From positions 704,001-768,000 of the forward strand of contig CBFIAK010000001.1 in NCBI GenBank assembly GCA_965660445.1: a DNA stretch of 64,000 nucleotides, read 5' to 3'. Position numbers and translations under genes: made by a program. This DNA is from Patescibacteria group bacterium (GTDB lineage Bacteria > Patescibacteriota > Gracilibacteria > UBA4473). This document shows positions 1 to 64,000 of the stretch, piece by piece. Under the pieces are notes generated by a model. That model was not told where the DNA came from, ran no database searches, and saw only the letters and a list, made by a program, of their open reading frames with translations. Every line of letters begins with the position of its first letter. Position 1 is the stretch's first letter.

Positions 1-1306
1 CTTCTGCATTAAATAAAAGGTTTACTAAATGCTGTCCAAGTTCATTATATCCAGCCACTGCATTTTCAAGATGTTCACCACTCAATTCTGTTTTATTCCA
101 AACAAAGTCTTCTGTTTTCCAGTAGAGTAATTCGTACCCATATTTTGTATCCGTTACTGTTTCCAGTGATTCATCTGTTTTATTTATAATTTCAATAATA
201 TGAAACCCAAATTCGGTTTCTACCACTTCTGGTAAAAGTCCTGTCGAATCAGCTGTAAAAACAGCTTCATCAAATGCACCCGTCATGTCCCCACGACCAA
301 ACGTTCCTAAATTTCCTCCTGAAGTTTGAGCTGCCGGTTCTGTTGAATACTCTATGGCTTTATCAGCAAATGTTTCGGTACCTTCTATTTGTAGCGTTGC
401 TAAAAGTTCTTCAGCGGCTGTTAATGCGTCTTCTCGTGTTTCATATAGCACATCTTCAGGGGCTCTAAGGGCTCCTTTGTATCCAAACAATATATGTCGG
501 GCTTCTGCACTTGCCTCCACTACTTTTTCTCGTGTTTCTTCTGTATGAGATGTAACATACACTAATGCGATAATTGGTTCTGGATATGCTACGATACTTA
601 ATTCTCCTTCTGGAGAAATAGTCGTTTGCATTTCTGTTTGCGTTTCAATTATTTCAGGAATTATTGTATAAGCAGGAGTTTGAGATATTTTTTCTGCCAA
701 TGCAGGATCTAAAATTTCATCGCTAAAATAAGGACCAAATGATTCTTGATGGGCCATTTGATCGTCAAGTAAAACTCGGCTTACTACTTCTTCCCAAGGT
801 TGTGATTCTAGCTCAACCAAAAGTCCTGCCATCGAAATTCTTTTTTGGTTTAACTGTTCTGGCATTTCTTCAAAGAACTCAAGACGATTATCTTTTTCCG
901 CGTCTTGTTTTGCTTTCTCAACATTGGCTGTTGGAGGCATCTGAATAATAACATGTTCTTGATTATCAACTTGTGAACGCTGAACGACAATTTCACCAAC
1001 TCCGGCAGGATTAACACGAGCTTCTAAACTATCTCTTACCGATTCAGCAATTGTTTGAATATCGACATCATTTTGTGGATCATCATCAGCATTTTGAGCA
1101 TATGCATCAGTAAGATCAATACGATAATCAAGCTCAGTTCCACCAGCAAGATCTAATCCCAAAAGCACCTTATACTCTGATAATTTTTGAGTCAGAGCAT
1201 TGACTCCAAACACAGACTCAAGATGAGTAGAGGGGAGTGCTATAAGAAGCGAAAAAAAGAAAATCCCAACAAGAATAAGAAAACGGTTTCGAATTTGGTT
1301 TTTCAT
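1..1306 (-). CDS. secD: Protein translocase subunit SecD (5' part, runs off window) with inserted parvulin-type PPIase domain
   Basis: Not in ORF track (no stop inside window). Manual translation from ATG 1306: MKNQIRNRFLILVGIFFF (TM) ...LLGLDLAGGTEL (SecD signature)...EARHILF...SGGNLGTFGRGDMTGAFDEAVF...VETEFGFHII (rotamase)...NLLFNAE. Confidence 0.9.
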   Translation of the reverse strand, partial: MKNQIRNRFLILVGIFFFSLLIALPSTHLESVFGVNALTQKLSEYKVLLGLDLAGGTELDYRIDLTDAYAQNADDDPQNDVDIQTIAESVRDSLEARVNPAGVGEIVVQRSQVDNQEHVIIQMPPTANVEKAKQDAEKDNRLEFFEEMPEQLNQKRISMAGLLVELESQPWEEVVSRVLLDDQMAHQESFGPYFSDEILDPALAEKISQTPAYTIIPEIIETQTEMQTTISPEGELSIVAYPEPIIALVYVTSHTEETREKVVEASAEARHILFGYKGALRAPEDVLYETREDALTAAEELLATLQIEGTETFADKAIEYSTEPAAQTSGGNLGTFGRGDMTGAFDEAVFTADSTGLLPEVVETEFGFHIIEIINKTDESLETVTDTKYGYELLYWKTEDFVWNKTELSGEHLENAVAGYNELGQHLVNLLFNAE

Positions 1307-1592
1307 ATACAACAAGAAAAAAAGTATTCAATTGCCGAAGAATTGTAAAAAAAAATATTTTTTCGTCAAAGAAAAACCTAAAAGAAAAAAAATATTGCCT
1401 AAAAACTAAAAAAAGAAAACAATACAAACAAAGACCAAAAGAACATTCATTGACTTTTGTTTTCTTTTGGTTTATTTATATACTATAGTTCTTTTACAGC
1501 AAGCGAATAAAAAGGTAGTAATGAGAAAATCAAAATGATTACTCTCGTTACTCCACAAAACGTTTTTTTATCAAAAATAAAGGAGTTCTCTC

Positions 1593-2459
1593 ATGAGCAA
1601 ATTAAAAGACGAATACGAAGCAGTGTATCATATAGATGATATTCTCGTAAACGACTGTAACACGGCACAATCAGTATTTCTAGATGATTATTCATCTGAA
1701 TTGCGAGAAGAAAATAGCGTTGATGGCATTATAATATTGCGAAAAAATGGAAAATGCATATTAGCTCCTGTTAATGTTATGCAAGATGGTTTATCCATGG
1801 ATGACCTATACGATGAATTGAAAAGAAGAGGGTATTATGAAATAACCCCCATTAATAAAAAAAGTTTGCAAGAACTTTTTAATATCGCCCAAAACATGGA
1901 AGACCTTATCAATGAAGATCCGACATTCTATGATTTTGATGAGAATGATGAGTTCTCATTAGAAGAATTTGAAGATCATGTAGGGGGGCTTATAAAAGAA
2001 GGAGTATATATCGATGATATATCTGATAAAAGCCGGCAAAAAAGAATTGGGACAGCAGATATTGCTTCACAAAACGATTTTATTCGATGTTATATTTCTA
2101 AAATTGAAAAATATAAAAATCGAACAGAATCTATCTCTGAGTTGTATTCTTATATAAAAGAATTACAAGGAGACCGGTTTGAAGAGGATATTTTCTCAAT
2201 CGCCTTGCATGCTTATTTTATGTTTCACTCTATTCCCAAAAGTGATGATGAAAATGAATGCATAGAAGTTGATAGTCATTATCTGCAATGGCAGTTGGAA
2301 TATCAACTGATAAATAGGTTTCAAATACAACACTATACAATTGCTCTGGAGTATATATTCAATCATATGAATATAGAACTCATTGATTCTTCGATTGATT
2401 TTGAGAAAAAGATAGAAGATATCTTAACAAAAAAAATCATAGGGAAAATAGCTCTATAA
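1593..2459 (+). CDS. Hypothetical acidic protein (orphan, SD-led)
   Basis: 288-aa ORF, AAGGAG at 1580-1585, terminator hairpin after; no recognised motif. Confidence 0.75.
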   Translation: MSKLKDEYEAVYHIDDILVNDCNTAQSVFLDDYSSELREENSVDGIIILRKNGKCILAPVNVMQDGLSMDDLYDELKRRGYYEITPINKKSLQELFNIAQNMEDLINEDPTFYDFDENDEFSLEEFEDHVGGLIKEGVYIDDISDKSRQKRIGTADIASQNDFIRCYISKIEKYKNRTESISELYSYIKELQGDRFEEDIFSIALHAYFMFHSIPKSDDENECIEVDSHYLQWQLEYQLINRFQIQHYTIALEYIFNHMNIELIDSSIDFEKKIEDILTKKIIGKIAL

Positions 2460-2475
2460 AAAAACAGATCTACAC

Positions 2476-2509
2476 GACCATTCTCTTTTTAGATGAATGG
2501 TCTTTTTTT
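2476..2509 (+). terminator. Intrinsic terminator
   Basis: gaccattc...gaatggtc stem followed by T7. Confidence 0.7.
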
Positions 2510-2545
2510 GTTTGAATTCTCCTCTATTTGTGGTATAATCATGAG

Positions 2546-3601
2546 ATGTCAAAAAAACAAAATATACTTTCGGTTGTATTCACAGTTCTTCTTTTTGGTG
2601 GGGGAATATCAGCACAATCTCTTTTTCAGTTTCGATATTTTGAAACACATGAAGCGTTTGAAAAACAATACGTAGAAACCATTCAGCAGTATCAACAAGC
2701 AGAAAAAGATTATAGCGATGCTTTTAATCGAATGACCGGAAGCTGTAACCAAAAACTACAAACTCGGTGTCAATACGTTCAGGATAAAGCTATGGACATG
2801 AATGAACTTGATCCAAATGGGTCTCTTTTTTGTAAACAAGTTGAATGTTATAATGCGTATGGATCATATCTTGAAAACATCCACAATCCATTCTCATTGA
2901 GTGGATGCCAACAACGAGATAAAGCATTAAGTTCATGCGATCAACAAAAAGATCATCGCCAAGATAATTTTATAAAACTTGGTATGCGAGAAGGATATAC
3001 CTATATTATACCTCCAAAAGCGCCATTCTATAAAATTCAACAGATGATCCAAGCTCAAAATATGGCATATGATGCTGGATTTTCAACCGAAGAAGCGAAA
3101 GAAATCGTTTATCAGCTCAATGTAGAGAATGGAACATGGAACCCAACTCATTTAGGAGACCCTTGGTGTCGAGCTCGAAACGGGAAAGAAGATTATTGTT
3201 TTAAACTCCAACAACGAGGTATTGGGGTTGAACGAGTGCTTCATTATTGTTCTTTTGGACTTGTGCAATACAACACCTGTATTCATCACAATGTAAAAGC
3301 AGAAGATTTTATCGCCAACCCTGAAAATAGAATCTGGATTGATTCACACTATCAAATGAAACGATTAATTGATTTCTTAGTCGATAAAAAAACAGAGTAT
3401 GGAAACTTCAAACAAGCACAAGTTCATTGGAATTTTCCAGTAGCAGCACAACAAGGAGCTTATAAATCAGTAGCCTATTACAACCGACTTTCAAACATGA
3501 AAGAGAAGTTTAATTCTCCTGAAGACGAGCTTGGTGCTATTGAAATCACCATTCCAGCACGAAATAATAATATCGGAGAAAGTGAAGACAAATCCTTATA
3601 A
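2546..3601 (+). CDS. Secreted Cys-rich protein with putative lysozyme-like/lytic transglycosylase C-terminal domain
   Basis: Signal peptide MSKKQNILSVVFTVLLFGGGISAQ; VENGTWNP and SFGLVQY resemble SLT motifs ES..NP and GLMQ; start moved to ATG 6 nt after TGgTATAAT. Confidence 0.55.
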   Translation: MSKKQNILSVVFTVLLFGGGISAQSLFQFRYFETHEAFEKQYVETIQQYQQAEKDYSDAFNRMTGSCNQKLQTRCQYVQDKAMDMNELDPNGSLFCKQVECYNAYGSYLENIHNPFSLSGCQQRDKALSSCDQQKDHRQDNFIKLGMREGYTYIIPPKAPFYKIQQMIQAQNMAYDAGFSTEEAKEIVYQLNVENGTWNPTHLGDPWCRARNGKEDYCFKLQQRGIGVERVLHYCSFGLVQYNTCIHHNVKAEDFIANPENRIWIDSHYQMKRLIDFLVDKKTEYGNFKQAQVHWNFPVAAQQGAYKSVAYYNRLSNMKEKFNSPEDELGAIEITIPARNNNIGESEDKSL

Positions 3602-3696
3602 AAAAATTGACAAAAGCATAAAAATATTATATAAATTTTCTGATCTTTGATAACAAAACGATAGTAAAAATTATTCCATTAAAAAAAGGAGTCTTT

Positions 3697-3930
3697 ATGC
3701 AAAATGCATACATAACGCATAGAAGTGCTATATTCTTAGCACAAAAACCCCACATAAAAAAAACAAACGAAGACTTTCGAACACTGGAAGATATCAATCA
3801 GTGCGAAAAAAAATGTCAAAACATACTCGGTCAAGAATTTGATTCAGAGATGTTCCACATGGCACTTTTTGAGCACATTGAAAATCCAAATGAAGTCTTT
3901 GACTTGAAAAATGGGGAAACTATTCACTAA
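3697..3930 (+). CDS. Small hypothetical protein (orphan, SD-led)
   Basis: TTGACA-17-TATAAA at 3607-3635, AAGGAG 3686-3691, terminator after. Confidence 0.7.
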   Translation: MQNAYITHRSAIFLAQKPHIKKTNEDFRTLEDINQCEKKCQNILGQEFDSEMFHMALFEHIENPNEVFDLKNGETIH

Positions 3931-3942
3931 AAAAGATCACTG

Positions 3943-3972
3943 AACCGACTGCGCAAACAGTCGGTTTTTTTT
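3943..3972 (+). terminator. Intrinsic terminator
   Basis: aaccgactg-cgcaaa-cagtcggtt plus T-run. Confidence 0.8.
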
Positions 3973-6031
3973 ACAAAAAAGACATCTGCGAATTCTGTTG
4001 AGTATTATCATTGACTCTTGTTTTCCCAAACAGGCTTAGTACATCTGATTCTTCTAATACGGGTATGGAAATCTCTTCTGCTTTTTTCTTTTTCGATCCT
4101 GCTTTGTCTCCAGCAAAAACAAAATCAACCTGCGAAGAAACTGCTGAAAGTACTTTTCCACCCATTTTTTGAATCTGTTGTTTTAGTTCATCTCGACTCA
4201 TACTTTGAAAGGTTCCAGTAAGAACTATTTTTTTACCAGAAAGTGGCGTTTGTTTTTCATCAGCAACAACAACCGATTCAAAACGAATCCCCACAGCCGA
4301 CAACTCTGAAAACAATATATGAGTTAGAGGATCATTAAAAAAAGAATACACATGTTGCGCTACGGTTTCCCCAATGCCATCGAGTGAAAGGATGTCTTCA
4401 ATGGAGAGCGTACTGACTTTTTCAGGAAGAAGTGCTAAATCCAAAACTCCAAAAGTATCAATAAAAAAATGAGCTAGTATTTCTGCTGTTTCTGATCCCA
4501 CATTGCGAATACCGAGAGCCGTCAATAATTGCCCCAAAGGAAATATTTTTCGAGACTCAAGAACATCCAATACGTTATACACTTTCTTATGCTTAAATCC
4601 CGGAAGAAGTGCTAAATCATGTTGATCAAGTTTCCAAAAATCAGCAAACCCCTGAATCAATTTTTTTTCGTATAAAGCGATAATTGTTTTTTCTCCTAAT
4701 CCTTCTAAATCCAATGTCTGCACAAAATACAAAAGTCGAGCCTTTCTTTGTGCCTCACAGTGTATGTTCTCACATCGATAAACTTTTTCAGAAGTAGACA
4801 GAACGCTTTTGCAGACTGGACAATGAGTTGGAATATCAATATTTGTTTCTTTTCCTGAGCGTAAATGAACAATCGGTTCAATAACTTCTGGAATAATATC
4901 ACCCGCTTTATGGACTAAAACAGTATCACCAATACGAATATCCTTTCTTAATACTTCATCCATAGTATGAAGTGTTGCTTTTTGCACCAAAGACCCCGAA
5001 ATAGAAACTGGTTTCAACACTGCAACGGGAGTAATAGCGCCTGTACGCCCTACTTGAAACTCTACATGAAGAAGCTCTGTATGTTTTTGCTCAGCAGGAA
5101 ATTTCCAAGCAACAGCATATTTAACTGTTTTTGCAGTCGAACCAAGACGCTCTCGAAAAGAAAAATCATGAACTTTTACCACAATTCCATCAATATCATA
5201 CTCAATATCATTTCGTTTTAATCCATCCGACCAAGAAAGACAAAAGTCAAGAACCGATTGAATATCAGAAAATACAAAAAACTTTTTTTCATATGGAATG
5301 GTCATCGAATCAAAAAAAGCAAATAGATCTGTTTGATTGTTTATATCTTGATCGGTATTCACTGTGTCATAGAAAAACATTCTCAAATGACGGTCATGAG
5401 CAACAGAAGGGTCAAGTTGTCGTACCGATCCAGCAGCTAAATTGCGTGCATTCGCAAATTTATTATCCACAGGAAGGTTTCTGTTTATATTCTCAAAATC
5501 TTGACGCGTAATAAAACACTCCCCCATAATTTCTAAAGAAAGAGGTAATGGAAGTTTAAGAGGTATATTTTCACAGGTTCGAATCGTATGAGTAACATCT
5601 TCGCCCTGAACGCCATCTCCACGAGTAAGGGCTTGAGTTAAAACACCGTTTTCATAACGCACAACAATATGAATACCATCAATCTTTAATTCGCAAGAAT
5701 ACTGAAGCTCATCAACCTTTAAAAATCTTTTTACACGCAAATCAAAATCGAGAAGTTCTTGAGCATCAAACACATCCGATAATGAATATCTTCTTTGTGT
5801 ATGAATCACTTTTGGTAGTTTCGAATCAAGCACAACTCCAACCCGTTGAGTAGGGGAGTCCTGTGTAATAAATTGAGGATAGTGTGTTTCAAGATCAATC
5901 AATTCTTTTTTTAATTGATCACGCACCGACTCTGGAAAAAGAGTTGTATTATCATTAAAATAAGCCGCATTCCATTTATTTATTTGCTGACGCAAAGTTT
6001 CTATTCGATTTTTCGCAGACATATCATCCAT
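3971..6031 (-). CDS. ligA: NAD-dependent DNA ligase
   Basis: ELKIDG adenylation motif, TRGDG, GRTGAITP, CPVC zinc finger, C-terminal BRCT; start trimmed to ATG 6031. Confidence 0.97.
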   Translation of the reverse strand: MDDMSAKNRIETLRQQINKWNAAYFNDNTTLFPESVRDQLKKELIDLETHYPQFITQDSPTQRVGVVLDSKLPKVIHTQRRYSLSDVFDAQELLDFDLRVKRFLKVDELQYSCELKIDGIHIVVRYENGVLTQALTRGDGVQGEDVTHTIRTCENIPLKLPLPLSLEIMGECFITRQDFENINRNLPVDNKFANARNLAAGSVRQLDPSVAHDRHLRMFFYDTVNTDQDINNQTDLFAFFDSMTIPYEKKFFVFSDIQSVLDFCLSWSDGLKRNDIEYDIDGIVVKVHDFSFRERLGSTAKTVKYAVAWKFPAEQKHTELLHVEFQVGRTGAITPVAVLKPVSISGSLVQKATLHTMDEVLRKDIRIGDTVLVHKAGDIIPEVIEPIVHLRSGKETNIDIPTHCPVCKSVLSTSEKVYRCENIHCEAQRKARLLYFVQTLDLEGLGEKTIIALYEKKLIQGFADFWKLDQHDLALLPGFKHKKVYNVLDVLESRKIFPLGQLLTALGIRNVGSETAEILAHFFIDTFGVLDLALLPEKVSTLSIEDILSLDGIGETVAQHVYSFFNDPLTHILFSELSAVGIRFESVVVADEKQTPLSGKKIVLTGTFQSMSRDELKQQIQKMGGKVLSAVSSQVDFVFAGDKAGSKKKKAEEISIPVLEESDVLSLFGKTRVNDNTQQNSQMSFL

Positions 6032-6115
6032 TGGCAAAAGTATATCAAAAACAAAAAAACCAGTCACATAAAAACTGGATTTCTTGTTCTTCTAAAAAGA
6101 AAAAATATTTGTTTA

Positions 6116-6340
6116 TTATTTCGAGTATCGAACAAATGGCAAAAGCCCCATAATACGAGCTTTTTTAGTTGCATTTGCTAACTGTTTTTGGTGTTTAAGA
6201 CATGTTCCTGTATGAAACCGACTTTGCAATGAACGATAATAGGTAATATATCGACTTAATGTTTTTACATCTTTATAGTCAATAAGATTTGCATTGTTCA
6301 TACAGAAGTCACAGAGAAATTTTTTTGGTTTTGGAGGCAT
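6116..6340 (-). CDS. rpsR: 30S ribosomal protein S18 (Zn-binding C+ form)
   Basis: CDFC...IDYKDV...TGTCLKHQKQLANATKKARIMGLLPF. Confidence 0.95.
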   Translation of the reverse strand: MPPKPKKFLCDFCMNNANLIDYKDVKTLSRYITYYRSLQSRFHTGTCLKHQKQLANATKKARIMGLLPFVRYSK

Positions 6341-6371
6341 AATAATGAAAGGATTAAAAAAACAAGAAAGA

Positions 6372-6920
6372 CTAAAGATCCAATGAAGAATCCTCTAAAA
6401 TTTTATCAAGTTTATTATCAAGAGCATTTTTTGTGTCTTGAGTCATACTTTTCGCTTCTTTTGCTTCAGGTTCTGTTTTTTTAGATTCTGAGACAGCAGG
6501 AGCTGAAGGTCGTTTTGCTGGTGATTTTTGCTCAACATTTTGAATCTCTTTTTCTTTTTCAAGAGCGGTCCACTCTTTTTTTACATCACTGTAGAGTCGT
6601 GGTTTTGGAGCACGAGGATCAACCTTGCTCACCATAAAACGAACGATAGTATTTTCTAAAGCCCAATCAGTTTTGAGTTCTGTAAGTTCTTTTTTTTCAA
6701 GCTCAAACTGAGCGACAAAATAATATCCCCATTTTTGCTTTTTAATAATATAAGCAAACCCACGTTCACCCCAAAAATCTTCAAAGGTAATGGTACCTCC
6801 TACTGATTTCACTTTTTGAACAAATTGTTCTTGCGCATACGCTTCCGCCGATTTTTTATCGAGGCTATTGGCGATAATAGCCATAATTTCGTACTTTTGT
6901 ACGGTTTCTGATTCTGACAT
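6372..6920 (-). CDS. rpsF: 30S ribosomal protein S6 with long C-terminal extension
   Basis: KYEIMAI...WGERGFAYIIKK..GYY...IVRFMV; upstream of rpsR. Confidence 0.92.
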   Translation of the reverse strand: MSESETVQKYEIMAIIANSLDKKSAEAYAQEQFVQKVKSVGGTITFEDFWGERGFAYIIKKQKWGYYFVAQFELEKKELTELKTDWALENTIVRFMVSKVDPRAPKPRLYSDVKKEWTALEKEKEIQNVEQKSPAKRPSAPAVSESKKTEPEAKEAKSMTQDTKNALDNKLDKILEDSSLDL

Positions 6921-6947
6921 GCTTTCTGGTCGGTTAAAAAATAAAGA

Positions 6948-6999
6948 AGATTATCCGGCGCATATTAAGATTTTAATATGGGCAAAGCTTCCGTAATCT
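6948..6999 (-). promoter_or_regulatory. Putative S6:S18-type leader hairpin
   Basis: agatta/taatct, cgg/ccg and catattaa/ttaatatg stems with ctttgccc, in the rpsF 5' UTR. Confidence 0.5.
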
Positions 7000-7086
7000 A
7001 TTGATTTTAAAATATTTGGCAACCTTTTTTTGAAAAACAAAGAAAAAAACTTGAAATATTCTTACTTTTCAGAAAAAGTAAAAGCC

Positions 7087-7953
7087 ATGAACCAACACGG
7101 ATTTTTATGTATCGACAAACCAAAAGGAATAACCAGTTTTGCAGTATGTCACCATATACGAAAACAACTCGGCATCAAAAAAGTAGGACACACCGGAACA
7201 CTTGACCCTTTTGCAACAGGACTTCTCGTTGTCGCTACGGGGAAAGCAACAAAATGTATTCCATACCTTGAGAAATCAAAAAAAACATATCAAACTGTTC
7301 TCGCTTTAGGAGCAGAAACAGAAACGCTTGATTGTGATTCAGAGGTTATTGAAAGAGAAACAAAAGACATTCCAATCCCAACGCAAAAAGATATACAAAC
7401 GGTTCTTGATACTCATTTTAAGGGAAGTATTCAACAAATACCCCCTCAATACTCAGCATTAAAGGTAGATGGAAAAAGAGCTTATGATCGAGCGAGAAAA
7501 GGGGAGTCTTTTACGCTCAAACCAAGAGAAACACATATTTTTCAAAGCAAAATTATCGACTACTCTTTCCCGCACATCACTATAGAACTAACGGTTTCTG
7601 CAGGATTCTATGTACGCAGTTTTGCTCGTGATTTAGGAAGAATTGTTTTTGGAGGTGGGTATTGTAAATCACTTCGCAGAACAGCTATTGATGACATATC
7701 CATTACACAGGCACAGAACATGAACGATTACTTCCAAGTTCAAGATGTTCAAAATATACTACAATTCCACACATTCCCCATTGAAGCAAACAGAATTCCT
7801 GATTTTATATCAGGACGAGCTTTTCGGGTATCCCACCCAGATCAAAAAAACATATGCATACAACACCAACAAAAAACGATAGGCATTGGACATATAATGC
7901 AGAACATGCTTCACCCACGTATTGTTCTTATTGATTCGTTAGGAGGACAATAA
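7087..7953 (+). CDS. truB: tRNA pseudouridine(55) synthase
   Basis: KVGHTGTLDPFATGLL, PPQYSALKVDGKRAY, SAGFYVRS. Confidence 0.96.
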   Translation: MNQHGFLCIDKPKGITSFAVCHHIRKQLGIKKVGHTGTLDPFATGLLVVATGKATKCIPYLEKSKKTYQTVLALGAETETLDCDSEVIERETKDIPIPTQKDIQTVLDTHFKGSIQQIPPQYSALKVDGKRAYDRARKGESFTLKPRETHIFQSKIIDYSFPHITIELTVSAGFYVRSFARDLGRIVFGGGYCKSLRRTAIDDISITQAQNMNDYFQVQDVQNILQFHTFPIEANRIPDFISGRAFRVSHPDQKNICIQHQQKTIGIGHIMQNMLHPRIVLIDSLGGQ

Positions 7954-10026
7954 AATTCCCAATACCCCATTTGCAGAAAAGACAGTTCCAAAAAGAAGAG
8001 ATAAAACCATCATTACTTTTATTAAAATATTCAAAGAAGGACCAGAAACATCTTTTAATGGATCACCAATAGCATCTCCAAGCATAGATGCTTTATAAAT
8101 TTTTGACGTCGGTTCCTCTGGAAGAGACGCCGTAATATATTTTTTTGCATTATCCCATGCTCCTCCTGCATGAGTCATAAAAAATGCCATCAATACCCCT
8201 GATATCAAAGATCCAACAAGTAATCCACCGAGAACAATAGAACCAAACAAGAAACCAGTAACAAGAGGCATAAAACACGCAAACAGAGAAGGAAGCATCA
8301 TATTGTGTAGCGACGATGTTGTCGCTTGATCCAAACACGCTTGTGAATGAGCATCATTTATTCCTTTTTGAATATAACTTTGCGAAGTACATTGAGACCG
8401 AATAACATCCATAAGTTGTAAGGCAACTGTTCGAACAGAAGTAAGAGTAAAAGCAGAAAATAAGAACGGAATCATACATCCTAAGAAAAGCCCAATAAGT
8501 ACTCGAGAATCCAAGATATCAAGTTCAAAAATATCCGCCGAAAGAGAATATGCTGCAAAAAGAGCAAGAGCGGTTAAAGCGGTTGAACCAATGGCAAATC
8601 CTTTCCCCATAGCAGCGGAAGTATTTCCGACCATGTCAAGCACATCTGTTTTTTGTAAGAGACTTTCTTCTAGTTTTGCCATTTGGGCAATACCTTTTGC
8701 GTTATCAACAACCGGTCCATATGCGCCAATAGCAAAAGTAATACCAAGTGTTGAAAGCATTCCCAATGCAGCAACCGCAATTCCAAAAAGTCCCGCAAAT
8801 GCGTAAGAAAAAAGAATAGCAAGAGCAATAAGCACCAAAGGAACAAATGTTGATCGAAATCCAACAATAAGTCCTGATAAAATATTCATCACCGCTCCTG
8901 TTCGAGAATTTTCAGCCAGTTCTTTTACAGGGGCAAATCGTTCAGATGTATAATATTCCGTAACCACATCCATAAGAACTCCTACTAATACTCCCAAAGA
9001 AAGAGACATAAAAACACTAAAAGAAGCATCTGAAATTTCTGTAATGGGCGTTTTTCCACTAAAGAAATACTCAGACAAAAAATACCCAAAGAGAACAACT
9101 GATAAAGAAGAAATCCATAATCCATTTTTCATAGCGGTATGAATAGTTCCAAATCGTCCAATACGAACAAAAAAGAGTCCGATAGCAGATGCGATGATTC
9201 CACACGCAGCAAAAACAAAAACAAAAAACAAAGCATCTGTTTTAAACTGCATATATCCTAAAATCAAAGCCGATATTAAAGACCCGACATACGATTCAAA
9301 AAGATCGGCTCCCATCCCAGCAATATCACCGACATTATCACCGACATTATTTGCAATTGTAGCTGGATTTTGAACATCATCTTCTGCAAGTCCCATTTCT
9401 ATTTTTCCGACCAAGTCAGAAGCAATATCTGATGCTTTTGTGTAAATACCTCCACCAATACGAGCAAAAAGAGCTAATGCAGAAGCCCCTAAACCAAATC
9501 CCACTAAAAGAGATAAGACTAAATGAATATCGTCAATACCAAACACATGCCAGAAAAGAAGAAACACCATAATAACCCCTAAAAGGGCTAATGATGCAAC
9601 AAAAAAACCCATAATAGCTGCCGAATGAAATGAAGAAAGAAATCCTGCATGAGTACCATGCGATTGTAAACGTTGTAAAGCTATTACATTTGCTCTTGTA
9701 GAAATTATCATACTCACTACTCCCGCAAGTCCACTCGTAAGAATTCCACATAAAAACGAAACCGATAACCAAACTCCATACCAAATATCAGAGTCATACC
9801 CTTGAGAAAGTGCGATTGAAAGCAGAAGAATAAACCCTCCAACAAATCCAGAGATATACAATGATTGTTTTTTTAGGAAATGAAATGCCCCTTTTTTGAT
9901 AGCGTCTACAAATGGAGAAAAAATCACATCAATCGGAACTTGAAAGAGGCGATATGCAGCAATAAAAGTGAATAACAATGCCCAAAAACTAATAATAAGA
10001 GGAAACGAAAACACTGTAAAATTCAT
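7939..10026 (-). CDS. hppA: Membrane-bound pyrophosphatase (likely K+-dependent Na+-type), divergent
   Basis: GGGIYTKASD..DLVGKIE, NVGDNVGD, ADLFESY, GNTSAA, GGAWDNAKK, GDPLKD; many TM segments. Confidence 0.9.
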   Translation of the reverse strand: MNFTVFSFPLIISFWALLFTFIAAYRLFQVPIDVIFSPFVDAIKKGAFHFLKKQSLYISGFVGGFILLLSIALSQGYDSDIWYGVWLSVSFLCGILTSGLAGVVSMIISTRANVIALQRLQSHGTHAGFLSSFHSAAIMGFFVASLALLGVIMVFLLFWHVFGIDDIHLVLSLLVGFGLGASALALFARIGGGIYTKASDIASDLVGKIEMGLAEDDVQNPATIANNVGDNVGDIAGMGADLFESYVGSLISALILGYMQFKTDALFFVFVFAACGIIASAIGLFFVRIGRFGTIHTAMKNGLWISSLSVVLFGYFLSEYFFSGKTPITEISDASFSVFMSLSLGVLVGVLMDVVTEYYTSERFAPVKELAENSRTGAVMNILSGLIVGFRSTFVPLVLIALAILFSYAFAGLFGIAVAALGMLSTLGITFAIGAYGPVVDNAKGIAQMAKLEESLLQKTDVLDMVGNTSAAMGKGFAIGSTALTALALFAAYSLSADIFELDILDSRVLIGLFLGCMIPFLFSAFTLTSVRTVALQLMDVIRSQCTSQSYIQKGINDAHSQACLDQATTSSLHNMMLPSLFACFMPLVTGFLFGSIVLGGLLVGSLISGVLMAFFMTHAGGAWDNAKKYITASLPEEPTSKIYKASMLGDAIGDPLKDVSGPSLNILIKVMMVLSLLFGTVFSANGVLGILLSS

Positions 10027-10074
10027 AAAAATGCAACTAAAAACCAAAAGAGTCTAGTGATGCACAAAAAAAAA

Positions 10075-11244
10075 TCAATGTTCTTTTAATACAATCTCAA
10101 TCCCCGGCAGAGAAGTTCCGCCTAAAAATTGAAGCATAGCGCCTCCACCCATAGAAACATGAGTAAAATCAGAAAATGGTACATTCCATTTTCGCAAAGC
10201 CTTAATAGTATCTCCACCACCAATAATAGTTTTTGAATTTTTTTGTCGTCGAATACATTCAAGTATCGCCTTTGTCCCGTGAGCAAAGGCTTCTGATTCT
10301 AATACCCCTAATGGTCCATTCCAAATAATTGTATGAGAATAGTTTAGTATTTCACTATAACTTTGGATAGTTCTTACCCCGATATCAAAAATACCCAGAT
10401 TCACAAACGCCTCATCGGCTGGCAAATCCAGTGTTTCGGTACTTTCGATAGTATCTGCACACACAACATCAACGGGCAAATGAATGCCTGTTTTGTGTTG
10501 GTTTGCTATTTTTAAAATCCGCCGTGCATGTTTTACATAATCAGGTTCATACACACTCGTTCCAACTTCATACCCTTGTGCTACTAAAAAAGTGTTAGCC
10601 ATACCACCACCCAGCAATATATTATCGGCAATAACGGCGAAATGCTCAAGAACGGGGATTTTTGTTTCCATTTTAACACCACTCATAACAACCGTTAACC
10701 CCAACTGCTTTTCATCAGTACAGAATGGGAGAAGCATTTGCACTTCTTTTTCTAACAGAAATCCAGCATAACACGGTATTTGTTTTGCAAAACCAACAAC
10801 CGATGCATGCGCTCTATGTGACACAGAAAAGGCATCATTTACAAATATATCTGGTTGCAAAGCCATCATAATACGCTGAATAAAAGCGGCATCATTCTTT
10901 TTCTCTTCTGGAAAAAACCGTGTATTTTCATGTATTTGTACTCGGCTATTTCCAGCGGTGAAATCTGATCGAAATTCAACGGACTCATTCAGAATTTTTG
11001 ATAGAAAAGGAACTAATTTTTGTGTTGAAAGATGTAGGTCTGCATCACTTTTTGGTCTTCCTATATGAGTGAAAATATGAATTTGAGAAGCTCCGTGTTC
11101 CAATAAGTATCGCAATGTTGGAATCGCTTGTTCTATACGAGAAGGATCTTGAATAACCCCATCACGCAATGGAACATTAAAATCAACACGAATACAAACA
11201 ATAGCATTTTCTATAACTGAAGGGGTCAGTGTTCGAAGATTCAT
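10075..11244 (-). CDS. pgk: Phosphoglycerate kinase
   Basis: RVDFNVPL, HIGRP, NDAF..SHRAHAS, WNGPLG, GGGDT, SMGGGA. Confidence 0.96.
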   Translation of the reverse strand: MNLRTLTPSVIENAIVCIRVDFNVPLRDGVIQDPSRIEQAIPTLRYLLEHGASQIHIFTHIGRPKSDADLHLSTQKLVPFLSKILNESVEFRSDFTAGNSRVQIHENTRFFPEEKKNDAAFIQRIMMALQPDIFVNDAFSVSHRAHASVVGFAKQIPCYAGFLLEKEVQMLLPFCTDEKQLGLTVVMSGVKMETKIPVLEHFAVIADNILLGGGMANTFLVAQGYEVGTSVYEPDYVKHARRILKIANQHKTGIHLPVDVVCADTIESTETLDLPADEAFVNLGIFDIGVRTIQSYSEILNYSHTIIWNGPLGVLESEAFAHGTKAILECIRRQKNSKTIIGGGDTIKALRKWNVPFSDFTHVSMGGGAMLQFLGGTSLPGIEIVLKEH

Positions 11245-11455
11245 AAAAAATAATCAAGAAATATATCTTCATTCTAAAGGGTACACAAAAACGAATCAAA
11301 TTTTTTGACAACAAAGAAAAAAGTGGGCATTATAGAGACATTGATATTTGAAAATTCAGAAATCACGCCTTTTCTTATTTCCTTGTTTTCATGAAAGAAA
11401 TACAAAGTAATAGAAAAGAGTGTTTTATTTTTTTTAAAAAAGAAAGGAGAAATGC

Positions 11456-11827
11456 ATGCAAAATGCTACCATAAAAGGGCGACTTAGACGCCAAAGCCCG
11501 ATCCAAAAGGATGATAAAGATGATAAAGAAGTCATTGAAGCTCAACAAATTCTCAAAAATGACATTGAAAGAGAAATAGTTGGAGAAATACGATTCCAGA
11601 AAAAAAGAGGAGTCGGAGGAGATGAAAGAATAATCATACCTAAAAAAAAGAAAACAAGAGTGTTTAAAAGATATTCTCGAGTGAATATACTCTGTGAAGA
11701 ATACAAGAAAATACTCTTAAAAAAATATAATCTAACTGATAGATACGCACTTATCCGCAAAGACAATAGTGCGTATTGGATCATTGCAATTCCCCCTCAC
11801 AATTTTTTACAAGAAACATATCAATAA
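11456..11827 (+). CDS. Hypothetical basic protein (orphan, SD-led)
   Basis: TTGACA 11305, AAGGAG 11444-11449, terminator 11841-11874. Confidence 0.7.
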   Translation: MQNATIKGRLRRQSPIQKDDKDDKEVIEAQQILKNDIEREIVGEIRFQKKRGVGGDERIIIPKKKKTRVFKRYSRVNILCEEYKKILLKKYNLTDRYALIRKDNSAYWIIAIPPHNFLQETYQ

Positions 11828-11840
11828 TTTTTTTAAACAT

Positions 11841-11874
11841 ACTCCGACAATAAGTGTATTGTCGGAGTTTTTTT
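11841..11874 (+). terminator. Intrinsic terminator
   Basis: 12-bp perfect stem actccgacaata/tattgtcggagt plus T-run. Confidence 0.85.
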
Positions 11875-11912
11875 ATTTTCTTTTTTTTATTTTTTCATAC
11901 ACTAAAAAACGC

Positions 11913-13331
11913 ATGGAATTAGAAACTATTATCGGTCTTGAGGTACACGCACAACTCTCAACAAAAACAAAGCTTTGGTGTGGGTGTGATAACGATGCAT
12001 TTCAAAAAGAACCCAATACATGCGTGTGTCCAATATGCATGGGATTTCCAGGAACGCTCCCAACCCTTAATAAAGAAGCGGTTAAAAAAGCCGTTTTTGC
12101 TGGAAAATCTATTGGATGCACAATCAACGCACAAACAAAATTCGATCGAAAAAATTATTTTTATCCTGATCTCCCAACGGGATATCAGATTTCTCAATAT
12201 GATATTCCTATAGCTGAGAAAGGGAGCATTCCAATACACACTCAAAACGGAAAACGATTGATAGGGGTTACTCGTATTCATCTCGAAAACGATGCTGGAA
12301 AATTAACGCATACCACACAAGGAACATTATGTGACTATAATCGATGCGGAACACCGCTCATTGAAATTGTTACTGAACCAGAAATAAGATCTGCCGAAGA
12401 AGCTCAAAGTTTCGCAAAAGAACTTCAGAAATTACTTCGTTATATTGGAGTATCAGATGCGGATATGGAAAAAGGAATGATGCGTTTTGATGCTTCTATT
12501 TCCCTCCGTCCAAAAGGAGAAAAAAAACTATATCCCCGAACAGAAATTAAAAATCTCAATTCGTTTACCAGTCTTAAAAAAGCCTTGCAATACGAAGAAG
12601 AAAGACAAAAAAAAGCATGGGAATTAGGAAATCCTTCATCTTACGAAACAACAGTTGGTTGGATTGAAGAAGAGAACAAAACACAACTCATGAGAAAAAA
12701 AGAATCTGCTGATGATTACCGGTATTTTCCAGAACCTGATATTCCTCCATTAGACTTGGATACCATTCCAAACCTATTATCACAGGAGGAATCATTTGAA
12801 ACTCCGTTTGAAAAATACGAGCGGTATCGGAACGAATACCAACTCAATGAGAATGATGCCCTGAAATTAACAGAAACCAAGACACTGTCTGTATTTTATG
12901 AAACAGCGGTAACACTATCGGGAGATGCAAAAAGATCAGCGGGATTTTTATTGAGTGAAATCTTACGTGATTCTCAATGGTATAAAACCCCTATTACACC
13001 TCAACATATTGCTGATGTGATTCAGCTTGTTGATACAGGGAAATTATCGAATTCAGGAGCAAAACGGATCCTTCAAGAAGCTCTCCGAATTGATAAAAAT
13101 GCAGAACAACTAATGCAAGCGCTTAAACTCGAACAAAACTCAAATCAAAACCAACTCGAAGAATGGATTCAAGAAGTTTTACAAGAAAACCCTCAATCTA
13201 TCGAAGACTACAATGATGGAAAAACAAAAGCCCTTCAGTATTTGATGGGACAAGTTATGAAAAAATCAAAAGGAAGTGCAAACCCGCCGCTTATTCAAGA
13301 AATCCTTTATCAAAAAATAAAAAGCGAATAA
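11913..13331 (+). CDS. gatB: Asp/Glu-tRNA amidotransferase subunit B
   Basis: IGLEVHAQL, RKNYFYPDLP, EIKNLNS, DYRYFPEPD; start MELETI. Confidence 0.97.
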   Translation: MELETIIGLEVHAQLSTKTKLWCGCDNDAFQKEPNTCVCPICMGFPGTLPTLNKEAVKKAVFAGKSIGCTINAQTKFDRKNYFYPDLPTGYQISQYDIPIAEKGSIPIHTQNGKRLIGVTRIHLENDAGKLTHTTQGTLCDYNRCGTPLIEIVTEPEIRSAEEAQSFAKELQKLLRYIGVSDADMEKGMMRFDASISLRPKGEKKLYPRTEIKNLNSFTSLKKALQYEEERQKKAWELGNPSSYETTVGWIEEENKTQLMRKKESADDYRYFPEPDIPPLDLDTIPNLLSQEESFETPFEKYERYRNEYQLNENDALKLTETKTLSVFYETAVTLSGDAKRSAGFLLSEILRDSQWYKTPITPQHIADVIQLVDTGKLSNSGAKRILQEALRIDKNAEQLMQALKLEQNSNQNQLEEWIQEVLQENPQSIEDYNDGKTKALQYLMGQVMKKSKGSANPPLIQEILYQKIKSE

Positions 13332-13393
13332 AAAATATTGAGAAAGTGAAACATCTGTGATATAATGGAAAAAAATTTCTAATACAAAACCCA

Positions 13394-13615
13394 ATGTTTA
13401 TTCTTGAATACGCAAAAGAAATAATGTTTCTCTGCTTTGGAGTTGGGTTTCTAACAATGTCATTCTTTATTACACGATCAGTTATTCGCATTCACTCATT
13501 GCTTCAAAAACTGGATGATTTGAGTGATCTTTTTATAACATACATTCAACGACCTCTATCGCTTATTATTCAAGCACATAAAGCAGTAAATGGAATACGA
13601 AAATGGTTTCAATAA
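13394..13615 (+). CDS. Small single-TM hypothetical protein
   Basis: Hydrophobic N-terminal helix, TATAAT upstream, abuts next gene. Confidence 0.6.
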   Translation: MFILEYAKEIMFLCFGVGFLTMSFFITRSVIRIHSLLQKLDDLSDLFITYIQRPLSLIIQAHKAVNGIRKWFQ

Positions 13616-13624
13616 TCGTAGTTG

Positions 13625-14545
13625 ATGCATACACCAAATGAGCGATACCCAAGAACAATGATTCTTTTTGAAGTGGTTCAATGGGGATTTTTTCTGTTAA
13701 TATGGATATGGGCATGGAGTAATAATTTTTCAATCTTTGGCGTAATAATAGCTATTATAGTTTCTAGTCTATTTCTCTATGCTGGATGGATAGAACCATT
13801 TCGTTTAAAAACAGAAAATATATTTTTGCATATTCCAAAACTACCATCTTGTCGAATTCTTGTGGTATCTGATATTCATATAGGGCCTTATAAAGGAAAA
13901 CGATGGATAAGAAAAACAGTACAGGCTATCAATAAGACAGAAGCGGATATAGTTTGTATTCCGGGAGACTTTTTATACGGAGGAGCTCTTATTTATGCTG
14001 AAACACTAAAAGAATTAAAAGATATCAATAAACCGGTCTATGCCACCCTTGGGAATCACGACCATGCACCAAACAAATCACTCGATCAAAAACAAGCACA
14101 AAAAATAATACAGACACTGAAAGATGCCCATATAAAAGTACTCAATAATGAATCTCTTGTGTGGGAAGATAAATCTATTCTTATCGCTGGAATAGATGAT
14201 AATTATTTACATTTCGATAATATAGAACAAGCGATGCATCAGGGTGAGGGAGACAAGAAACCAACTGTTTTACTCGCTCATTCACCTGATATTCTTGATA
14301 ATAGACAACTCAAGACAAAAAAACCGTGTCTTATACTTTGTGGACACACACATGGTGGGCAAATACGTTTTCCTTTTTTAGGCGCTTTATCCTATACAAT
14401 TCCCGCAAAAGAGGGGAATAAGCGAGATAAAGGACTCAAAAGAGAACATAATATTCCGTGTTTTATTTCTGTAGGAGTTGGTGAAACCAGTACTCGAATG
14501 CGTTTTTTAAACCCACCAACTATCTCTCTTTTGAATATAAATTAG
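13625..14545 (+). CDS. Membrane-anchored metallophosphoesterase (YkuE/YaeI-like)
   Basis: SDIH, GD, GNHD, LAHSPD, GHTHGGQ. Confidence 0.9.
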   Translation: MHTPNERYPRTMILFEVVQWGFFLLIWIWAWSNNFSIFGVIIAIIVSSLFLYAGWIEPFRLKTENIFLHIPKLPSCRILVVSDIHIGPYKGKRWIRKTVQAINKTEADIVCIPGDFLYGGALIYAETLKELKDINKPVYATLGNHDHAPNKSLDQKQAQKIIQTLKDAHIKVLNNESLVWEDKSILIAGIDDNYLHFDNIEQAMHQGEGDKKPTVLLAHSPDILDNRQLKTKKPCLILCGHTHGGQIRFPFLGALSYTIPAKEGNKRDKGLKREHNIPCFISVGVGETSTRMRFLNPPTISLLNIN

Positions 14546-14574
14546 TTGACAATGTCATGACATATACATATAAA
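14546..14574 (+). promoter_or_regulatory. sigma70 promoter with palindromic operator
   Basis: TTGACA-17-TATAAA; perfect palindrome ATGTCATGACAT at 14552-14563 in the spacer. Confidence 0.65.
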
Positions 14575-14580
14575 ACAAAC

Positions 14581-14847
14581 ATGTCACACATTCAAATTCG
14601 AATATCAGAAGAAGAAAAAGAGTATGCACAACAACTTTTCCGATCAATGGGCCTGAGTATGTCTGGGGCTATTAAGCTCTTTATTCGCAAATCAATACAA
14701 GATGATGCACTTCCTTTTGATGTATCAGCAAGATCAATTATCAAAAAGCCATCCTCAAAAAAAGAAAAAGAACCGAAACAACCCCAAAAACAACAGCCGA
14801 AACCATCGGCAAATCGGTTTTCAAATTTTGTAAAAAAAGAAATATAA
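14581..14847 (+). CDS. RelB/DinJ-family ribbon-helix-helix antitoxin
   Basis: IQIRISEEEKEYAQQLFRSMGLSMSGAIKLFIRKSIQDDALPFDV matches the RelB/DinJ pattern. Confidence 0.85.
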   Translation: MSHIQIRISEEEKEYAQQLFRSMGLSMSGAIKLFIRKSIQDDALPFDVSARSIIKKPSSKKEKEPKQPQKQQPKPSANRFSNFVKKEI

Positions 14848-14880
14848 AAAAAATAACACTGTGATAAATCACAGTGTTAT
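14846..14880 (-). terminator. Palindromic terminator between convergent genes
   Basis: ataacactgtgat-aa-atcacagtgttat with T-run on minus strand. Confidence 0.75.
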
Positions 14881-14884
14881 ATAT

Positions 14885-15310
14885 TTAATAATACAGCCAA
14901 CAAAAAGTATTTTCTTCATTCTGAGGTATTTTCAACTTGTAATGAAAATGACTGTACAGAAAAAGTAAATCACAGAGAATTGGCTCATATTCTTTCGTAA
15001 AGTTCCACCTTGATAGGGAAATCCGAACCTCATAAAGGTGCGGTGATCGCAGTGGAAAGTGTGCATCAAGCAAAGGAAGTAAATCAGTCGGTATCTCTCG
15101 AAACCAATGAAGAAATCGTGTATACATATCAATTCTTTTTTGAATAAGAGATACGAGAGATTGTTTATCAGCATAGAGAAGACTGTAGTGTTTTAGATCT
15201 TCTATTGCTGATGGAAGAGAAGATACAATACTTTCAGTGTGAAGGATTTCTTTTGATTGTAAAAGATCCTTCACATCTGAAGGTACCATTGTTAAACGAA
15301 TACTATTCAT
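14885..15310 (-). CDS. Hypothetical protein (orphan, SD-led)
   Basis: AGGAG before ATG 15310; second gene of a two-gene unit. Confidence 0.7.
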   Translation of the reverse strand: MNSIRLTMVPSDVKDLLQSKEILHTESIVSSLPSAIEDLKHYSLLYADKQSLVSLIQKRIDMYTRFLHWFREIPTDLLPLLDAHFPLRSPHLYEVRISLSRWNFTKEYEPILCDLLFLYSHFHYKLKIPQNEENTFCWLYY

Positions 15311-15323
15311 AAGTACTCCTGAT

Positions 15324-15776
15324 TTATGATAGATAGTAATTCTTACCATGTATATATGGTGTTAAAAAAACTTCAAACTGCTTTCCCACCGCCTTATACT
15401 GAGTGATAAGAGGAGGAAAATTTTTCCTGCTCATATGAGCATCAAGTAACCCTTTATTCATATGTGTTTTCTTGATGAAGATCCGAATTTTTAATGGATC
15501 TAGTTTTGGACACTCAATAGTCATTTCCGAGCGAATAACCGCTGGAATATGAGTAAGTGTATAGAGTAAATACTCATACTGATGCCATAACTGAAGCTGT
15601 TCATAAGCATTCACATCACAGGTTAAAGACAATGAATCTAGGGGTGTCCCTCGTTTTAAAATTTGTACTCTTTTTTGTAGAGAATGAATAATATTCTCAG
15701 AAAAAAATCCGGAATCGGATAAGATTGCCGAAGCCATTTTACGTCTTTTTTTAGGCGGAGAAATGGTAGTAAGCAT
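15324..15776 (-). CDS. Hypothetical protein (orphan, SD-led)
   Basis: AAGGAGG at 15783-15789; TATAAT at 15815-15820. Confidence 0.7.
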   Translation of the reverse strand: MLTTISPPKKRRKMASAILSDSGFFSENIIHSLQKRVQILKRGTPLDSLSLTCDVNAYEQLQLWHQYEYLLYTLTHIPAVIRSEMTIECPKLDPLKIRIFIKKTHMNKGLLDAHMSRKNFPPLITQYKAVGKQFEVFLTPYIHGKNYYLS

Positions 15777-15833
15777 GATATGCCTCCTTTAATGAATAAT
15801 GTAAAAGAACTCACATTATAAATAGAACAAAAT

Positions 15834-16286
15834 CTAAACCGTGTCCAATTTTTCATTTACTATTTGATCGGCAATTTTATTTTTTTCTCGAGGAACATGT
15901 GTAAAAACAAGAGACGTGAAATTATTTTTTAGATTTTGTATCTCTTGAGCAATAGGTTTTATGTTCTGATTTTTTATTTTCCAACGACCACTCATTTGTT
16001 CTACAATAAGTTTTGAATCGAGAAAAACAGAAAGATGAGTTATGCCATGATTGAGTGCCATAGCAAGTCCATCACGAACAGCACAATACTCAGCAAAGTT
16101 ATTTGTTTGTATACCATAATACCAACCAGATCGTGCTTGTTCTGTTTTTTGATCATCATACAGAACCGCTCCACCGGCACACCGACCAGGATTTCCACGT
16201 GATCCACCATCACAAAACAAAACACCATGTTTATCAACACAATCACCTTTTTGTGATACAGAAAGAGAATCAAAAAGTGTTATCAT
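15834..16286 (-). CDS. rnhA: Ribonuclease HI family protein
   Basis: CDGGSRGNPG, TNNFAEY, DSKLIVEQMSG.W, HVPREKNKIAD. Confidence 0.92.
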   Translation of the reverse strand: MITLFDSLSVSQKGDCVDKHGVLFCDGGSRGNPGRCAGGAVLYDDQKTEQARSGWYYGIQTNNFAEYCAVRDGLAMALNHGITHLSVFLDSKLIVEQMSGRWKIKNQNIKPIAQEIQNLKNNFTSLVFTHVPREKNKIADQIVNEKLDTV

Positions 16287-17536
16287 GATAAAAACCGAGT
16301 CTGAAGGAAAGAAGAAAGATCGGCAATAGGAACAGAAACTGGATTTGTATCATCTGTACGAAATGATACTTCAACCGATTGTGATGACAACGTTTTTTCT
16401 GAAACAATAACCCGACAACTTATGCCTAAAAGTTCGCTATCAGCCATTTTTTGTCCAGCACCTATTTTTTTATCTCGTCGATCATCATATAAAACTTCTA
16501 ATCCTTGTGCATGTAAGAGTGTGTATAATTTTTCAGATACTTCGTACGGTGTGTCATCTCTTCCAAGTGCCACAATACAGACCTGAAACGGAGCAATATT
16601 CATGGGCCATAAAAGTCCTTTTTCGTCATGAAATATTTCAGCAAGCACCCCCATAATACGAGAAATACCAATACCATAACAGCCCATAATAACTTCTTGA
16701 GGTTGTCCTGATTGATCAAGGGCTGAAAACTGAAATGCGTGTGAAAATTTAGTTGAAAGAGGAAATATATTTCCAACTTCAATAGCATTTTTTACATCAA
16801 ACCGATTTGATTTCTGGTCTTCTTCACTCACAATTTCTTTATTAAACGCTTCACCGGTTTCTTTATCAATATAGATTTCATCTTCTCCTATATCAGAGAT
16901 TGTTTGAAATTCATGTGAATAACGAGAGAAATCACCCCCACTAGCCGCTACAATACGAGTTATATCACCAAGACCAAGTCGATTATAAATACGCATATAC
17001 ACTTCTTTCATCTGTTCATAATAGGTTTCAAAATCGCCTTGTGTGAGGTGAAATGAATACGCATCTTTCATCAAAAACTCACGTCCACGAAGTAATCCTG
17101 ATTTTGCACGAGCTTCGTTTCGAAACTTCGTTTGAATTTGATACACCGCAACAGGAAAATCTTTATAAGAATGAGCATAATATTGGAGAAGGGGAGTAAC
17201 CGTTTCTTCATGTGTTGGAGAAAGAGCTCCCTTTTGCCCTCCTGCCATATCAATTTGATATAAACAATCCATTGTGTTCCATCGCCCCGTTATATCCCAC
17301 GATGCTTTATTGGCTAAAGCAGGCATAAGAATTTCTTGTACTCCTGCTGCATCCATTTCCGAACGTACAATGGACTCTATTTTGCGTAGTACTCGGAGTC
17401 CAAGTGGTAAGTATGAATAGACCCCTGCCATTTCTTTTCGAATAAATCCAGCCCGCAAAAGAAGTTCTGCATTCTTCGCAGATTCCTGAGCAGGAATTTC
17501 TTTTTGGGTCTTTGTAAACAAATGAGAATATTTCAT
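16283..17536 (-). CDS. proS: Proline--tRNA ligase (short form lacking editing domain)
   Basis: PTHEE, FRNEARAKSGLLRGREFLMKDAYSF, MGCYGIG; 417 aa. Confidence 0.96.
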   Translation of the reverse strand: MKYSHLFTKTQKEIPAQESAKNAELLLRAGFIRKEMAGVYSYLPLGLRVLRKIESIVRSEMDAAGVQEILMPALANKASWDITGRWNTMDCLYQIDMAGGQKGALSPTHEETVTPLLQYYAHSYKDFPVAVYQIQTKFRNEARAKSGLLRGREFLMKDAYSFHLTQGDFETYYEQMKEVYMRIYNRLGLGDITRIVAASGGDFSRYSHEFQTISDIGEDEIYIDKETGEAFNKEIVSEEDQKSNRFDVKNAIEVGNIFPLSTKFSHAFQFSALDQSGQPQEVIMGCYGIGISRIMGVLAEIFHDEKGLLWPMNIAPFQVCIVALGRDDTPYEVSEKLYTLLHAQGLEVLYDDRRDKKIGAGQKMADSELLGISCRVIVSEKTLSSQSVEVSFRTDDTNPVSVPIADLSSFLQTRFLS

Positions 17537-17656
17537 AAAAGAGGAGATAATCGAAAATCATAGTACTGATTTTCAAAAAAGGAGCAAGAATGAGTTTTTT
17601 TCTTGAAAAAGACTTAAAAAAAGAGTATAATGACAAGATTTTTTAAGAAACGAAAT

Positions 17657-18247
17657 ATGCACACACCCTCACAAACAATTGCCAATGAATTTCTTGCTAT
17701 TGCACAAAAACACAAACAATCAGGAGATACACACACAGCACTGCAATATGTTCACAAAAGTATTTTTCAAAATCTAGAATGTGGGACTTCTTATGAGATA
17801 CTTGCCGATATCTATATAGCGCAAAACGAATACAAAAAAGCAAAAAAAGCACTGCAACAAGCATTAAAGATAAATAAAGATTCTGAAAATGCACTGTATT
17901 TAATGGGATTCGTCTTATCATTAGAAGAGTTATGGGAAGAATCAGTCATGTATCTAGCAGAAGCTGATAAGAAAACTCCACACATACCTGAAATAATTCG
18001 TTGTCTGGGATGGTCTTATTATCACAAAGGAGAAGAAGAAAAAGGCATTGCTCTTTTGGAAAGAGCAAAAAACATGAATCCTATCGATAGTAATATACTT
18101 TGTGATCTAGGAGTATGCTACATGGAAAATGATGAATTTGAAAAAGCAGAAAATATTTTCAAGACCATTATTCAAAACGATAAAGAGTCCTATCAAGCAC
18201 AAGAATGTTTAAAGATTCTTGAACAAATGAAACAAAGTTTCTTATAA
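17657..18247 (+). CDS. Tetratricopeptide repeat protein
   Basis: Repeating LG..Y...G....A...L..A....P pattern. Confidence 0.85.
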   Translation: MHTPSQTIANEFLAIAQKHKQSGDTHTALQYVHKSIFQNLECGTSYEILADIYIAQNEYKKAKKALQQALKINKDSENALYLMGFVLSLEELWEESVMYLAEADKKTPHIPEIIRCLGWSYYHKGEEEKGIALLERAKNMNPIDSNILCDLGVCYMENDEFEKAENIFKTIIQNDKESYQAQECLKILEQMKQSFL

Positions 18248-18326
18248 AAAAACCAAAAGATTCTTGAAATAAAAGTATAGGTTTCTATACTAAGAAAGCT
18301 CTGTACTTTTTAAAAATATTTATCAC

Positions 18327-18644
18327 ATGGCAGAAATTATCAATAAATCAAGTTTTGATGACAAAGTAAGAAACTCATCAGATGTTGTCTTAGTTGACTT
18401 CTTTGCAACATGGTGTGGACCATGCCAAGCTCTTATTCCAATCATAGACCAACTTTCAACAGAAGTACCAGAGAATGCAAAGGTTTATAAAATTGATGTT
18501 GATCAAGAACCAGAACTCGCAAGTGAGTTTGGTATTATGTCTATCCCTGCATTAAAAGTATTTAAGGGTGGAAAAGTAGTAGAAGAAGCAATGGGAGTTC
18601 GTCCAAAAGAAGATCTTTTAAAAATGATAGAAAATCATTTATAA
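18327..18644 (+). CDS. trxA: Thioredoxin
   Basis: DFFATWCGPC. Confidence 0.97.
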   Translation: MAEIINKSSFDDKVRNSSDVVLVDFFATWCGPCQALIPIIDQLSTEVPENAKVYKIDVDQEPELASEFGIMSIPALKVFKGGKVVEEAMGVRPKEDLLKMIENHL

Positions 18645-18691
18645 ACCAATAATTGGTTTCTTTTTATTCAAAAAATAAGTCTTACAAAGAC

Positions 18692-19954
18692 TTATTTTTT
18701 TATATTTTCTTTATTTAAGTTTTGTTCTAAAGTTTTGAAAAATAAGTCTGATGAAATTTCTGATGGATGAGAAAAAAATGCCTGAAATGTTTCATCAAAG
18801 ACTTTGTTTTCTGTCTGATATGATATTGGCGATGAAAGAAAATGAGCTACGGATGCCTGTCGAATCCAAGGAGCTAAAAAGAAATGGTCCTGAAACTCAA
18901 AAAACAAATCACGACGTGAAGGAGGCATGAAAGTACTCAACACAAAAGATCGTTGGTATTCTTTCTGAGCAATAAAACTCAAGAATTTCCATGACAGCAA
19001 TGGATCAGTGGCTGCATGAGGAATAGCACCTACAAAAATACGAGCGGGTAAAGACGATGTTTTTGTCTGATCAAAAACTGGGAATAACACAGAAAACACA
19101 TTATTCTCTTCATTGACCATACTCCATGCTTCTGAAGGATATCGAACTAAAAAACGATATTGTTGAGATACAAAACCTTCTTCTTCTGATACAGGAATTG
19201 AATGAGGAAAAGAAAAAAACAGAGAAGTTACATCTCGAGCTGGTTCAAATAAAGCCGTAGAAGAAATTGGTTCTGAAAAAGAAGCAAAATCATATTCTGC
19301 ATTTTCAAAGTTATAAAACGATTTTCGTTTCTGCCAAAAAAGAGAACGAAGAATATCATTTCGATGAGTTACAAGAGGAGAGGCACCAAAAGGAACGGGG
19401 ATATCATCAGAATAAGCATTTAGAAAATCATTCCATGTCAGGGGTACTCGTTGGAGATCTTCAGGATTGATATCAAGAAGGGATTGTTGCGTGGGTTGCA
19501 ATAATACGCCAAGTGTCTCTATACCCAAAGGAACTGCCCATATAGTATTTTCATCCAATAGATGATGAGTTGCATCTGAATAATCATCTTTAAATTTTTG
19601 AACCGTAAGTATTTTTGAAAAGTCTGAAACAGGTTGAAATAAATGTGGAAAATCAAGAACGGTATGAGAATACAAAAACACAACATCTGGTAACTCGTTT
19701 TTTATAGAAGCATGAAGTAATGCTTGAGTCATATCATATTCTGTTTCAAACTCACGAACCGATACTGACAAAATTAGTTCTGGAATATGCGCATCAAATT
19801 CACGAATAAAAGCTTCAAAAGTTTCTGAAGACTGAAGTGTCCATACGGTAAAAGACTGTTCTTTAATAACAGGGATTGATGATGACGAACACCCCGTTAC
19901 AAAAAACGATACGAGAGATATGAAAACACTCAATGTCCATTGTTTACTTTTCAT
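18692..19954 (-). CDS. Extracellular solute-binding lipoprotein (sugar ABC family-like)
   Basis: Lipobox VTGC, PDVV, IWAVPLGIET, WKFLSF, PPSRRD; no permease adjacent. Confidence 0.7.
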   Translation of the reverse strand: MKSKQWTLSVFISLVSFFVTGCSSSSIPVIKEQSFTVWTLQSSETFEAFIREFDAHIPELILSVSVREFETEYDMTQALLHASIKNELPDVVFLYSHTVLDFPHLFQPVSDFSKILTVQKFKDDYSDATHHLLDENTIWAVPLGIETLGVLLQPTQQSLLDINPEDLQRVPLTWNDFLNAYSDDIPVPFGASPLVTHRNDILRSLFWQKRKSFYNFENAEYDFASFSEPISSTALFEPARDVTSLFFSFPHSIPVSEEEGFVSQQYRFLVRYPSEAWSMVNEENNVFSVLFPVFDQTKTSSLPARIFVGAIPHAATDPLLSWKFLSFIAQKEYQRSFVLSTFMPPSRRDLFFEFQDHFFLAPWIRQASVAHFLSSPISYQTENKVFDETFQAFFSHPSEISSDLFFKTLEQNLNKENIKK

Positions 19955-20733
19955 AAAGACGGTGACAAAAACTGACGAATATGATGCACAATATCAGCCG
20001 TATGTGTGTAATGAATACCATGCCGTCCTCCTTCAAAGACAACTAGTTGAGAATGGGAGAGTGACGAATGAAATATATACCCTGAAGAAAGTGGAGTATA
20101 GGTATCTTTCTTCCCCCAAAGCAAAAGCGTCGGATTTGAAATATTTTTTAGTTTTTCTCGCACATCAGGCTCATTTAATACATTTTGAAAAGTTTTCTTC
20201 ATGTTTTCGGAAACATTTGCCCAATCATGAGCTTTTAGTACACGACGTAAAAAGAAAAAATAAAAAGATTTTGGGAGTATTTTTTTAAAAAACCGAAAAC
20301 GGTATCCGAGTGCTCGAATACATCGTTTCCACCACGGAAGGGGAATAACAATGCCAGCGGCACCAGTGAGAATAAGAGGCGTAGAAGATGGAAACTGTGA
20401 CACATAATCAACTAACACACGACATCCAAAACTATGACCATAAAGGAATGGATTCGAGATATGTAATTCTTTTAAAAACTCATGAAACCATTGCGTATAA
20501 TCAGCAATTTTAAATCCATTGTAAGACGGAGTATCAGAAGACCCAAATCCTGGAATATCAGGTACAATAACTCGTGCATTGAGTTCTTGTGAGAGGAGAG
20601 GAGCTAATTTTTCAAAACTTTGACTATTCCCCCCCCAACCATGCAAAAGCACAAATGCAAAATCACCATCGCCATAAACACGATAGGCAGTACGAATTTC
20701 ACCGACATTGAGAAAAAGGAGTGTAGATTCCAT
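19951..20733 (-). CDS. Alpha/beta hydrolase
   Basis: LHGWGG, PDIPGFGSS, GHSFG, WGKKD, catalytic His near C-terminus. Confidence 0.92.
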   Translation of the reverse strand: MESTLLFLNVGEIRTAYRVYGDGDFAFVLLHGWGGNSQSFEKLAPLLSQELNARVIVPDIPGFGSSDTPSYNGFKIADYTQWFHEFLKELHISNPFLYGHSFGCRVLVDYVSQFPSSTPLILTGAAGIVIPLPWWKRCIRALGYRFRFFKKILPKSFYFFFLRRVLKAHDWANVSENMKKTFQNVLNEPDVREKLKNISNPTLLLWGKKDTYTPLSSGYIFHSSLSHSQLVVFEGGRHGIHYTHTADIVHHIRQFLSPSL

Positions 20734-20779
20734 AAACACACTCTATACTAGCAACTGACCAAAAAAGAGGCAAGTGTTC

Positions 20780-21157
20780 TTAAATATCAAGTAACTTCCT
20801 TTTTGCCTCATGTTTTATATCAACTATTTCTTTCTCAAGAAAATGTGTCAGTACGATTCGAATACTAATAATAATAACTAGTGCGCCAAGACTTTTCACA
20901 AGGTCCTGCCAAGGAGTGGTCACTGAGTTTAAGAGAAATGTATCAATAATATCTTTTCCAATAAAAAAATCGAGCCCTAAAATCATATGAGTGTTTAAAA
21001 TAAGTCTTAGTTTTCCAAAATACATTGTGCTATGGCGCAGACAGTAAAGCCATATGGTCTGCAAAACCCCTAAAAGAATAATAACGACTCCAATGGCACC
21101 AATAAGGTACGATAGAAACCCTAAAATATCAGAAAGCAATACTACAAAATCTGTCAT
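20780..21157 (-). CDS. DUF1622-like membrane protein
   Basis: ILGLDFFIGKDIIDT...IRIVLTHFLEKEI. Confidence 0.8.
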   Translation of the reverse strand: MTDFVVLLSDILGFLSYLIGAIGVVIILLGVLQTIWLYCLRHSTMYFGKLRLILNTHMILGLDFFIGKDIIDTFLLNSVTTPWQDLVKSLGALVIIISIRIVLTHFLEKEIVDIKHEAKRKLLDI

Positions 21158-21228
21158 CGTGTTATTATAACACAAAAAAGACATTATTCAAAGTATATAC
21201 TTACAAAAAGAGAACCCAATTTCGTATA

Positions 21229-22596
21229 CTAGAGAAAATACTTTTTTTGTAAGTACGAAACAATGTTTTCTATTTTTACTCGTTCTTGAACCATTGAATC
21301 TCTATCACGAACAGTAACATCTTGATTCTCTTTTGATTCATAATCAATGGTAATGCAAACCGGTGTTCCAATTTCATCTTGTCTGCGATACCGTTTTCCG
21401 ATAGACCCTGAAACATCGAACTCACAGTTTCCAAATATTTCAACTCGCTGAAGAACATCTTGAGCTAATTGTGGAAGTCCATCTTTTTTCATTAAAGGTA
21501 GTACCGCTACCTTTACAGGAGCGATAGCAGGATGAAAAGCGAGAACAATACGTGATTCGTTTTCCTGTAATTCTTCTCGATACCCATCACAAAGAACCGC
21601 TAAAACACTTCTGTCTAGACCAAAACTTGGTTCTATAACATGAGGGAGTATTTTTTCTTTTTGGTCTTCATCAAAAAAACGAAGTTTTTGTTTCGAATAT
21701 TTTTCATGTTGAGCTAAATCAAAATCAGTTCGATACGCAAGACCATACAATTCTTTTTGTCCGAACGGATACTTATATTCAATATCAACTGTTCGTTTTG
21801 AATAGTGTGAGAGTTTTTCTTGTGGGTGTTCATACCAAGTCCAGTTTTCACGTTTTAGTCCTATAGAATCACACCACATTTGCATCATATTTTTCCATTC
21901 TTCAAATGATTTCTCCCAATCATCTTCATGGATAAAATATTCGATTTCCATTTGTTCAAACTCTAAACGACGGAAAATAAAGTTTCCTGGCGTTATTTCG
22001 TTTCGAAACGCTTTTCCGACTTGAGCAATCCCAAACGGCAATTTACAACGTTGCGAATCAATAATGTTTTTAAATTCTACAAATATAGCTTGTGCTGTTT
22101 CGGGACGCAAGTAAGCAATATCACTTTCTGATGTTTTTGCCATCTGTGTTTGAAACATGAGGTTGAATTTTCGAACAGCCGTAAAATCTTTACTTCCACA
22201 AGTCGGACAGACAATAGCATGCATCTGGATAAGTTTTGTAAGTTCTGCATCGTCTAGTCCTTCTGCATCAATCTTTGCCTGATCTTCAAGTATATGATCT
22301 GCACGAAGTCGTGCATGACAGTTTTTACAATCAACAAGCTGATCACTAAAATTTTTCAAATGTCCACTCGCTTCCCAAATACGTGGATGAAGAATAATAT
22401 CACCATCAATACCAAACATATTTTGTTTTTTGTGAACAAACAGTTTCCACCATAAATCTTTTATATTTTTCTTGAGTTCCACCCCATATGGACCGTATGT
22501 ATAAGAATTCGCGAACCCTCCATAGATATCAGACCCAGGGTAGGCAAACCCTCTCCGTTTAGAGAGTGAAACAATATCTTTCATACGATCAGTCAT
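21229..22596 (-). CDS. glyS: Glycine--tRNA ligase (alpha2, archaeal/eukaryal type)
   Basis: KRRGF, YLRPETAQ, FRNEITPGNFIFR, VIEPSFG, RYRRQDEIGTP. Confidence 0.97.
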   Translation of the reverse strand: MTDRMKDIVSLSKRRGFAYPGSDIYGGFANSYTYGPYGVELKKNIKDLWWKLFVHKKQNMFGIDGDIILHPRIWEASGHLKNFSDQLVDCKNCHARLRADHILEDQAKIDAEGLDDAELTKLIQMHAIVCPTCGSKDFTAVRKFNLMFQTQMAKTSESDIAYLRPETAQAIFVEFKNIIDSQRCKLPFGIAQVGKAFRNEITPGNFIFRRLEFEQMEIEYFIHEDDWEKSFEEWKNMMQMWCDSIGLKRENWTWYEHPQEKLSHYSKRTVDIEYKYPFGQKELYGLAYRTDFDLAQHEKYSKQKLRFFDEDQKEKILPHVIEPSFGLDRSVLAVLCDGYREELQENESRIVLAFHPAIAPVKVAVLPLMKKDGLPQLAQDVLQRVEIFGNCEFDVSGSIGKRYRRQDEIGTPVCITIDYESKENQDVTVRDRDSMVQERVKIENIVSYLQKKYFL

Positions 22597-22684
22597 ACGG
22601 CTATTTTAAAAAACAAAAAAAAATAAGCAAGAAGAAGAAAAAAACTTGCATTCTCTCATAAAAAAAATAGAATCGCTTCGGTAT

Positions 22685-22724
22685 TGTAGAAAGTCAATCT
22701 GATTTAAGAGCGACGGGAACTACA
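22685..22724 (+). promoter_or_regulatory. Putative rpsB leader hairpin
   Basis: tgtag/ctaca, gtc/gac and tct/aga nested stems after TTGCAT-16-TAGAAT promoter. Confidence 0.4.
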
Positions 22725-22758
22725 CACTCCACAGTATATTTTAATCTTATTCCCACAC

Positions 22759-23433
22759 ATGGTAACTGTTCAAGAATTATTCGAACACAATGTCCATATC
22801 GGACACAAAACCGATAAATGGAACCCAAAGATGAAGCGATTCATCGCTACTCAGAAAAATAAAATTCATATTATTGATCTGGAAAAAACAAAAGATGCTC
22901 TCGAGAGCGCAGTTAATTTTTTAAAAACCGTTAAAGAAAAAAACGGGAAAGTTTTGTTTGTAGGAACAAAACCACAAACATCACTCGCTCTTCATCGTAT
23001 GATAGAGGCACAAGAAAAAAAACTCTTTTATATTGATACAAAATGGGCACCTGGACTTCTTACAAATTTTGATGAACTTCGGAAACGAGCTGATCATTAT
23101 TTGAACTTAAAAGCTCAATTTGAGTCAGGAGAAATAAAGAAATACACAAAAAAAGAAGTGGCTTCCTTTAAAAAGGAACTCGAAAAACTTGATGCAGCGT
23201 ATCATGGAGTTGCTGAAATGCGAAAAAAACCAGATGTGGTTATTGCACTTGATGCGGTGAACAACCGACTTGCTATTCAAGAAGCAAAAGGAGCAAAGAT
23301 ACCCGTGGTAGCACTTGTTGATACAAATGCAAATCCTGATAATATTGATTATGTTATTCCTGGAAATGATGATGCTATTAAATCAATCGAATATATTGTT
23401 GGAAAAATGATTGAAGCATTGAGTAATAAATAA
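22759..23433 (+). CDS. rpsB: 30S ribosomal protein S2
   Basis: HIGH...WNPKM, VGTK, GLLTNF, DTNANPD, PGNDDA. Confidence 0.97.
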   Translation: MVTVQELFEHNVHIGHKTDKWNPKMKRFIATQKNKIHIIDLEKTKDALESAVNFLKTVKEKNGKVLFVGTKPQTSLALHRMIEAQEKKLFYIDTKWAPGLLTNFDELRKRADHYLNLKAQFESGEIKKYTKKEVASFKKELEKLDAAYHGVAEMRKKPDVVIALDAVNNRLAIQEAKGAKIPVVALVDTNANPDNIDYVIPGNDDAIKSIEYIVGKMIEALSNK

Positions 23434-23444
23434 AAAAAATACAT

Positions 23445-23903
23445 ATGAGTGAGGATCAAAATCAAACAGGGCGATTTAAAAACACCGTTTCTGAAAGTCA
23501 AGTTTCAGAAACGGTTTCTGATAATTCATCTGAAAATAAAGAATCACTCACATCAAAAAGTGTATCAGAAGAAACAAAGAAACTTGAGAAAAATCAAGAA
23601 GATCTTGTATTAACCGCAAAAGAAAAAAACTTATCGGCGCTTGGGTATATTAGTTTTCTTTGTGTTCTTCCATTATGTATGGAACCCAATTCATCGTTTT
23701 GTAAGTTTCACGGAAAACAAGGAATGATTATTACGATTGTTTTCTTTATTCTGGGATGGATTGGTTGGTTTTCCCCATTCTTAAGGTTTTTACTTTTCTT
23801 ACTTCATGTAGGACTTATGGTGTGGGGTATTATGAATGCTATTCAAGGAAAAATAATCAGAATTCCTTTTGCAGCAGACGTTGCTGACAAACTAGAAATA
23901 TAA
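23445..23903 (+). CDS. DUF4870-like membrane protein
   Basis: SALGYI...FCKFHGKQG...GIMNAIQG...IPF. Confidence 0.75.
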   Translation: MSEDQNQTGRFKNTVSESQVSETVSDNSSENKESLTSKSVSEETKKLEKNQEDLVLTAKEKNLSALGYISFLCVLPLCMEPNSSFCKFHGKQGMIITIVFFILGWIGWFSPFLRFLLFLLHVGLMVWGIMNAIQGKIIRIPFAADVADKLEI

Positions 23904-23975
23904 TTTTTATTTGATTTCTCTGAAAGAGTCTGTACACTTCGACTGATTTTTTTATTTTTTTAATTTATTTTTATC

Positions 23976-24734
23976 ATGACAGTAACCGCAAAAGACGCAA
24001 TGGAACTGCGAAAACAAACGGGAGTAGGTCTTATGACTTGCCGAAAAGCATTAGAAGAAGCAAATGGAGACAAAGAAAAAGCAATTGATATTCTTCGAAA
24101 AAAAGGAGAAGCAAAAGCCGCATCAAAAGCTGAACGAGACATGAGCGAAGGGCAAGTTGGACTCCATGAAACAGGCATGGTATTGCTTTTGTGTGAAACT
24201 GATTTTGTTGCTCAAAACGATAAGTTTCAACTCCTCGTACAAACATTAGCTGAAAAAGCACATACAGAAGGAGAATCAGCAACAAAAGAATATTTTGAGT
24301 CTATAAAAGGAGAAAAAATTCAAGAAATTGGTGAGAACATGGCTTTAGAATCAGTTATTAAACTTGAAGGAGAAACACTTGGAACATATCGTCATACAAA
24401 TGGAAAAATTGGGTGTATAGTCGTGCTTGAAGGCGGAAATGAAGACCAAGCTCGAGATATTGCTATGCATGCAGCAGCGATGAACCCAATGGTTGCAAAC
24501 CCTGAAGATGTACCAGCTGATATTATTGAAAAAGAAAAAGACGTATATCGAGAACAATTAAAAAATGAAGGAAAACCAGAAAATATTATTGAAAATATTA
24601 TTGCTGGAAAGGTAAATAAATTTTGTGCTGAACGAGCATTGGCATCTCAACCATTTGTAAAAGATCCATCAATGACGGTTGCTCAATATATTGCTCCAGC
24701 AAAAATCAAAACATTTGCACGAGTAGCGGTATAA
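23976..24734 (+). CDS. tsf: Elongation factor Ts
   Basis: LRKQTGVGLMTCRKAL, CETDFVA, AMHAAA.NP. Confidence 0.97.
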   Translation: MTVTAKDAMELRKQTGVGLMTCRKALEEANGDKEKAIDILRKKGEAKAASKAERDMSEGQVGLHETGMVLLLCETDFVAQNDKFQLLVQTLAEKAHTEGESATKEYFESIKGEKIQEIGENMALESVIKLEGETLGTYRHTNGKIGCIVVLEGGNEDQARDIAMHAAAMNPMVANPEDVPADIIEKEKDVYREQLKNEGKPENIIENIIAGKVNKFCAERALASQPFVKDPSMTVAQYIAPAKIKTFARVAV

Positions 24735-24757
24735 AAAAATTAAAAAATTCTATCTTC

Positions 24758-24794
24758 AAAAAAATATTTGTCGTTCAGCGACAAATATTTTTTT
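24758..24794. terminator. Bidirectional intrinsic terminator
   Basis: aaaaaaatatttgtcg-ttcag-cgacaaatattttttt. Confidence 0.8.
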
Positions 24795-24842
24795 AAAGCC
24801 TTATTGAAAAACAAAAAATAAAGCATATAATAGGAAAGAATT

Positions 24843-26009
24843 ATGAAAACTCCTTTTGTTTATCTTGATCACGCATCTGGAACTATTCCCTATAGCTCAT
24901 TAGAGAATGAATGGCAAACCCACTACAAAGACAGTAGTTGGGCAAACCCAAGTGCTCTACACACCTATGGACGAAAATCACGCTCAATTATTGATCGGTG
25001 TCGATACGAATTATCGCAGTATACTGATGCATCACCCGAACATATATTTTTCACCTCTGGAGGCACAGAAGGACTCTATACTGTTATTATTGGTGGTTTT
25101 TTATGGCATAAAACAAACTTTCCACACAGAAAGACAATATTTGTTTCTCCAACAGCACATCAAAGCGTACTAAATGCTGTTGATTTTGCATGTCGATATC
25201 ATGGAGCAAAAAAACAATATATGCCAATCAGAGAAGATGGAAGCGTTCATATACATACCATTCCAGAAAAAACTGATACTCAGTTTTGGGACTCTATAGC
25301 ACTCGTAATACTTGAAGAAGCAAATTCTGAAATTGGTTTTCTTCAACCTATTGATTTCTTTTGTAAACAGATGGAGTCCGGGGAGAGTGGGGGAGCCTCA
25401 CTTATCATTGACAGTGCTTGTAGTGCTGTTACAAACTCCATTCCTTATAAAAGGGGAGTAACAAGCGTTGTCTGTAGTAGTGAAAAAATAGGTGGGGGAA
25501 ATGGGTGCGGTATTGTATGGCAAGACCCTCAAAAAATAATACCTCCAATGGGCGGAAGTCAGGAATGGGGGATGAGGGGAGGAACTCAAAATAGTCGTTC
25601 TATTTTTTTAACAACTCAAGCTTTTTTACACACACAATCAGTAAAAGATGAAAGAAAAGAACACTATAAAAAATTGTACCAAAAATTACATTCCTATTTA
25701 GACTCTCGTTCTATTTCTATTCTTACACCTCAAGACAATATTGGACATATACTTACCTTTATGGCTCCCGGAAAATGGAAAGGGGAAGATATGGTTATTT
25801 TCTTTGATAAAAATGGTATCTGTATTTCCTCGGGTCCGGCGTGTTCGAGTGGAAGCACAAAACCTTCTCATGCATTACTACATATGGGAAAAAACGAAAC
25901 AGACGCTCGAAAAGGTGTCCGTATATCATGGGGATACACAACAACAGAAGCAGATATTGATTATTTTATTGATTGTTTTGAAAAGAATATCAAGAGTTTT
26001 GGGAGATGA
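24843..26009 (+). CDS. Cysteine desulfurase (IscS/NifS class V aminotransferase), divergent
   Basis: YLDHAS, ANPS, FTSGGTE, SSEK (PLP Lys), RGGTQN, SSGPACSS. Confidence 0.85.
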   Translation: MKTPFVYLDHASGTIPYSSLENEWQTHYKDSSWANPSALHTYGRKSRSIIDRCRYELSQYTDASPEHIFFTSGGTEGLYTVIIGGFLWHKTNFPHRKTIFVSPTAHQSVLNAVDFACRYHGAKKQYMPIREDGSVHIHTIPEKTDTQFWDSIALVILEEANSEIGFLQPIDFFCKQMESGESGGASLIIDSACSAVTNSIPYKRGVTSVVCSSEKIGGGNGCGIVWQDPQKIIPPMGGSQEWGMRGGTQNSRSIFLTTQAFLHTQSVKDERKEHYKKLYQKLHSYLDSRSISILTPQDNIGHILTFMAPGKWKGEDMVIFFDKNGICISSGPACSSGSTKPSHALLHMGKNETDARKGVRISWGYTTTEADIDYFIDCFEKNIKSFGR

Positions 26010-26047
26010 GAAATAGAAAATATGTTCTCATCTCCATAAAAAAGAGA

Positions 26048-26320
26048 CTATGGAATAAAGAATAGTATTCCTTTACTATTATCATCCATAATACGCTTTT
26101 GAAACGTATCATATTGTATGACAATACGAGTATCAATAAGCATCAATTTCGCTTCTATCCCATTATAAAGGACTCTCATAGGTTTTTCTTTTAAATTTTC
26201 CTTGAGTTGCTCTTGGCTTATTTTTATGGCTCGTTCTTTATTATCCTCTTTAATCCCTAAAATACGAATCTCTTGATTCCTTTTAGGGGCAAAAAAAATC
26301 AACGATCGTTCTTGATTCAT
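26048..26320 (-). CDS. Hypothetical protein (orphan, SD-led)
   Basis: TAAGGAG at 26326-26332, TATAAT at 26403-26408, hairpin at convergent end 26002-26035. Confidence 0.7.
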   Translation of the reverse strand: MNQERSLIFFAPKRNQEIRILGIKEDNKERAIKISQEQLKENLKEKPMRVLYNGIEAKLMLIDTRIVIQYDTFQKRIMDDNSKGILFFIP

Positions 26321-26438
26321 AGAAGCTCCTTATGTTATGTAGTTTTTGAGAAAACAGTTTTCTATTTCTCCCAAAACCCTCGATATACTGAAAAAGAACA
26401 AAATTATATAGAATACATCATAAATTCCGAAAATACAT

Positions 26439-27032
26439 TTATGGTCTTTTGGTAATTACTTTATCAATAATCCCATACTTTCCATACGATTGTGCTCGCT
26501 CGGCACTCATAAAAAAGTCTCGATCACAATCTTTTTCGACTTGAGCAATATCTTGTCCAGTCGTTTTACAGATCATATTATGGAGAAGTGTTTTTGTTTC
26601 TATAATATGATTTGCATGAATAGCAATATCTGATGCCTGACCTTCCATACCACCCAATGGTTGATGAATCATAACCTCTGAATGCGGAAGTGAAAACCGT
26701 TTTCCACGTTCTCCATGCATTAGAATCATAGCTCCCATAGAAGCAGCAATTCCCACACAAACGGTTGATACATTTGGTTTTACAAAATTCATAGTATCGA
26801 TAATAGCAAGTCCTGCAGAAACAGACCCTCCTGGAGAATTTATATAAATAGTAATATCTTTATCTGGGTTTTCTGATTCTAAAAAAAGTAATTGAGCAAT
26901 AATAAGATTCGCTACATTCGCATCAATAGCTGTTCCTAAAAAGATAATATTTTCTTTCAGAAGACGAGAATAGATATCAAACGCTCGCTCTCCTTCATGA
27001 GTTTTTTCGACAACAGTTGGGATAATGGTCAT
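26439..27032 (-). CDS. clpP: ATP-dependent Clp protease proteolytic subunit
   Basis: [29 protein letters not shown]. Confidence 0.97.
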
Positions 27033-27075
27033 AATCAAAAGAATAAAGAATCCATACAAGTATACCACACAATAT

Positions 27076-28239
27076 TTATTTTTTCGAATTCATTTTACGA
27101 GTCGAATAAAACTGAATCAATAAGAATAACGCTAAGATAACAACGAGAATTATTGTATAAGAAATAGGGGAGACTTTGGTCTCTTGTTCTGTAAATGAGC
27201 CGTCACATACATCTCCAATATTATCATTATCTAAATCTTCTTGTTGTGTATTGGCATCAAAAACACAATTATCGGTAATATCACCTACACCGTCAAAATC
27301 AACGTCACTTTGTGATATATTTTTTGCCTGCACTGCATTATCACATACATCACCCACACCATCTTCATCAGTATCTGTTTGGCGAGGATTGGAATGTTCA
27401 AAACAATTATCCCTTTCATTTGCGATACCATCTTGATCTGCATCTTCTGGGTAACGAGAATTCCATTTTTCTTTTGAAAGTCTAAACGCAGAAGCGCTAG
27501 GAATATTACTTCCTTGTACAAAAGAATTATAAGTGATTCTTTGATTATCCTTCCCCCCATAAGCTAATTGATATTGCATATTTGGCTGTGCTTCAAAATA
27601 AGCCGATATATTCAAAAATGAATAGACTCGAATATCATCGACAACTAATGAATTTCCCCACAGATAAACTTGCAAATACTGAACAGGGAAAGCCGATTGA
27701 AGATCATATTGATATTCATAGGATCTTTTTGAAACAATGGTTTTCATACTCTCTGGTGTTTGACCTCCTCGAATCAGTACTTCGTTTATAAAAGGTCCAC
27801 TGGCATCAAAAATCTCTATTCGACTTAAGAATTGTGGAGCACCTAAATCAAGAATAACAGAAGCAGGGTCATCTTTTGAACCGTCTTGGGGATCAAATCC
27901 AAAACTGGTCAGTGGATCATTATCAATAAGAATGCTAGCATCTGGTGTTTCTTCTCGAGCACTAGAGACTTCAAAAACTTTTAAATCACGAATACGAGTT
28001 GGTTTTTCGAAAAAAATATCATATAAAACTCCGTTATTATTTTGATCAAAAATATGAAAGTTTCGAACTTCTTTATTAACCTTACTCAGAACTTCTTTAT
28101 CAAATGTTATAGAGACCGTTTCTCCATTCCCCTCACCAAGAATATCTTTCACAAAAGGATATTGTGATATACCACGCGCAGAGACAAGTGTTGGTACAAG
28201 TAGTAAGGAAAGGAAGAAAGAAAGAATAATGTTTTTCAT
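27076..28239 (-). CDS. Secreted, C-terminally anchored protein with thrombospondin type-3 Ca-binding repeats
   Basis: Signal peptide; D.D.DG.GD.CDNC repeats; C-terminal TM. Confidence 0.85.
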
Positions 28240-28268
28240 ACGTTCAGTAAAAAATTAAAAATAAAAAT

Positions 28269-28910
28269 TTAGGCTCTTTTGGCTTTTTCTTGGCGTTCAA
28301 TCATTTCTTTGATAGCCATAACTTGAACAATCGTTGATCGTTCTGCTTCTCCTAATTTCATAGAAATAAATTTAAGTGTATCTTTTAAATCAGGAATAAG
28401 ACGGTGTTCAAGAGCGTTTACTCGTCGTCTGGTTTTTTCGATTTCAAAAGCGAGGTTTTCGGCTGATTTCTCAATTTCAGCAAGAGTAAGAAGAATCTGA
28501 AATGCTTTTGAGAAACCTTTAATAGCAACATCAAGCTCTGATCGAGTTGAATACAAATCATAATCGAGTGCATTTCCAGAAGCATTTAATGAAAAATGAG
28601 GAATACGAGTAGACATAATATTTTTTGTTTCTACGCTTAACTCAAGCTTTTGAGCAGAATAAGAAAGAGTATTTTCAAGAACAGCTTTGTCAATATGAGA
28701 TTGAGCAAATAAAAACGCCATATTTACTTTTTTGAGTTCCGATTCAAATTCAGACCGTACTTCTTTCGCTTTTTTAATAATTTTAAGAAATTCTTGCATA
28801 AGTCCATCTTGCTTATCCTTTAAGAGTTTATGTCCTCGTTGAGCAACCTTAATTTGGTTTTTCAAAGAGAGGAGTGTCATACGAGTTGCGGTCACATTTT
28901 TTACAGCCAT
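28269..28910 (-). CDS. V/A-type ATP synthase subunit D
   Basis: TRMTLL...RGHKLLKDKQD, EIEKTRRRVNALE; start MAVKNV. Confidence 0.93.
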   Translation of the reverse strand: MAVKNVTATRMTLLSLKNQIKVAQRGHKLLKDKQDGLMQEFLKIIKKAKEVRSEFESELKKVNMAFLFAQSHIDKAVLENTLSYSAQKLELSVETKNIMSTRIPHFSLNASGNALDYDLYSTRSELDVAIKGFSKAFQILLTLAEIEKSAENLAFEIEKTRRRVNALEHRLIPDLKDTLKFISMKLGEAERSTIVQVMAIKEMIERQEKAKRA

Positions 28911-29225
28911 AACAGAGAAAGAAAAAAAAGAAATTATTTCATGCGCAATAGTAGTTTCCTTATCAAAAAAGTCAAATAAACAAAGCACAAGGAAAACCAT
29001 TGTGAGAAAGATAAAAACGAGAATAAAAGACCTTTTCTTATTTAAGTTAAACCAAGATATATTGTGTTAACTAAAATAGATATTCCCCCTCTTCAATAGG
29101 TTTATAGAAAAAAAGAATGAAAGAATGAAATATATTTTAAAAAAATAAAAAAAAAGCGATGATAAAAAAAATCCTTTTTGATATTTGTTTTACACAATAA
29201 AATAAATATTGTATAATATAATTAT

Positions 29226-30554
29226 ATGGAAAAATCATTTCTCAATAGATTAAAAGAAAAACTCCCTTTCACACAGAGAGATCCCATCGTGGTTTCTTTG
29301 AGAGATGAGTCCGTAAAAATAGATGATGACAAGTTCCGCATACATACCAACAAAAAGACACAAGAACCCCAAAATATCAGCGACGCTGAAAAAGAAGCAC
29401 ACAAATTATCTCTTCGGTTTGATGATCGATTATTTGCAAAAAGAGAAAAAGCAGAAGGGATCACCATAGATTCCCCTTCTTCAAAAGATCTTGATGATGC
29501 AATTTATGTGGAGGACAATGGTGATAAATGGCTTATGCATGTCAGTATTGCTGATGTAGAAGCACTCGTAAAACCAGAGTCTTATATTGACAATGATGCT
29601 TTTGAAAAGGTATACACCCGATACAAAAGACATGGCAATGATCCCATGATTCCTCATATTCTTTCGGAAAACAAGCTGAGTTTGTTAGAGAACGAAAAAA
29701 GACCAACTATTACATTTGTTATTCCTGTTGATAAAAAAAGCGGGGCTATTTCTGATCCACGTATTCACAAAACATATGTAGAAAGTCAAAAAAGGTTTTC
29801 TTATGACGAAGTAGATAACCTTTTAAGAGACGAAAACACTACACATCCACTCAAACAACAATTACAGACACTCCAGAACGTCACACACAAAAGAATGCAA
29901 TCCAAAAAAGGAACTGGTTCACATGCATCAGGAAGCTCATCCCATAATATCGTTCAAGAAGCAATGCTTTTAGCGAATGAATCGGTTGCGCGGTATTGTG
30001 CGAAACATAATATTCCTATTCTTTTTCGGAACCAAACAAATGGCGATACAATAAACGCTTCACAAAAAATATCATGGGCAAAAAAGATGCTCTATAAAAC
30101 AATACAGGCATGTATACAAATATGTGAAAAACTTCATATTCCCCTCTTCTCTGAGTCATATGCACAACGAATACGAAAAATGTCACAGACTGAGTTTCAT
30201 AAAGAAGTACTCCACGCTGGAAAAAATCCAACAGATACGAATTCAACCGTTCAAAAATCAGTCCACACCATAATTGTTCCCCCAGCACAGTATAGCACTG
30301 AAGCAGAAGGTCATATGGGGCTTGATATGCCAGCTTACACACATGTTACATCCCCTATCAGACGATATGCAGATCTTGTAAATCACAGAATTCTATCAGC
30401 TATTGCTGAAAACTCAAATAATCCAAAAGCTGTACAAAAGAATGTTCCCTACTCTGAAGAAGAATTATCGGTAATAGCAGATCATATAAACAAAACCACA
30501 CAAAGAGATAAAGAAGAGCAAAAACAGCGAAAAATACAGAAAAAAGCAGCCTAG
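29226..30554 (+). CDS. RNB-domain exoribonuclease (RNase II/R-like, minimal)
   Basis: TIDSPSSKDLDDA, EAMLLANE, YTHVTSPIRRYADLVNHR. Confidence 0.9.
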   Translation: MEKSFLNRLKEKLPFTQRDPIVVSLRDESVKIDDDKFRIHTNKKTQEPQNISDAEKEAHKLSLRFDDRLFAKREKAEGITIDSPSSKDLDDAIYVEDNGDKWLMHVSIADVEALVKPESYIDNDAFEKVYTRYKRHGNDPMIPHILSENKLSLLENEKRPTITFVIPVDKKSGAISDPRIHKTYVESQKRFSYDEVDNLLRDENTTHPLKQQLQTLQNVTHKRMQSKKGTGSHASGSSSHNIVQEAMLLANESVARYCAKHNIPILFRNQTNGDTINASQKISWAKKMLYKTIQACIQICEKLHIPLFSESYAQRIRKMSQTEFHKEVLHAGKNPTDTNSTVQKSVHTIIVPPAQYSTEAEGHMGLDMPAYTHVTSPIRRYADLVNHRILSAIAENSNNPKAVQKNVPYSEEELSVIADHINKTTQRDKEEQKQRKIQKKAA

Positions 30555-30647
30555 ACTCCCCTTTTGCATAAATCCCCTCTTTTCACAAGAAAAACCTTGA
30601 AAAAAAGGCTTTTTTAAGGTATAATGATATGATTTATTGTTTTAAAC

Positions 30648-32654
30648 ATGACAACAACTTCACACACAAAAACAGCTCCAAATCCTTTTCACAAAAGACC
30701 AATACGGAATAAAACACAAGAAAAAAGACACACACAAAGACGACTTATATTCGGAGCCCTTATTATAGGAGTTCTTGGTTCTTTCCAAAACCTTATACAT
30801 GAAGATTTTTTGGAACTCTGGCGTGCGAGTGTCTTAGATTACGCTCCTATTGAGTTTACAGGAACTGTATCTCCTATTGAAAAAGTACCAAACTGGACAG
30901 AGCTTTCTGATGCAGAACGAACAATGAACTATGATCAGTTAAAATCTCGATCAAAGCTCATCCCTATTCCTCGTTACAATATAAGTATTATTCAAAAAGG
31001 AAAAAATTATAACGGTGGAAGTGATATGCAACGAAATACGTTCATTACTTATTCTGTCCCCTACATGGGAAACTATATGCTTGACGGAACTCAAAACAGT
31101 GGATCACATCCCGGAGTTGATATAAAAACACCTATAGGCACACCCGTTCGAAGTATTGCAAATGGGATTGTTCATAAAGCTGAGTTTAGTCAATATGGAT
31201 CAGGAAACTATGTGACCATTGCTCATCCGGGAATGCCAGATCCAGAAAACCCAAGTCAAACAACAACTCTCTTTTCTTCGTATGCACACTTATCTTCTTT
31301 CAGTGTGAAAGAGGGTGATCGAGTAACAAAAGGTGATATAATTGGAAAAACAGGAAACAGTGGAATGACAACCGCTCCACATTTGCATTTTCAAATCGAT
31401 CGAGAAGATGCTCCATTCTATCCATATTGGCCTTTTACCTGGAATGATTTACAAAAAGCGGGACTGGCTTCTTTCTTTGATGGAGTTAAAAACGGAGTAG
31501 GAGCACGAAATGCAATCAAATACACGTACAATCCCATAGATGTACTTCATGCATTTGAAAACTACCAAGACAATAATTTAGTAGTTTCAGCAGATCCTGA
31601 TTTTACACCAGAAAAACCCCAAAAACCGAAAAATCAAACAAACAAAGAAACTCCAGCAGAAGAGACCAAGCCAGTAGAAAAAACTGAACCTACAAAAGAA
31701 ACCGTTCAAATAACGGATTCGAATAACACTGAAAACACACAGACTGTACAAAAAGAAGTTAAGGAAGAAAAACCAAATACTCCAATCATAGAACAACAAA
31801 CAACACAGCGAGATAGACCTATAAAAATGAGAATTGATGAAAACGCGATTGTATTTGAAGACATACAAACATACATCCCCAATACACCACAACGAATAAA
31901 ACTGCTTATTAAAGAAGAGGATTTAATTGTCTCAAGCGAGCCAATTCAAGTTACAACAACACTGAGAGGTTTAAATGATGTAACACCAAAAACACTTACT
32001 CAAAAAGATTTTCGAGACGGTATTGCTGAAATAGAATTTCACCCACATAGCCAAAGTGATTTTCGATTCGTGGTACAAGGACCTTTTGGAGAAATAAAAT
32101 CAAACAGTATTCGTGCACAAATATTTAAAGACATTCCTCCGAGTCATCAATTTGCGAATGCTATTGAAAACTTAAAACAACAAAGAGTAATTGATGGATA
32201 CGAAGATGGAACATTTCGTCCACAAGGAACATTAAATCGTGCCGAGGCTGTGAAAATACTTATCAATGGAAATAATGTATCCCTTGCAAAAATGGAAGGA
32301 AGTCGGTTTTCAGATGTTCCCACTCAAGCTTGGTTTACAGATTTTGTAAACACTGCTTCTGAAAGAGGTATTATCAAAGGATACCCAGATGGCTTATTCC
32401 ATCCAGCAAAAGAAATATCACGAGCCGAGTTTTTAAAAGTAGCAATTCTTACACGAGGAATAAGCCCATCTACACCAACATCTGATCCCTATAGAGATGT
32501 AGGGAAAGATGAATGGTTTGCTCCTTATTTTGAGTTCAGCAAAACCCATTCTCTTCTACTTATAAAAGGAGATATTGCAGACCCCGCATTTCCTATTACC
32601 CGAGGAGAAGCAGCTTATATCATTGATAAACTCTCAAAACTAAACATTTTATAA
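30648..32654 (+). CDS. M23 peptidase with three C-terminal SLH domains
   Basis: HPGVD, YAHL, PHLHF; GYEDGTFRP..LNRAE and GYPDGLFHP..ISRAE. Confidence 0.92.
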   Translation: MTTTSHTKTAPNPFHKRPIRNKTQEKRHTQRRLIFGALIIGVLGSFQNLIHEDFLELWRASVLDYAPIEFTGTVSPIEKVPNWTELSDAERTMNYDQLKSRSKLIPIPRYNISIIQKGKNYNGGSDMQRNTFITYSVPYMGNYMLDGTQNSGSHPGVDIKTPIGTPVRSIANGIVHKAEFSQYGSGNYVTIAHPGMPDPENPSQTTTLFSSYAHLSSFSVKEGDRVTKGDIIGKTGNSGMTTAPHLHFQIDREDAPFYPYWPFTWNDLQKAGLASFFDGVKNGVGARNAIKYTYNPIDVLHAFENYQDNNLVVSADPDFTPEKPQKPKNQTNKETPAEETKPVEKTEPTKETVQITDSNNTENTQTVQKEVKEEKPNTPIIEQQTTQRDRPIKMRIDENAIVFEDIQTYIPNTPQRIKLLIKEEDLIVSSEPIQVTTTLRGLNDVTPKTLTQKDFRDGIAEIEFHPHSQSDFRFVVQGPFGEIKSNSIRAQIFKDIPPSHQFANAIENLKQQRVIDGYEDGTFRPQGTLNRAEAVKILINGNNVSLAKMEGSRFSDVPTQAWFTDFVNTASERGIIKGYPDGLFHPAKEISRAEFLKVAILTRGISPSTPTSDPYRDVGKDEWFAPYFEFSKTHSLLLIKGDIADPAFPITRGEAAYIIDKLSKLNIL

Positions 32655-32716
32655 CACCGAAATAACATCTGTTTACAGAATTTGACTTTTTACTAAAAAT
32701 ATATAGAAATAAGTTA

Positions 32717-33685
32717 ATGAAGAGATGTTATTTTGGTGTTTTTGTAATTATTACTCTGTTTTTCTTTCAGAGTGTTCAAGCACAATATTTTGAATTTGAA
32801 ACAGTACGAACACCACAAACTCCAGGGTTTTTCATGATTCGTATTTTTCCATTAGAAGGAAACAAGGCGCTTCAAACAACACCTGTATTTGTTCGAAATT
32901 ACGCGGAAAATAAAGCCTCATTATACACTCCATTGCTTCCCGTTATTCAAGAGATGGGTGGACGAATTATAGAAAAACAAGACGTATCGTTTTATGAAAA
33001 AGATCCACAGTACACCATCGTTTTTTTAGGAGATCAAGAAAAAGGATATGCATGGTTTCGATTATCTCCACAAGAAAATCCGCTTGAATCATTTGAAGTA
33101 TTTCAAGAAAATTTTTTACAAGACATTGTGTTACGAAATATTGAAGTAGAGTTTGGAGGAAATGTCTATGACATACTCCCCTCTTATATTCCACACGTAA
33201 CAAAAAACCCGATTACTCTTGTTGGAAAGTTTCAAAAAGATCAAAAAACTCGATTTCATATTCGAGGAGAAATAAGTGATGGAATTATCGAATCAACTGA
33301 GTTTTTACCATTTGATGAAAAAGAAAACGGAGACATTATGGCAACCGGTATTGAAGACATATGGGAACAAATGTGGAACGAAGAAAACATCGATCCTGTT
33401 GTAGAAACTGTTTCTTCTCAATGGTGGAGATGGAATAATAGTTTTCCGTTTTTACTGTTTGGTTTAGGAGTTTTATTTTTTGCATGGGGCATTCGAAGTA
33501 TTCAAAAACGAAGATCCTTTATGGATGACTTATGGGATCAAACGGATCTTCCCTCGCAAAAACAGCTGTATCATGAGATACAAAAAAACGAAACAAAAAA
33601 AATCCCTAAAGAGAGTCTCCCCAAAGACCTTTCTGATTCTGCTTCGCCCTTTGTAGATATACCTCAAACTCGTTCCGACGACTAA
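32717..33685 (+). CDS. Exported single-TM hypothetical protein
   Basis: Signal peptide, TM near residue 245. Confidence 0.7.
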   Translation: MKRCYFGVFVIITLFFFQSVQAQYFEFETVRTPQTPGFFMIRIFPLEGNKALQTTPVFVRNYAENKASLYTPLLPVIQEMGGRIIEKQDVSFYEKDPQYTIVFLGDQEKGYAWFRLSPQENPLESFEVFQENFLQDIVLRNIEVEFGGNVYDILPSYIPHVTKNPITLVGKFQKDQKTRFHIRGEISDGIIESTEFLPFDEKENGDIMATGIEDIWEQMWNEENIDPVVETVSSQWWRWNNSFPFLLFGLGVLFFAWGIRSIQKRRSFMDDLWDQTDLPSQKQLYHEIQKNETKKIPKESLPKDLSDSASPFVDIPQTRSDD

Positions 33686-34178
33686 ACGGAAAATAAAAAA
33701 GTCCACGAGCAAACCCATTTTCGATCAAAAAAGCATTTAAATCTATTCCAGAATCGGTAAATACATAGGCAAGTCTTCTTTGATAAGCATCAAATTCATC
33801 AGATTCTGGATCTGTAATTAAACACACCTTGTCCCCTTCTTGTATATGTTTTAATAATGCATAGGTTGCTGATAAAGCACCTCTTTGAATTGGTTTTCTC
33901 TCATCTTTAGATTCTGGGGTATCGATACCAATAAAACGAACTTTTTCGTTATTCTCTATTTCAATAGTATCTCCATCAATCACCCGCGCCACGTTATGCC
34001 AAAGACAATTATTTGGATAATGGGTTTCAGCAAAAGAGAAATCAACATATGTTTCATCGATTTCATTTTTTTCTTGTGGGAGAGGGATGAAATCATTGAT
34101 ATTTCGTTCATGAAGAACAATTCCACCACGTTCACAACCAAAAAGTAAAACTGATACAAAAAAGAGACGAAAAAACAT
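33606..34178 (-). CDS. Thermonuclease (SNase-like) lipoprotein
   Basis: LLFGC lipobox, RVIDGDT, VRFIGIDTPE, D.YQRRLAYV, KGLW. Confidence 0.92.
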   Translation of the reverse strand: MFFRLFFVSVLLFGCERGGIVLHERNINDFIPLPQEKNEIDETYVDFSFAETHYPNNCLWHNVARVIDGDTIEIENNEKVRFIGIDTPESKDERKPIQRGALSATYALLKHIQEGDKVCLITDPESDEFDAYQRRLAYVFTDSGIDLNAFLIENGFARGLFYFPFSRRNEFEVYLQRAKQNQKGLWGDSL

Positions 34179-34242
34179 TGATAATCCTCAAAAAAATTAT
34201 AGGATTATTCTACTGTAAAATTCAAAAAATAACGAAATAATC

Positions 34243-34968
34243 ATGCTTCATATTCAAAATATACATGCACAATGTGATGACAAAAAAATTATAAATGGTA
34301 TCTCTTTGCGGGTTGGAAAAGGTGAGATTCATGCTATACTCGGTCCTAATGGGGCAGGAAAATCAACGCTTGGGCACATTCTTTTAGGAAACCCAAAATT
34401 TGAAGTAACGCAAGGAGATATTGAATTCGAAGGTGTTTCGTGGAACACACTTGAACCATGGGAACGAGCTCGACAAGGATTTTTTTTATCGTTTCAATCG
34501 CCTCCGACTCTTGAAGGTGTACACACAAAAGAGTTTTTATTTGGAGCGAAGAAATCAATTGATAGTTCATTTCATTCAAGTTTTCGGTTTCAAAAAACGA
34601 TCGATACGTATTTACAAAGTATGCACTTAGACCCATCATTTAAAACGAGAGAACTCAACAAAGGCACCTCTGGAGGGGAAAAGAAAAAACTCGAAATTGT
34701 ATCGATGCTCGCACTCGAACCAAAACTAGCATTTTTAGATGAAATTGATTCTGGAATCGATGTTGATGCTTTAAAGAACATCGCTCAAAATATTTCCGAG
34801 TTTATGAAATCAGGCGAAAAGTCAATTATCATCATTACTCATACTGAAAAATTACTCTCTCTTATTCATCCTACACACGTTCATATTTTAAAAGACGGAG
34901 TATTTGAAAAATCTGGAGGGAAGGAGCTCATAGAAGAAGTTCACACACACGGATTTAATCGTTCATAA
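34243..34968 (+). CDS. sufC: Fe-S cluster assembly ATPase SufC
   Basis: GPNGAGKST, SGGEKKK, LDEIDSGIDVDA. Confidence 0.95.
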   Translation: MLHIQNIHAQCDDKKIINGISLRVGKGEIHAILGPNGAGKSTLGHILLGNPKFEVTQGDIEFEGVSWNTLEPWERARQGFFLSFQSPPTLEGVHTKEFLFGAKKSIDSSFHSSFRFQKTIDTYLQSMHLDPSFKTRELNKGTSGGEKKKLEIVSMLALEPKLAFLDEIDSGIDVDALKNIAQNISEFMKSGEKSIIIITHTEKLLSLIHPTHVHILKDGVFEKSGGKELIEEVHTHGFNRS

Positions 34969-34980
34969 TTATTTATTTTC

Positions 34981-36384
34981 ATGACACAAGTAACTTTTGA
35001 CACACTTCAGAGAGATGATCTTGATAAAGGAAACAACCAAGATTATGTACATCAGTTTGTAAAAGGATTAAATGAGTCAGTTGTTCGTATGATTTCACAA
35101 GACAAAAACGAACCAGAATGGCTTTTAGATATTCGATTACAAGCATTCAAAAAGTTTGAGAAAATGCCTATGCCTCAATGGGGGCCTGATATTCATAAAT
35201 TGGATTTTTCGGATATTCGGTTCTTTTCAAAAGCAACTGATCAGATACATAAAAAAACATGGGATGATGTACCAGAAGATATTAAGCGCACCTTTGAACG
35301 ACTAAAGATTCCTGAAGCTGAACGAAAAGTATTAGCGGGAGTCGGCGCTCAGTATGAATCAGAAAATGTATACCACAATCTCAAAGAACAATGGACCCAA
35401 AAAGGGGTTATTTTTGAAGATTTTGATAAGGCTGTCCAATTACATCCAGAACTGGTACAACAATATTTTACTCGTTCAGTGCCTATCAATGATCATAAGT
35501 TTGCAGCATTACATTATGCTGTTTTTTCAGGGGGCACGTTTTTATATGTTCCAAAAGGAGTAAGAGTCGATCAACCATTGCAGTCTTATTTTCGAATGAA
35601 TTCAATGAATCAGGGACAATTTGAACACACTCTTATTATTATTGAAGAAGAAGCAGATGCTCATTACATTGAAGGATGTTCGGCACCAAAATACGGATCT
35701 CAATCACTACATGCAGGATGCGTGGAGGTATTTGTACACAAAAGTGGAAAAATGAGGTATTCGTCGGTTGAAAACTGGTCGGAAGACACGTATAACCTCA
35801 ACACAAAACGAGCCATTGTGCATGAAAATGGGGCTATGGATTGGGTTGGTGGAAATTTAGGATCAGGGGTAACGATGCTGTATCCGTGTTCAGTGCTTGT
35901 AGGTAATAACGCACAATGTGAACACTTAGGTATTGCGTTTGCGTCTACCAATCAAAACCAAGACACGGGAGCAAAGATTATTATCAGTGGAAAAAACTGT
36001 AAAGGAACAGTTATTAGCAAAAGCATTGCTCAAAAAGGAGGTATTAGCACCTATAGGGGGTTGGTGAAAATCAACAAGCATGCAGACAATGCGACCCTGA
36101 ATATTGAATGTGATGCCTTAATGATGGATCGAGAATCAGTATCTGACACGATTCCACACATAGAATGTGAAAACAGCAGTGCTTCTATCACTCATGAAGC
36201 CAGTGCGGGGAAAATGGATCCTGATATTTTACTCTATTATCAATCACGGGGGTATGATACAGAAAAAGCAAAAAGCATGATTGTGAATGGATTCTTTAGT
36301 GAAGTAGTAAGAACACTTCCTTTAGAATATGCCGTGGAACTGAATCGACTTATGGAATTAGAAATGGAAGGGAGTGTTGGATAA
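34981..36384 (+). CDS. sufB: Fe-S cluster assembly protein SufB
   Basis: GVGAQYESE, GQFEHTLI, EGCSAP, HEASAG, LEMEGSVG. Confidence 0.97.
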   Translation: MTQVTFDTLQRDDLDKGNNQDYVHQFVKGLNESVVRMISQDKNEPEWLLDIRLQAFKKFEKMPMPQWGPDIHKLDFSDIRFFSKATDQIHKKTWDDVPEDIKRTFERLKIPEAERKVLAGVGAQYESENVYHNLKEQWTQKGVIFEDFDKAVQLHPELVQQYFTRSVPINDHKFAALHYAVFSGGTFLYVPKGVRVDQPLQSYFRMNSMNQGQFEHTLIIIEEEADAHYIEGCSAPKYGSQSLHAGCVEVFVHKSGKMRYSSVENWSEDTYNLNTKRAIVHENGAMDWVGGNLGSGVTMLYPCSVLVGNNAQCEHLGIAFASTNQNQDTGAKIIISGKNCKGTVISKSIAQKGGISTYRGLVKINKHADNATLNIECDALMMDRESVSDTIPHIECENSSASITHEASAGKMDPDILLYYQSRGYDTEKAKSMIVNGFFSEVVRTLPLEYAVELNRLMELEMEGSVG

Positions 36385-36429
36385 ACTGTATAGAGAAGAT
36401 ATATTTTTAATTTTTAAGAGCGTATACAT

Positions 36430-36960
36430 ATGAAACTCATAAATCCCGAAGGTAAAAAAATCATTGAAATACAAGACACAACCCCACTCCACATAAAACT
36501 CGAAGATTACAGTGAGGAAAATCGGTCGTTTCAATTGATTATAAAACTCAAAAGCGAAGGGGCTTCTTGCGTAGTAGAAGGACGCATACAAGCCAAATCA
36601 AACGCACAAAAATCATGGACGGTTCATCAGGTATTTGAAAACAAAGACCAAAAAGGAGTTATTGTCTTACGAGGTGTATCCGAAGAAAAAGGGGTAATCG
36701 AACTCAATGGGGCAGGGATTTTAATGTCGAGTTCTCAAAATTGTGATGCACGCGTGGAAGAAAAAATTTTATTATTCGATGAAGGCCGTGGGCGGATGCT
36801 ACCGGTATTAACCGTTAAAACAAATGAAGTTGGAAGTGCATCACACAGTGCATCACTCACTCCTATTAACGAAGAAATACTACTCTATGCACAATCGAGG
36901 GGATATGATCTGAATACAGCAAAAGAAATGATTAAAAACGGATTTTTATCATTTAAATAA
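36430..36960 (+). CDS. sufD: SufD-like protein (short)
   Basis: P.L.V...EV..ASHSAS....E..LLYAQSRG; follows sufB. Confidence 0.8.
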   Translation: MKLINPEGKKIIEIQDTTPLHIKLEDYSEENRSFQLIIKLKSEGASCVVEGRIQAKSNAQKSWTVHQVFENKDQKGVIVLRGVSEEKGVIELNGAGILMSSSQNCDARVEEKILLFDEGRGRMLPVLTVKTNEVGSASHSASLTPINEEILLYAQSRGYDLNTAKEMIKNGFLSFK

Positions 36961-37204
36961 GAATTTTATTGACAAACATACAAATGAGTGATAAAAAGTA
37001 AAAGCATATATATATACTTTTACTTTTGTTCTCTTTCACACTCATAGTACAGTGAATATTTATAATTAATTATTTAAAACGTATATATATTGCACTCTTG
37101 AGAGGTTTTGTTCGTTATTTATTACTCCAAAACGATATTTAACACAAAACCTCTCTTCTTTTTATTGTTCTTTTTTATCAATCCAAAAAAGCGAGGAGGA
37201 TTAA

Positions 37205-37345
37205 ATGGCAGAAAAACAAAAAACACCAAAAAATTTTTATTTTTGGGCAAGTATTATATTTGGTGCTTACGTATTTCTCATGATAATATCTATTCTGTTT
37301 TCTGGAATATTTGATATTCCAGAAGTTTTGACAAGATTTTTTTAG
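37205..37345 (+). CDS. 46-aa single-TM small protein (below ORF-track cutoff, SD-led)
   Basis: GAGGAGG 37193-37199; MAEKQKTPKNFYFWASIIFGAYVFLMIISILFSGIFDIPEVLTRFF*; terminator follows. Confidence 0.7.
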   Translation: MAEKQKTPKNFYFWASIIFGAYVFLMIISILFSGIFDIPEVLTRFF

Positions 37346-37353
37346 AACAATAT

Positions 37354-37387
37354 ATCACTTCATAGAAATATGAAGTGATTTTTTTTT
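37354..37387 (+). terminator. Intrinsic terminator
   Basis: atcacttcata-gaaa-tatgaagtgat plus T8. Confidence 0.85.
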
Positions 37388-37450
37388 GACACTCTTTAAT
37401 TTTTTTCTAAGATATTGGAGTTGTTTTTAGAGTTGTCTTCGACAACAAAC

Positions 37451-37527
<77 letters not shown>

Positions 37528-37683
37528 TAAAAAAATCGGTACCCTTTACGGGTAGCGATGTTTTTATATTGTATATGGACTTTGAACGAGCGGTCTCTGA
37601 ACGTATCAGAATGAGTCTTTAGTTGTTCATTTAAACCAGAAAAAATTGAGCAACGCGAAATAATTTTTTCTAGGAATAAATAG

Positions 37684-38058
<375 letters not shown>

Positions 38059-38133
38059 TAAATAATAAAAGAGAATAAAATTTAAAACATAATTTTATTT
38101 TTTGGAATATGGAATTTATTTATAATAGAAAAG

Positions 38134-38553
38134 ATGAAAATTTATTTTGCTGGTTCCATTCGTGCAGGGCGTGAAGACGCCCCATTATATCAATTCCTGA
38201 TTCATCATATGTCTCAGAACCACACCGTGCTTACGGAACACATTGGGGATATATCTCTGGGAAATATGGGAGAATCAATAAAAAGAGATATTGATATTTA
38301 CAACCGAGATGTTTCATGGATAGAAGAATCTGACGTTATTGTAGCAGAAGTGAGCACTCCCTCTTTAGGTGTTGGATACGAAATTGGAATAAGTGAGAAA
38401 CTCAAAAAACCAGTTTTGTGTCTATTTCGTACACAAAACGAAGGAAAAAAACTTTCAGCCATGATACAAGGAAACCAATATATAAAAGTTGAACAATATA
38501 AGACCAAAGAAGAAGCAATACAGGTTATTGATCTCTTTTTAAACAGTTTATAG
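38134..38553 (+). CDS. Nucleoside 2-deoxyribosyltransferase / DNPH1(Rcl)-like N-glycosidase
   Basis: IYFAGSIRAGR, VLTEH, IYNRD, PSLGVGYE, LSAMI.G. Confidence 0.9.
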   Translation: MKIYFAGSIRAGREDAPLYQFLIHHMSQNHTVLTEHIGDISLGNMGESIKRDIDIYNRDVSWIEESDVIVAEVSTPSLGVGYEIGISEKLKKPVLCLFRTQNEGKKLSAMIQGNQYIKVEQYKTKEEAIQVIDLFLNSL

Positions 38554-38562
38554 AATACTTTC

Positions 38563-39072
38563 ATGTTTAGAAAAGGAAGCATCATTGCCTACCCAACCGA
38601 TACGAGTTTTGGACTTGGTGTTCGTGCTGACGACTCACAAACACTTGAGCGATTATACATTCTTAAAAAACGACCAATTCAAAAATATATATCACTTATG
38701 GTTCGTGACTGGGAAATGCTTGAAAAATTCGCTTTTATCCCAAAAACACTTTCTAAAGATTTATTCTTTAATACTCCTTACACGGCTCTTTTAAAACCAA
38801 AACCAATACTCCCCTCTTCTCCGTTTTGGGATTCTGAAAAAGTAGGGTTTCGTATATGCACTATTGAGGAAGTCGCTCGTTATATAACCTACCCTATAAC
38901 GGCTACTTCAGCGAATATATCAGGAGAGACGTCTTTGTTTTCAGAAAAAGATATACACACTTTTTTTGGAGATAAAATAGAAGTTTTATCAACACATCTG
39001 CATACACTTACTCCCCTTCCCCCTTCACAGATATGGGATCACACCGTTGATCCACTTCATCGGATTCGTTAA
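38563..39072 (+). CDS. tsaC: L-threonylcarbamoyladenylate synthase (TsaC/YrdC)
   Basis: YPTDT.FGL, K.RP, TATSANISG. Confidence 0.88.
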   Translation: MFRKGSIIAYPTDTSFGLGVRADDSQTLERLYILKKRPIQKYISLMVRDWEMLEKFAFIPKTLSKDLFFNTPYTALLKPKPILPSSPFWDSEKVGFRICTIEEVARYITYPITATSANISGETSLFSEKDIHTFFGDKIEVLSTHLHTLTPLPPSQIWDHTVDPLHRIR

Positions 39073-39136
39073 AAAAAATTGCATTTTGAACACAAAAAAA
39101 ATAGAATATCAAACGTAAAATTATCTATTAGACTTT

Positions 39137-40027
39137 ATGAATTTTGCTGAATTTCTTGCCCCCTTTATCCGAAGAAAAAACCAGTTTCTTATTAGTTTTT
39201 TTCTTGTGTTTGGGTTTTGCATGAGTGTATTTTTTATGCTTCCTCAAACAGAACGAACAACACTTTATTTTTCACTCAAACCACTGACCACCAATAGTGA
39301 TTCTTATGTACTCTCAAATGGTATAGAAGAAGGAAGTAAAGTAGCAGAAACTATTGCTGGATGGGCAAAGAATCCTGGATTTCGACAAGATATTTTAAAA
39401 GAAGCGAATCTTGATATTCCAAAATTCAAACGAAAACTTTCAGCACAACGTCAAAACAGACTCAATGTGTTTTGGACTCTGAAGCTGAGCGGAAAAGAGA
39501 CGCAGTATTCAGACGAAATCACAGAAGCATTAACAACGGTTCTGGATAGAAACATGGCTGAGTTTAACGATAACAATGCGTTCCCATTTGGGTATTCTGA
39601 ACCAAGTTTGTTTCAAGAAAAACGACCTATTCCACTTTCTTTACAAATTATTATCAGTCTTTCTATTGCTTTTATGGGAAGTTTGTTTGGGTTCTTTATT
39701 ATTGCAAGCATACAAGAACGACTTTTATTCACGAGTCAAATACGAGACTTGTTCCCAAAAAGTCCAATATTAAACATAAAAACAGAAATTGGATCACATG
39801 ATGAAGTTTTGCTGAAATATTTCTTATCAACGTTTCCAAACCCTCAATTACTTGGTGGGTTTAAAGAAGCTGAAAAGTTTTTTGATTTACAAACACTTCA
39901 AACACTCCAAAGAGAATCTGATACCCCTGTTATTTTAGTGCGATTATGGGACACAAAACGAGAAGACTTAGAAAACTTTAAAGCATTATTTGATGATAAT
40001 GTTGCTTTTATTCTTTTTGAACGATAA
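39137..40027 (+). CDS. Wzz/polysaccharide co-polymerase-like membrane protein
   Basis: Two TMs flanking an extracytoplasmic domain, Pro before TM2; weak similarity by eye. Confidence 0.5.
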   Translation: MNFAEFLAPFIRRKNQFLISFFLVFGFCMSVFFMLPQTERTTLYFSLKPLTTNSDSYVLSNGIEEGSKVAETIAGWAKNPGFRQDILKEANLDIPKFKRKLSAQRQNRLNVFWTLKLSGKETQYSDEITEALTTVLDRNMAEFNDNNAFPFGYSEPSLFQEKRPIPLSLQIIISLSIAFMGSLFGFFIIASIQERLLFTSQIRDLFPKSPILNIKTEIGSHDEVLLKYFLSTFPNPQLLGGFKEAEKFFDLQTLQTLQRESDTPVILVRLWDTKREDLENFKALFDDNVAFILFER

Positions 40028-40029
40028 AA

Positions 40030-40494
40030 ATGCCACGAAAAAAAACACCTCAGTTTGGTGATATTATTTTCTTTCACCCTCGAAGTTTAAAAAGTAAGAT
40101 CATTACGCATTTTGATGATGGAGACTGGTCTCATGTAGGGCTTGTGCTTGATATATATGAATCAAGAATCCTTTTTATAGAAAGTCATTGGGACGGAGTA
40201 CGAATACAGCTACTTGATGAAACATCACAAAATTTTACTATCGTTCCCGCACCCGTAAAAATAAAAAAATCAAAACAGGAGTTACTTCAATTTGTAGGAA
40301 AAAAATATGATTACAAACACTTGGTATCTATGGGGCTTCATTTAGGAAGTCGAAAACGAATAAAACTCCGATCCACCAACGAAGATCAATTAATCTGTAG
40401 TGAACTGGTAAACTGGGTCTATGATTACACATTGAGTCCAAAAGGAGAAGCTACTCCAAACTCTATTTATCGTTTTCTTACACAAAAGACCTAA
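40030..40494 (+). CDS. Permuted papain-like (YiiX/NlpC-P60) amidase
   Basis: GDIIF, WSHVG, GKKYD, ICSELV. Confidence 0.85.
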   Translation: MPRKKTPQFGDIIFFHPRSLKSKIITHFDDGDWSHVGLVLDIYESRILFIESHWDGVRIQLLDETSQNFTIVPAPVKIKKSKQELLQFVGKKYDYKHLVSMGLHLGSRKRIKLRSTNEDQLICSELVNWVYDYTLSPKGEATPNSIYRFLTQKT

Positions 40495-40503
40495 ACTTAT
40501 TTC

Positions 40504-41349
40504 ATGACCAATTTTTTCAAGGACAGACAACTTTTAATTGCGAGTATGCATGAAAAAGAACGAGTTCTTCAACCATTATGTGAAACTCATTTAGGGGTTT
40601 CTTGTCGTGTTGTAGAAGGATTTAATACTGATGTTTTTGGAAGTTTTACAGGCATACCTCCACGAAAGGAATCACCAAAGAAAACACTGAAGCAAAAAAT
40701 AGAAACGGCTCTTGATTTGTTTGGGTATGATCTTGGTATTGGCAGTGAAGGAAGTTTTTATCCGTCCCCCGCGACTCCTTTTGCCACACAAAATACAGAG
40801 ACGATTATGATTATTGATAGAAAAAATAATATCAGTATTGATGAATCGTTTACAACACTGAAAACAAACGCGAACCAAAAAAAAGCATACTCTTTGGAAG
40901 AAGCTTTTGAGTTTGCTCGGCAAATCGGATTTCCTGACCATGGAATACACATACGTCCGAAAAAAAATGCTTCAAAAATATATCATATTGTTGATGAAGA
41001 AATGCTCAAAGAAACAGTGCAACACATTCTGTCTCACTGGTTTCAGTCTTCTTTTTGGATTGAAACAGATATGAGAGCACATAAAAACCCAACTCGCATG
41101 GTTGCTATTGAAGAAGCGATGAAATCACTCCTTAAAAAACTTTCTTATCATTGTCCTGAATGTAGAACTCCGGGATTTGGCGTACAAGAAAAAAAACAAG
41201 GGCTTCCTTGCTCATGGTGTGGAAAAGAAACTGTTGAGACACGGTTTGAAATCTCTCAATGTGTCAAATGCGATCATACAAAAATATATGACAAAACGAA
41301 TGATGGTTTCTATGCAGACCCCGCACAGTGTGAACACTGTAATCCTTAA
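40504..41349 (+). CDS. DUF6671-like protein with C-terminal Cys clusters
   Basis: MHEKE, TDVFGSF, SEGSF, ETDMRAHKNPTRM, CPEC, CEHCNP. Confidence 0.8.
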   Translation: MTNFFKDRQLLIASMHEKERVLQPLCETHLGVSCRVVEGFNTDVFGSFTGIPPRKESPKKTLKQKIETALDLFGYDLGIGSEGSFYPSPATPFATQNTETIMIIDRKNNISIDESFTTLKTNANQKKAYSLEEAFEFARQIGFPDHGIHIRPKKNASKIYHIVDEEMLKETVQHILSHWFQSSFWIETDMRAHKNPTRMVAIEEAMKSLLKKLSYHCPECRTPGFGVQEKKQGLPCSWCGKETVETRFEISQCVKCDHTKIYDKTNDGFYADPAQCEHCNP

Positions 41350-41603
41350 GACTTTTTGTTGTAGATATATCGCTGTACGGCAAAACAAGTCCAAACAAAC
41401 CCAGAAAGAAATGTTACGACCCCAGAGAGCAGTAATCCTGATGTCCACAAGGCGACAGATATAGTAAATAAACAAAGTGCATACGGAACAGATGTCGAAA
41501 ACCCAATAGGTCCTGTTTTCGTTCGAAATCCATTATATACTTGAGGAAGCAAAGACATACTCAAGATTATATTACAAACCGTAATCACAATATCTTGCCA
41601 CAT
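41346..41603 (-). CDS. PQ-loop/SemiSWEET-like small membrane protein
   Basis: LLPQVY motif, three TMs. Confidence 0.7.
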   Translation of the reverse strand: MWQDIVITVCNIILSMSLLPQVYNGFRTKTGPIGFSTSVPYALCLFTISVALWTSGLLLSGVVTFLSGFVWTCFAVQRYIYNKKS

Positions 41604-41778
41604 AAAATTTTCAGAAAAAAAGTGAATCAAGTATACCAAAAACGGTTCTCTAAAAAAACAGAGTTTATATGGAAATACACTTGCCGTTTTTATATTTCAT
41701 GTTATTATGGTAATAGAAAGAAAAGTTCTTTTAAAACTCGGATAATAAAAAATATTTCAAACAAATTAAGGAGCCTAT

Positions 41779-43338
41779 ATGGATACCCATATACGTTTAC
41801 AGTTCTTAGGTGGTGTGTCAGATGGATCAAATCTTACAGGATCAGCAACAGTACTCACAATACGAAGAAAAAAACAAATAACTCGTATTTTGATTGATGC
41901 TGGTTTGGTTCAATGTGATATGCGTCATTTTTTTGAGCGCAACAACCAAATTTTAAATCATATTGATCCAAAAACAATTGATCATGTGGTATTAACCCAT
42001 GGACATACTGATCATATTGGCAGACTTCCACATTTAGTACGACATGGATTTGGAAGTCGATCTCGTTCATCTCGTATCTTCTGCACCCCGCAAACGGCAA
42101 GTTTACTTGAAGTTATGTTTGAAGACAGTGCAAAGATTCAATCAGAGATGGTTAATATTTTGCGAAAAATCAGTAATTCAAACACAAAGCTTCTCAAAAA
42201 CAGAGACCGATCTCAGTGTTATTTAGGGTCGTATGATCGTAAAAAACAAAAGATCAAACACAATACAAAAAGAGGGGTAGAACCTCTTTTTAGCACAGAA
42301 GATATTCCGAAAACATTAGAAATGGTGAAAGGAGAAGGATGTGCTTACAATGAGTGGATAAAAATATCGAAATATATTTTCGTAAAATTTTATCCAGCAG
42401 GACACGTTTTGGGAAGTGCTGTTTGTGTTTTTCGAATTGAAAGTGAATTTGATACAAAATACATTGGATTTAGTGGAGACTTAGGAAGAAAAGATGGAAT
42501 AATTCTTCCTCCTCCTGAAAACATAAAAGAACCTCTTGATTTTCTGTGTATTGAATCCACTTATGGAAACAAAAGTCACCCAGAGAGAGATTCTGAAATT
42601 CAGAAACTCTTACAGGTTGTCAAAACAGCACAAGAAAAGAAAGAGAAAATACTTATTCCTTCTTTTGCATTAGAACGAGCACAAGAAATTATATACTTGT
42701 TATCGTATTACATACAAGAAGGAAAAATTGATCCAATAAACATATATTTAGATTCCCCCATGGCACAAAAAATCACTGATATTTTTGCTCATGCGTGGAA
42801 CAAAAAAATGTTTCTCGATCAAGACCGATTAGAATTCAATCCTTTTGATAGAGAAAATAATCCATATTTTCATATCATAAGCGATTGGGAAGAATCAAGA
42901 ACATTCATACACACAGAAAAAGGACCATACATTGTTATTGCTGGATCTGGTATGTGTGATCATGGACGCATTCGTTCACACTTAAAACACAACCTTGAAT
43001 CAAATAAGGCTCATATTTGTCTAATCGGCTACATGGGAGATAAAACTCTTGGTAGACGACTCAAAGACAAATGGCCTGTGATTAAGATGAATGGACAAGA
43101 AATAAAAGTAAATGCTCATATTCATAGCTTCGAAAGCTTTTCTGCTCACGCAGATAAAGATTTTCTTCTTGAATATATTATTGCATCTACATGTGATGAA
43201 AAAACTCCGAAAATATTCATCAATCATGGAGAAAGAGAAGGAGCAGAAGAACTTAAAAAACAGATACTTCGATTCTTTGATTTTCATTATGATGATATAA
43301 CGATTCCTTCTTTAAATGAAGAATTCATTTTAGCTTAG
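41779..43338 (+). CDS. MBL-fold beta-CASP ribonuclease (SD-led)
   Basis: THGHTDHIG, AGHVLGS, SGDLG, ESTYG, SGMC..GRI, FSAHAD, HGE; TAAGGAG 41767-41773. Confidence 0.92.
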   Translation: MDTHIRLQFLGGVSDGSNLTGSATVLTIRRKKQITRILIDAGLVQCDMRHFFERNNQILNHIDPKTIDHVVLTHGHTDHIGRLPHLVRHGFGSRSRSSRIFCTPQTASLLEVMFEDSAKIQSEMVNILRKISNSNTKLLKNRDRSQCYLGSYDRKKQKIKHNTKRGVEPLFSTEDIPKTLEMVKGEGCAYNEWIKISKYIFVKFYPAGHVLGSAVCVFRIESEFDTKYIGFSGDLGRKDGIILPPPENIKEPLDFLCIESTYGNKSHPERDSEIQKLLQVVKTAQEKKEKILIPSFALERAQEIIYLLSYYIQEGKIDPINIYLDSPMAQKITDIFAHAWNKKMFLDQDRLEFNPFDRENNPYFHIISDWEESRTFIHTEKGPYIVIAGSGMCDHGRIRSHLKHNLESNKAHICLIGYMGDKTLGRRLKDKWPVIKMNGQEIKVNAHIHSFESFSAHADKDFLLEYIIASTCDEKTPKIFINHGEREGAEELKKQILRFFDFHYDDITIPSLNEEFILA

Positions 43339-43348
43339 GAAAAATAAT

Positions 43349-43382
43349 AAAAGACGTTCCGATAAATCGGGACGTCTTTTTT
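43349..43382. terminator. Palindromic terminator / REP-like element copy 1
   Basis: aaaagacgttccgat-aa-atcgggacgtctttt. Confidence 0.75.
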
Positions 43383-43441
43383 CTTGATTTTAATAAATAA
43401 TAAAATAAAATAAATAAAAAAACAAATAAGGAGAATATAAG

Positions 43442-44104
43442 TTGGCAGCTCTTTTTAGTACGAAAACTACACGGTATTATTTAGAAATAATAACCGTTAT
43501 AGCATTTAGCTATATTGTTATACATATGAGTGGGCATGGTGTTATGATGTTAAGTGAAGACCATTCACATCATATTTCTCATAATCATGAACATCATGAA
43601 CAAATATCCTTTATCGGGACTATTTTCGAAACGAGTATTGGTATTGGTATAAGTGCTCTTTTTGTCTGGCTATGGCAAGGAACAAAATTAAAAAGTATAA
43701 TCCCTTGTAGAGAAGACAATACACTTATTCGAAACAAAAAATCTCACATAATAGCTATTATTGCGCTTTGTCTCCATTTTATACCGGAATCTGGCGTGCG
43801 ACATGAAGTATTCGATACATATAACCAAAATGAATGGATGCACATTCTTATTCTTATTGGTTTTCTGGCTCATATAGGAATTGATATAATCATTGCATTG
43901 CATTTATCTTCCTATTGGGGTAAAAAACATGAACGCATGCTTTCTTTTGTAGGAATATGTATTGCATGGGTTCTAAGTATTGCATTCTACGAATATGTTG
44001 ATATATCAGTATCACAAATACATGAAGGGGTCTTATTATTATTTGGTGGGTTTATATTAAGTATGTTTATTCACATGCCTCATAGAAATCCCGTCCAGAT
44101 ATAA
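43442..44104 (+). CDS. His-rich polytopic membrane protein, possibly a divergent ZIP-like metal transporter
   Basis: TAAGGAG before TTG start; HSHHISHNHEHHE loop; LHFIPE and LAHIGID in TMs. Confidence 0.55.
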   Translation: MAALFSTKTTRYYLEIITVIAFSYIVIHMSGHGVMMLSEDHSHHISHNHEHHEQISFIGTIFETSIGIGISALFVWLWQGTKLKSIIPCREDNTLIRNKKSHIIAIIALCLHFIPESGVRHEVFDTYNQNEWMHILILIGFLAHIGIDIIIALHLSSYWGKKHERMLSFVGICIAWVLSIAFYEYVDISVSQIHEGVLLLFGGFILSMFIHMPHRNPVQI

Positions 44105-44111
44105 TTATCTC

Positions 44112-44142
44112 AAGCGTCCCGATATATCGGGACGCTTTTTTT
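44112..44142. terminator. Palindromic terminator / REP-like element copy 2
   Basis: Perfect 26-bp palindrome aagcgtcccgatatatcgggacgctt plus T-run. Confidence 0.75.
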
Positions 44143-44156
44143 ATAAAAAGAGTATT

Positions 44157-44522
44157 TTATTTAATACGCAGGATTTTCTCTATTTTTCGCCCTTTGGCTA
44201 ACTCATCAACAAGTTTATCTAAATACCGTACTTGTTTCGTTAATGGGTTTTCAATTTCTTCTATACGATACCCACAAATAACCCCAGTAATCAGATGAGC
44301 ATTTCGATTGAGTGTTGCCTGTTGAAAAAATGTTTCAAATGTTTCTTTGTTATTGATAAATTGTTGTATTTGTTTCTCATCAAAGCCAGTCAACCAAGAG
44401 ATAACATGATGAAGTTCTTTTTTGGTTCGACCTTTTTTTTCAATTTTTGTTATATAACACGGATACACTTCCGAAAAAATCATTTTTGCCATACGCTCAT
44501 TGTGTGCTGGTGTTGGTTTCAT
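44157..44522 (-). CDS. DUF2200 family protein
   Basis: VYP.Y..K.EKKGRT, WLTG, ITGVICGYRIEEI, RYLDKLVDELAKG. Confidence 0.92.
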   Translation of the reverse strand: MKPTPAHNERMAKMIFSEVYPCYITKIEKKGRTKKELHHVISWLTGFDEKQIQQFINNKETFETFFQQATLNRNAHLITGVICGYRIEEIENPLTKQVRYLDKLVDELAKGRKIEKILRIK

Positions 44523-44534
44523 ATTATGTCTTTT

Positions 44535-45170
44535 TTAAAAGAGAAACAGAAAACAGTAAAAAATAAGGAACAAAAAAAACAATAGACTGATAATTTTCTT
44601 CGCAAAAATCACATCTTCCTGTTTTAACATTTTTCTTAATGTAAAGACCGATCCAATCATAGCAAAAATCAAAAGACAAACGTAAATAGAAAGTATCTCT
44701 GCATAAGAAAGAGTAAGTCCTCTCATAGTCCCCAGCACAAGTGCGGAAAACCAAGACACCAGAGAAACAGCTCCGCTCAATACTAAGATTACACCTTGAT
44801 GTCGAGAAGAATAATCAAAAAGTTTTCTATGAAAACTTCTTTTTATATATGGAATATGGAGAAAATGAAACACAATTCCATTGATAAGAATAATAGTAAG
44901 AATAGTCATCTTCGCTAAGAACTTGGATGACTCAATAAATTTTTCCGCATCAAGAGCAAACAAACCAATACCCGATATTAAAAGCACGATAAGACCAAAC
45001 CAAACAACCTTGCTTAAGAGATTTAAAAACGAAAACTCAATTTTATCAATATTTTTATCCTCAATACTTTTTAAAAAAATTATATCACTTATAAAAGCAC
45101 CTCCAGCACCAATAACAGCTCCTAGAATATGCACAATGGTAAAAAATTGTTTCAGTATTTCAGTTTCCAT
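44535..45170 (-). CDS. Polytopic membrane protein
   Basis: HILG..IGAGGA..SD, KFLAKM, NG..FH, SWFSA..LG; about six TMs. Confidence 0.75.
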   Translation of the reverse strand: METEILKQFFTIVHILGAVIGAGGAFISDIIFLKSIEDKNIDKIEFSFLNLLSKVVWFGLIVLLISGIGLFALDAEKFIESSKFLAKMTILTIILINGIVFHFLHIPYIKRSFHRKLFDYSSRHQGVILVLSGAVSLVSWFSALVLGTMRGLTLSYAEILSIYVCLLIFAMIGSVFTLRKMLKQEDVIFAKKIISLLFFLFLIFYCFLFLF

Positions 45171-45321
45171 ACGAACAGTATACAACGTATGTATTGTTTA
45201 TTGAAATTTTAGTGTATTAAGTATAAAACTGACGAGGAAACTTTTTCCTTTGAATTATATAAACGAAATACATACTATGAATTTAAATAGCTTGCCATTC
45301 GTAGCAGAGCACATAACCATT

Positions 45322-45583
45322 AAAAAAACAGATATGAGACATATCCGTTCTTATAAACAAAATTCTAGATTCTGGATTCTAGATTCTCGTTTCTAGAATC
45401 TAGTCCGCTTAAGCGGCTGGTGGGCAGGTGAAAGGATTCGAACCCGCGATCGCTCCTTCGGTGTAACCGAGATGCTCTACAATATCAAAAAAAACAGATA
45501 TGAGACATATCTGTTCTTATAAACAAAATTCTAGATTCTGGATTCTAGATTCTCGTTTCTAGAATCTAGTCCGCTTAAGCGGC
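45322..45583. repeat. 96-bp direct repeat (45322-45417, 45488-45583) containing the tRNA-Val terminator and TTCTAGA-type heptamer repeats
   Basis: One mismatch between copies, period 166 bp. Confidence 0.92.
45418..45479 (-). pseudogene. Degenerate 3' partial copy of tRNA-Val
   Basis: tggtgggc...ggattcgaacccgcga...tcggtgtaa.cgagatgctcta aligns to tRNA-Val with several insertions; 5' end missing. Confidence 0.85.
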
Positions 45584-45660
45584 TGGTGGGCGATGAGGGA
45601 TTCGAACCCGCGACCTCCTCGGTGTAAACGAGATGCTCTAGCCAACTGAGCTAATCGCCC
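45584..45660 (-). tRNA. tRNA-Val(TAC)
   Basis: GGGCGATTAGCTCAG...loop TTTACAC...GGTTCGAATCC...CCA. Confidence 0.96.
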
Positions 45661-45702
45661 TTATTTTATAAACTCTTATCTTTTGTACGGCAATCGGAGG
45701 AA

Positions 45703-45751
45703 ACCTCCTCGGTGTAAGCGATTTGCTCTGCCCTACTTCAGCTAATCGCTC
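45703..45751 (-). pseudogene. Degenerate 5' partial copy of tRNA-Val
   Basis: gagcgattagct...agagca..tcg.ttacaccgaggaggt matches the first ~48 nt of the tRNA; no T-arm. Confidence 0.8.
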
Positions 45752-45849
45752 ATACAAACGTGAAGAAATTATAAACACTTCAACACGAAAATCAAATTAT
45801 TTTTTAAAAAAAAGTGGTGGGATTTCCCCCACCACTTTTTTCTATTTTT

Positions 45850-46533
45850 TTAAAGATCAGGAGAAACTCGAATCCCCACTCCCATTGTAGAATTAATCGT
45901 AATTCCTTTTATATACAACCCTTTTGAAGTTGATGGTTTTGCGTCTTTAATAGTCTGAATCATTGTTCGCAAATTCTCTTCTAATTGAGATTCTTTAAAA
46001 CTGAGTTTTCCAAAAATAGTATGAACAATTCCTGTTTTATCGTTTCGAAACTCTAATCGCCCAGCTTTTAATTCACCAATTGCTTTCTCAATATCAGGGG
46101 TTACCGTTCCTGCCTTTGGATTTGGCATCAACCCTCGCGGACCAAGCACACGAGCAATCTTTGCTAACTCTTTCATCATTTCTGGCGTTGCAACAGCAAC
46201 ATCAAAATCTGTCCATCCTTTCTGAATTTTATCAATCAAGCTTTCAGACCCTGCCTCTATTGCTCCAGCAGATTTTGCGCCTTTTACTTTATCGTCACTA
46301 CAAAAAGCAATAATGTTTACTTTTTTTCCTGTTCCATGTGGTAACTGAATAGTAGACCGAATTTGTTGGTCTGCATGTTTTGGGTTAATCCCTAAGTTAA
46401 AATGAATCTCTGCTGTAGCATCAAACTTTACTGTTGAAGTTTTTTTCATTAAGGCAACAGCTTCTGATACTGAATACAATTTCTCCTTATCAAAGGATTC
46501 ATACGCCGATCTGAGTGATTTCGATTGTTTCAT
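45850..46533 (-). CDS. rplA: 50S ribosomal protein L1
   Basis: KFD, LPHGTGK, LGPRGLMPNPKAGT, STMG. Confidence 0.97.
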   Translation of the reverse strand: MKQSKSLRSAYESFDKEKLYSVSEAVALMKKTSTVKFDATAEIHFNLGINPKHADQQIRSTIQLPHGTGKKVNIIAFCSDDKVKGAKSAGAIEAGSESLIDKIQKGWTDFDVAVATPEMMKELAKIARVLGPRGLMPNPKAGTVTPDIEKAIGELKAGRLEFRNDKTGIVHTIFGKLSFKESQLEENLRTMIQTIKDAKPSTSKGLYIKGITINSTMGVGIRVSPDL

Positions 46534-46549
46534 AAGAAAATAAAATTAA

Positions 46550-46592
46550 GTGGTAATAATGGATCAAAAATTTTTAGTGGCGATCCTCCCAC
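46550..46592 (-). promoter_or_regulatory. Putative L1-binding autoregulatory RNA element
   Basis: gtgggaggatc...gatccattattaccac between rplK and rplA, typical GUGGGAG/ACCAC internal-loop architecture. Confidence 0.65.
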
Positions 46593-46610
46593 AAGTGGTC
46601 AATCCAAAAA

Positions 46611-47051
46611 CTATACAATTTCTGGTTCTAATCCCATTCGTTTTGCCGTTCCTGCAATAATCTTTACAGCCGCATCCATATCATTTGCGTTTAAGTCTTT
46701 CATTTTGATAGTTGCGACTTCTTCTAATTGTGAACGTGTAATTTTTCCAATCTTATCGGTATTTGGTTTACTTGATCCTTTTGCAATACCAAGCACTTTT
46801 TTAATCAATACTGATGCTGGTGGAGTTTTAAGTTCTAATTCAAAACTTTTGTCTTCAAAAACATAACAAATAACAGGAATAATAAGACCTTCTGCTTTTT
46901 GATCAGCAGTCTTATCATTAAATTCAGAACAAAAAGCTTGAATATTAACTTTGTGTTGTCCTAACACTGGCCCAACTGGCGGTGCAGGAGTAGCAGCTCC
47001 AGCTTTTAACTGGATTTTAAATTTCGATACAAACGGTTTTTTAGGAGGCAT
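46611..47051 (-). CDS. rplK: 50S ribosomal protein L11
   Basis: [27 protein letters not shown]. Confidence 0.97.
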
Positions 47052-47079
47052 GATAAAATAAAATTATAAAAATGAAATA

Positions 47080-47628
47080 TTAAATTTTTTTGTTTACTTG
47101 GTTAAAATCAAGTTCTACAGGTGTTTCTCGGTCAAAAATAGAAACCATAACCGTTACTTTTCCTTTTGCATTATTTACTTCTGAAATAACACCTTCGTAA
47201 TTTAAGAAAGGTCCTTCTTTAATAACCACTAAATCCCCTTTCTCCATTTTAATCTCAGTCGTTGGATTTTGAGATCCAATACGTCGTTTAATAACACCAA
47301 ATTCTTCTGGAAGTACTGGTACCGGAATATTCCCCGACCCTACAAACCCTGTTACGTTTGGAGTGTTTCGCACCACAAACCATGAAGCGTCTGTTACAAT
47401 CATATTCACAAGCACATACCCCGGAAACAAGTTTTTTTCAACTGTTTGTTGTTTCCCATTTCGGTACACAACAACTTTTTCTTTTGGAACAATAACTTCA
47501 AAAATGTATTCCTGCATACTCATCGATTCAATTCGTTGTTCTAACGCACGTGAAACAGCGTCTTCATACCCAGAATAGGTGTGAATAACATACCATTGCC
47601 GCCCAAGCGAAGAATCTTGTTTTACCAT
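47080..47628 (-). CDS. nusG: Transcription factor NusG
   Basis: WYVIHTYSGYE, FPGYVLV, VRNTPNVTGFVG, KOW, FDRETPVEL. Confidence 0.97.
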   Translation of the reverse strand: MVKQDSSLGRQWYVIHTYSGYEDAVSRALEQRIESMSMQEYIFEVIVPKEKVVVYRNGKQQTVEKNLFPGYVLVNMIVTDASWFVVRNTPNVTGFVGSGNIPVPVLPEEFGVIKRRIGSQNPTTEIKMEKGDLVVIKEGPFLNYEGVISEVNNAKGKVTVMVSIFDRETPVELDFNQVNKKI

Positions 47629-47642
47629 AGTTGTCTCGAAAA

Positions 47643-47816
47643 TTAAAGAAAAGAAAGAAAAGTTGTTCCTAACACGTTATCAAGAACACTCAAAAACACA
47701 CCAACAATAAACATAATGGTCACAACTGTTACCATAGAATGAACCGCTTGGTTCTTTGTTGGCCAAGTGACATTATGAAGTTCCGCAATATGTTTTTTTA
47801 GAAAATTATTCATCAT
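47643..47816 (-). CDS. secE: Preprotein translocase SecE
   Basis: ELHNVTWPT plus single TM, upstream of nusG. Confidence 0.9.
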   Translation of the reverse strand: MMNNFLKKHIAELHNVTWPTKNQAVHSMVTVVTIMFIVGVFLSVLDNVLGTTFLSFL

Positions 47817-47893
47817 GGTCGCAAAAATTGTCCGCTTGATTGTGACTTCTTTTTTTGTTTTGTCAACATTTTTTTGTCTCCAATTCGCAATTT

Positions 47894-48376
47894 TTAAGTC
47901 CTCTGATTGAAGTATTGCCACATCAAAAACCCACCTTCTGTAATACCGGCAATAATTAGAGCACTAAAACAAAGCCCTATACTGATAAGAAGAATGCTTT
48001 TTTTCTTTGATACTCCAAACAAATACGATACCAATACCCCACTCCACACTCCACTACCCGGTAAAGGAATAGCGACAAACGTAATCAACATTATATCGCC
48101 TAAAAGTATCATTTTTTGTGAATGTTTGCGGCGAGTTCTCTCTAAAAACCATTCCAGTATTTGGTGTAAAAAATAAATATGACGTTGTGTGTAATAGACC
48201 AAAACTGGAAGTCCGTACACTAAAGCCCATGTAAGAAGAATACCAGCCACAACAGAAACCACTACCGATTGCCAAAGCTCAAGTCCATACTCAAGATACC
48301 CCATCGGAATCGATGCTCGTATTTCCACTAAAGGCAATATTGCCCAAAAAGCTGTTTTTAAAATTGATGGAATCAT
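47894..48376 (-). CDS. Small multi-drug export (COG2426-like) membrane protein
   Basis: LPLVEIRASIP, FVAIPLPGSGVWSG. Confidence 0.85.
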   Translation of the reverse strand: MIPSILKTAFWAILPLVEIRASIPMGYLEYGLELWQSVVVSVVAGILLTWALVYGLPVLVYYTQRHIYFLHQILEWFLERTRRKHSQKMILLGDIMLITFVAIPLPGSGVWSGVLVSYLFGVSKKKSILLISIGLCFSALIIAGITEGGFLMWQYFNQRT

Positions 48377-49389
48377 ACAGAAGAAAATGAATAAGTAATC
48401 GTTTCACTCGCATTATGAATACGAGAATCGTTTAGGGTTTTTTGTAATTGATCATCATGTAGCACTGACTCTACAATATCAGGAAATCTCATACAAGTCT
48501 CTTTATTTTGTGGTGCGATAACACACAACCCTTTTTTTTCAAAAAACTGAGCATTGTGCATCTGGTGGTTTCGTGCCACCGATGGCAATGGAATAATAAT
48601 ACTTTTTTTCTGTGCGGAAACAATTTCAAACAAAGAGTTTGCCCCAGCCCGAGCCACAACTATATCACACGATCTTAAAAAAGAAGAAAGATCATCAACA
48701 CTTAAAAACTCATACTGTCTTAAATAATCGTGCTGAATATCTATCTTTTTTCCAAGTCCGGTTACGAGCACCACTTCATATTTCGCACATAATCGATCAA
48801 TATGGTCTAAAACAAGAGTATTTATAAACACAGACCCTTGAGACCCTCCAAATACAAAGAGTTTTGGTCGTTTTGTTTTCCAATCCCCTTTCTTATGTTG
48901 TAATGGTTCATAAAAAAGAGGTGATGGTGATTTCTCATCAAAACTTTCAAACACTCGATCCGCATGCCGACGAATAAATTTCGTCATTTCTCCAGCGGAT
49001 ATATCCGATTCATGAGCAAACACTTTCCCTTTATATCGTGGGTACAACCAAAACCCAGCGATAAGAAAAGGAAACCCCACAAAACCTCCTTTAAAAAACA
49101 AAATATCCGGTTTCAACGTTCGCAAAAGAGTTCGAGCACTCCATATAGACTGAATAATAAGAAAAATATCGACTATATTTCTCCATGATATATACCGACG
49201 CATCTTTCCTGTGCTTAAGAAATATACAGGAATGTCTTGAAAATTTTCTTGCACAATAGTTCTATCTAAAGCAGCATCATGCACTACCAATGAAACAGAA
49301 ATACCTTTTTTCTGACAAGCGGAAACGAGCGGACGCAAAGGCAATATATGTCCCCCCGTTCCCCCACCGATGAGTAGTGCTTTTTTCAT
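48373..49389 (-). CDS. murG: Lipid II GlcNAc transferase MurG
   Basis: GGGTGGHI, KGGFV, HESD, GGSQG, RAGA, HQMHNA. Confidence 0.93.
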   Translation of the reverse strand: MKKALLIGGGTGGHILPLRPLVSACQKKGISVSLVVHDAALDRTIVQENFQDIPVYFLSTGKMRRYISWRNIVDIFLIIQSIWSARTLLRTLKPDILFFKGGFVGFPFLIAGFWLYPRYKGKVFAHESDISAGEMTKFIRRHADRVFESFDEKSPSPLFYEPLQHKKGDWKTKRPKLFVFGGSQGSVFINTLVLDHIDRLCAKYEVVLVTGLGKKIDIQHDYLRQYEFLSVDDLSSFLRSCDIVVARAGANSLFEIVSAQKKSIIIPLPSVARNHQMHNAQFFEKKGLCVIAPQNKETCMRFPDIVESVLHDDQLQKTLNDSRIHNASETITYSFSSV

Positions 49390-49397
49390 ATCTGTGT

Positions 49398-50510
49398 CTA
49401 AAGAATATATCGTCTCTTTGGTTTTTGGTTTACTCGAGAAGAAATATTCAAGAGTAATCCTAAAGATGCTAAAGTAACAACCAGTGATGTTCCTCCATAC
49501 GACAATAAAGGCAACGTAATTCCTGTATTAGGCAATAACGCCATATTCACTCCAATATTAATAAAAGCTTGTCCCGTAAACCATGTTGTTATTCCAACAG
49601 CTAAAAATTGAGTAAACTTATCCGATGCCGATTGAGCTATTGAGTATCCTTTAAACGCAATAAATAAGTAAACCCCCAATAAAATAAGAACTCTAAAAAA
49701 CCCCATTTCTTCTGATATTGCTGAAAATATCGTATCCGATTGCACTTCTGGCAAGTAATCATATTTCTGAATTGAGTTTTGAAACCCTCGTCCAAAAACA
49801 CCACCCGATCCAATAGCAATAAGAGCTTGTTTGATCTGAAACCCTGTATTGAGAGGATCTAAATCCGGGTTTAGGTATACGCGAACACGGTGCAAAATAT
49901 AATCGTTTGTAAACACAACAACAAGAGCTGACATCATCATAAAAAGAGCTCCAAAAAGAACATGTTTTATGTTGGCTCCAGCAACAAGATAAATAGAAGT
50001 CACTGATATCACAAGAACCAATAATGATCCAAAATCTGATTGAATAGTTAAGAGAATTGCTGGAATTCCAAGCGCTACAGCAAACGGAATAAGTCCGTTT
50101 TCAAAACTATAAGCGTTTATTTTTTCACTCGAAAATAATGCCGCGACAAAAGCCACCATCGCCAGCTTCACAAGCTCTACTGGTTGAAACGAAATTGGTC
50201 CTAAACGAAGCCACAGCGTCGCCGTTGTTCCATAACTCTCACCCGAAAGAAGTGTTGCGAGAATAAGCACAATACCAATAATGTAAAAAATATGAGACCA
50301 TTGACGAATCTTTTCAAGAGAAAATCGTGTCATAACGAGCAAAGCTCCAATTCCAATAACCATATATGAAAAATGTTTCCAGAAATAGAAATCGTTTTCT
50401 CCTGTTACATTAAAACTTCCCGCAATAGAAATCGAACTCATCATCACGAGTCCAAAAAACGTGAGAAGAGTTACTGCAATCAAGAGTCCTTTATCAAAGC
50501 GTTCGAACAT
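49398..50510 (-). CDS. ftsW: SEDS peptidoglycan polymerase FtsW
   Basis: FQPVE..K, AIGSGG..GRG, LPE..SDTIF, P.TGITLPLLSYGGTS. Confidence 0.92.
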   Translation of the reverse strand: MFERFDKGLLIAVTLLTFFGLVMMSSISIAGSFNVTGENDFYFWKHFSYMVIGIGALLVMTRFSLEKIRQWSHIFYIIGIVLILATLLSGESYGTTATLWLRLGPISFQPVELVKLAMVAFVAALFSSEKINAYSFENGLIPFAVALGIPAILLTIQSDFGSLLVLVISVTSIYLVAGANIKHVLFGALFMMMSALVVVFTNDYILHRVRVYLNPDLDPLNTGFQIKQALIAIGSGGVFGRGFQNSIQKYDYLPEVQSDTIFSAISEEMGFFRVLILLGVYLFIAFKGYSIAQSASDKFTQFLAVGITTWFTGQAFINIGVNMALLPNTGITLPLLSYGGTSLVVTLASLGLLLNISSRVNQKPKRRYIL

Positions 50511-50559
50511 GCGACTTTACTCTACCCAATTTTTCAAAAATGAAAAGAAAATAAAGAGG

Positions 50560-51159
50560 TTACATATTTGTTTTCTTCTGTGATATCCACGAACGAAGAA
50601 TAACAATACTGGTATGAAGAAAAGAATACACAAAAATAGCCAGTATAATATATTTCCAGTAAGGTCCCATCCAAAACCAAAACACATCCCCCCAAAAAGA
50701 AGCCACAACGGTAACCATTGCAACCATTATAATCACCCCCATTATATTAAAAAAACTAAAAAGACGCCCATTCATGTGTAGTGAACCCGCAATAAAAGCC
50801 CCAAAAGGACGAAAAGTAGGCACTAAGGAAGTAAGGAATATTGTTTTTGAACCATACCGATGCATAAACGTTTTACATTGTTCAACTCGTTTATGAGAAA
50901 GAAAAAACTTATAGCCATGATCCACTAACCACCGTGCACCATTACGATGTCCAAACTCAAACAAAATACGGTTTGAAAGAGGCGGAATCACAACCGCTAT
51001 TAAAACAATCTGCCATACAGGAAACGCATGAGTACTCTGGGCATACAAAATAGACGTAAAAAGTATGGTTATAGTCGGGAAAAAGAACCCCAAATCGTCT
51101 AAAAAAAAGACAACACAAAGCACATATAAACCATAGGAGTGAAGCAAATCTTGAATCAT
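50560..51159 (-). CDS. DedA family membrane protein
   Basis: F..YG...IF....VP.FR....FIAG...M...F..FN. Confidence 0.85.
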   Translation of the reverse strand: MIQDLLHSYGLYVLCVVFFLDDLGFFFPTITILFTSILYAQSTHAFPVWQIVLIAVVIPPLSNRILFEFGHRNGARWLVDHGYKFFLSHKRVEQCKTFMHRYGSKTIFLTSLVPTFRPFGAFIAGSLHMNGRLFSFFNIMGVIIMVAMVTVVASFWGDVFWFWMGPYWKYIILAIFVYSFLHTSIVILRSWISQKKTNM

Positions 51160-52385
51160 TAACTTTCTTGTTGTATCAAAAGATCGTTAATTTGTAAAAT
51201 AGGAACATAGATAGCCATAATCATAAACACAACCCCAATCGCAATAACAATCAAAATAATAGGTTCCATTATTGTTGAAAACCGTTTCATTGTTCGCTCT
51301 ACAACATCTTCATAATACAAGGCAATCTTAATCATAATCTCACTCGTGGAAGCACTTTTTTCACCAATAGCAACCATTTTTACAAACATATTCGGAAACA
51401 TATATTCCGCATCTGATATATTCTCAGCAATAGATATACCTCGACTCAAATCGTCTGCAGAGAGTAATATTTTTTCTTCATATAATGGATTATTTGTTGC
51501 TTTTGCAGTGAGTTTCAAAACCTCAATAATAGGCACTCCTGCTGTAATTAAGAATCCAAACATACGAGAAAACCGAGAAAGAATCATGCCTCTATAAATA
51601 TCCTTAATAACTGGAATATGAAGCACAAAACGAGTCCACATTTTTCCACCAGTTCTGGTTTGTTTCCAATACAAAAATCCTCCAATAAGAGTCATTACAA
51701 AAAATGAAATAAGAACCCATTGCTTTTGAAGCAACTCACTACTGGCAATCAGTATTTGTGTTGGAATAGGTAAGGATGATACATCTTTAAAAATTTCCAT
51801 CAGTTGTGGTACAACTTGAATCAAAACAACAACTGCCGCCAAAACCATAACAATTACAACCATAACGGGATACACAAGCATTCCACTTACTTTTTTACGA
51901 ATAAGACTCATACGTTCATACTGCTCAACAAGCTGATTCAGTACTTCATCAAGTTTTCCTGATTTCTCCCCTGCTTCAATAATGGTATAAATTGTTTTAT
52001 CAAATATATCAGAATGATACTGTAAAGATTCGGCAAAACTATATCCTTCTTCAATAAGACTTCTCAAATGAAAAATAACACTTCTTAGTCGTTTATGTTG
52101 TGTTTGTTCTCCAATAAGACTCAGTGATTCTTGAAGCGTAATTCCTGCATTATGCGTTGCAGATAAAAGCTGAAAGAAGATCAATTTATCCTGCAAAGAA
52201 ACCTTCATTTGGCTTGTAAACCATTCGTTTATTGATTGAACAATATCAAGCCCAGAACGGTAAGAATCTTTATGAGCAATAGTGGCTTTCTTTTTCTTAA
52301 TCGTTAAAAAAATATCATTGTTTTCCATTTCTTTTTTCAATGTTTCTTGGTTGGTATGGAAATACTGATTATTATCTTGATTCAT
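51159..52385 (-). CDS. pilC: Type IV pilus platform protein PilC (T2SS F family)
   Basis: AGEKSGKL, YP, LPIPT, MVAIGE, EP. Confidence 0.9.
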   Translation of the reverse strand: MNQDNNQYFHTNQETLKKEMENNDIFLTIKKKKATIAHKDSYRSGLDIVQSINEWFTSQMKVSLQDKLIFFQLLSATHNAGITLQESLSLIGEQTQHKRLRSVIFHLRSLIEEGYSFAESLQYHSDIFDKTIYTIIEAGEKSGKLDEVLNQLVEQYERMSLIRKKVSGMLVYPVMVVIVMVLAAVVVLIQVVPQLMEIFKDVSSLPIPTQILIASSELLQKQWVLISFFVMTLIGGFLYWKQTRTGGKMWTRFVLHIPVIKDIYRGMILSRFSRMFGFLITAGVPIIEVLKLTAKATNNPLYEEKILLSADDLSRGISIAENISDAEYMFPNMFVKMVAIGEKSASTSEIMIKIALYYEDVVERTMKRFSTIMEPIILIVIAIGVVFMIMAIYVPILQINDLLIQQES

Positions 52386-52388
52386 AAT

Positions 52389-53633
52389 TTAGTTTTTTAC
52401 GTGTTTATAGACTTCTTCAAACGAAGTTTCTCCTTTTAAAGCCTTAATAAGACCATCTTGTTCGAGTGTAATCATACCACACTCTTTTTGAGCAATTTCT
52501 TCGAGTTGTTTTGGAGCAAGCCCTTTCATAATAGCCTCTTTCATACGTTCTGTCATTTCTAATACCTCAAATATAGCCAGTCGCCCAACATACCCTTGTT
52601 CTTTACAATGCGGACACCCTCCTTCTTTTGGAACATGCATAATTGGGTCATTCAGTAAATTTAAATCAAACTCTTCATAATCGGGAGTATGTTCAAACGC
52701 TTCTTGAATATTTTTTAATGCTCCACGACTCGGAGGAATAGCTTGTTTACAATGATCACACAATTTTTTAATCAATCGTTGTGCAATAATAAGATTAATA
52801 GAAGCCGTCAGTAAAAAATCTGGCACATGCATATTCAGCATTCTTGTCAGTGTATCGACTGCGGAATTGGTATGAATAGTCGAAAGCACTAGATGCCCGG
52901 TTAAACTCGCTTCAATAGCAATATCAATGGTTTCTTTGTCTCGGATCTCCCCTACCATAATAATATCAGGATCTTGTCGTAATGCCGTTCGAAGTCCACT
53001 TGCAAAAGAATAGCCAATACTTGGACGCATTTGACTTTGATTAAGCCCCTCCATCTGATTTTCCACCGGATCTTCAAACGTAATAATATTTTTTGTAGAA
53101 GAATTAAGATACGACAATGCTGAATACAGAGTGGTTGTTTTTCCTGATCCTGTTGGACCAGTTGTTAAAATAATACCATTTGGTTGGGCTAACGCCGACA
53201 TAATTTTTTTATAATTACTCCCAACGGCTCCCAAAGACTCAATATTGGGAACTTTTTTTGACTTATCAAGCACACGCATAACCACCTTTTCTCCATTAGG
53301 AGTAGGTAATGTCGAGACTCGCAAATCTACTTCTGTTTTCCCAATAAATGTATTGATACGACCATCTTGAGGAATTCGGGATTCATCAATTTTAAGGTTT
53401 GCCATAATCTTTATTTTCGAGATAACACTCGGGTGTAAACTTAAAGGATACTCAACAATAATTTGGAGATCTCCATCCACACGCAAACGAACCTGTACTA
53501 AATTTTTCCGAGGTTCAATATGAATATCAGAAGCTTTTATATTTAAAGCAACGCCAATCATTGCTTCAATAATATGTGGAATATTAGAAGCAATAATAGC
53601 ACTTTTTAATTCTTTATCAGCTTCTTGTATCAT
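52389..53633 (-). CDS. pilB: Type IV pilus assembly ATPase PilB/GspE (short N-terminus)
   Basis: ASDIHIEP, PQDGR, GPTGSGKTTT, LRQDPDIIMVGEIRD, TGHLVLSTIHTN, CxxC pairs. Confidence 0.93.
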   Translation of the reverse strand: MIQEADKELKSAIIASNIPHIIEAMIGVALNIKASDIHIEPRKNLVQVRLRVDGDLQIIVEYPLSLHPSVISKIKIMANLKIDESRIPQDGRINTFIGKTEVDLRVSTLPTPNGEKVVMRVLDKSKKVPNIESLGAVGSNYKKIMSALAQPNGIILTTGPTGSGKTTTLYSALSYLNSSTKNIITFEDPVENQMEGLNQSQMRPSIGYSFASGLRTALRQDPDIIMVGEIRDKETIDIAIEASLTGHLVLSTIHTNSAVDTLTRMLNMHVPDFLLTASINLIIAQRLIKKLCDHCKQAIPPSRGALKNIQEAFEHTPDYEEFDLNLLNDPIMHVPKEGGCPHCKEQGYVGRLAIFEVLEMTERMKEAIMKGLAPKQLEEIAQKECGMITLEQDGLIKALKGETSFEEVYKHVKN

Positions 53634-54391
53634 TATTCAGTCGGATGAGAAAAGAGTACTGTTTTAAGGGTAACACTTAATACATCAGATCGTTCATCAA
53701 GAGTTGATTGCGCCACACCACGACGGTCTCGAGAAGAACCTGTTTCGTTTTGACGTCGCGGTTGATACGCAATAGAAGTAATGTGAAGAACTGGTAATTT
53801 GTAAGTTGTTAAAAACTGATAACTATTCGCATCTATTTGAGATGGAACCATCTCTATTCCAGAGAGAAACCGTGGAGTTGGATTCCCAGACTGAAGAAAA
53901 AGAATAAAGTCTTCAAAACTCTCTTGATCTGCTTCGAATGAAATTGTTGTTTCTGTTTCATCATAGAGACTCTCATCTGTTTTTTGTGTCCGGCCAAAAT
54001 CAATATTTTTTAGTTCAAAATAAGGCGTATAGTCAGAACGAACAAGGTTTTTTAGTTGCAAAGTATAAACCTCTAAAATCTGAGCTATTTTTGAGTAATC
54101 AATAGAAGTTGGAAATGTTTGGAGTTCCTCCAACTGTTTTTCCTGCTGAAACTGTTGTAACTCTTTTTCTTTTTGATCAAGAAGATCTCGAGTTTCTGAC
54201 TCAAGCATTTGTAGATCCTCAATAAGAACAAGTGATCTATTATACTCTTTTCGTTTTGTATTCCATTCTTGTGTTTCAGGAAAAACAAAAAGCAATAAGA
54301 ACGCAAGAAGAAGAACAAACAAAATTCCCCATTTCAGAAGAGAATCTCTATGTGAGTGATGTATTTCTTTTTTTGGTGTTTGTGTATTCAT
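53633..54391 (-). CDS. PilO-like bitopic membrane protein
   Basis: N-terminal TM, coiled coil; operon position upstream of pilB. Confidence 0.5.
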   Translation of the reverse strand: MNTQTPKKEIHHSHRDSLLKWGILFVLLLAFLLLFVFPETQEWNTKRKEYNRSLVLIEDLQMLESETRDLLDQKEKELQQFQQEKQLEELQTFPTSIDYSKIAQILEVYTLQLKNLVRSDYTPYFELKNIDFGRTQKTDESLYDETETTISFEADQESFEDFILFLQSGNPTPRFLSGIEMVPSQIDANSYQFLTTYKLPVLHITSIAYQPRRQNETGSSRDRRGVAQSTLDERSDVLSVTLKTVLFSHPTE

Positions 54392-54396
54392 AATTA

Positions 54397-55506
54397 TTAT
54401 TGAAATAAAAGGAGATCTTCATTGGTTGTATCAGACTGAAACCAGTCTTGAAAATCAAGAAATAAGTTTTGTTGTTGAGTATCGTTCGTTTCTTCAGTAT
54501 CCGATTGCAATCCATGATACGCATCTCGCACAATACGAAACCGAATTGTTGAACGCATCATATAATTCTCTATTTCATCTTTTTCTTTTTCAAAAACCGT
54601 TAATTCACCATCTTCTAAAAATGGAAACGCATTCAATAAATCAATAAATTTTGTATATAAGTAAAAAGTCGTTCCAAAAAGTGTATTTCCTGCTTCGACT
54701 TCAAACGTTAAAAAGTTACGATTGATAGTTACGTTCTGAATATCAATCACATTATCAGAAGACAAAATAATATCTTCAAATGAAGGTGATGATAAATAAT
54801 TCTTTACATGAAATGGTGTTTCTAATATACCATATTGACTCTCTGTTGCCCCAATATCAGTCAAGAGCAGTCTTAATGGATCTGTATCTGTCACTGGAGC
54901 ATCTCTATACGATTCTATTTCCATTTGCTCTTGTTGTGTCGTTATTAATCCATATCGTTTGAGCACATCAGCAACTGGTTCAGAAGAAGACCGTAAATCT
55001 TGAATAAGCGTTGTCACAACATCTGGCGTATTAAAAAACACTAATTGTTCTGATTTTAAATCTCGAATAAGATTCGTAAACGATGAATACTCTTTATTTT
55101 CAATTTGATCATTAATCTCTGTTATCCGATATTCGTAATCTGCAATTTGTTCTTCTAAATCCTCTTGTCGATTTCGGGCATCATCAAACCGAGTAAAAGT
55201 ATTGTCTTGTATCCCATACTGAGACAAATACTCATTTTTTTCATTCATATCCACAAATAACCACAATGCCCATAATACAGACACAAAGAGTAAAATAGAC
55301 GTCACAGAGCGCAACCAAAAAAGCCACATTTTAAATTGATCGTCATCCTCATCTTCATGAACTTGAAATCGTTTTTTCACAGCAGAAACAGAAGCATTCG
55401 AAGAATTTGGTGGCAGGGAAGATTCTTTTTTTTCGGCGTTTCCTTCGAGTTCAAAGGAATCTTTATCCTCTTCTGAAATTGGATTTTGTGGAATATCTGA
55501 AGTCAT
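54397..55506 (-). CDS. PilN-like bitopic membrane protein
   Basis: TM, coiled coil, C-terminal FIDLLNAFPFL; operon position. Confidence 0.45.
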   Translation of the reverse strand: MTSDIPQNPISEEDKDSFELEGNAEKKESSLPPNSSNASVSAVKKRFQVHEDEDDDQFKMWLFWLRSVTSILLFVSVLWALWLFVDMNEKNEYLSQYGIQDNTFTRFDDARNRQEDLEEQIADYEYRITEINDQIENKEYSSFTNLIRDLKSEQLVFFNTPDVVTTLIQDLRSSSEPVADVLKRYGLITTQQEQMEIESYRDAPVTDTDPLRLLLTDIGATESQYGILETPFHVKNYLSSPSFEDIILSSDNVIDIQNVTINRNFLTFEVEAGNTLFGTTFYLYTKFIDLLNAFPFLEDGELTVFEKEKDEIENYMMRSTIRFRIVRDAYHGLQSDTEETNDTQQQNLFLDFQDWFQSDTTNEDLLLFQ

Positions 55507-55538
55507 AGTGTGTATGTGTGTGTAGAAAAAACAAGTAT

Positions 55539-55853
55539 TTACTTTTTAGCGTCATGAAACTTTTGAATTTGCGCTTTCAACTTATCTTTCAAAAGGTCTG
55601 CCCCTTTTTTAATATTATCAGCAGACACTTCTGCATGAAACTTTCCATGATGTGGTGCTACTATATGCGCTGACGCAATAAATCTATTACCAGAATGTTC
55701 TTTTGTTTTTTCAAGATGAACACTGACTTCAATAGAGTCTTCATCTCCTTTTTCCCACCCAAATATTTTTTCTAAATCTTGAATACGTTTTTCATAATAA
55801 GCCTTGTCTTCATCAAAGAAAGTAACATCTTTAAACTGAAAATTGATAATCAT
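55539..55853 (-). CDS. Ribosome hibernation factor HPF/RaiA (short form)
   Basis: Y.EKRI..LEK, F.A...I......FHAE......ADL..DKL..QI.KF. Confidence 0.8.
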   Translation of the reverse strand: MIINFQFKDVTFFDEDKAYYEKRIQDLEKIFGWEKGDEDSIEVSVHLEKTKEHSGNRFIASAHIVAPHHGKFHAEVSADNIKKGADLLKDKLKAQIQKFHDAKK

Positions 55854-56224
55854 ACGATAAATACATTTAAAAAATACCACTCGTATTATCCCGAAGATTA
55901 CAAGAAAGTGCAAATTTTTGTTTCTGTTTTTCTTCGATTCATAAATTCAATCATCCGTAAATATTGTTTATCACACACAAGAAGGTTCGCTCAAGAAAAA
56001 TATATCCGAGAGTGATAACTCAAAATCTAATTCTACGTACAGGAATAAAAGCACATGCGTGCTTTCAAAATCAAAGATTTTCATTGTCCGTAGCGTCGTC
56101 ACTCGGAAAAAATAAGCGAGCTTTCTTTTTCCTTCGTTCCTCGTTTCGAACCCTTTCTCGGGTTAGAATCCCTCACTTTCAGTCTTTTGAAAAACATCGT
56201 TCCCCAGAAGGAGACCGATTTTTC

Positions 56225-56314
<90 letters not shown>

Positions 56315-56366
56315 GCTCAAGATTGTACGAAAAAAAAATAAAATACCAAATTTTTTTTGAGTTTTT

Positions 56367-59300
56367 TTATCCTTTTAAAATTCTTTCCAATGATCGCTCT
56401 ATATCACTATTTGATTCAACTAAAAATGGTAATCGAATCACCTGCCCTTGAAAATGAATAAGAACAGGAAGTCCTCCATCTAAAACAGCATGACTTTGCA
56501 AATACCGTTTCAATTCCCCAATAGTTGTTTTCAACGTATCAGCAGGAATATGTATTGTGTATTGTCGTTTTTCTTTGAGTTCATTCTCATTATCCTGCCA
56601 CTCCCCTACCGCATGAATATCTCCTATTTTTATTTCATCAGCAATAATATTGAGCATCGAATCGCGCTCATTCACTTTTCCACGCACACGCACAAACGCA
56701 TCAACTTCAAACACTTTTTGACTCACGCCCTCATACACTTTTGGAAATACAGCAATTTCTATTTTTCCTGATGTGTCTTCAAGCGTTACAATACCCATGT
56801 TCGCCCCTTTTCGGGTCGTTATCTTTCGAGCAGCAACTACTAACCCATGAAGGGTTACTTGATTTCCCTCATCTTCTTCAGAAGTAAGACTCCCAATAAG
56901 TCGACCATATTTTTGAAAATAATCATTTAATCCCTTTAAGGGATGATCTGAAACAAAAAGCCCTAGACTTTCTCGCTCCCAACGCAAAATATCTTCTTTC
57001 GTTGCAACCGTATCTTTTAATACAAAATCAATAGATTCTTCCCCTATACCCCCAAACAACCCCATTTGTCCAGCACCTGATTTATCTTGATGCTCTTTTG
57101 CAAAACGAGCTAAGTCTTCTAAAGAATCGACAATAGCTTTTCGGTCAGCAAACATATCAAATGCTCCTGAAAATGCCAAAGCTTCAAGCGTCTTTTTGTT
57201 TATAAGTTTTTGAGGTACTCGCTTGGCAAAATCCTGTAAAGAAGTAAATTTTCCATTTCGGTTTCGCTCAAAAATAATTTGGTTCGCGGTTTCTTCTCCC
57301 ATTCCTTTAATAGCGGTTAATCCAAACCGTATTTGGTAAGGATAAGACGATTTCTTTTCCTCTTCCACAACGAGCAACGATGAATCTTGATTTCCTAAAT
57401 CTCGTTTTACAACCGTAAAATGAGATCCCGACTCATTCACAGAAGGAGGTAAAACATCAATCCCCATCGAATGACACTCGTTCATCTCAAGTACAATACG
57501 ATCAGTATTACTCCGATCAGTGGTCATCATTGCGGCCATAAAACAAACCGGATAATTCGCTCTTAAATACGCTGTTTCATAAGCAATTCTTGCATAACAA
57601 ACCGCATGAGATCGGTTAAATCCATATCCCGAAAACGGCACGACAATATCATCAAATAATTTCACCGCTTTCTCTTTTTCGTGTCCTTGCTCAACAGCAC
57701 CATCAATAAATCGCATTCGCTGTTCTGCTAATAAATCCATTTTCTTTTTTCCAATCGCTTTTCTTAAAATATCAGCTTGTCCCAAAGAAAACCCTGCAAA
57801 CTCCTGTGCAATTTTCATAATCTGTTCTTGATATACCGCAATTCCATATGTTTTCTTTAAAATAGGTTCAAGTGTCGGATCAAAATATTTTACACTCTTG
57901 GGATCATGTTTTCCTTTAATATACATTGGAATATATTCCATAGGCCCCGGACGATACAATGCATTCATGGCAACCAAGTCTTCTAATTCCGTAGGTACAA
58001 GTTCTTTTAAATACCGACGCATCCCCGCAGACTCAAACTGAAACACTCCAGTTGTATGCCCTTGTGAAAGCATTTCAAACGTTTTTGTGTCATCTAAAGG
58101 AATAGCGTTTAAATCAAGATCTATTCCATGAATATTTTTTATATGCTGTAACGTTTTTTCAATAACAGATAAGTTCTTAAGTCCTAAGAAATCCATTTTT
58201 AATAACCCCAAATGCTCTAATTGCTGATACGGAAACTGTGTGATTTTTAATTGATCAGAAGTTGGTGCATGTTGAATGGGTACATACTGCGTTAAGTCCT
58301 CTTTTCCAATAATAACAGCACACGCATGTACTGATACATGACGAATACACCCCTCAAGTGTAGAAGCAATATCATACACCTTTTGAATATTTGCATTCGT
58401 CTCAAGGAGTTTTTTAAACTCTGATATCTCTAACGCATCTTTTAAAGAAAATCCGGGTTTATTGGGAAGCAGTTTTGTACACGCATTCATATCTGCAAAT
58501 GGAACCCCTTGCGCACGCCCTACATCTTTTAAAGCTGCTTTTGCACTGAGCGTTCCAAAGGTACAAACCTTTGATACTTTTTCTGCACCATATTTTTCAA
58601 TAACATAATGAAGCACTTCATCACGTCGTTCATCAGAAAAATCAATATCAATATCGGGCATTGATATTCGTTCAGGATTTAAAAACCGCTCAAAAAGCAA
58701 CTCATACCCAATCGGATCAATATTCGTAATTTCTAATAAATACGCCACAATAGATCCAGCAGCCGATCCCCTCCCCGGCCCAACAGCAATACCATTGCGT
58801 TTTGCAAAATGAATAAAATCAGCCACAATCAGAAAATAAGCATCAAACCCCATTTTCCCAATAACAGAAAGTTCATAATGAAGTCGTTTTTCAACTATTT
58901 CATTTGAGGTTCCATATCGCTTCTTAATAGCTTCTTCACATAGTTTTCGCAATTGAGAACTTTCTGTTTCCCCTTTCGAAACAGAAAAACTGGGTAATAA
59001 ATCACGATCAAACTCTAACTGCAATGTTATCGATTGAGTAATATCTAAAGCATTTACACGAGCTTGTTCAAGTGTATCCGCATCAATATATTCGCTACAC
59101 ACAGCACACATTTCCTCAAAAGAAAGAAAATAATTCTTCTCTGCAAACCGAAACCGATTTGGATCATTCACTTTTAAGTTCTGACCGATACAATACAAAG
59201 TATCAGTTGCTTCTTCTTCCGAAGGCTCTATAAACCGAGCATCTGAAGTTATAACGAGTTTTACTGAATGCTTTTGAGATAGTTGTATAATAAATTTATT

Positions 59301-59867
59301 CAACTTTTTTTGTACATCAAAAGAACGAGCAACAATTTCACCATACAATCGGTCTTGAAAAATATCTTTTAGTTGTACGAAAAATGATTCTGCTCGTTCT
59401 TCACCAAATCGTTCTAGTAGTTTCCCTACATTTCCAACAGTAGACCCCGTAAGCACTATAAGGCCTTCATTGTATTGACTTAACACTTCAAAATCGATAC
59501 GAGGTTTTCGAAAAAACCCTTCTAAATGAGCAATCGAAATAAGTTTGAGCAGGTTTTCGTACCCTGTTTTGTTTTGAGCCAAAAGCACAATATTCCCTTC
59601 ATGCCCATCAATATTAGGACGTTGTTCAAACCGAGAATCCATACTTATATACAGTTCTACTCCTAAAAGAGGCTGAATATCACCAATGCGTTCTGATTGT
59701 TCATAAAAATCTATAAGCCCATATCCAGCCCCATTATCCGTCAAAGCAACGGCTGGACACCCGAACGATTTTGCTTTTTGCAAAATGCGCTCAGGACTCG
59801 CTGAAGATTCCAAAATTGAATAATACGAGTGCGTATGAAGATTTACAAAATCTTTACCAACTGTCAT
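56367..59867 (-). CDS. dnaE: DNA polymerase III subunit alpha
   Basis: PHP domain, GPGRGSAAGS, MPDIDIDF, KMDFLGL, GVFQFES, YGFNRSH, OB fold. Confidence 0.97.
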   Translation of the reverse strand: MTVGKDFVNLHTHSYYSILESSASPERILQKAKSFGCPAVALTDNGAGYGLIDFYEQSERIGDIQPLLGVELYISMDSRFEQRPNIDGHEGNIVLLAQNKTGYENLLKLISIAHLEGFFRKPRIDFEVLSQYNEGLIVLTGSTVGNVGKLLERFGEERAESFFVQLKDIFQDRLYGEIVARSFDVQKKLNKFIIQLSQKHSVKLVITSDARFIEPSEEEATDTLYCIGQNLKVNDPNRFRFAEKNYFLSFEEMCAVCSEYIDADTLEQARVNALDITQSITLQLEFDRDLLPSFSVSKGETESSQLRKLCEEAIKKRYGTSNEIVEKRLHYELSVIGKMGFDAYFLIVADFIHFAKRNGIAVGPGRGSAAGSIVAYLLEITNIDPIGYELLFERFLNPERISMPDIDIDFSDERRDEVLHYVIEKYGAEKVSKVCTFGTLSAKAALKDVGRAQGVPFADMNACTKLLPNKPGFSLKDALEISEFKKLLETNANIQKVYDIASTLEGCIRHVSVHACAVIIGKEDLTQYVPIQHAPTSDQLKITQFPYQQLEHLGLLKMDFLGLKNLSVIEKTLQHIKNIHGIDLDLNAIPLDDTKTFEMLSQGHTTGVFQFESAGMRRYLKELVPTELEDLVAMNALYRPGPMEYIPMYIKGKHDPKSVKYFDPTLEPILKKTYGIAVYQEQIMKIAQEFAGFSLGQADILRKAIGKKKMDLLAEQRMRFIDGAVEQGHEKEKAVKLFDDIVVPFSGYGFNRSHAVCYARIAYETAYLRANYPVCFMAAMMTTDRSNTDRIVLEMNECHSMGIDVLPPSVNESGSHFTVVKRDLGNQDSSLLVVEEEKKSSYPYQIRFGLTAIKGMGEETANQIIFERNRNGKFTSLQDFAKRVPQKLINKKTLEALAFSGAFDMFADRKAIVDSLEDLARFAKEHQDKSGAGQMGLFGGIGEESIDFVLKDTVATKEDILRWERESLGLFVSDHPLKGLNDYFQKYGRLIGSLTSEEDEGNQVTLHGLVVAARKITTRKGANMGIVTLEDTSGKIEIAVFPKVYEGVSQKVFEVDAFVRVRGKVNERDSMLNIIADEIKIGDIHAVGEWQDNENELKEKRQYTIHIPADTLKTTIGELKRYLQSHAVLDGGLPVLIHFQGQVIRLPFLVESNSDIERSLERILKG

Positions 59868-59930
59868 GGTCTTTAGTATTCCTATTTTTTTGTTTTTTTC
59901 AATTTTTCTCTCTTGATTCTTTCTTCGTTT

Positions 59931-60995
59931 TTACATTCCATTCGCTTTGAGAATAGAACGCAATTGATCGATATCATCAGAATACGCTTCTGCGACTTCT
60001 TTTGTGATTTGTTTATTGATATATAACCCCGCTAGAGATTGTTCAAACTGCACCATTTCACCAGACGAATCTGTCTGCAGTACGTTTGGAATTTGAAATA
60101 TTTTATTTTGACGAATATAGTTTTGTACCGCGTAATTACTTGATAAAATCTCATATACAAGCGTCAGTCCACCATCAGCTTTTGGAATTAATCTTTGTGA
60201 AATAATAACTTTTAAGGTAGAAGCGAGTTGAGACCGCACTTGATCTTGTTGAGACTCAGAAAACACGTCAATAATACGGGTAATTGTTTCTGGTCCATTA
60301 TTCGTATGAAGCGTTGAAAACACCACATGCCCAGTTTCAGCCATAGTAAGAGCGGATGTAATGGTCTCTAAGTTCCGCATTTCCCCCACCATAAGCACAT
60401 CTGGATCCTCCCGCAAAGACGACTCAATTCCAAACTTAAAATTTAATACATCACGCCCAACTTCTCGTTGTTGAACAATCCCCTTTCCATTATCTAAAAT
60501 ATATTCAATTGGATCTTCTATGGTAATTAAATGTTCCATCTTATTACGCATACGTTCTTGAAGCACAGCTGCTAATGTTGTTGTTTTCCCTTGTCCAGTA
60601 GGTCCAACAACCAAAACAAGTCCTTGACGCATATGGAGTAATTTTTCGAGCAAGAAATCAGGAAACCCAATAGTATCAAGTGGACGAATTGTTCGTGGAA
60701 TCAACCGAAACGAAAAAGATATTCCATTTTGTTGATGAAATGCGTTTCCTCTTAAACGAAGTCCTGTTTTCGTAATCGTTAAAAAATCTGTTTGTTTTTT
60801 CTCTTTCAGTGTTGCCATATTTTCTGAAGACAACAATTGTTTTAATAAGGCATCAATATCTAATTTCGTAATATTTGTTTCTTTAATAGGCAGCATATTT
60901 TGTGCAATTCGCAAAAATATAGGCATACCAACAACAATGTGAATATCTGAGGCTTTTTGTTTTTCAGCGAAAGCAATTATTTTTTCAAAATCCAT
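59931..60995 (-). CDS. pilT: Type IV pilus retraction ATPase PilT
   Basis: ASDIH, GPTGQGKTTT, LREDPDVLMVGEMR, AETGH, AVQNYIRQ (AIRNLIRE-like). Confidence 0.92.
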   Translation of the reverse strand: MDFEKIIAFAEKQKASDIHIVVGMPIFLRIAQNMLPIKETNITKLDIDALLKQLLSSENMATLKEKKQTDFLTITKTGLRLRGNAFHQQNGISFSFRLIPRTIRPLDTIGFPDFLLEKLLHMRQGLVLVVGPTGQGKTTTLAAVLQERMRNKMEHLITIEDPIEYILDNGKGIVQQREVGRDVLNFKFGIESSLREDPDVLMVGEMRNLETITSALTMAETGHVVFSTLHTNNGPETITRIIDVFSESQQDQVRSQLASTLKVIISQRLIPKADGGLTLVYEILSSNYAVQNYIRQNKIFQIPNVLQTDSSGEMVQFEQSLAGLYINKQITKEVAEAYSDDIDQLRSILKANGM

Positions 60996-61121
60996 ATAAA
61001 AAAAAGAAAGAAAGAACGACTCTGAGTATAACACACAACAAACAAAAAAAGAAAAAAACTTTTTTATTTCTCTCGTTTCTGTAGAATCACGCCGTATTAT
61101 ATTTTGTTATATTATTCAACA

Positions 61122-63716
61122 ATGCTTCAAAACATATGGAACACCGTCTTTGGGAGTTACAACGAACGACAAATAAAGAAAATCGAGCCAATTATTCATA
61201 TCATCAAACAATACGAAAAGGATTACGACAAACTCTCAGACAGTCAATTAAAAGACCTTTTTGCTCAATGGAAAAAAGAGTTATCACAAGACCCTCAAAA
61301 AAGAGATCTCTATACTGAAAAAGTTTTTGCAGGAATCAAATGCGCCTGCAAAAGGCTTATTGGTTCATCTTTTCCTGTTCGTGGAAAAGACCAAGCATGG
61401 GACATGGTCCCCTATGACGTACAACTCATTGGAGGGCTTATTCTTCATCAAGGAAAAATCGCTGAAATGAAAACAGGAGAAGGAAAAACACTTGTTTGTA
61501 CGCTCCCTGTTATTCTTAATGCTTTAACCGGAAAAGGGGTTCATGTGGTGACCGTGAATGATTACCTCGCACAACGAGACGCTGAATGGATGCGTCCTTT
61601 ATACGAATTTTGTGGATTACAAGTGGGAGTTGTTGTTGGTGGTACTGACAATACCGAACGGAAAGAAGCGTATCAGCACGATATCACTTATGGAACCAAT
61701 AACGAGTTTGGGTTTGATTATCTTCGAGATAATATGGCACAAGACCCAAATGATCTCGTGCAACGCAATTTGCATTTTGCAATTGTGGATGAGGTTGATT
61801 CAATTTTAATTGATGAATCAAGAACACCGCTTATTATTTCAGCTCCTGCAGAAGAATCCACTGATAAATACGTTCGATATGCACAAGTTATTCCAATTCT
61901 TAAAGAAAACGAAGACTACAACATTGATGCAAAACAAAAAGTAGCAACGTTATCTGAAGCTGGAATCTCAAAACTCGAAAAAGAATTAAAAATCGATAAC
62001 ATTTTCACTGATAAAGGATTTGATGAGGTTCATCACATAGAAAACGCATTACGAGCAAAAGTCATCTTTGAACGAGACCGAGATTATGTAGTGCAAAATG
62101 GACAAGTAATCATTGTCGACGAATTCACCGGTCGTCTTATGCCAGGACGACGGTTTTCTGACGGACTTCATCAGGCATTAGAAGCGAAAGAAAATGTCAC
62201 TATACAACGAGAATCAAAAACCCTCGCCACTATCACGTTTCAAAACTACTTTAGGCTCTATGAAAAACTTTCAGGAATGACAGGAACCGCTGAAACTGAA
62301 GCCGAAGAGTTTGGGAAAATATACAAACTCGACACACTCGTTATTCCAACAAATAAACCCATCCAGAGACAAGACCTTCCTGATCAGATATTTAAAAATG
62401 AAGGAGGAAAATACAAAGCACTGGTGAAAGCCGTAAAAGAGTTTTACGAAAAAGGACAGCCTGTTCTTATTGGAACCGTGAACATTGACCAATCAGAACT
62501 TATTTCTCATTTACTTCAAAAAGAAGGACTCCCTCATGAAGTCTTAAATGCAAAGCATCACGAAAGAGAAGCTGAAATCGTTGCTAAAGCTGGACAAAAA
62601 GGTTCTATTACTATTGCGACGAATATGGCAGGACGAGGAACTGATATTAAAATAAACCAAGAAGTAAAAGACTTAGGAGGACTCGTAATTTTAGGAACAG
62701 AACGACATGAGTCTCGACGAATCGATAATCAGCTCCGAGGACGAGCTGGTCGACAAGGAGATCCAGGGATAACTCAATTTTATATATCAATGCGAGACAA
62801 CCTCATGCGTCGGTTTGGAGGAGAACGAATGTCTGTTATTATGGACCGATTACAGATTCCTGATGATGAACCCATACAAAACAACATGATTTCTCGATCT
62901 GTTGAAAACGCACAAAAAAAGATAGAAGGGTTTCATTTTGATGCTCGAAAACACTTGGTGCAATACGATGATGTTATGAATATTCATCGAGAAAAAATAT
63001 ATACTCGACGAAGAGAAATTTTATTTCACGACGATATTGAAGAAACGATACATCAGGTTATCAAGAATACTGTTGAACGAATTGTTTCCATACACGCACC
63101 TACACCAGAAATAAGTGAGTTATGGAATCAGGAGGAAATCAAAGAAAGCATCATCAATATTCATAATAATGAAGAAAAAGATTTCAGCGAAAACCTTATC
63201 CAGTCTCACACCTACGCTCAAGACCTACAAGAAGCATTAACACAATATCTTCTCAAAAGCTGGGAAACAAAAAAAAGTGATGCCGACCAAGAATGGAGCC
63301 TGAAAGTAGCAAAGTATGTCACACTGAGAACCATTGATGAAATATGGCTTAATCATATCAATGAAATGACTCATTTGCGTGACAGAGTGGCACTTTCTGG
63401 GTATGCACAAAAAGATCCCGTCATGGAATACAAACGACAAGCATTTGAAATGTTTAAAACCATGATGGAAGAAATTAATACACGAGTGACACACAATTTG
63501 TTTCGAATCGAGTTTCAAAAACGCATTACACTCACAAAAGCTGATTACTCGAAAGCGAATACAAACACGCAAGAAATCATATCAACACTTCAAAGTCAAA
63601 GTCAAAAAAACACAATTTCATCACTTCAGAAATCAAACCAAACACAAAACAGAGGAACATCACCAGAACCTCAAATTCCCCGTCGACTTCGGAGAAAAAT
63701 AGATCGTAAGAAATAA
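61122..63716 (+). CDS. secA: Preprotein translocase ATPase SecA
   Basis: MKTGEGKT, VTVNDYLA, DEVDSILIDE, ATNMAGRGTDI, QLRGRAGRQGDPG; no C-terminal Zn-finger. Confidence 0.97.
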   Translation: MLQNIWNTVFGSYNERQIKKIEPIIHIIKQYEKDYDKLSDSQLKDLFAQWKKELSQDPQKRDLYTEKVFAGIKCACKRLIGSSFPVRGKDQAWDMVPYDVQLIGGLILHQGKIAEMKTGEGKTLVCTLPVILNALTGKGVHVVTVNDYLAQRDAEWMRPLYEFCGLQVGVVVGGTDNTERKEAYQHDITYGTNNEFGFDYLRDNMAQDPNDLVQRNLHFAIVDEVDSILIDESRTPLIISAPAEESTDKYVRYAQVIPILKENEDYNIDAKQKVATLSEAGISKLEKELKIDNIFTDKGFDEVHHIENALRAKVIFERDRDYVVQNGQVIIVDEFTGRLMPGRRFSDGLHQALEAKENVTIQRESKTLATITFQNYFRLYEKLSGMTGTAETEAEEFGKIYKLDTLVIPTNKPIQRQDLPDQIFKNEGGKYKALVKAVKEFYEKGQPVLIGTVNIDQSELISHLLQKEGLPHEVLNAKHHEREAEIVAKAGQKGSITIATNMAGRGTDIKINQEVKDLGGLVILGTERHESRRIDNQLRGRAGRQGDPGITQFYISMRDNLMRRFGGERMSVIMDRLQIPDDEPIQNNMISRSVENAQKKIEGFHFDARKHLVQYDDVMNIHREKIYTRRREILFHDDIEETIHQVIKNTVERIVSIHAPTPEISELWNQEEIKESIINIHNNEEKDFSENLIQSHTYAQDLQEALTQYLLKSWETKKSDADQEWSLKVAKYVTLRTIDEIWLNHINEMTHLRDRVALSGYAQKDPVMEYKRQAFEMFKTMMEEINTRVTHNLFRIEFQKRITLTKADYSKANTNTQEIISTLQSQSQKNTISSLQKSNQTQNRGTSPEPQIPRRLRRKIDRKK

Positions 63717-63753
63717 AAAAAGAGGATATGGGAATTCCCATATCCTCTTTTTT
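63715..63753. terminator. Bidirectional palindromic terminator
   Basis: aaaaaagaggatatgggaattcccatatcctctttttt. Confidence 0.85.
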
Positions 63754-63759
63754 ATTGTT

Positions 63760-64000
63760 TTATTGTAATGATATATCCGTACCTCCTAAAGGAAAGAATC
63801 CTATTTTTTTCTCCGTATTGGCATCAATCCAATCCGGACGATACAATACTAACCTTGAGAACGCATTTGGTGTTGGTGTTGAACCAAGATCGGCTTTCAG
63901 TACAAACGGACGAGAACTCGACGTAATAGTAATAGACCGATTGAATGGTATATAAATAATATCCCCTTCAACACTTATTTTTTCAGACACTGTTTCGTCA
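63760..64000 (-). CDS. 3' end of hypothetical protein (start outside window)
   Basis: Frame open to window edge; converges on the secA terminator. Confidence 0.6.
   Translation of the reverse strand, partial: DETVSEKISVEGDIIYIPFNRSITITSSSRPFVLKADLGSTPTPNAFSRLVLYRPDWIDANTEKKIGFFPLGGTDISLQ

Follow-up and report, generated by a model that had tools for sequence, protein, structure and literature searches.

Why should genes that have neither their spacers nor their proteins in common, and that lie singly dispersed over one chromosome, begin with the same few nucleotides and a strong Shine-Dalgarno sequence (SD)? The boxA element is where NusB-NusE(S10) binds in the leaders of rRNA operons (E. 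coli rrnTAC) and in lambda nut; together with the Nus factors it is textbook rRNA machinery, and its use in mRNA regulation is known for a handful of genes per genome. The initial annotation had likened the shared motif to boxA and had proposed that it marks a dispersed class of lineage-specific genes. We followed this up in the window (the whole stretch of DNA analysed, 64 kb) and over the genome of the host, a tiny marine bacterium with ~1 Mb of DNA. The features of the window on which the argument draws are these:

1450-1484 (+): promoter of unit 1, TTGACT (1450-1455), 17 nt, TATTTA (1473-1478); alternative -10 box TATACT (1479-1484)
1488-1498 (+): motif of unit 1, GTTCTTTTACA, 16.9 bits, 9 nt past TATTTA and 3 nt past TATACT
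1580-2459 (+): SD of unit 1, AAGGAG (1580-1585), and 288-aa ORFan (1593-2459)
3607-3967 (+): complete 77-aa unit; TTGACA (3607-3612), 17 nt, TATAAA (3630-3635), 6 nt, GATCTTTGATA (3642-3652), AAGGAG (3686-3691), ORF (3697-3930), terminator (3942-3967)
11305-11868 (+): variant unit; TTGACA-17-CATTAT, GATATTTGAAA with A at core position 4 (11343-11353), AAGGAG (11444-11449), 123-aa ORFan (11456-11827), terminator (11841-11868)
14853-15847 (-): two-gene unit; TGGACA (15847-15842), 17 nt, TATTTA (15824-15819), GTTCTTTTACA (15810-15800), AAGGAGG (15789-15783), ORFs 15776-15324 and 15310-14885, both without a Pfam family, terminator (14880-14853)
26048-26408 (-): 90-aa ORFan unit; TATAAT (26408-26403), 3 nt, GTTCTTTTTCA (26399-26389), AAGGAG (26331-26326), ORFan (26320-26048), no terminator in the scan
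37028-37379 (+): 46-aa unit; degenerate GTTCTCTTTCACA (37028-37040), then GTTCTTTTTTA (37167-37177), GAGGAGG (37193-37199), ORF (37205-37345), terminator (37354-37379)
41681-43380 (+): beta-CASP unit; TTGCCG-16-TATTAT (41681-41708), GTTCTTTTAAA (41725-41735), AAGGAG (41768-41773), gene for a 519-aa metallo-beta-lactamase/beta-CASP RNase (41779-43338), terminator (43349-43380)
43384-44137 (+): SD unit without the motif; AAGGAG, TTG start, 220-aa ORFan (43442-44104), terminator (44112-44137)
47080-47628 (-): nusG, NusG N-terminal and KOW domains, without SD and without motif

Seven units of the window and about 35-45 transcription units in the ~1 Mb of the genome were found to bear the motif. 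The consensus of 25 seeds is G-[T>A,C]-TCTTT-[G/T/C]-A-[C/A]-A, with GUUCUUUUACA as a candidate target RNA of NusB-S10; the motif lies on the sense strand just 3' of otherwise ordinary sigma70-type promoters. The four last positions, after GTTCTTT, had been excluded from the choice of the seeds, and this unselected tail was still informative (A in 0/25 at the [G/T/C] slot, then A in 18/25, C or A in 22/25 and A in 22/25). The window was found to contain 7 matches to GTTCTTTTWMA; 100 shuffles gave 0.84 +/- 0.95, and none of them reached 7. Three of the seven matches are antisense within coding sequence. The four copies that had been called clear were all confirmed (1488-1498 and 41725-41735 on the forward strand, 15800-15810 and 26389-26399 on the reverse), as was the common T(T/G)GAC(T/A)-17-TATTTA at 1450-1478 and 15847-15819. 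Among those described as weaker, the copy at 3642-3652 is good, that at 11343-11353 is a variant and that at 37028-37040 has a one-base insertion. The copy at 37167-37177 had been overlooked, and the class observed is larger than had been described. The claim that each unit has its own terminator holds for six of the eight SD-type window units (the seven with the motif and motif-less 43442-44104), the scan having found none after 1593-2459 or 26048-26320. Terminator-like sites in two counts numbered 27 vs 11.6 +/- 3.5 and 22 vs 10.4 +/- 3.8 in shuffles. An Rfam scan of the 64-kb window returned only three tRNAs at the gathering score and no leader or riboswitch family.

The motif is tightly linked to the SD. 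Among the 465 genes with an upstream spacer of at least 60 nt, the core motif was found upstream of 22 of the 30 genes with an SD-like site (AAGGAG) and of 17 of the 435 without (OR 68, p 8.5e-21), and the antisense control was null (OR 1.4, p 0.47), so that the motif is confined to the sense strand relative to the gene. Equal frequency before SD-less genes, which the initial annotation had named as fatal to its proposal, is therefore not what the genome displays. The SD was present in 19 of the 20 genes whose motif scored at least 12 bits (SD-linked seeds having served to train the matrix), and intergenic matches of at least 13 bits had an SD plus ORF downstream in 25/37 cases vs 446/5000 random intergenic positions. 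The rule is not strict: in certain SD units core position 4 has a single mismatch or the motif is lacking altogether, and the motif-less SD unit at 43384-44137 argues against it. With promoters predicted, SDs were found in 0/42 and 1/79 genes with leaderless or short-leadered transcripts vs 11/54 with long leaders, and the genome appears otherwise to be largely leaderless, short-leadered or SD-less.

The linked genes are mostly ORFans or accessory genes, often for secreted or membrane proteins. Merely 5 of 39 had a Pfam family vs 46 of the 55 other window genes, which bears out the claim that they are lineage-specific. The product of 1593-2459 has no Pfam family and no homologue in 42 family genomes or in a 5.8-billion protein set, the linked gene NhaA is found in 3 of the 42 family genomes, and the beta-CASP RNase is an additional paralogue of a family-wide gene. 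Common ancestry of the units does not account for the shared motif, only two paralogous pairs being found among 42 linked proteins.

What is the motif? The host's own 16S leader has TTGACA-17-TACAAT, about 36 nt and then GCTCTTTTTCA, and its 23S leader has TTGACA-17-TAGAAT, about 45 nt and then GTTCTTTGATAAC. G[C/T]TCTTTT[T/C]CATTTCG is kept in six 16S leaders of the family, where the sequence to either side has diverged, and GTTCTTTTTCA matches in all its 11 nt the boxA in the 16S leaders of the relatives G016 and G010. The motif also precedes the rpsJ operon, tmRNA and certain tRNAs (tRNA-Met/Leu). Because both rRNA leaders have the same sequence, which is kept in the family and also precedes rpsJ, tmRNA and tRNAs, the motif is, on the evidence of these sequences, the lineage's own boxA, and the likeness first proposed is upheld by the comparison with the rrn leaders. 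In G005, of a second genus of the family, the same motif-SD module stands before other ORFans. Like rrn boxA, the element has the core G-Y-U-C-U-U-U with an A-rich/ACA part and lies past sigma70 promoters in both rRNA leaders of a genome that encodes Nus factors; unlike it, the element here stands in addition before a few dozen mRNAs, mostly right at the predicted 5' terminus, in a genome in which the search found neither Rho nor SuhB. The 25-seed consensus, including its unselected A-C-A part, fits GYTCTTTAANA, the search consensus given in the available part of PMC5725501, and differs at position 8, where the mRNA copies have A in 0/25 and the gamma-proteobacterial consensus has A. The invariant stretch of 7-8 nt equals the length of base-specific reading by NusB-NusE as excerpted from PMC3177189.

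As to the proteins, the genes asked for by the initial annotation were found in part: NusB and S10 (rpsJ/nusE) are encoded, as are NusG with its KOW domain and NusA, while Rho (Rho_RNA_bind) and SuhB (Inositol_P) were not found with one Pfam model each, although the genome is rated 100% complete. Since boxA is best known for blocking Rho, that function lacks a target in this genome, and the complex of five factors is not whole; classical anti-Rho antitermination is therefore an unlikely role. A closer parallel is suhB, whose translation is repressed by a boxA in the 5' UTR near the SD (Baniulyte et al. 2017, PMC5725501). The accessible portion of that paper gives 0-7 candidate mRNA boxA sites for each gamma-proteobacterial genome, with few regulatory targets per species, and reports an rpsJ (NusE) leader boxA in several genera. 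As in suhB, boxA here lies a short way upstream of an SD-led gene, in the predicted 5' UTR and no more than tens of nt from the SD (motif-to-start distance 23-134 nt), and rpsJ has a leader copy too; unlike in suhB, there are about 35-45 sites in 1 Mb, mostly before ORFans and not before translation genes, and the Rho step, as that portion presents it, has no counterpart.

The SD itself proved to be anomalous since the 16S anti-SD is mutated, an observation that had escaped the initial annotation. The 16S 3' tail is GGAUCAUCGCCUUU, with UCGCC instead of CCUCC, and 9/9 readable family tails have CCGCC or UCGCC. Pairing of AAGGAGG is predicted at -3.7 kcal/mol with the host's own tail vs -10.1 with a canonical tail, and the SDs of linked genes have medians of -5.1 with the own tail vs -8.4 with the canonical CCUCC tail. 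Canonical SD/anti-SD complementarity to the host's own tail is thus lacking; the leftover pairing, via AAAGG, has a median of -5.1 vs -1.7 kcal/mol for other genes. The tail-adapted AAGGCG was found upstream of 0/839 starts. Minority use of the SD is known from Bacteroidetes, for example in rpsU. The excerpted text of PMC7797042 describes these bacteria as having a sequestered anti-SD and minority SD use; the present genome resembles them in being SD-poor with a small gene set that keeps a strong SD, but their anti-SD is intact and masked. In the present genome the anti-SD is mutated, and the genes with an SD have a further motif in common at the 5' terminus. Class iv SD-scarce bacteria, without CCUCC in 16S, include Ca. 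Peribacter riflensis and SR1 (PMC10783764, in part). The tail of the host and its many genes without an SD agree with that class, whereas a minority with canonical AAGGAG and a link to boxA are features that the available part of PMC10783764 does not describe.

With slightly better than even confidence, we read the motif as a candidate NusB/S10 boxA that marks transcripts with long untranslated 5' ends. It would stand at or near the 5' end of a long-leadered minority consisting of 16S, 23S, tmRNA, certain tRNAs, the rpsJ operon and about 35-45 mRNAs. On emerging from RNA polymerase, the nascent boxA would be bound by NusB-S10, and via NusG and NusA the polymerase would be turned into an rrn-type modified elongation complex before any ribosome follows. 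Leadered mRNAs would additionally require an internal ribosome-loading signal, AAGGAG, and boxA and SD would co-occur for that reason. A Nus loop, or direct pairing of the boxA U-tract with AAGGA, may gate the start of translation (cf. E. coli suhB, lambda N). We infer transcription of the motif, its binding by NusB/E and the direction of any effect. Several points count against this reading. Nus binding alone does not predict the near-exclusive link to AAGGAG, and a few dozen mRNA boxA sites would be unprecedented beside the published 0-7 per genome (PMC5725501, as far as available). The failure to find Rho and SuhB, the deviation at position 8, the SD units with a variant or no motif, the predicted promoters behind the leader lengths and the three or four units with a -10-like hexamer 1-4 nt from the motif weigh in the same direction.

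A more ambitious version, which we hold to be possible if rather doubtful, is a two-part leader code in which boxA at +1 and canonical AAGGAG form a dedicated channel for a lineage-specific, largely secreted ORFan proteome, with NusB/S10 as global regulator of a few dozen mRNAs. The host, having lost the canonical anti-SD, would otherwise translate leaderless mRNAs; the mRNAs with the code would compete with rRNA synthesis for Nus factors and thereby be coupled to it, and NusB/S10 would possibly open a boxA:SD helix and so license translation. A bolder form of this version has only a very slim chance: the cassettes would be built for ribosomes with a canonical anti-SD, i.e. outside this cell, and for that reason carry signals universal among bacteria, from the sigma70 promoter through boxA and canonical SD to the intrinsic terminator.

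An improbable alternative is a purely cis-acting RNA element, in which the U-rich 5' end (UUCUUU) would pair with AAAGGA and mask the SD or form a protective 5'-terminal helix; translational control, or mRNA stability against 5'-end-dependent RNases, would then be achieved without Nus factors. It would directly account for the near-obligate co-occurrence of motif and SD, and the two are complementary (5'-AAAGGA-3' / 3'-UUUCUU-5', one G-U pair included). Mean predicted SD-motif pairing probability was 0.38 vs 0.18 with the first 11 nt shuffled (n=28, Wilcoxon p 0.006) and exceeded 0.5 in 11/28 leaders; however, it was below 0.25 in 16/28, the predicted pairing is weak (often -2 to -6 kcal/mol) and long range, the conserved sequence is not the perfect complement AAAGAAC, and the conserved A-C-A tail takes no part. 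Leader elements of the FourU/ROSE type mask the SD. The U-tract of the motif could likewise pair with AGGA of the SD; unlike theirs, it belongs to a conserved motif of 11 nt, one that is shared with SD-free stable RNAs, namely the 16S/23S leaders, tmRNA and tRNA.

Similarly improbable is a DNA signal at the start site: a repressor or activator would have its operator there, or the first transcribed nucleotides would tune escape from one class of promoter. The G of the motif coincides in many units with the predicted +1, 6-9 nt beyond the -10 box. Of the 22 SD-linked copies with a good promoter, 12 follow the -10 box at 3-7 nt (8 of them at 7 nt exactly) and so overlap +1, the promoters being otherwise ordinary. 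In three or four units the nearest -10-like hexamer is merely 1-4 nt from the motif, which would leave the motif partly untranscribed if that hexamer is really used; in two of these an alternative TATTTA with the correct 17-nt spacing gives 8-9 nt. But the other 10 of the 22 copies are 13-57 nt from the -10 box, the rRNA leaders have about 36-45 nt, and 5/5 motif-AAGGAG-ATG leaders of G005 have no adjacent -10 box, so that an RNA element fits better than a promoter element. Moreover, the consensus has no visible dyad or repeat symmetry and is not palindromic, it is found in a single orientation with respect to the gene, and its sequence is that of a known RNA element. The operator or promoter element that the initial annotation had offered as an alternative is weakened accordingly.

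Less probable again is that horizontally acquired or mobile cassettes brought boxA with them, together with a generic promoter, a canonical SD and a terminator, so that the motif would reflect their source and not a host regulon, a reading that is compatible with boxA. The ORFan or patchy linked genes (1593-2459, NhaA, the extra beta-CASP paralogue) would suit it, as would their lower GC (33.8% vs 37.1%) and an SD that fits the canonical tail better than the host's; against it, GC3 does not differ, the motif agrees with the rrn boxA of the host itself, even to GTTCTTTTTCA, the units lie scattered one by one with unrelated spacers and proteins, the module recurs before other ORFans in a second genus (G005), and we know of no donor with such a layout.

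To our knowledge, almost nothing is known of gene regulation in bacteria of the candidate phyla radiation. If true, a candidate regulon of a few dozen mRNAs in 1 Mb of DNA would make the Nus factors a major expression switch in such a bacterium, and one 11-nt tag would offer a handle on the ORFan proteins likeliest to mediate interactions with other cells. It also poses a puzzle of translation, in that the canonical SD is kept on exactly these genes while the 16S anti-SD of the family is mutated, and start-site choice in SD-scarce bacteria thereby becomes directly testable.

The four copies of the boxA-like motif that the initial annotation called clear were confirmed in position by a sequence check, and the window contains 7 sites matching GTTCTTTTWMA, compared with 0.84 ± 0.95 for shuffled sequence. 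Four of these seven belong to intergenic units (a sigma70-type promoter, the motif, an AAGGAG-type Shine-Dalgarno-like site, SD, and an ORF), while three lie antisense within genes. Examples of the motif are GUUCUUUUACA and GUUCUUUGACA, and the copy in the 16S leader is GCUCUUUUUCA. The three copies regarded as weaker proved to be of different kinds: one heads a textbook unit, one is a variant at core position 4 and one carries an insertion. Another copy had been overlooked.

Window 3642: TTGACA-17-TATAAA-6-GATCTTTGATA, then AAGGAG, a 77-aa ORF and a terminator
Window 11343: variant copy with A at core position 4
Contig C1, 304029: leader with a natural position-4 variant
Window 37028: copy with one base inserted
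Window 37167: additional copy

The units had also been described as ending in their own terminators. Among the 8 SD-type window units examined (seven motif-bearing and the motif-less 43442-44104), terminators followed 6, and none was found for the remaining 2. The two-gene boxA unit 15776-14885 is flanked by a RelB-type antitoxin gene (14557-14847) and an RNase H/RVT_3 gene (15834-16286). Two other readings were rejected. The TTGACA/TTTACA inside the motif could be a second promoter's -35 box, but no -10 stood at 17 nt in three window copies inspected by eye. A CsrA site (A-GGA) would lack its protein, CsrA not being found in a genome scored 100% complete.

In this genome (G000; 991 kb, 36% GC, 5 contigs), of which the window covers C1:704001-768000, 839 genes were called by a home-made codon-score caller, which under-calls small ORFs and places start sites approximately. 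The 25 aligned promoter-proximal copies gave the consensus G-T(a,c)-T-C-T-T-T-[G/T/C]-A-[C/A]-A, and positions 7-10 were informative though unused in choosing these copies. We counted how often an SD (here a 5-mer), a start codon and an ORF of 30 aa or longer follow within 170 nt. Among intergenic matches scoring 13 bits or more this was so for 25 of 37, compared with 446 of 5000 random intergenic positions; inside genes it held for 1 of 21 matches in sense and 0 of 43 in antisense. We then considered the 465 genes whose upstream spacer is 60 nt or longer; each ORF was represented by its first start codon, which made SD status independent of start choice. The core motif in sense and an SD occurred together in 22 genes, the motif only in 17, the SD only in 8 and neither in 418 (OR 68, p = 8.5e-21), whereas the antisense-strand control gave OR 1.4 (p = 0.47). 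The motif is thus far from equally frequent before SD-less genes (17 of 435) and SD genes (22 of 30). The 17 'motif only' cases were mostly T-runs without the A-C-A tail; the genuine exceptions were rpsJ, one tRNA leader and two doubtful cases. An 11-nt matrix, trained on SD-linked seeds and therefore circular in sensitivity but not in specificity, reached at least 12 bits in 19 of 30 SD genes versus 1 of 435 SD-less genes. Chance and composition are ruled out as the origin of the link by the shuffles, the random intergenic positions, and the antisense and matrix tests.

A Nus-independent helix between the 5' end and the SD could also couple the two elements, since the U-tract of boxA is predicted to be able to pair with AAGGA. 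Predicted pairing was 0.38, versus 0.18 with a shuffled motif (p = 0.006); it was below 0.25 in 16 of 28 leaders. Another explanation is a DNA element at the start site, on which the position of the motif bears. We examined the 28 SD-linked copies that reach 12 bits; 22 of them have a promoter that scores 8.5 or higher out of 12. Of these 22, 12 have the G of the motif 3-7 nt past the -10 box (8 of them at exactly 7 nt), 4 have it at 13-16 nt and 6 at 36-57 nt. For copies 1488 and 15810, TATTTA stands at the correct 17-nt spacing to the -35 box and gives 9 and 8 nt. These distances to predicted promoters suggest that the motif usually, but not obligatorily, starts at about +1.

The 16S gene, present once, and the 23S gene, which is not linked to it, each have a TTGACA-17-TA..AT promoter, with boxA ~36 nt downstream in the former (GCTCTTTTTCA) and ~45 nt in the latter (GTTCTTTGATAAC), so that comparison with the genome's own rrn leaders, as had been proposed, found the motif in both.

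C1:142344-143829: 16S rRNA gene, own TTGACA-17 promoter
C1:143800-143840 (locus L001, outside the window): 16S 3' end, anti-SD core UCGCC, not CCUCC
C1:270317-273238: 23S rRNA gene, own TTGACA-17 promoter, 128 kb from the 16S gene
Window 47080-47628: NusG with KOW

In the 16S leaders of six family genomes, G[C/T]TCTTTT[T/C]CATTTCG[A/G]ACGCA is kept while the flanks have diverged, and GTTCTTTTTCA, present in two of the six, is identical to window 26389-26399. The rpsJ operon begins with TTGACA-16-TACCCT-6-GCTCTTTTAGAG; motif copies also lie 15-17 nt upstream of tmRNA and of a tRNA-Met/Leu pair, and in one further tRNA leader. NusB, NusG, NusA and S10 are encoded. Of the four genes for which a check had been suggested, nusB and rpsJ are therefore present, while Rho (Rho_RNA_bind) and SuhB (Inositol_P) were not found in the complete-scoring genome. 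Section 10 of PMC3177189 describes base-specific recognition of 8 nt of BoxA by NusB-NusE, which fits the invariant core of the motif in G000. Judged from sequence, the motif is this lineage's boxA. Both rRNA leaders also share TGGCTTTTGAT immediately past the -10 box.

The translation background of G000 is unusual. Most genes show no SD: AAGGAG was found before the first start of 30 of the 839 genes, compared with 5 in a control window. Further, -10-like hexamers cluster 3-8 nt before start codons genome-wide (112 at 5-10 nt before starts vs 49 at 60-65 nt). When the 175 genes with a strong predicted promoter were divided by -10-to-start distance, SDs were found in 0 of 42 at up to 12 nt, 1 of 79 at 13-39 nt and 11 of 54 farther away. 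In the window, a TATAAT-like box stands 6-9 nt before ATG at 38134, 29226, 20780-21184 (-), 44535-45170 (-), 3971-6031 (-) and 61122; with the lack of an SD, such boxes indicate that many core-gene mRNAs are probably leaderless. The 16S 3' tail reads GGAUCAUCGCCUUU, where the Rfam consensus has GGAUCACCUCCUUU. All 9 readable family tails carry CCGCC or UCGCC, and CCUCC is kept in 6 of 8 tails taken from elsewhere in the class, outside the family. The pairing partner of the tail in the precursor, AAGGC/GAGGC/ATGGC a few nt further on, covaries with it, which rules out a sequencing error; a part of PMC10783764 already lists relatives, e.g. Ca. Peribacter riflensis, that have lost CCUCC. AAGGAG-type sites pair with the G000 tail at roughly -4 to -5 kcal/mol, versus -7 to -10 with a canonical tail, and the 'strong SD' is thus only a moderate match to the G000 ribosome. 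The adapted AAGGCG does not occur upstream of G000 gene starts.

A dispersed repeat family lies 3' of the 16S gene and is found again elsewhere in G000. At C1:144000-144500 and in many spacers, the intergenic words GGAGACCGGTCTCC, GATTCCAGATTC / GATTCTAGATTC and CACAAGG... occur up to ~70 times. An identical stretch of at least 65 nt (ending ...ACCTTTTTTCGTTCTTTTTTGGTGGTCAAA) is present at least four times, at C1:212880, C1:794087, C1:801300 and C4:8510, with one copy at a contig end (C4); this stretch probably marks the border of a repeated or mobile element at which the assembly breaks.

The linked genes are mostly lineage-specific. In a protein scan of 39 SD-linked genes (32 motif-linked, the other 7 having a degenerate motif or lacking one), 5 passed the curated cut-off for a Pfam family (NhaA, beta-CASP RNase, Por_Secre_tail, DUF192 and S26), 5 had sub-threshold matches and 29 none, compared with a family at E <= 1e-5 in 46 of 55 other window proteins. 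The 288-aa ORFan 1593-2459 had no homologue among 42 family genomes, matched only itself at comparable length in a set of 5.8 billion proteins, and had no relative in metagenome contigs. NhaA occurs in 3 of 42 family genomes. The window beta-CASP gene (41779-43338, with a boxA-SD leader) is an extra paralogue, 37% identical to the family-wide beta-CASP/metallo-beta-lactamase RNase gene at C1:338795-340168; no relative of its protein was found in the genome contigs searched. Upstream of the NhaA and beta-CASP homologues of other genera there was neither motif nor SD. A hydrophobic N-terminus was found in 14 of 30 linked proteins and 211 of 809 others. Shared ancestry of the units is ruled out by only 2 paralogous pairs among 42 linked proteins and by unlike promoter spacers. 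At C1:487957-488777, two tandem ORFan units have an identical 24-nt leader start (GTTCTTTGAATGTTCGGTATTTAA) and different promoters. Were the units acquired cassettes with foreign signals, their GC of 33.8% vs 37.1% would suit this origin; GC3 is equal, and the motif is also that of the resident rRNA genes.

The pattern GTTCTTT-N15-45-AAGGAG-N4-9-ATG was sought in 201 genomes of the class, with the reversed pattern as control. There were 13 matches in G000 and 5 in G005, from another genus of the family (controls 0); four genomes had 3 and the rest 0-2, similar to control counts. All 5 matches in G005 precede real ORFs (68-311 aa) without Pfam families, and none adjoins a -10 box. Single matches elsewhere are mostly chance, because the ORFs behind them have 2-24 aa. 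In other families, some motif-SD leaders recur in conserved form from genome to genome, e.g. before an M23/SLH protein: in three genomes of another family (G089, G099, G200), a gene of this architecture has a conserved GTTCTTTGACA...AAGGAG leader. The window has a Peptidase_M23 and S-layer-homology protein (30648-32654) with a short leader without SD. In 400-kb samples of relatives, promoter-proximal copies were present in G013, with little linkage to an SD (3-4 genes, p = 0.02), and absent from G016 and G020. The module thus occurs in few copies across the class and is expanded in G000. No genus mate of G000 was found among the genomes searched, and ClpP matches reached at most 64% identity.

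We found no description of boxA-tagged mRNA classes in Patescibacteria or the candidate phyla radiation in the literature searched, and a gamma-proteobacterial survey, in the portion of PMC5725501 concerned, gives 0-7 candidate sites per genome. The same portion provides, in suhB, a precedent for Nus-dependent gating of translation, which would be a plausible addition here. Most economically, boxA would be a mark of transcripts whose 5' part is long and untranslated. By default, a G000 mRNA would be engaged by the ribosome at or near its 5' end, and rRNA, tmRNA, tRNA and the leadered mRNAs would be the transcripts whose polymerase runs without a ribosome; we propose that the leadered mRNAs carry an SD because they need an internal loading site.
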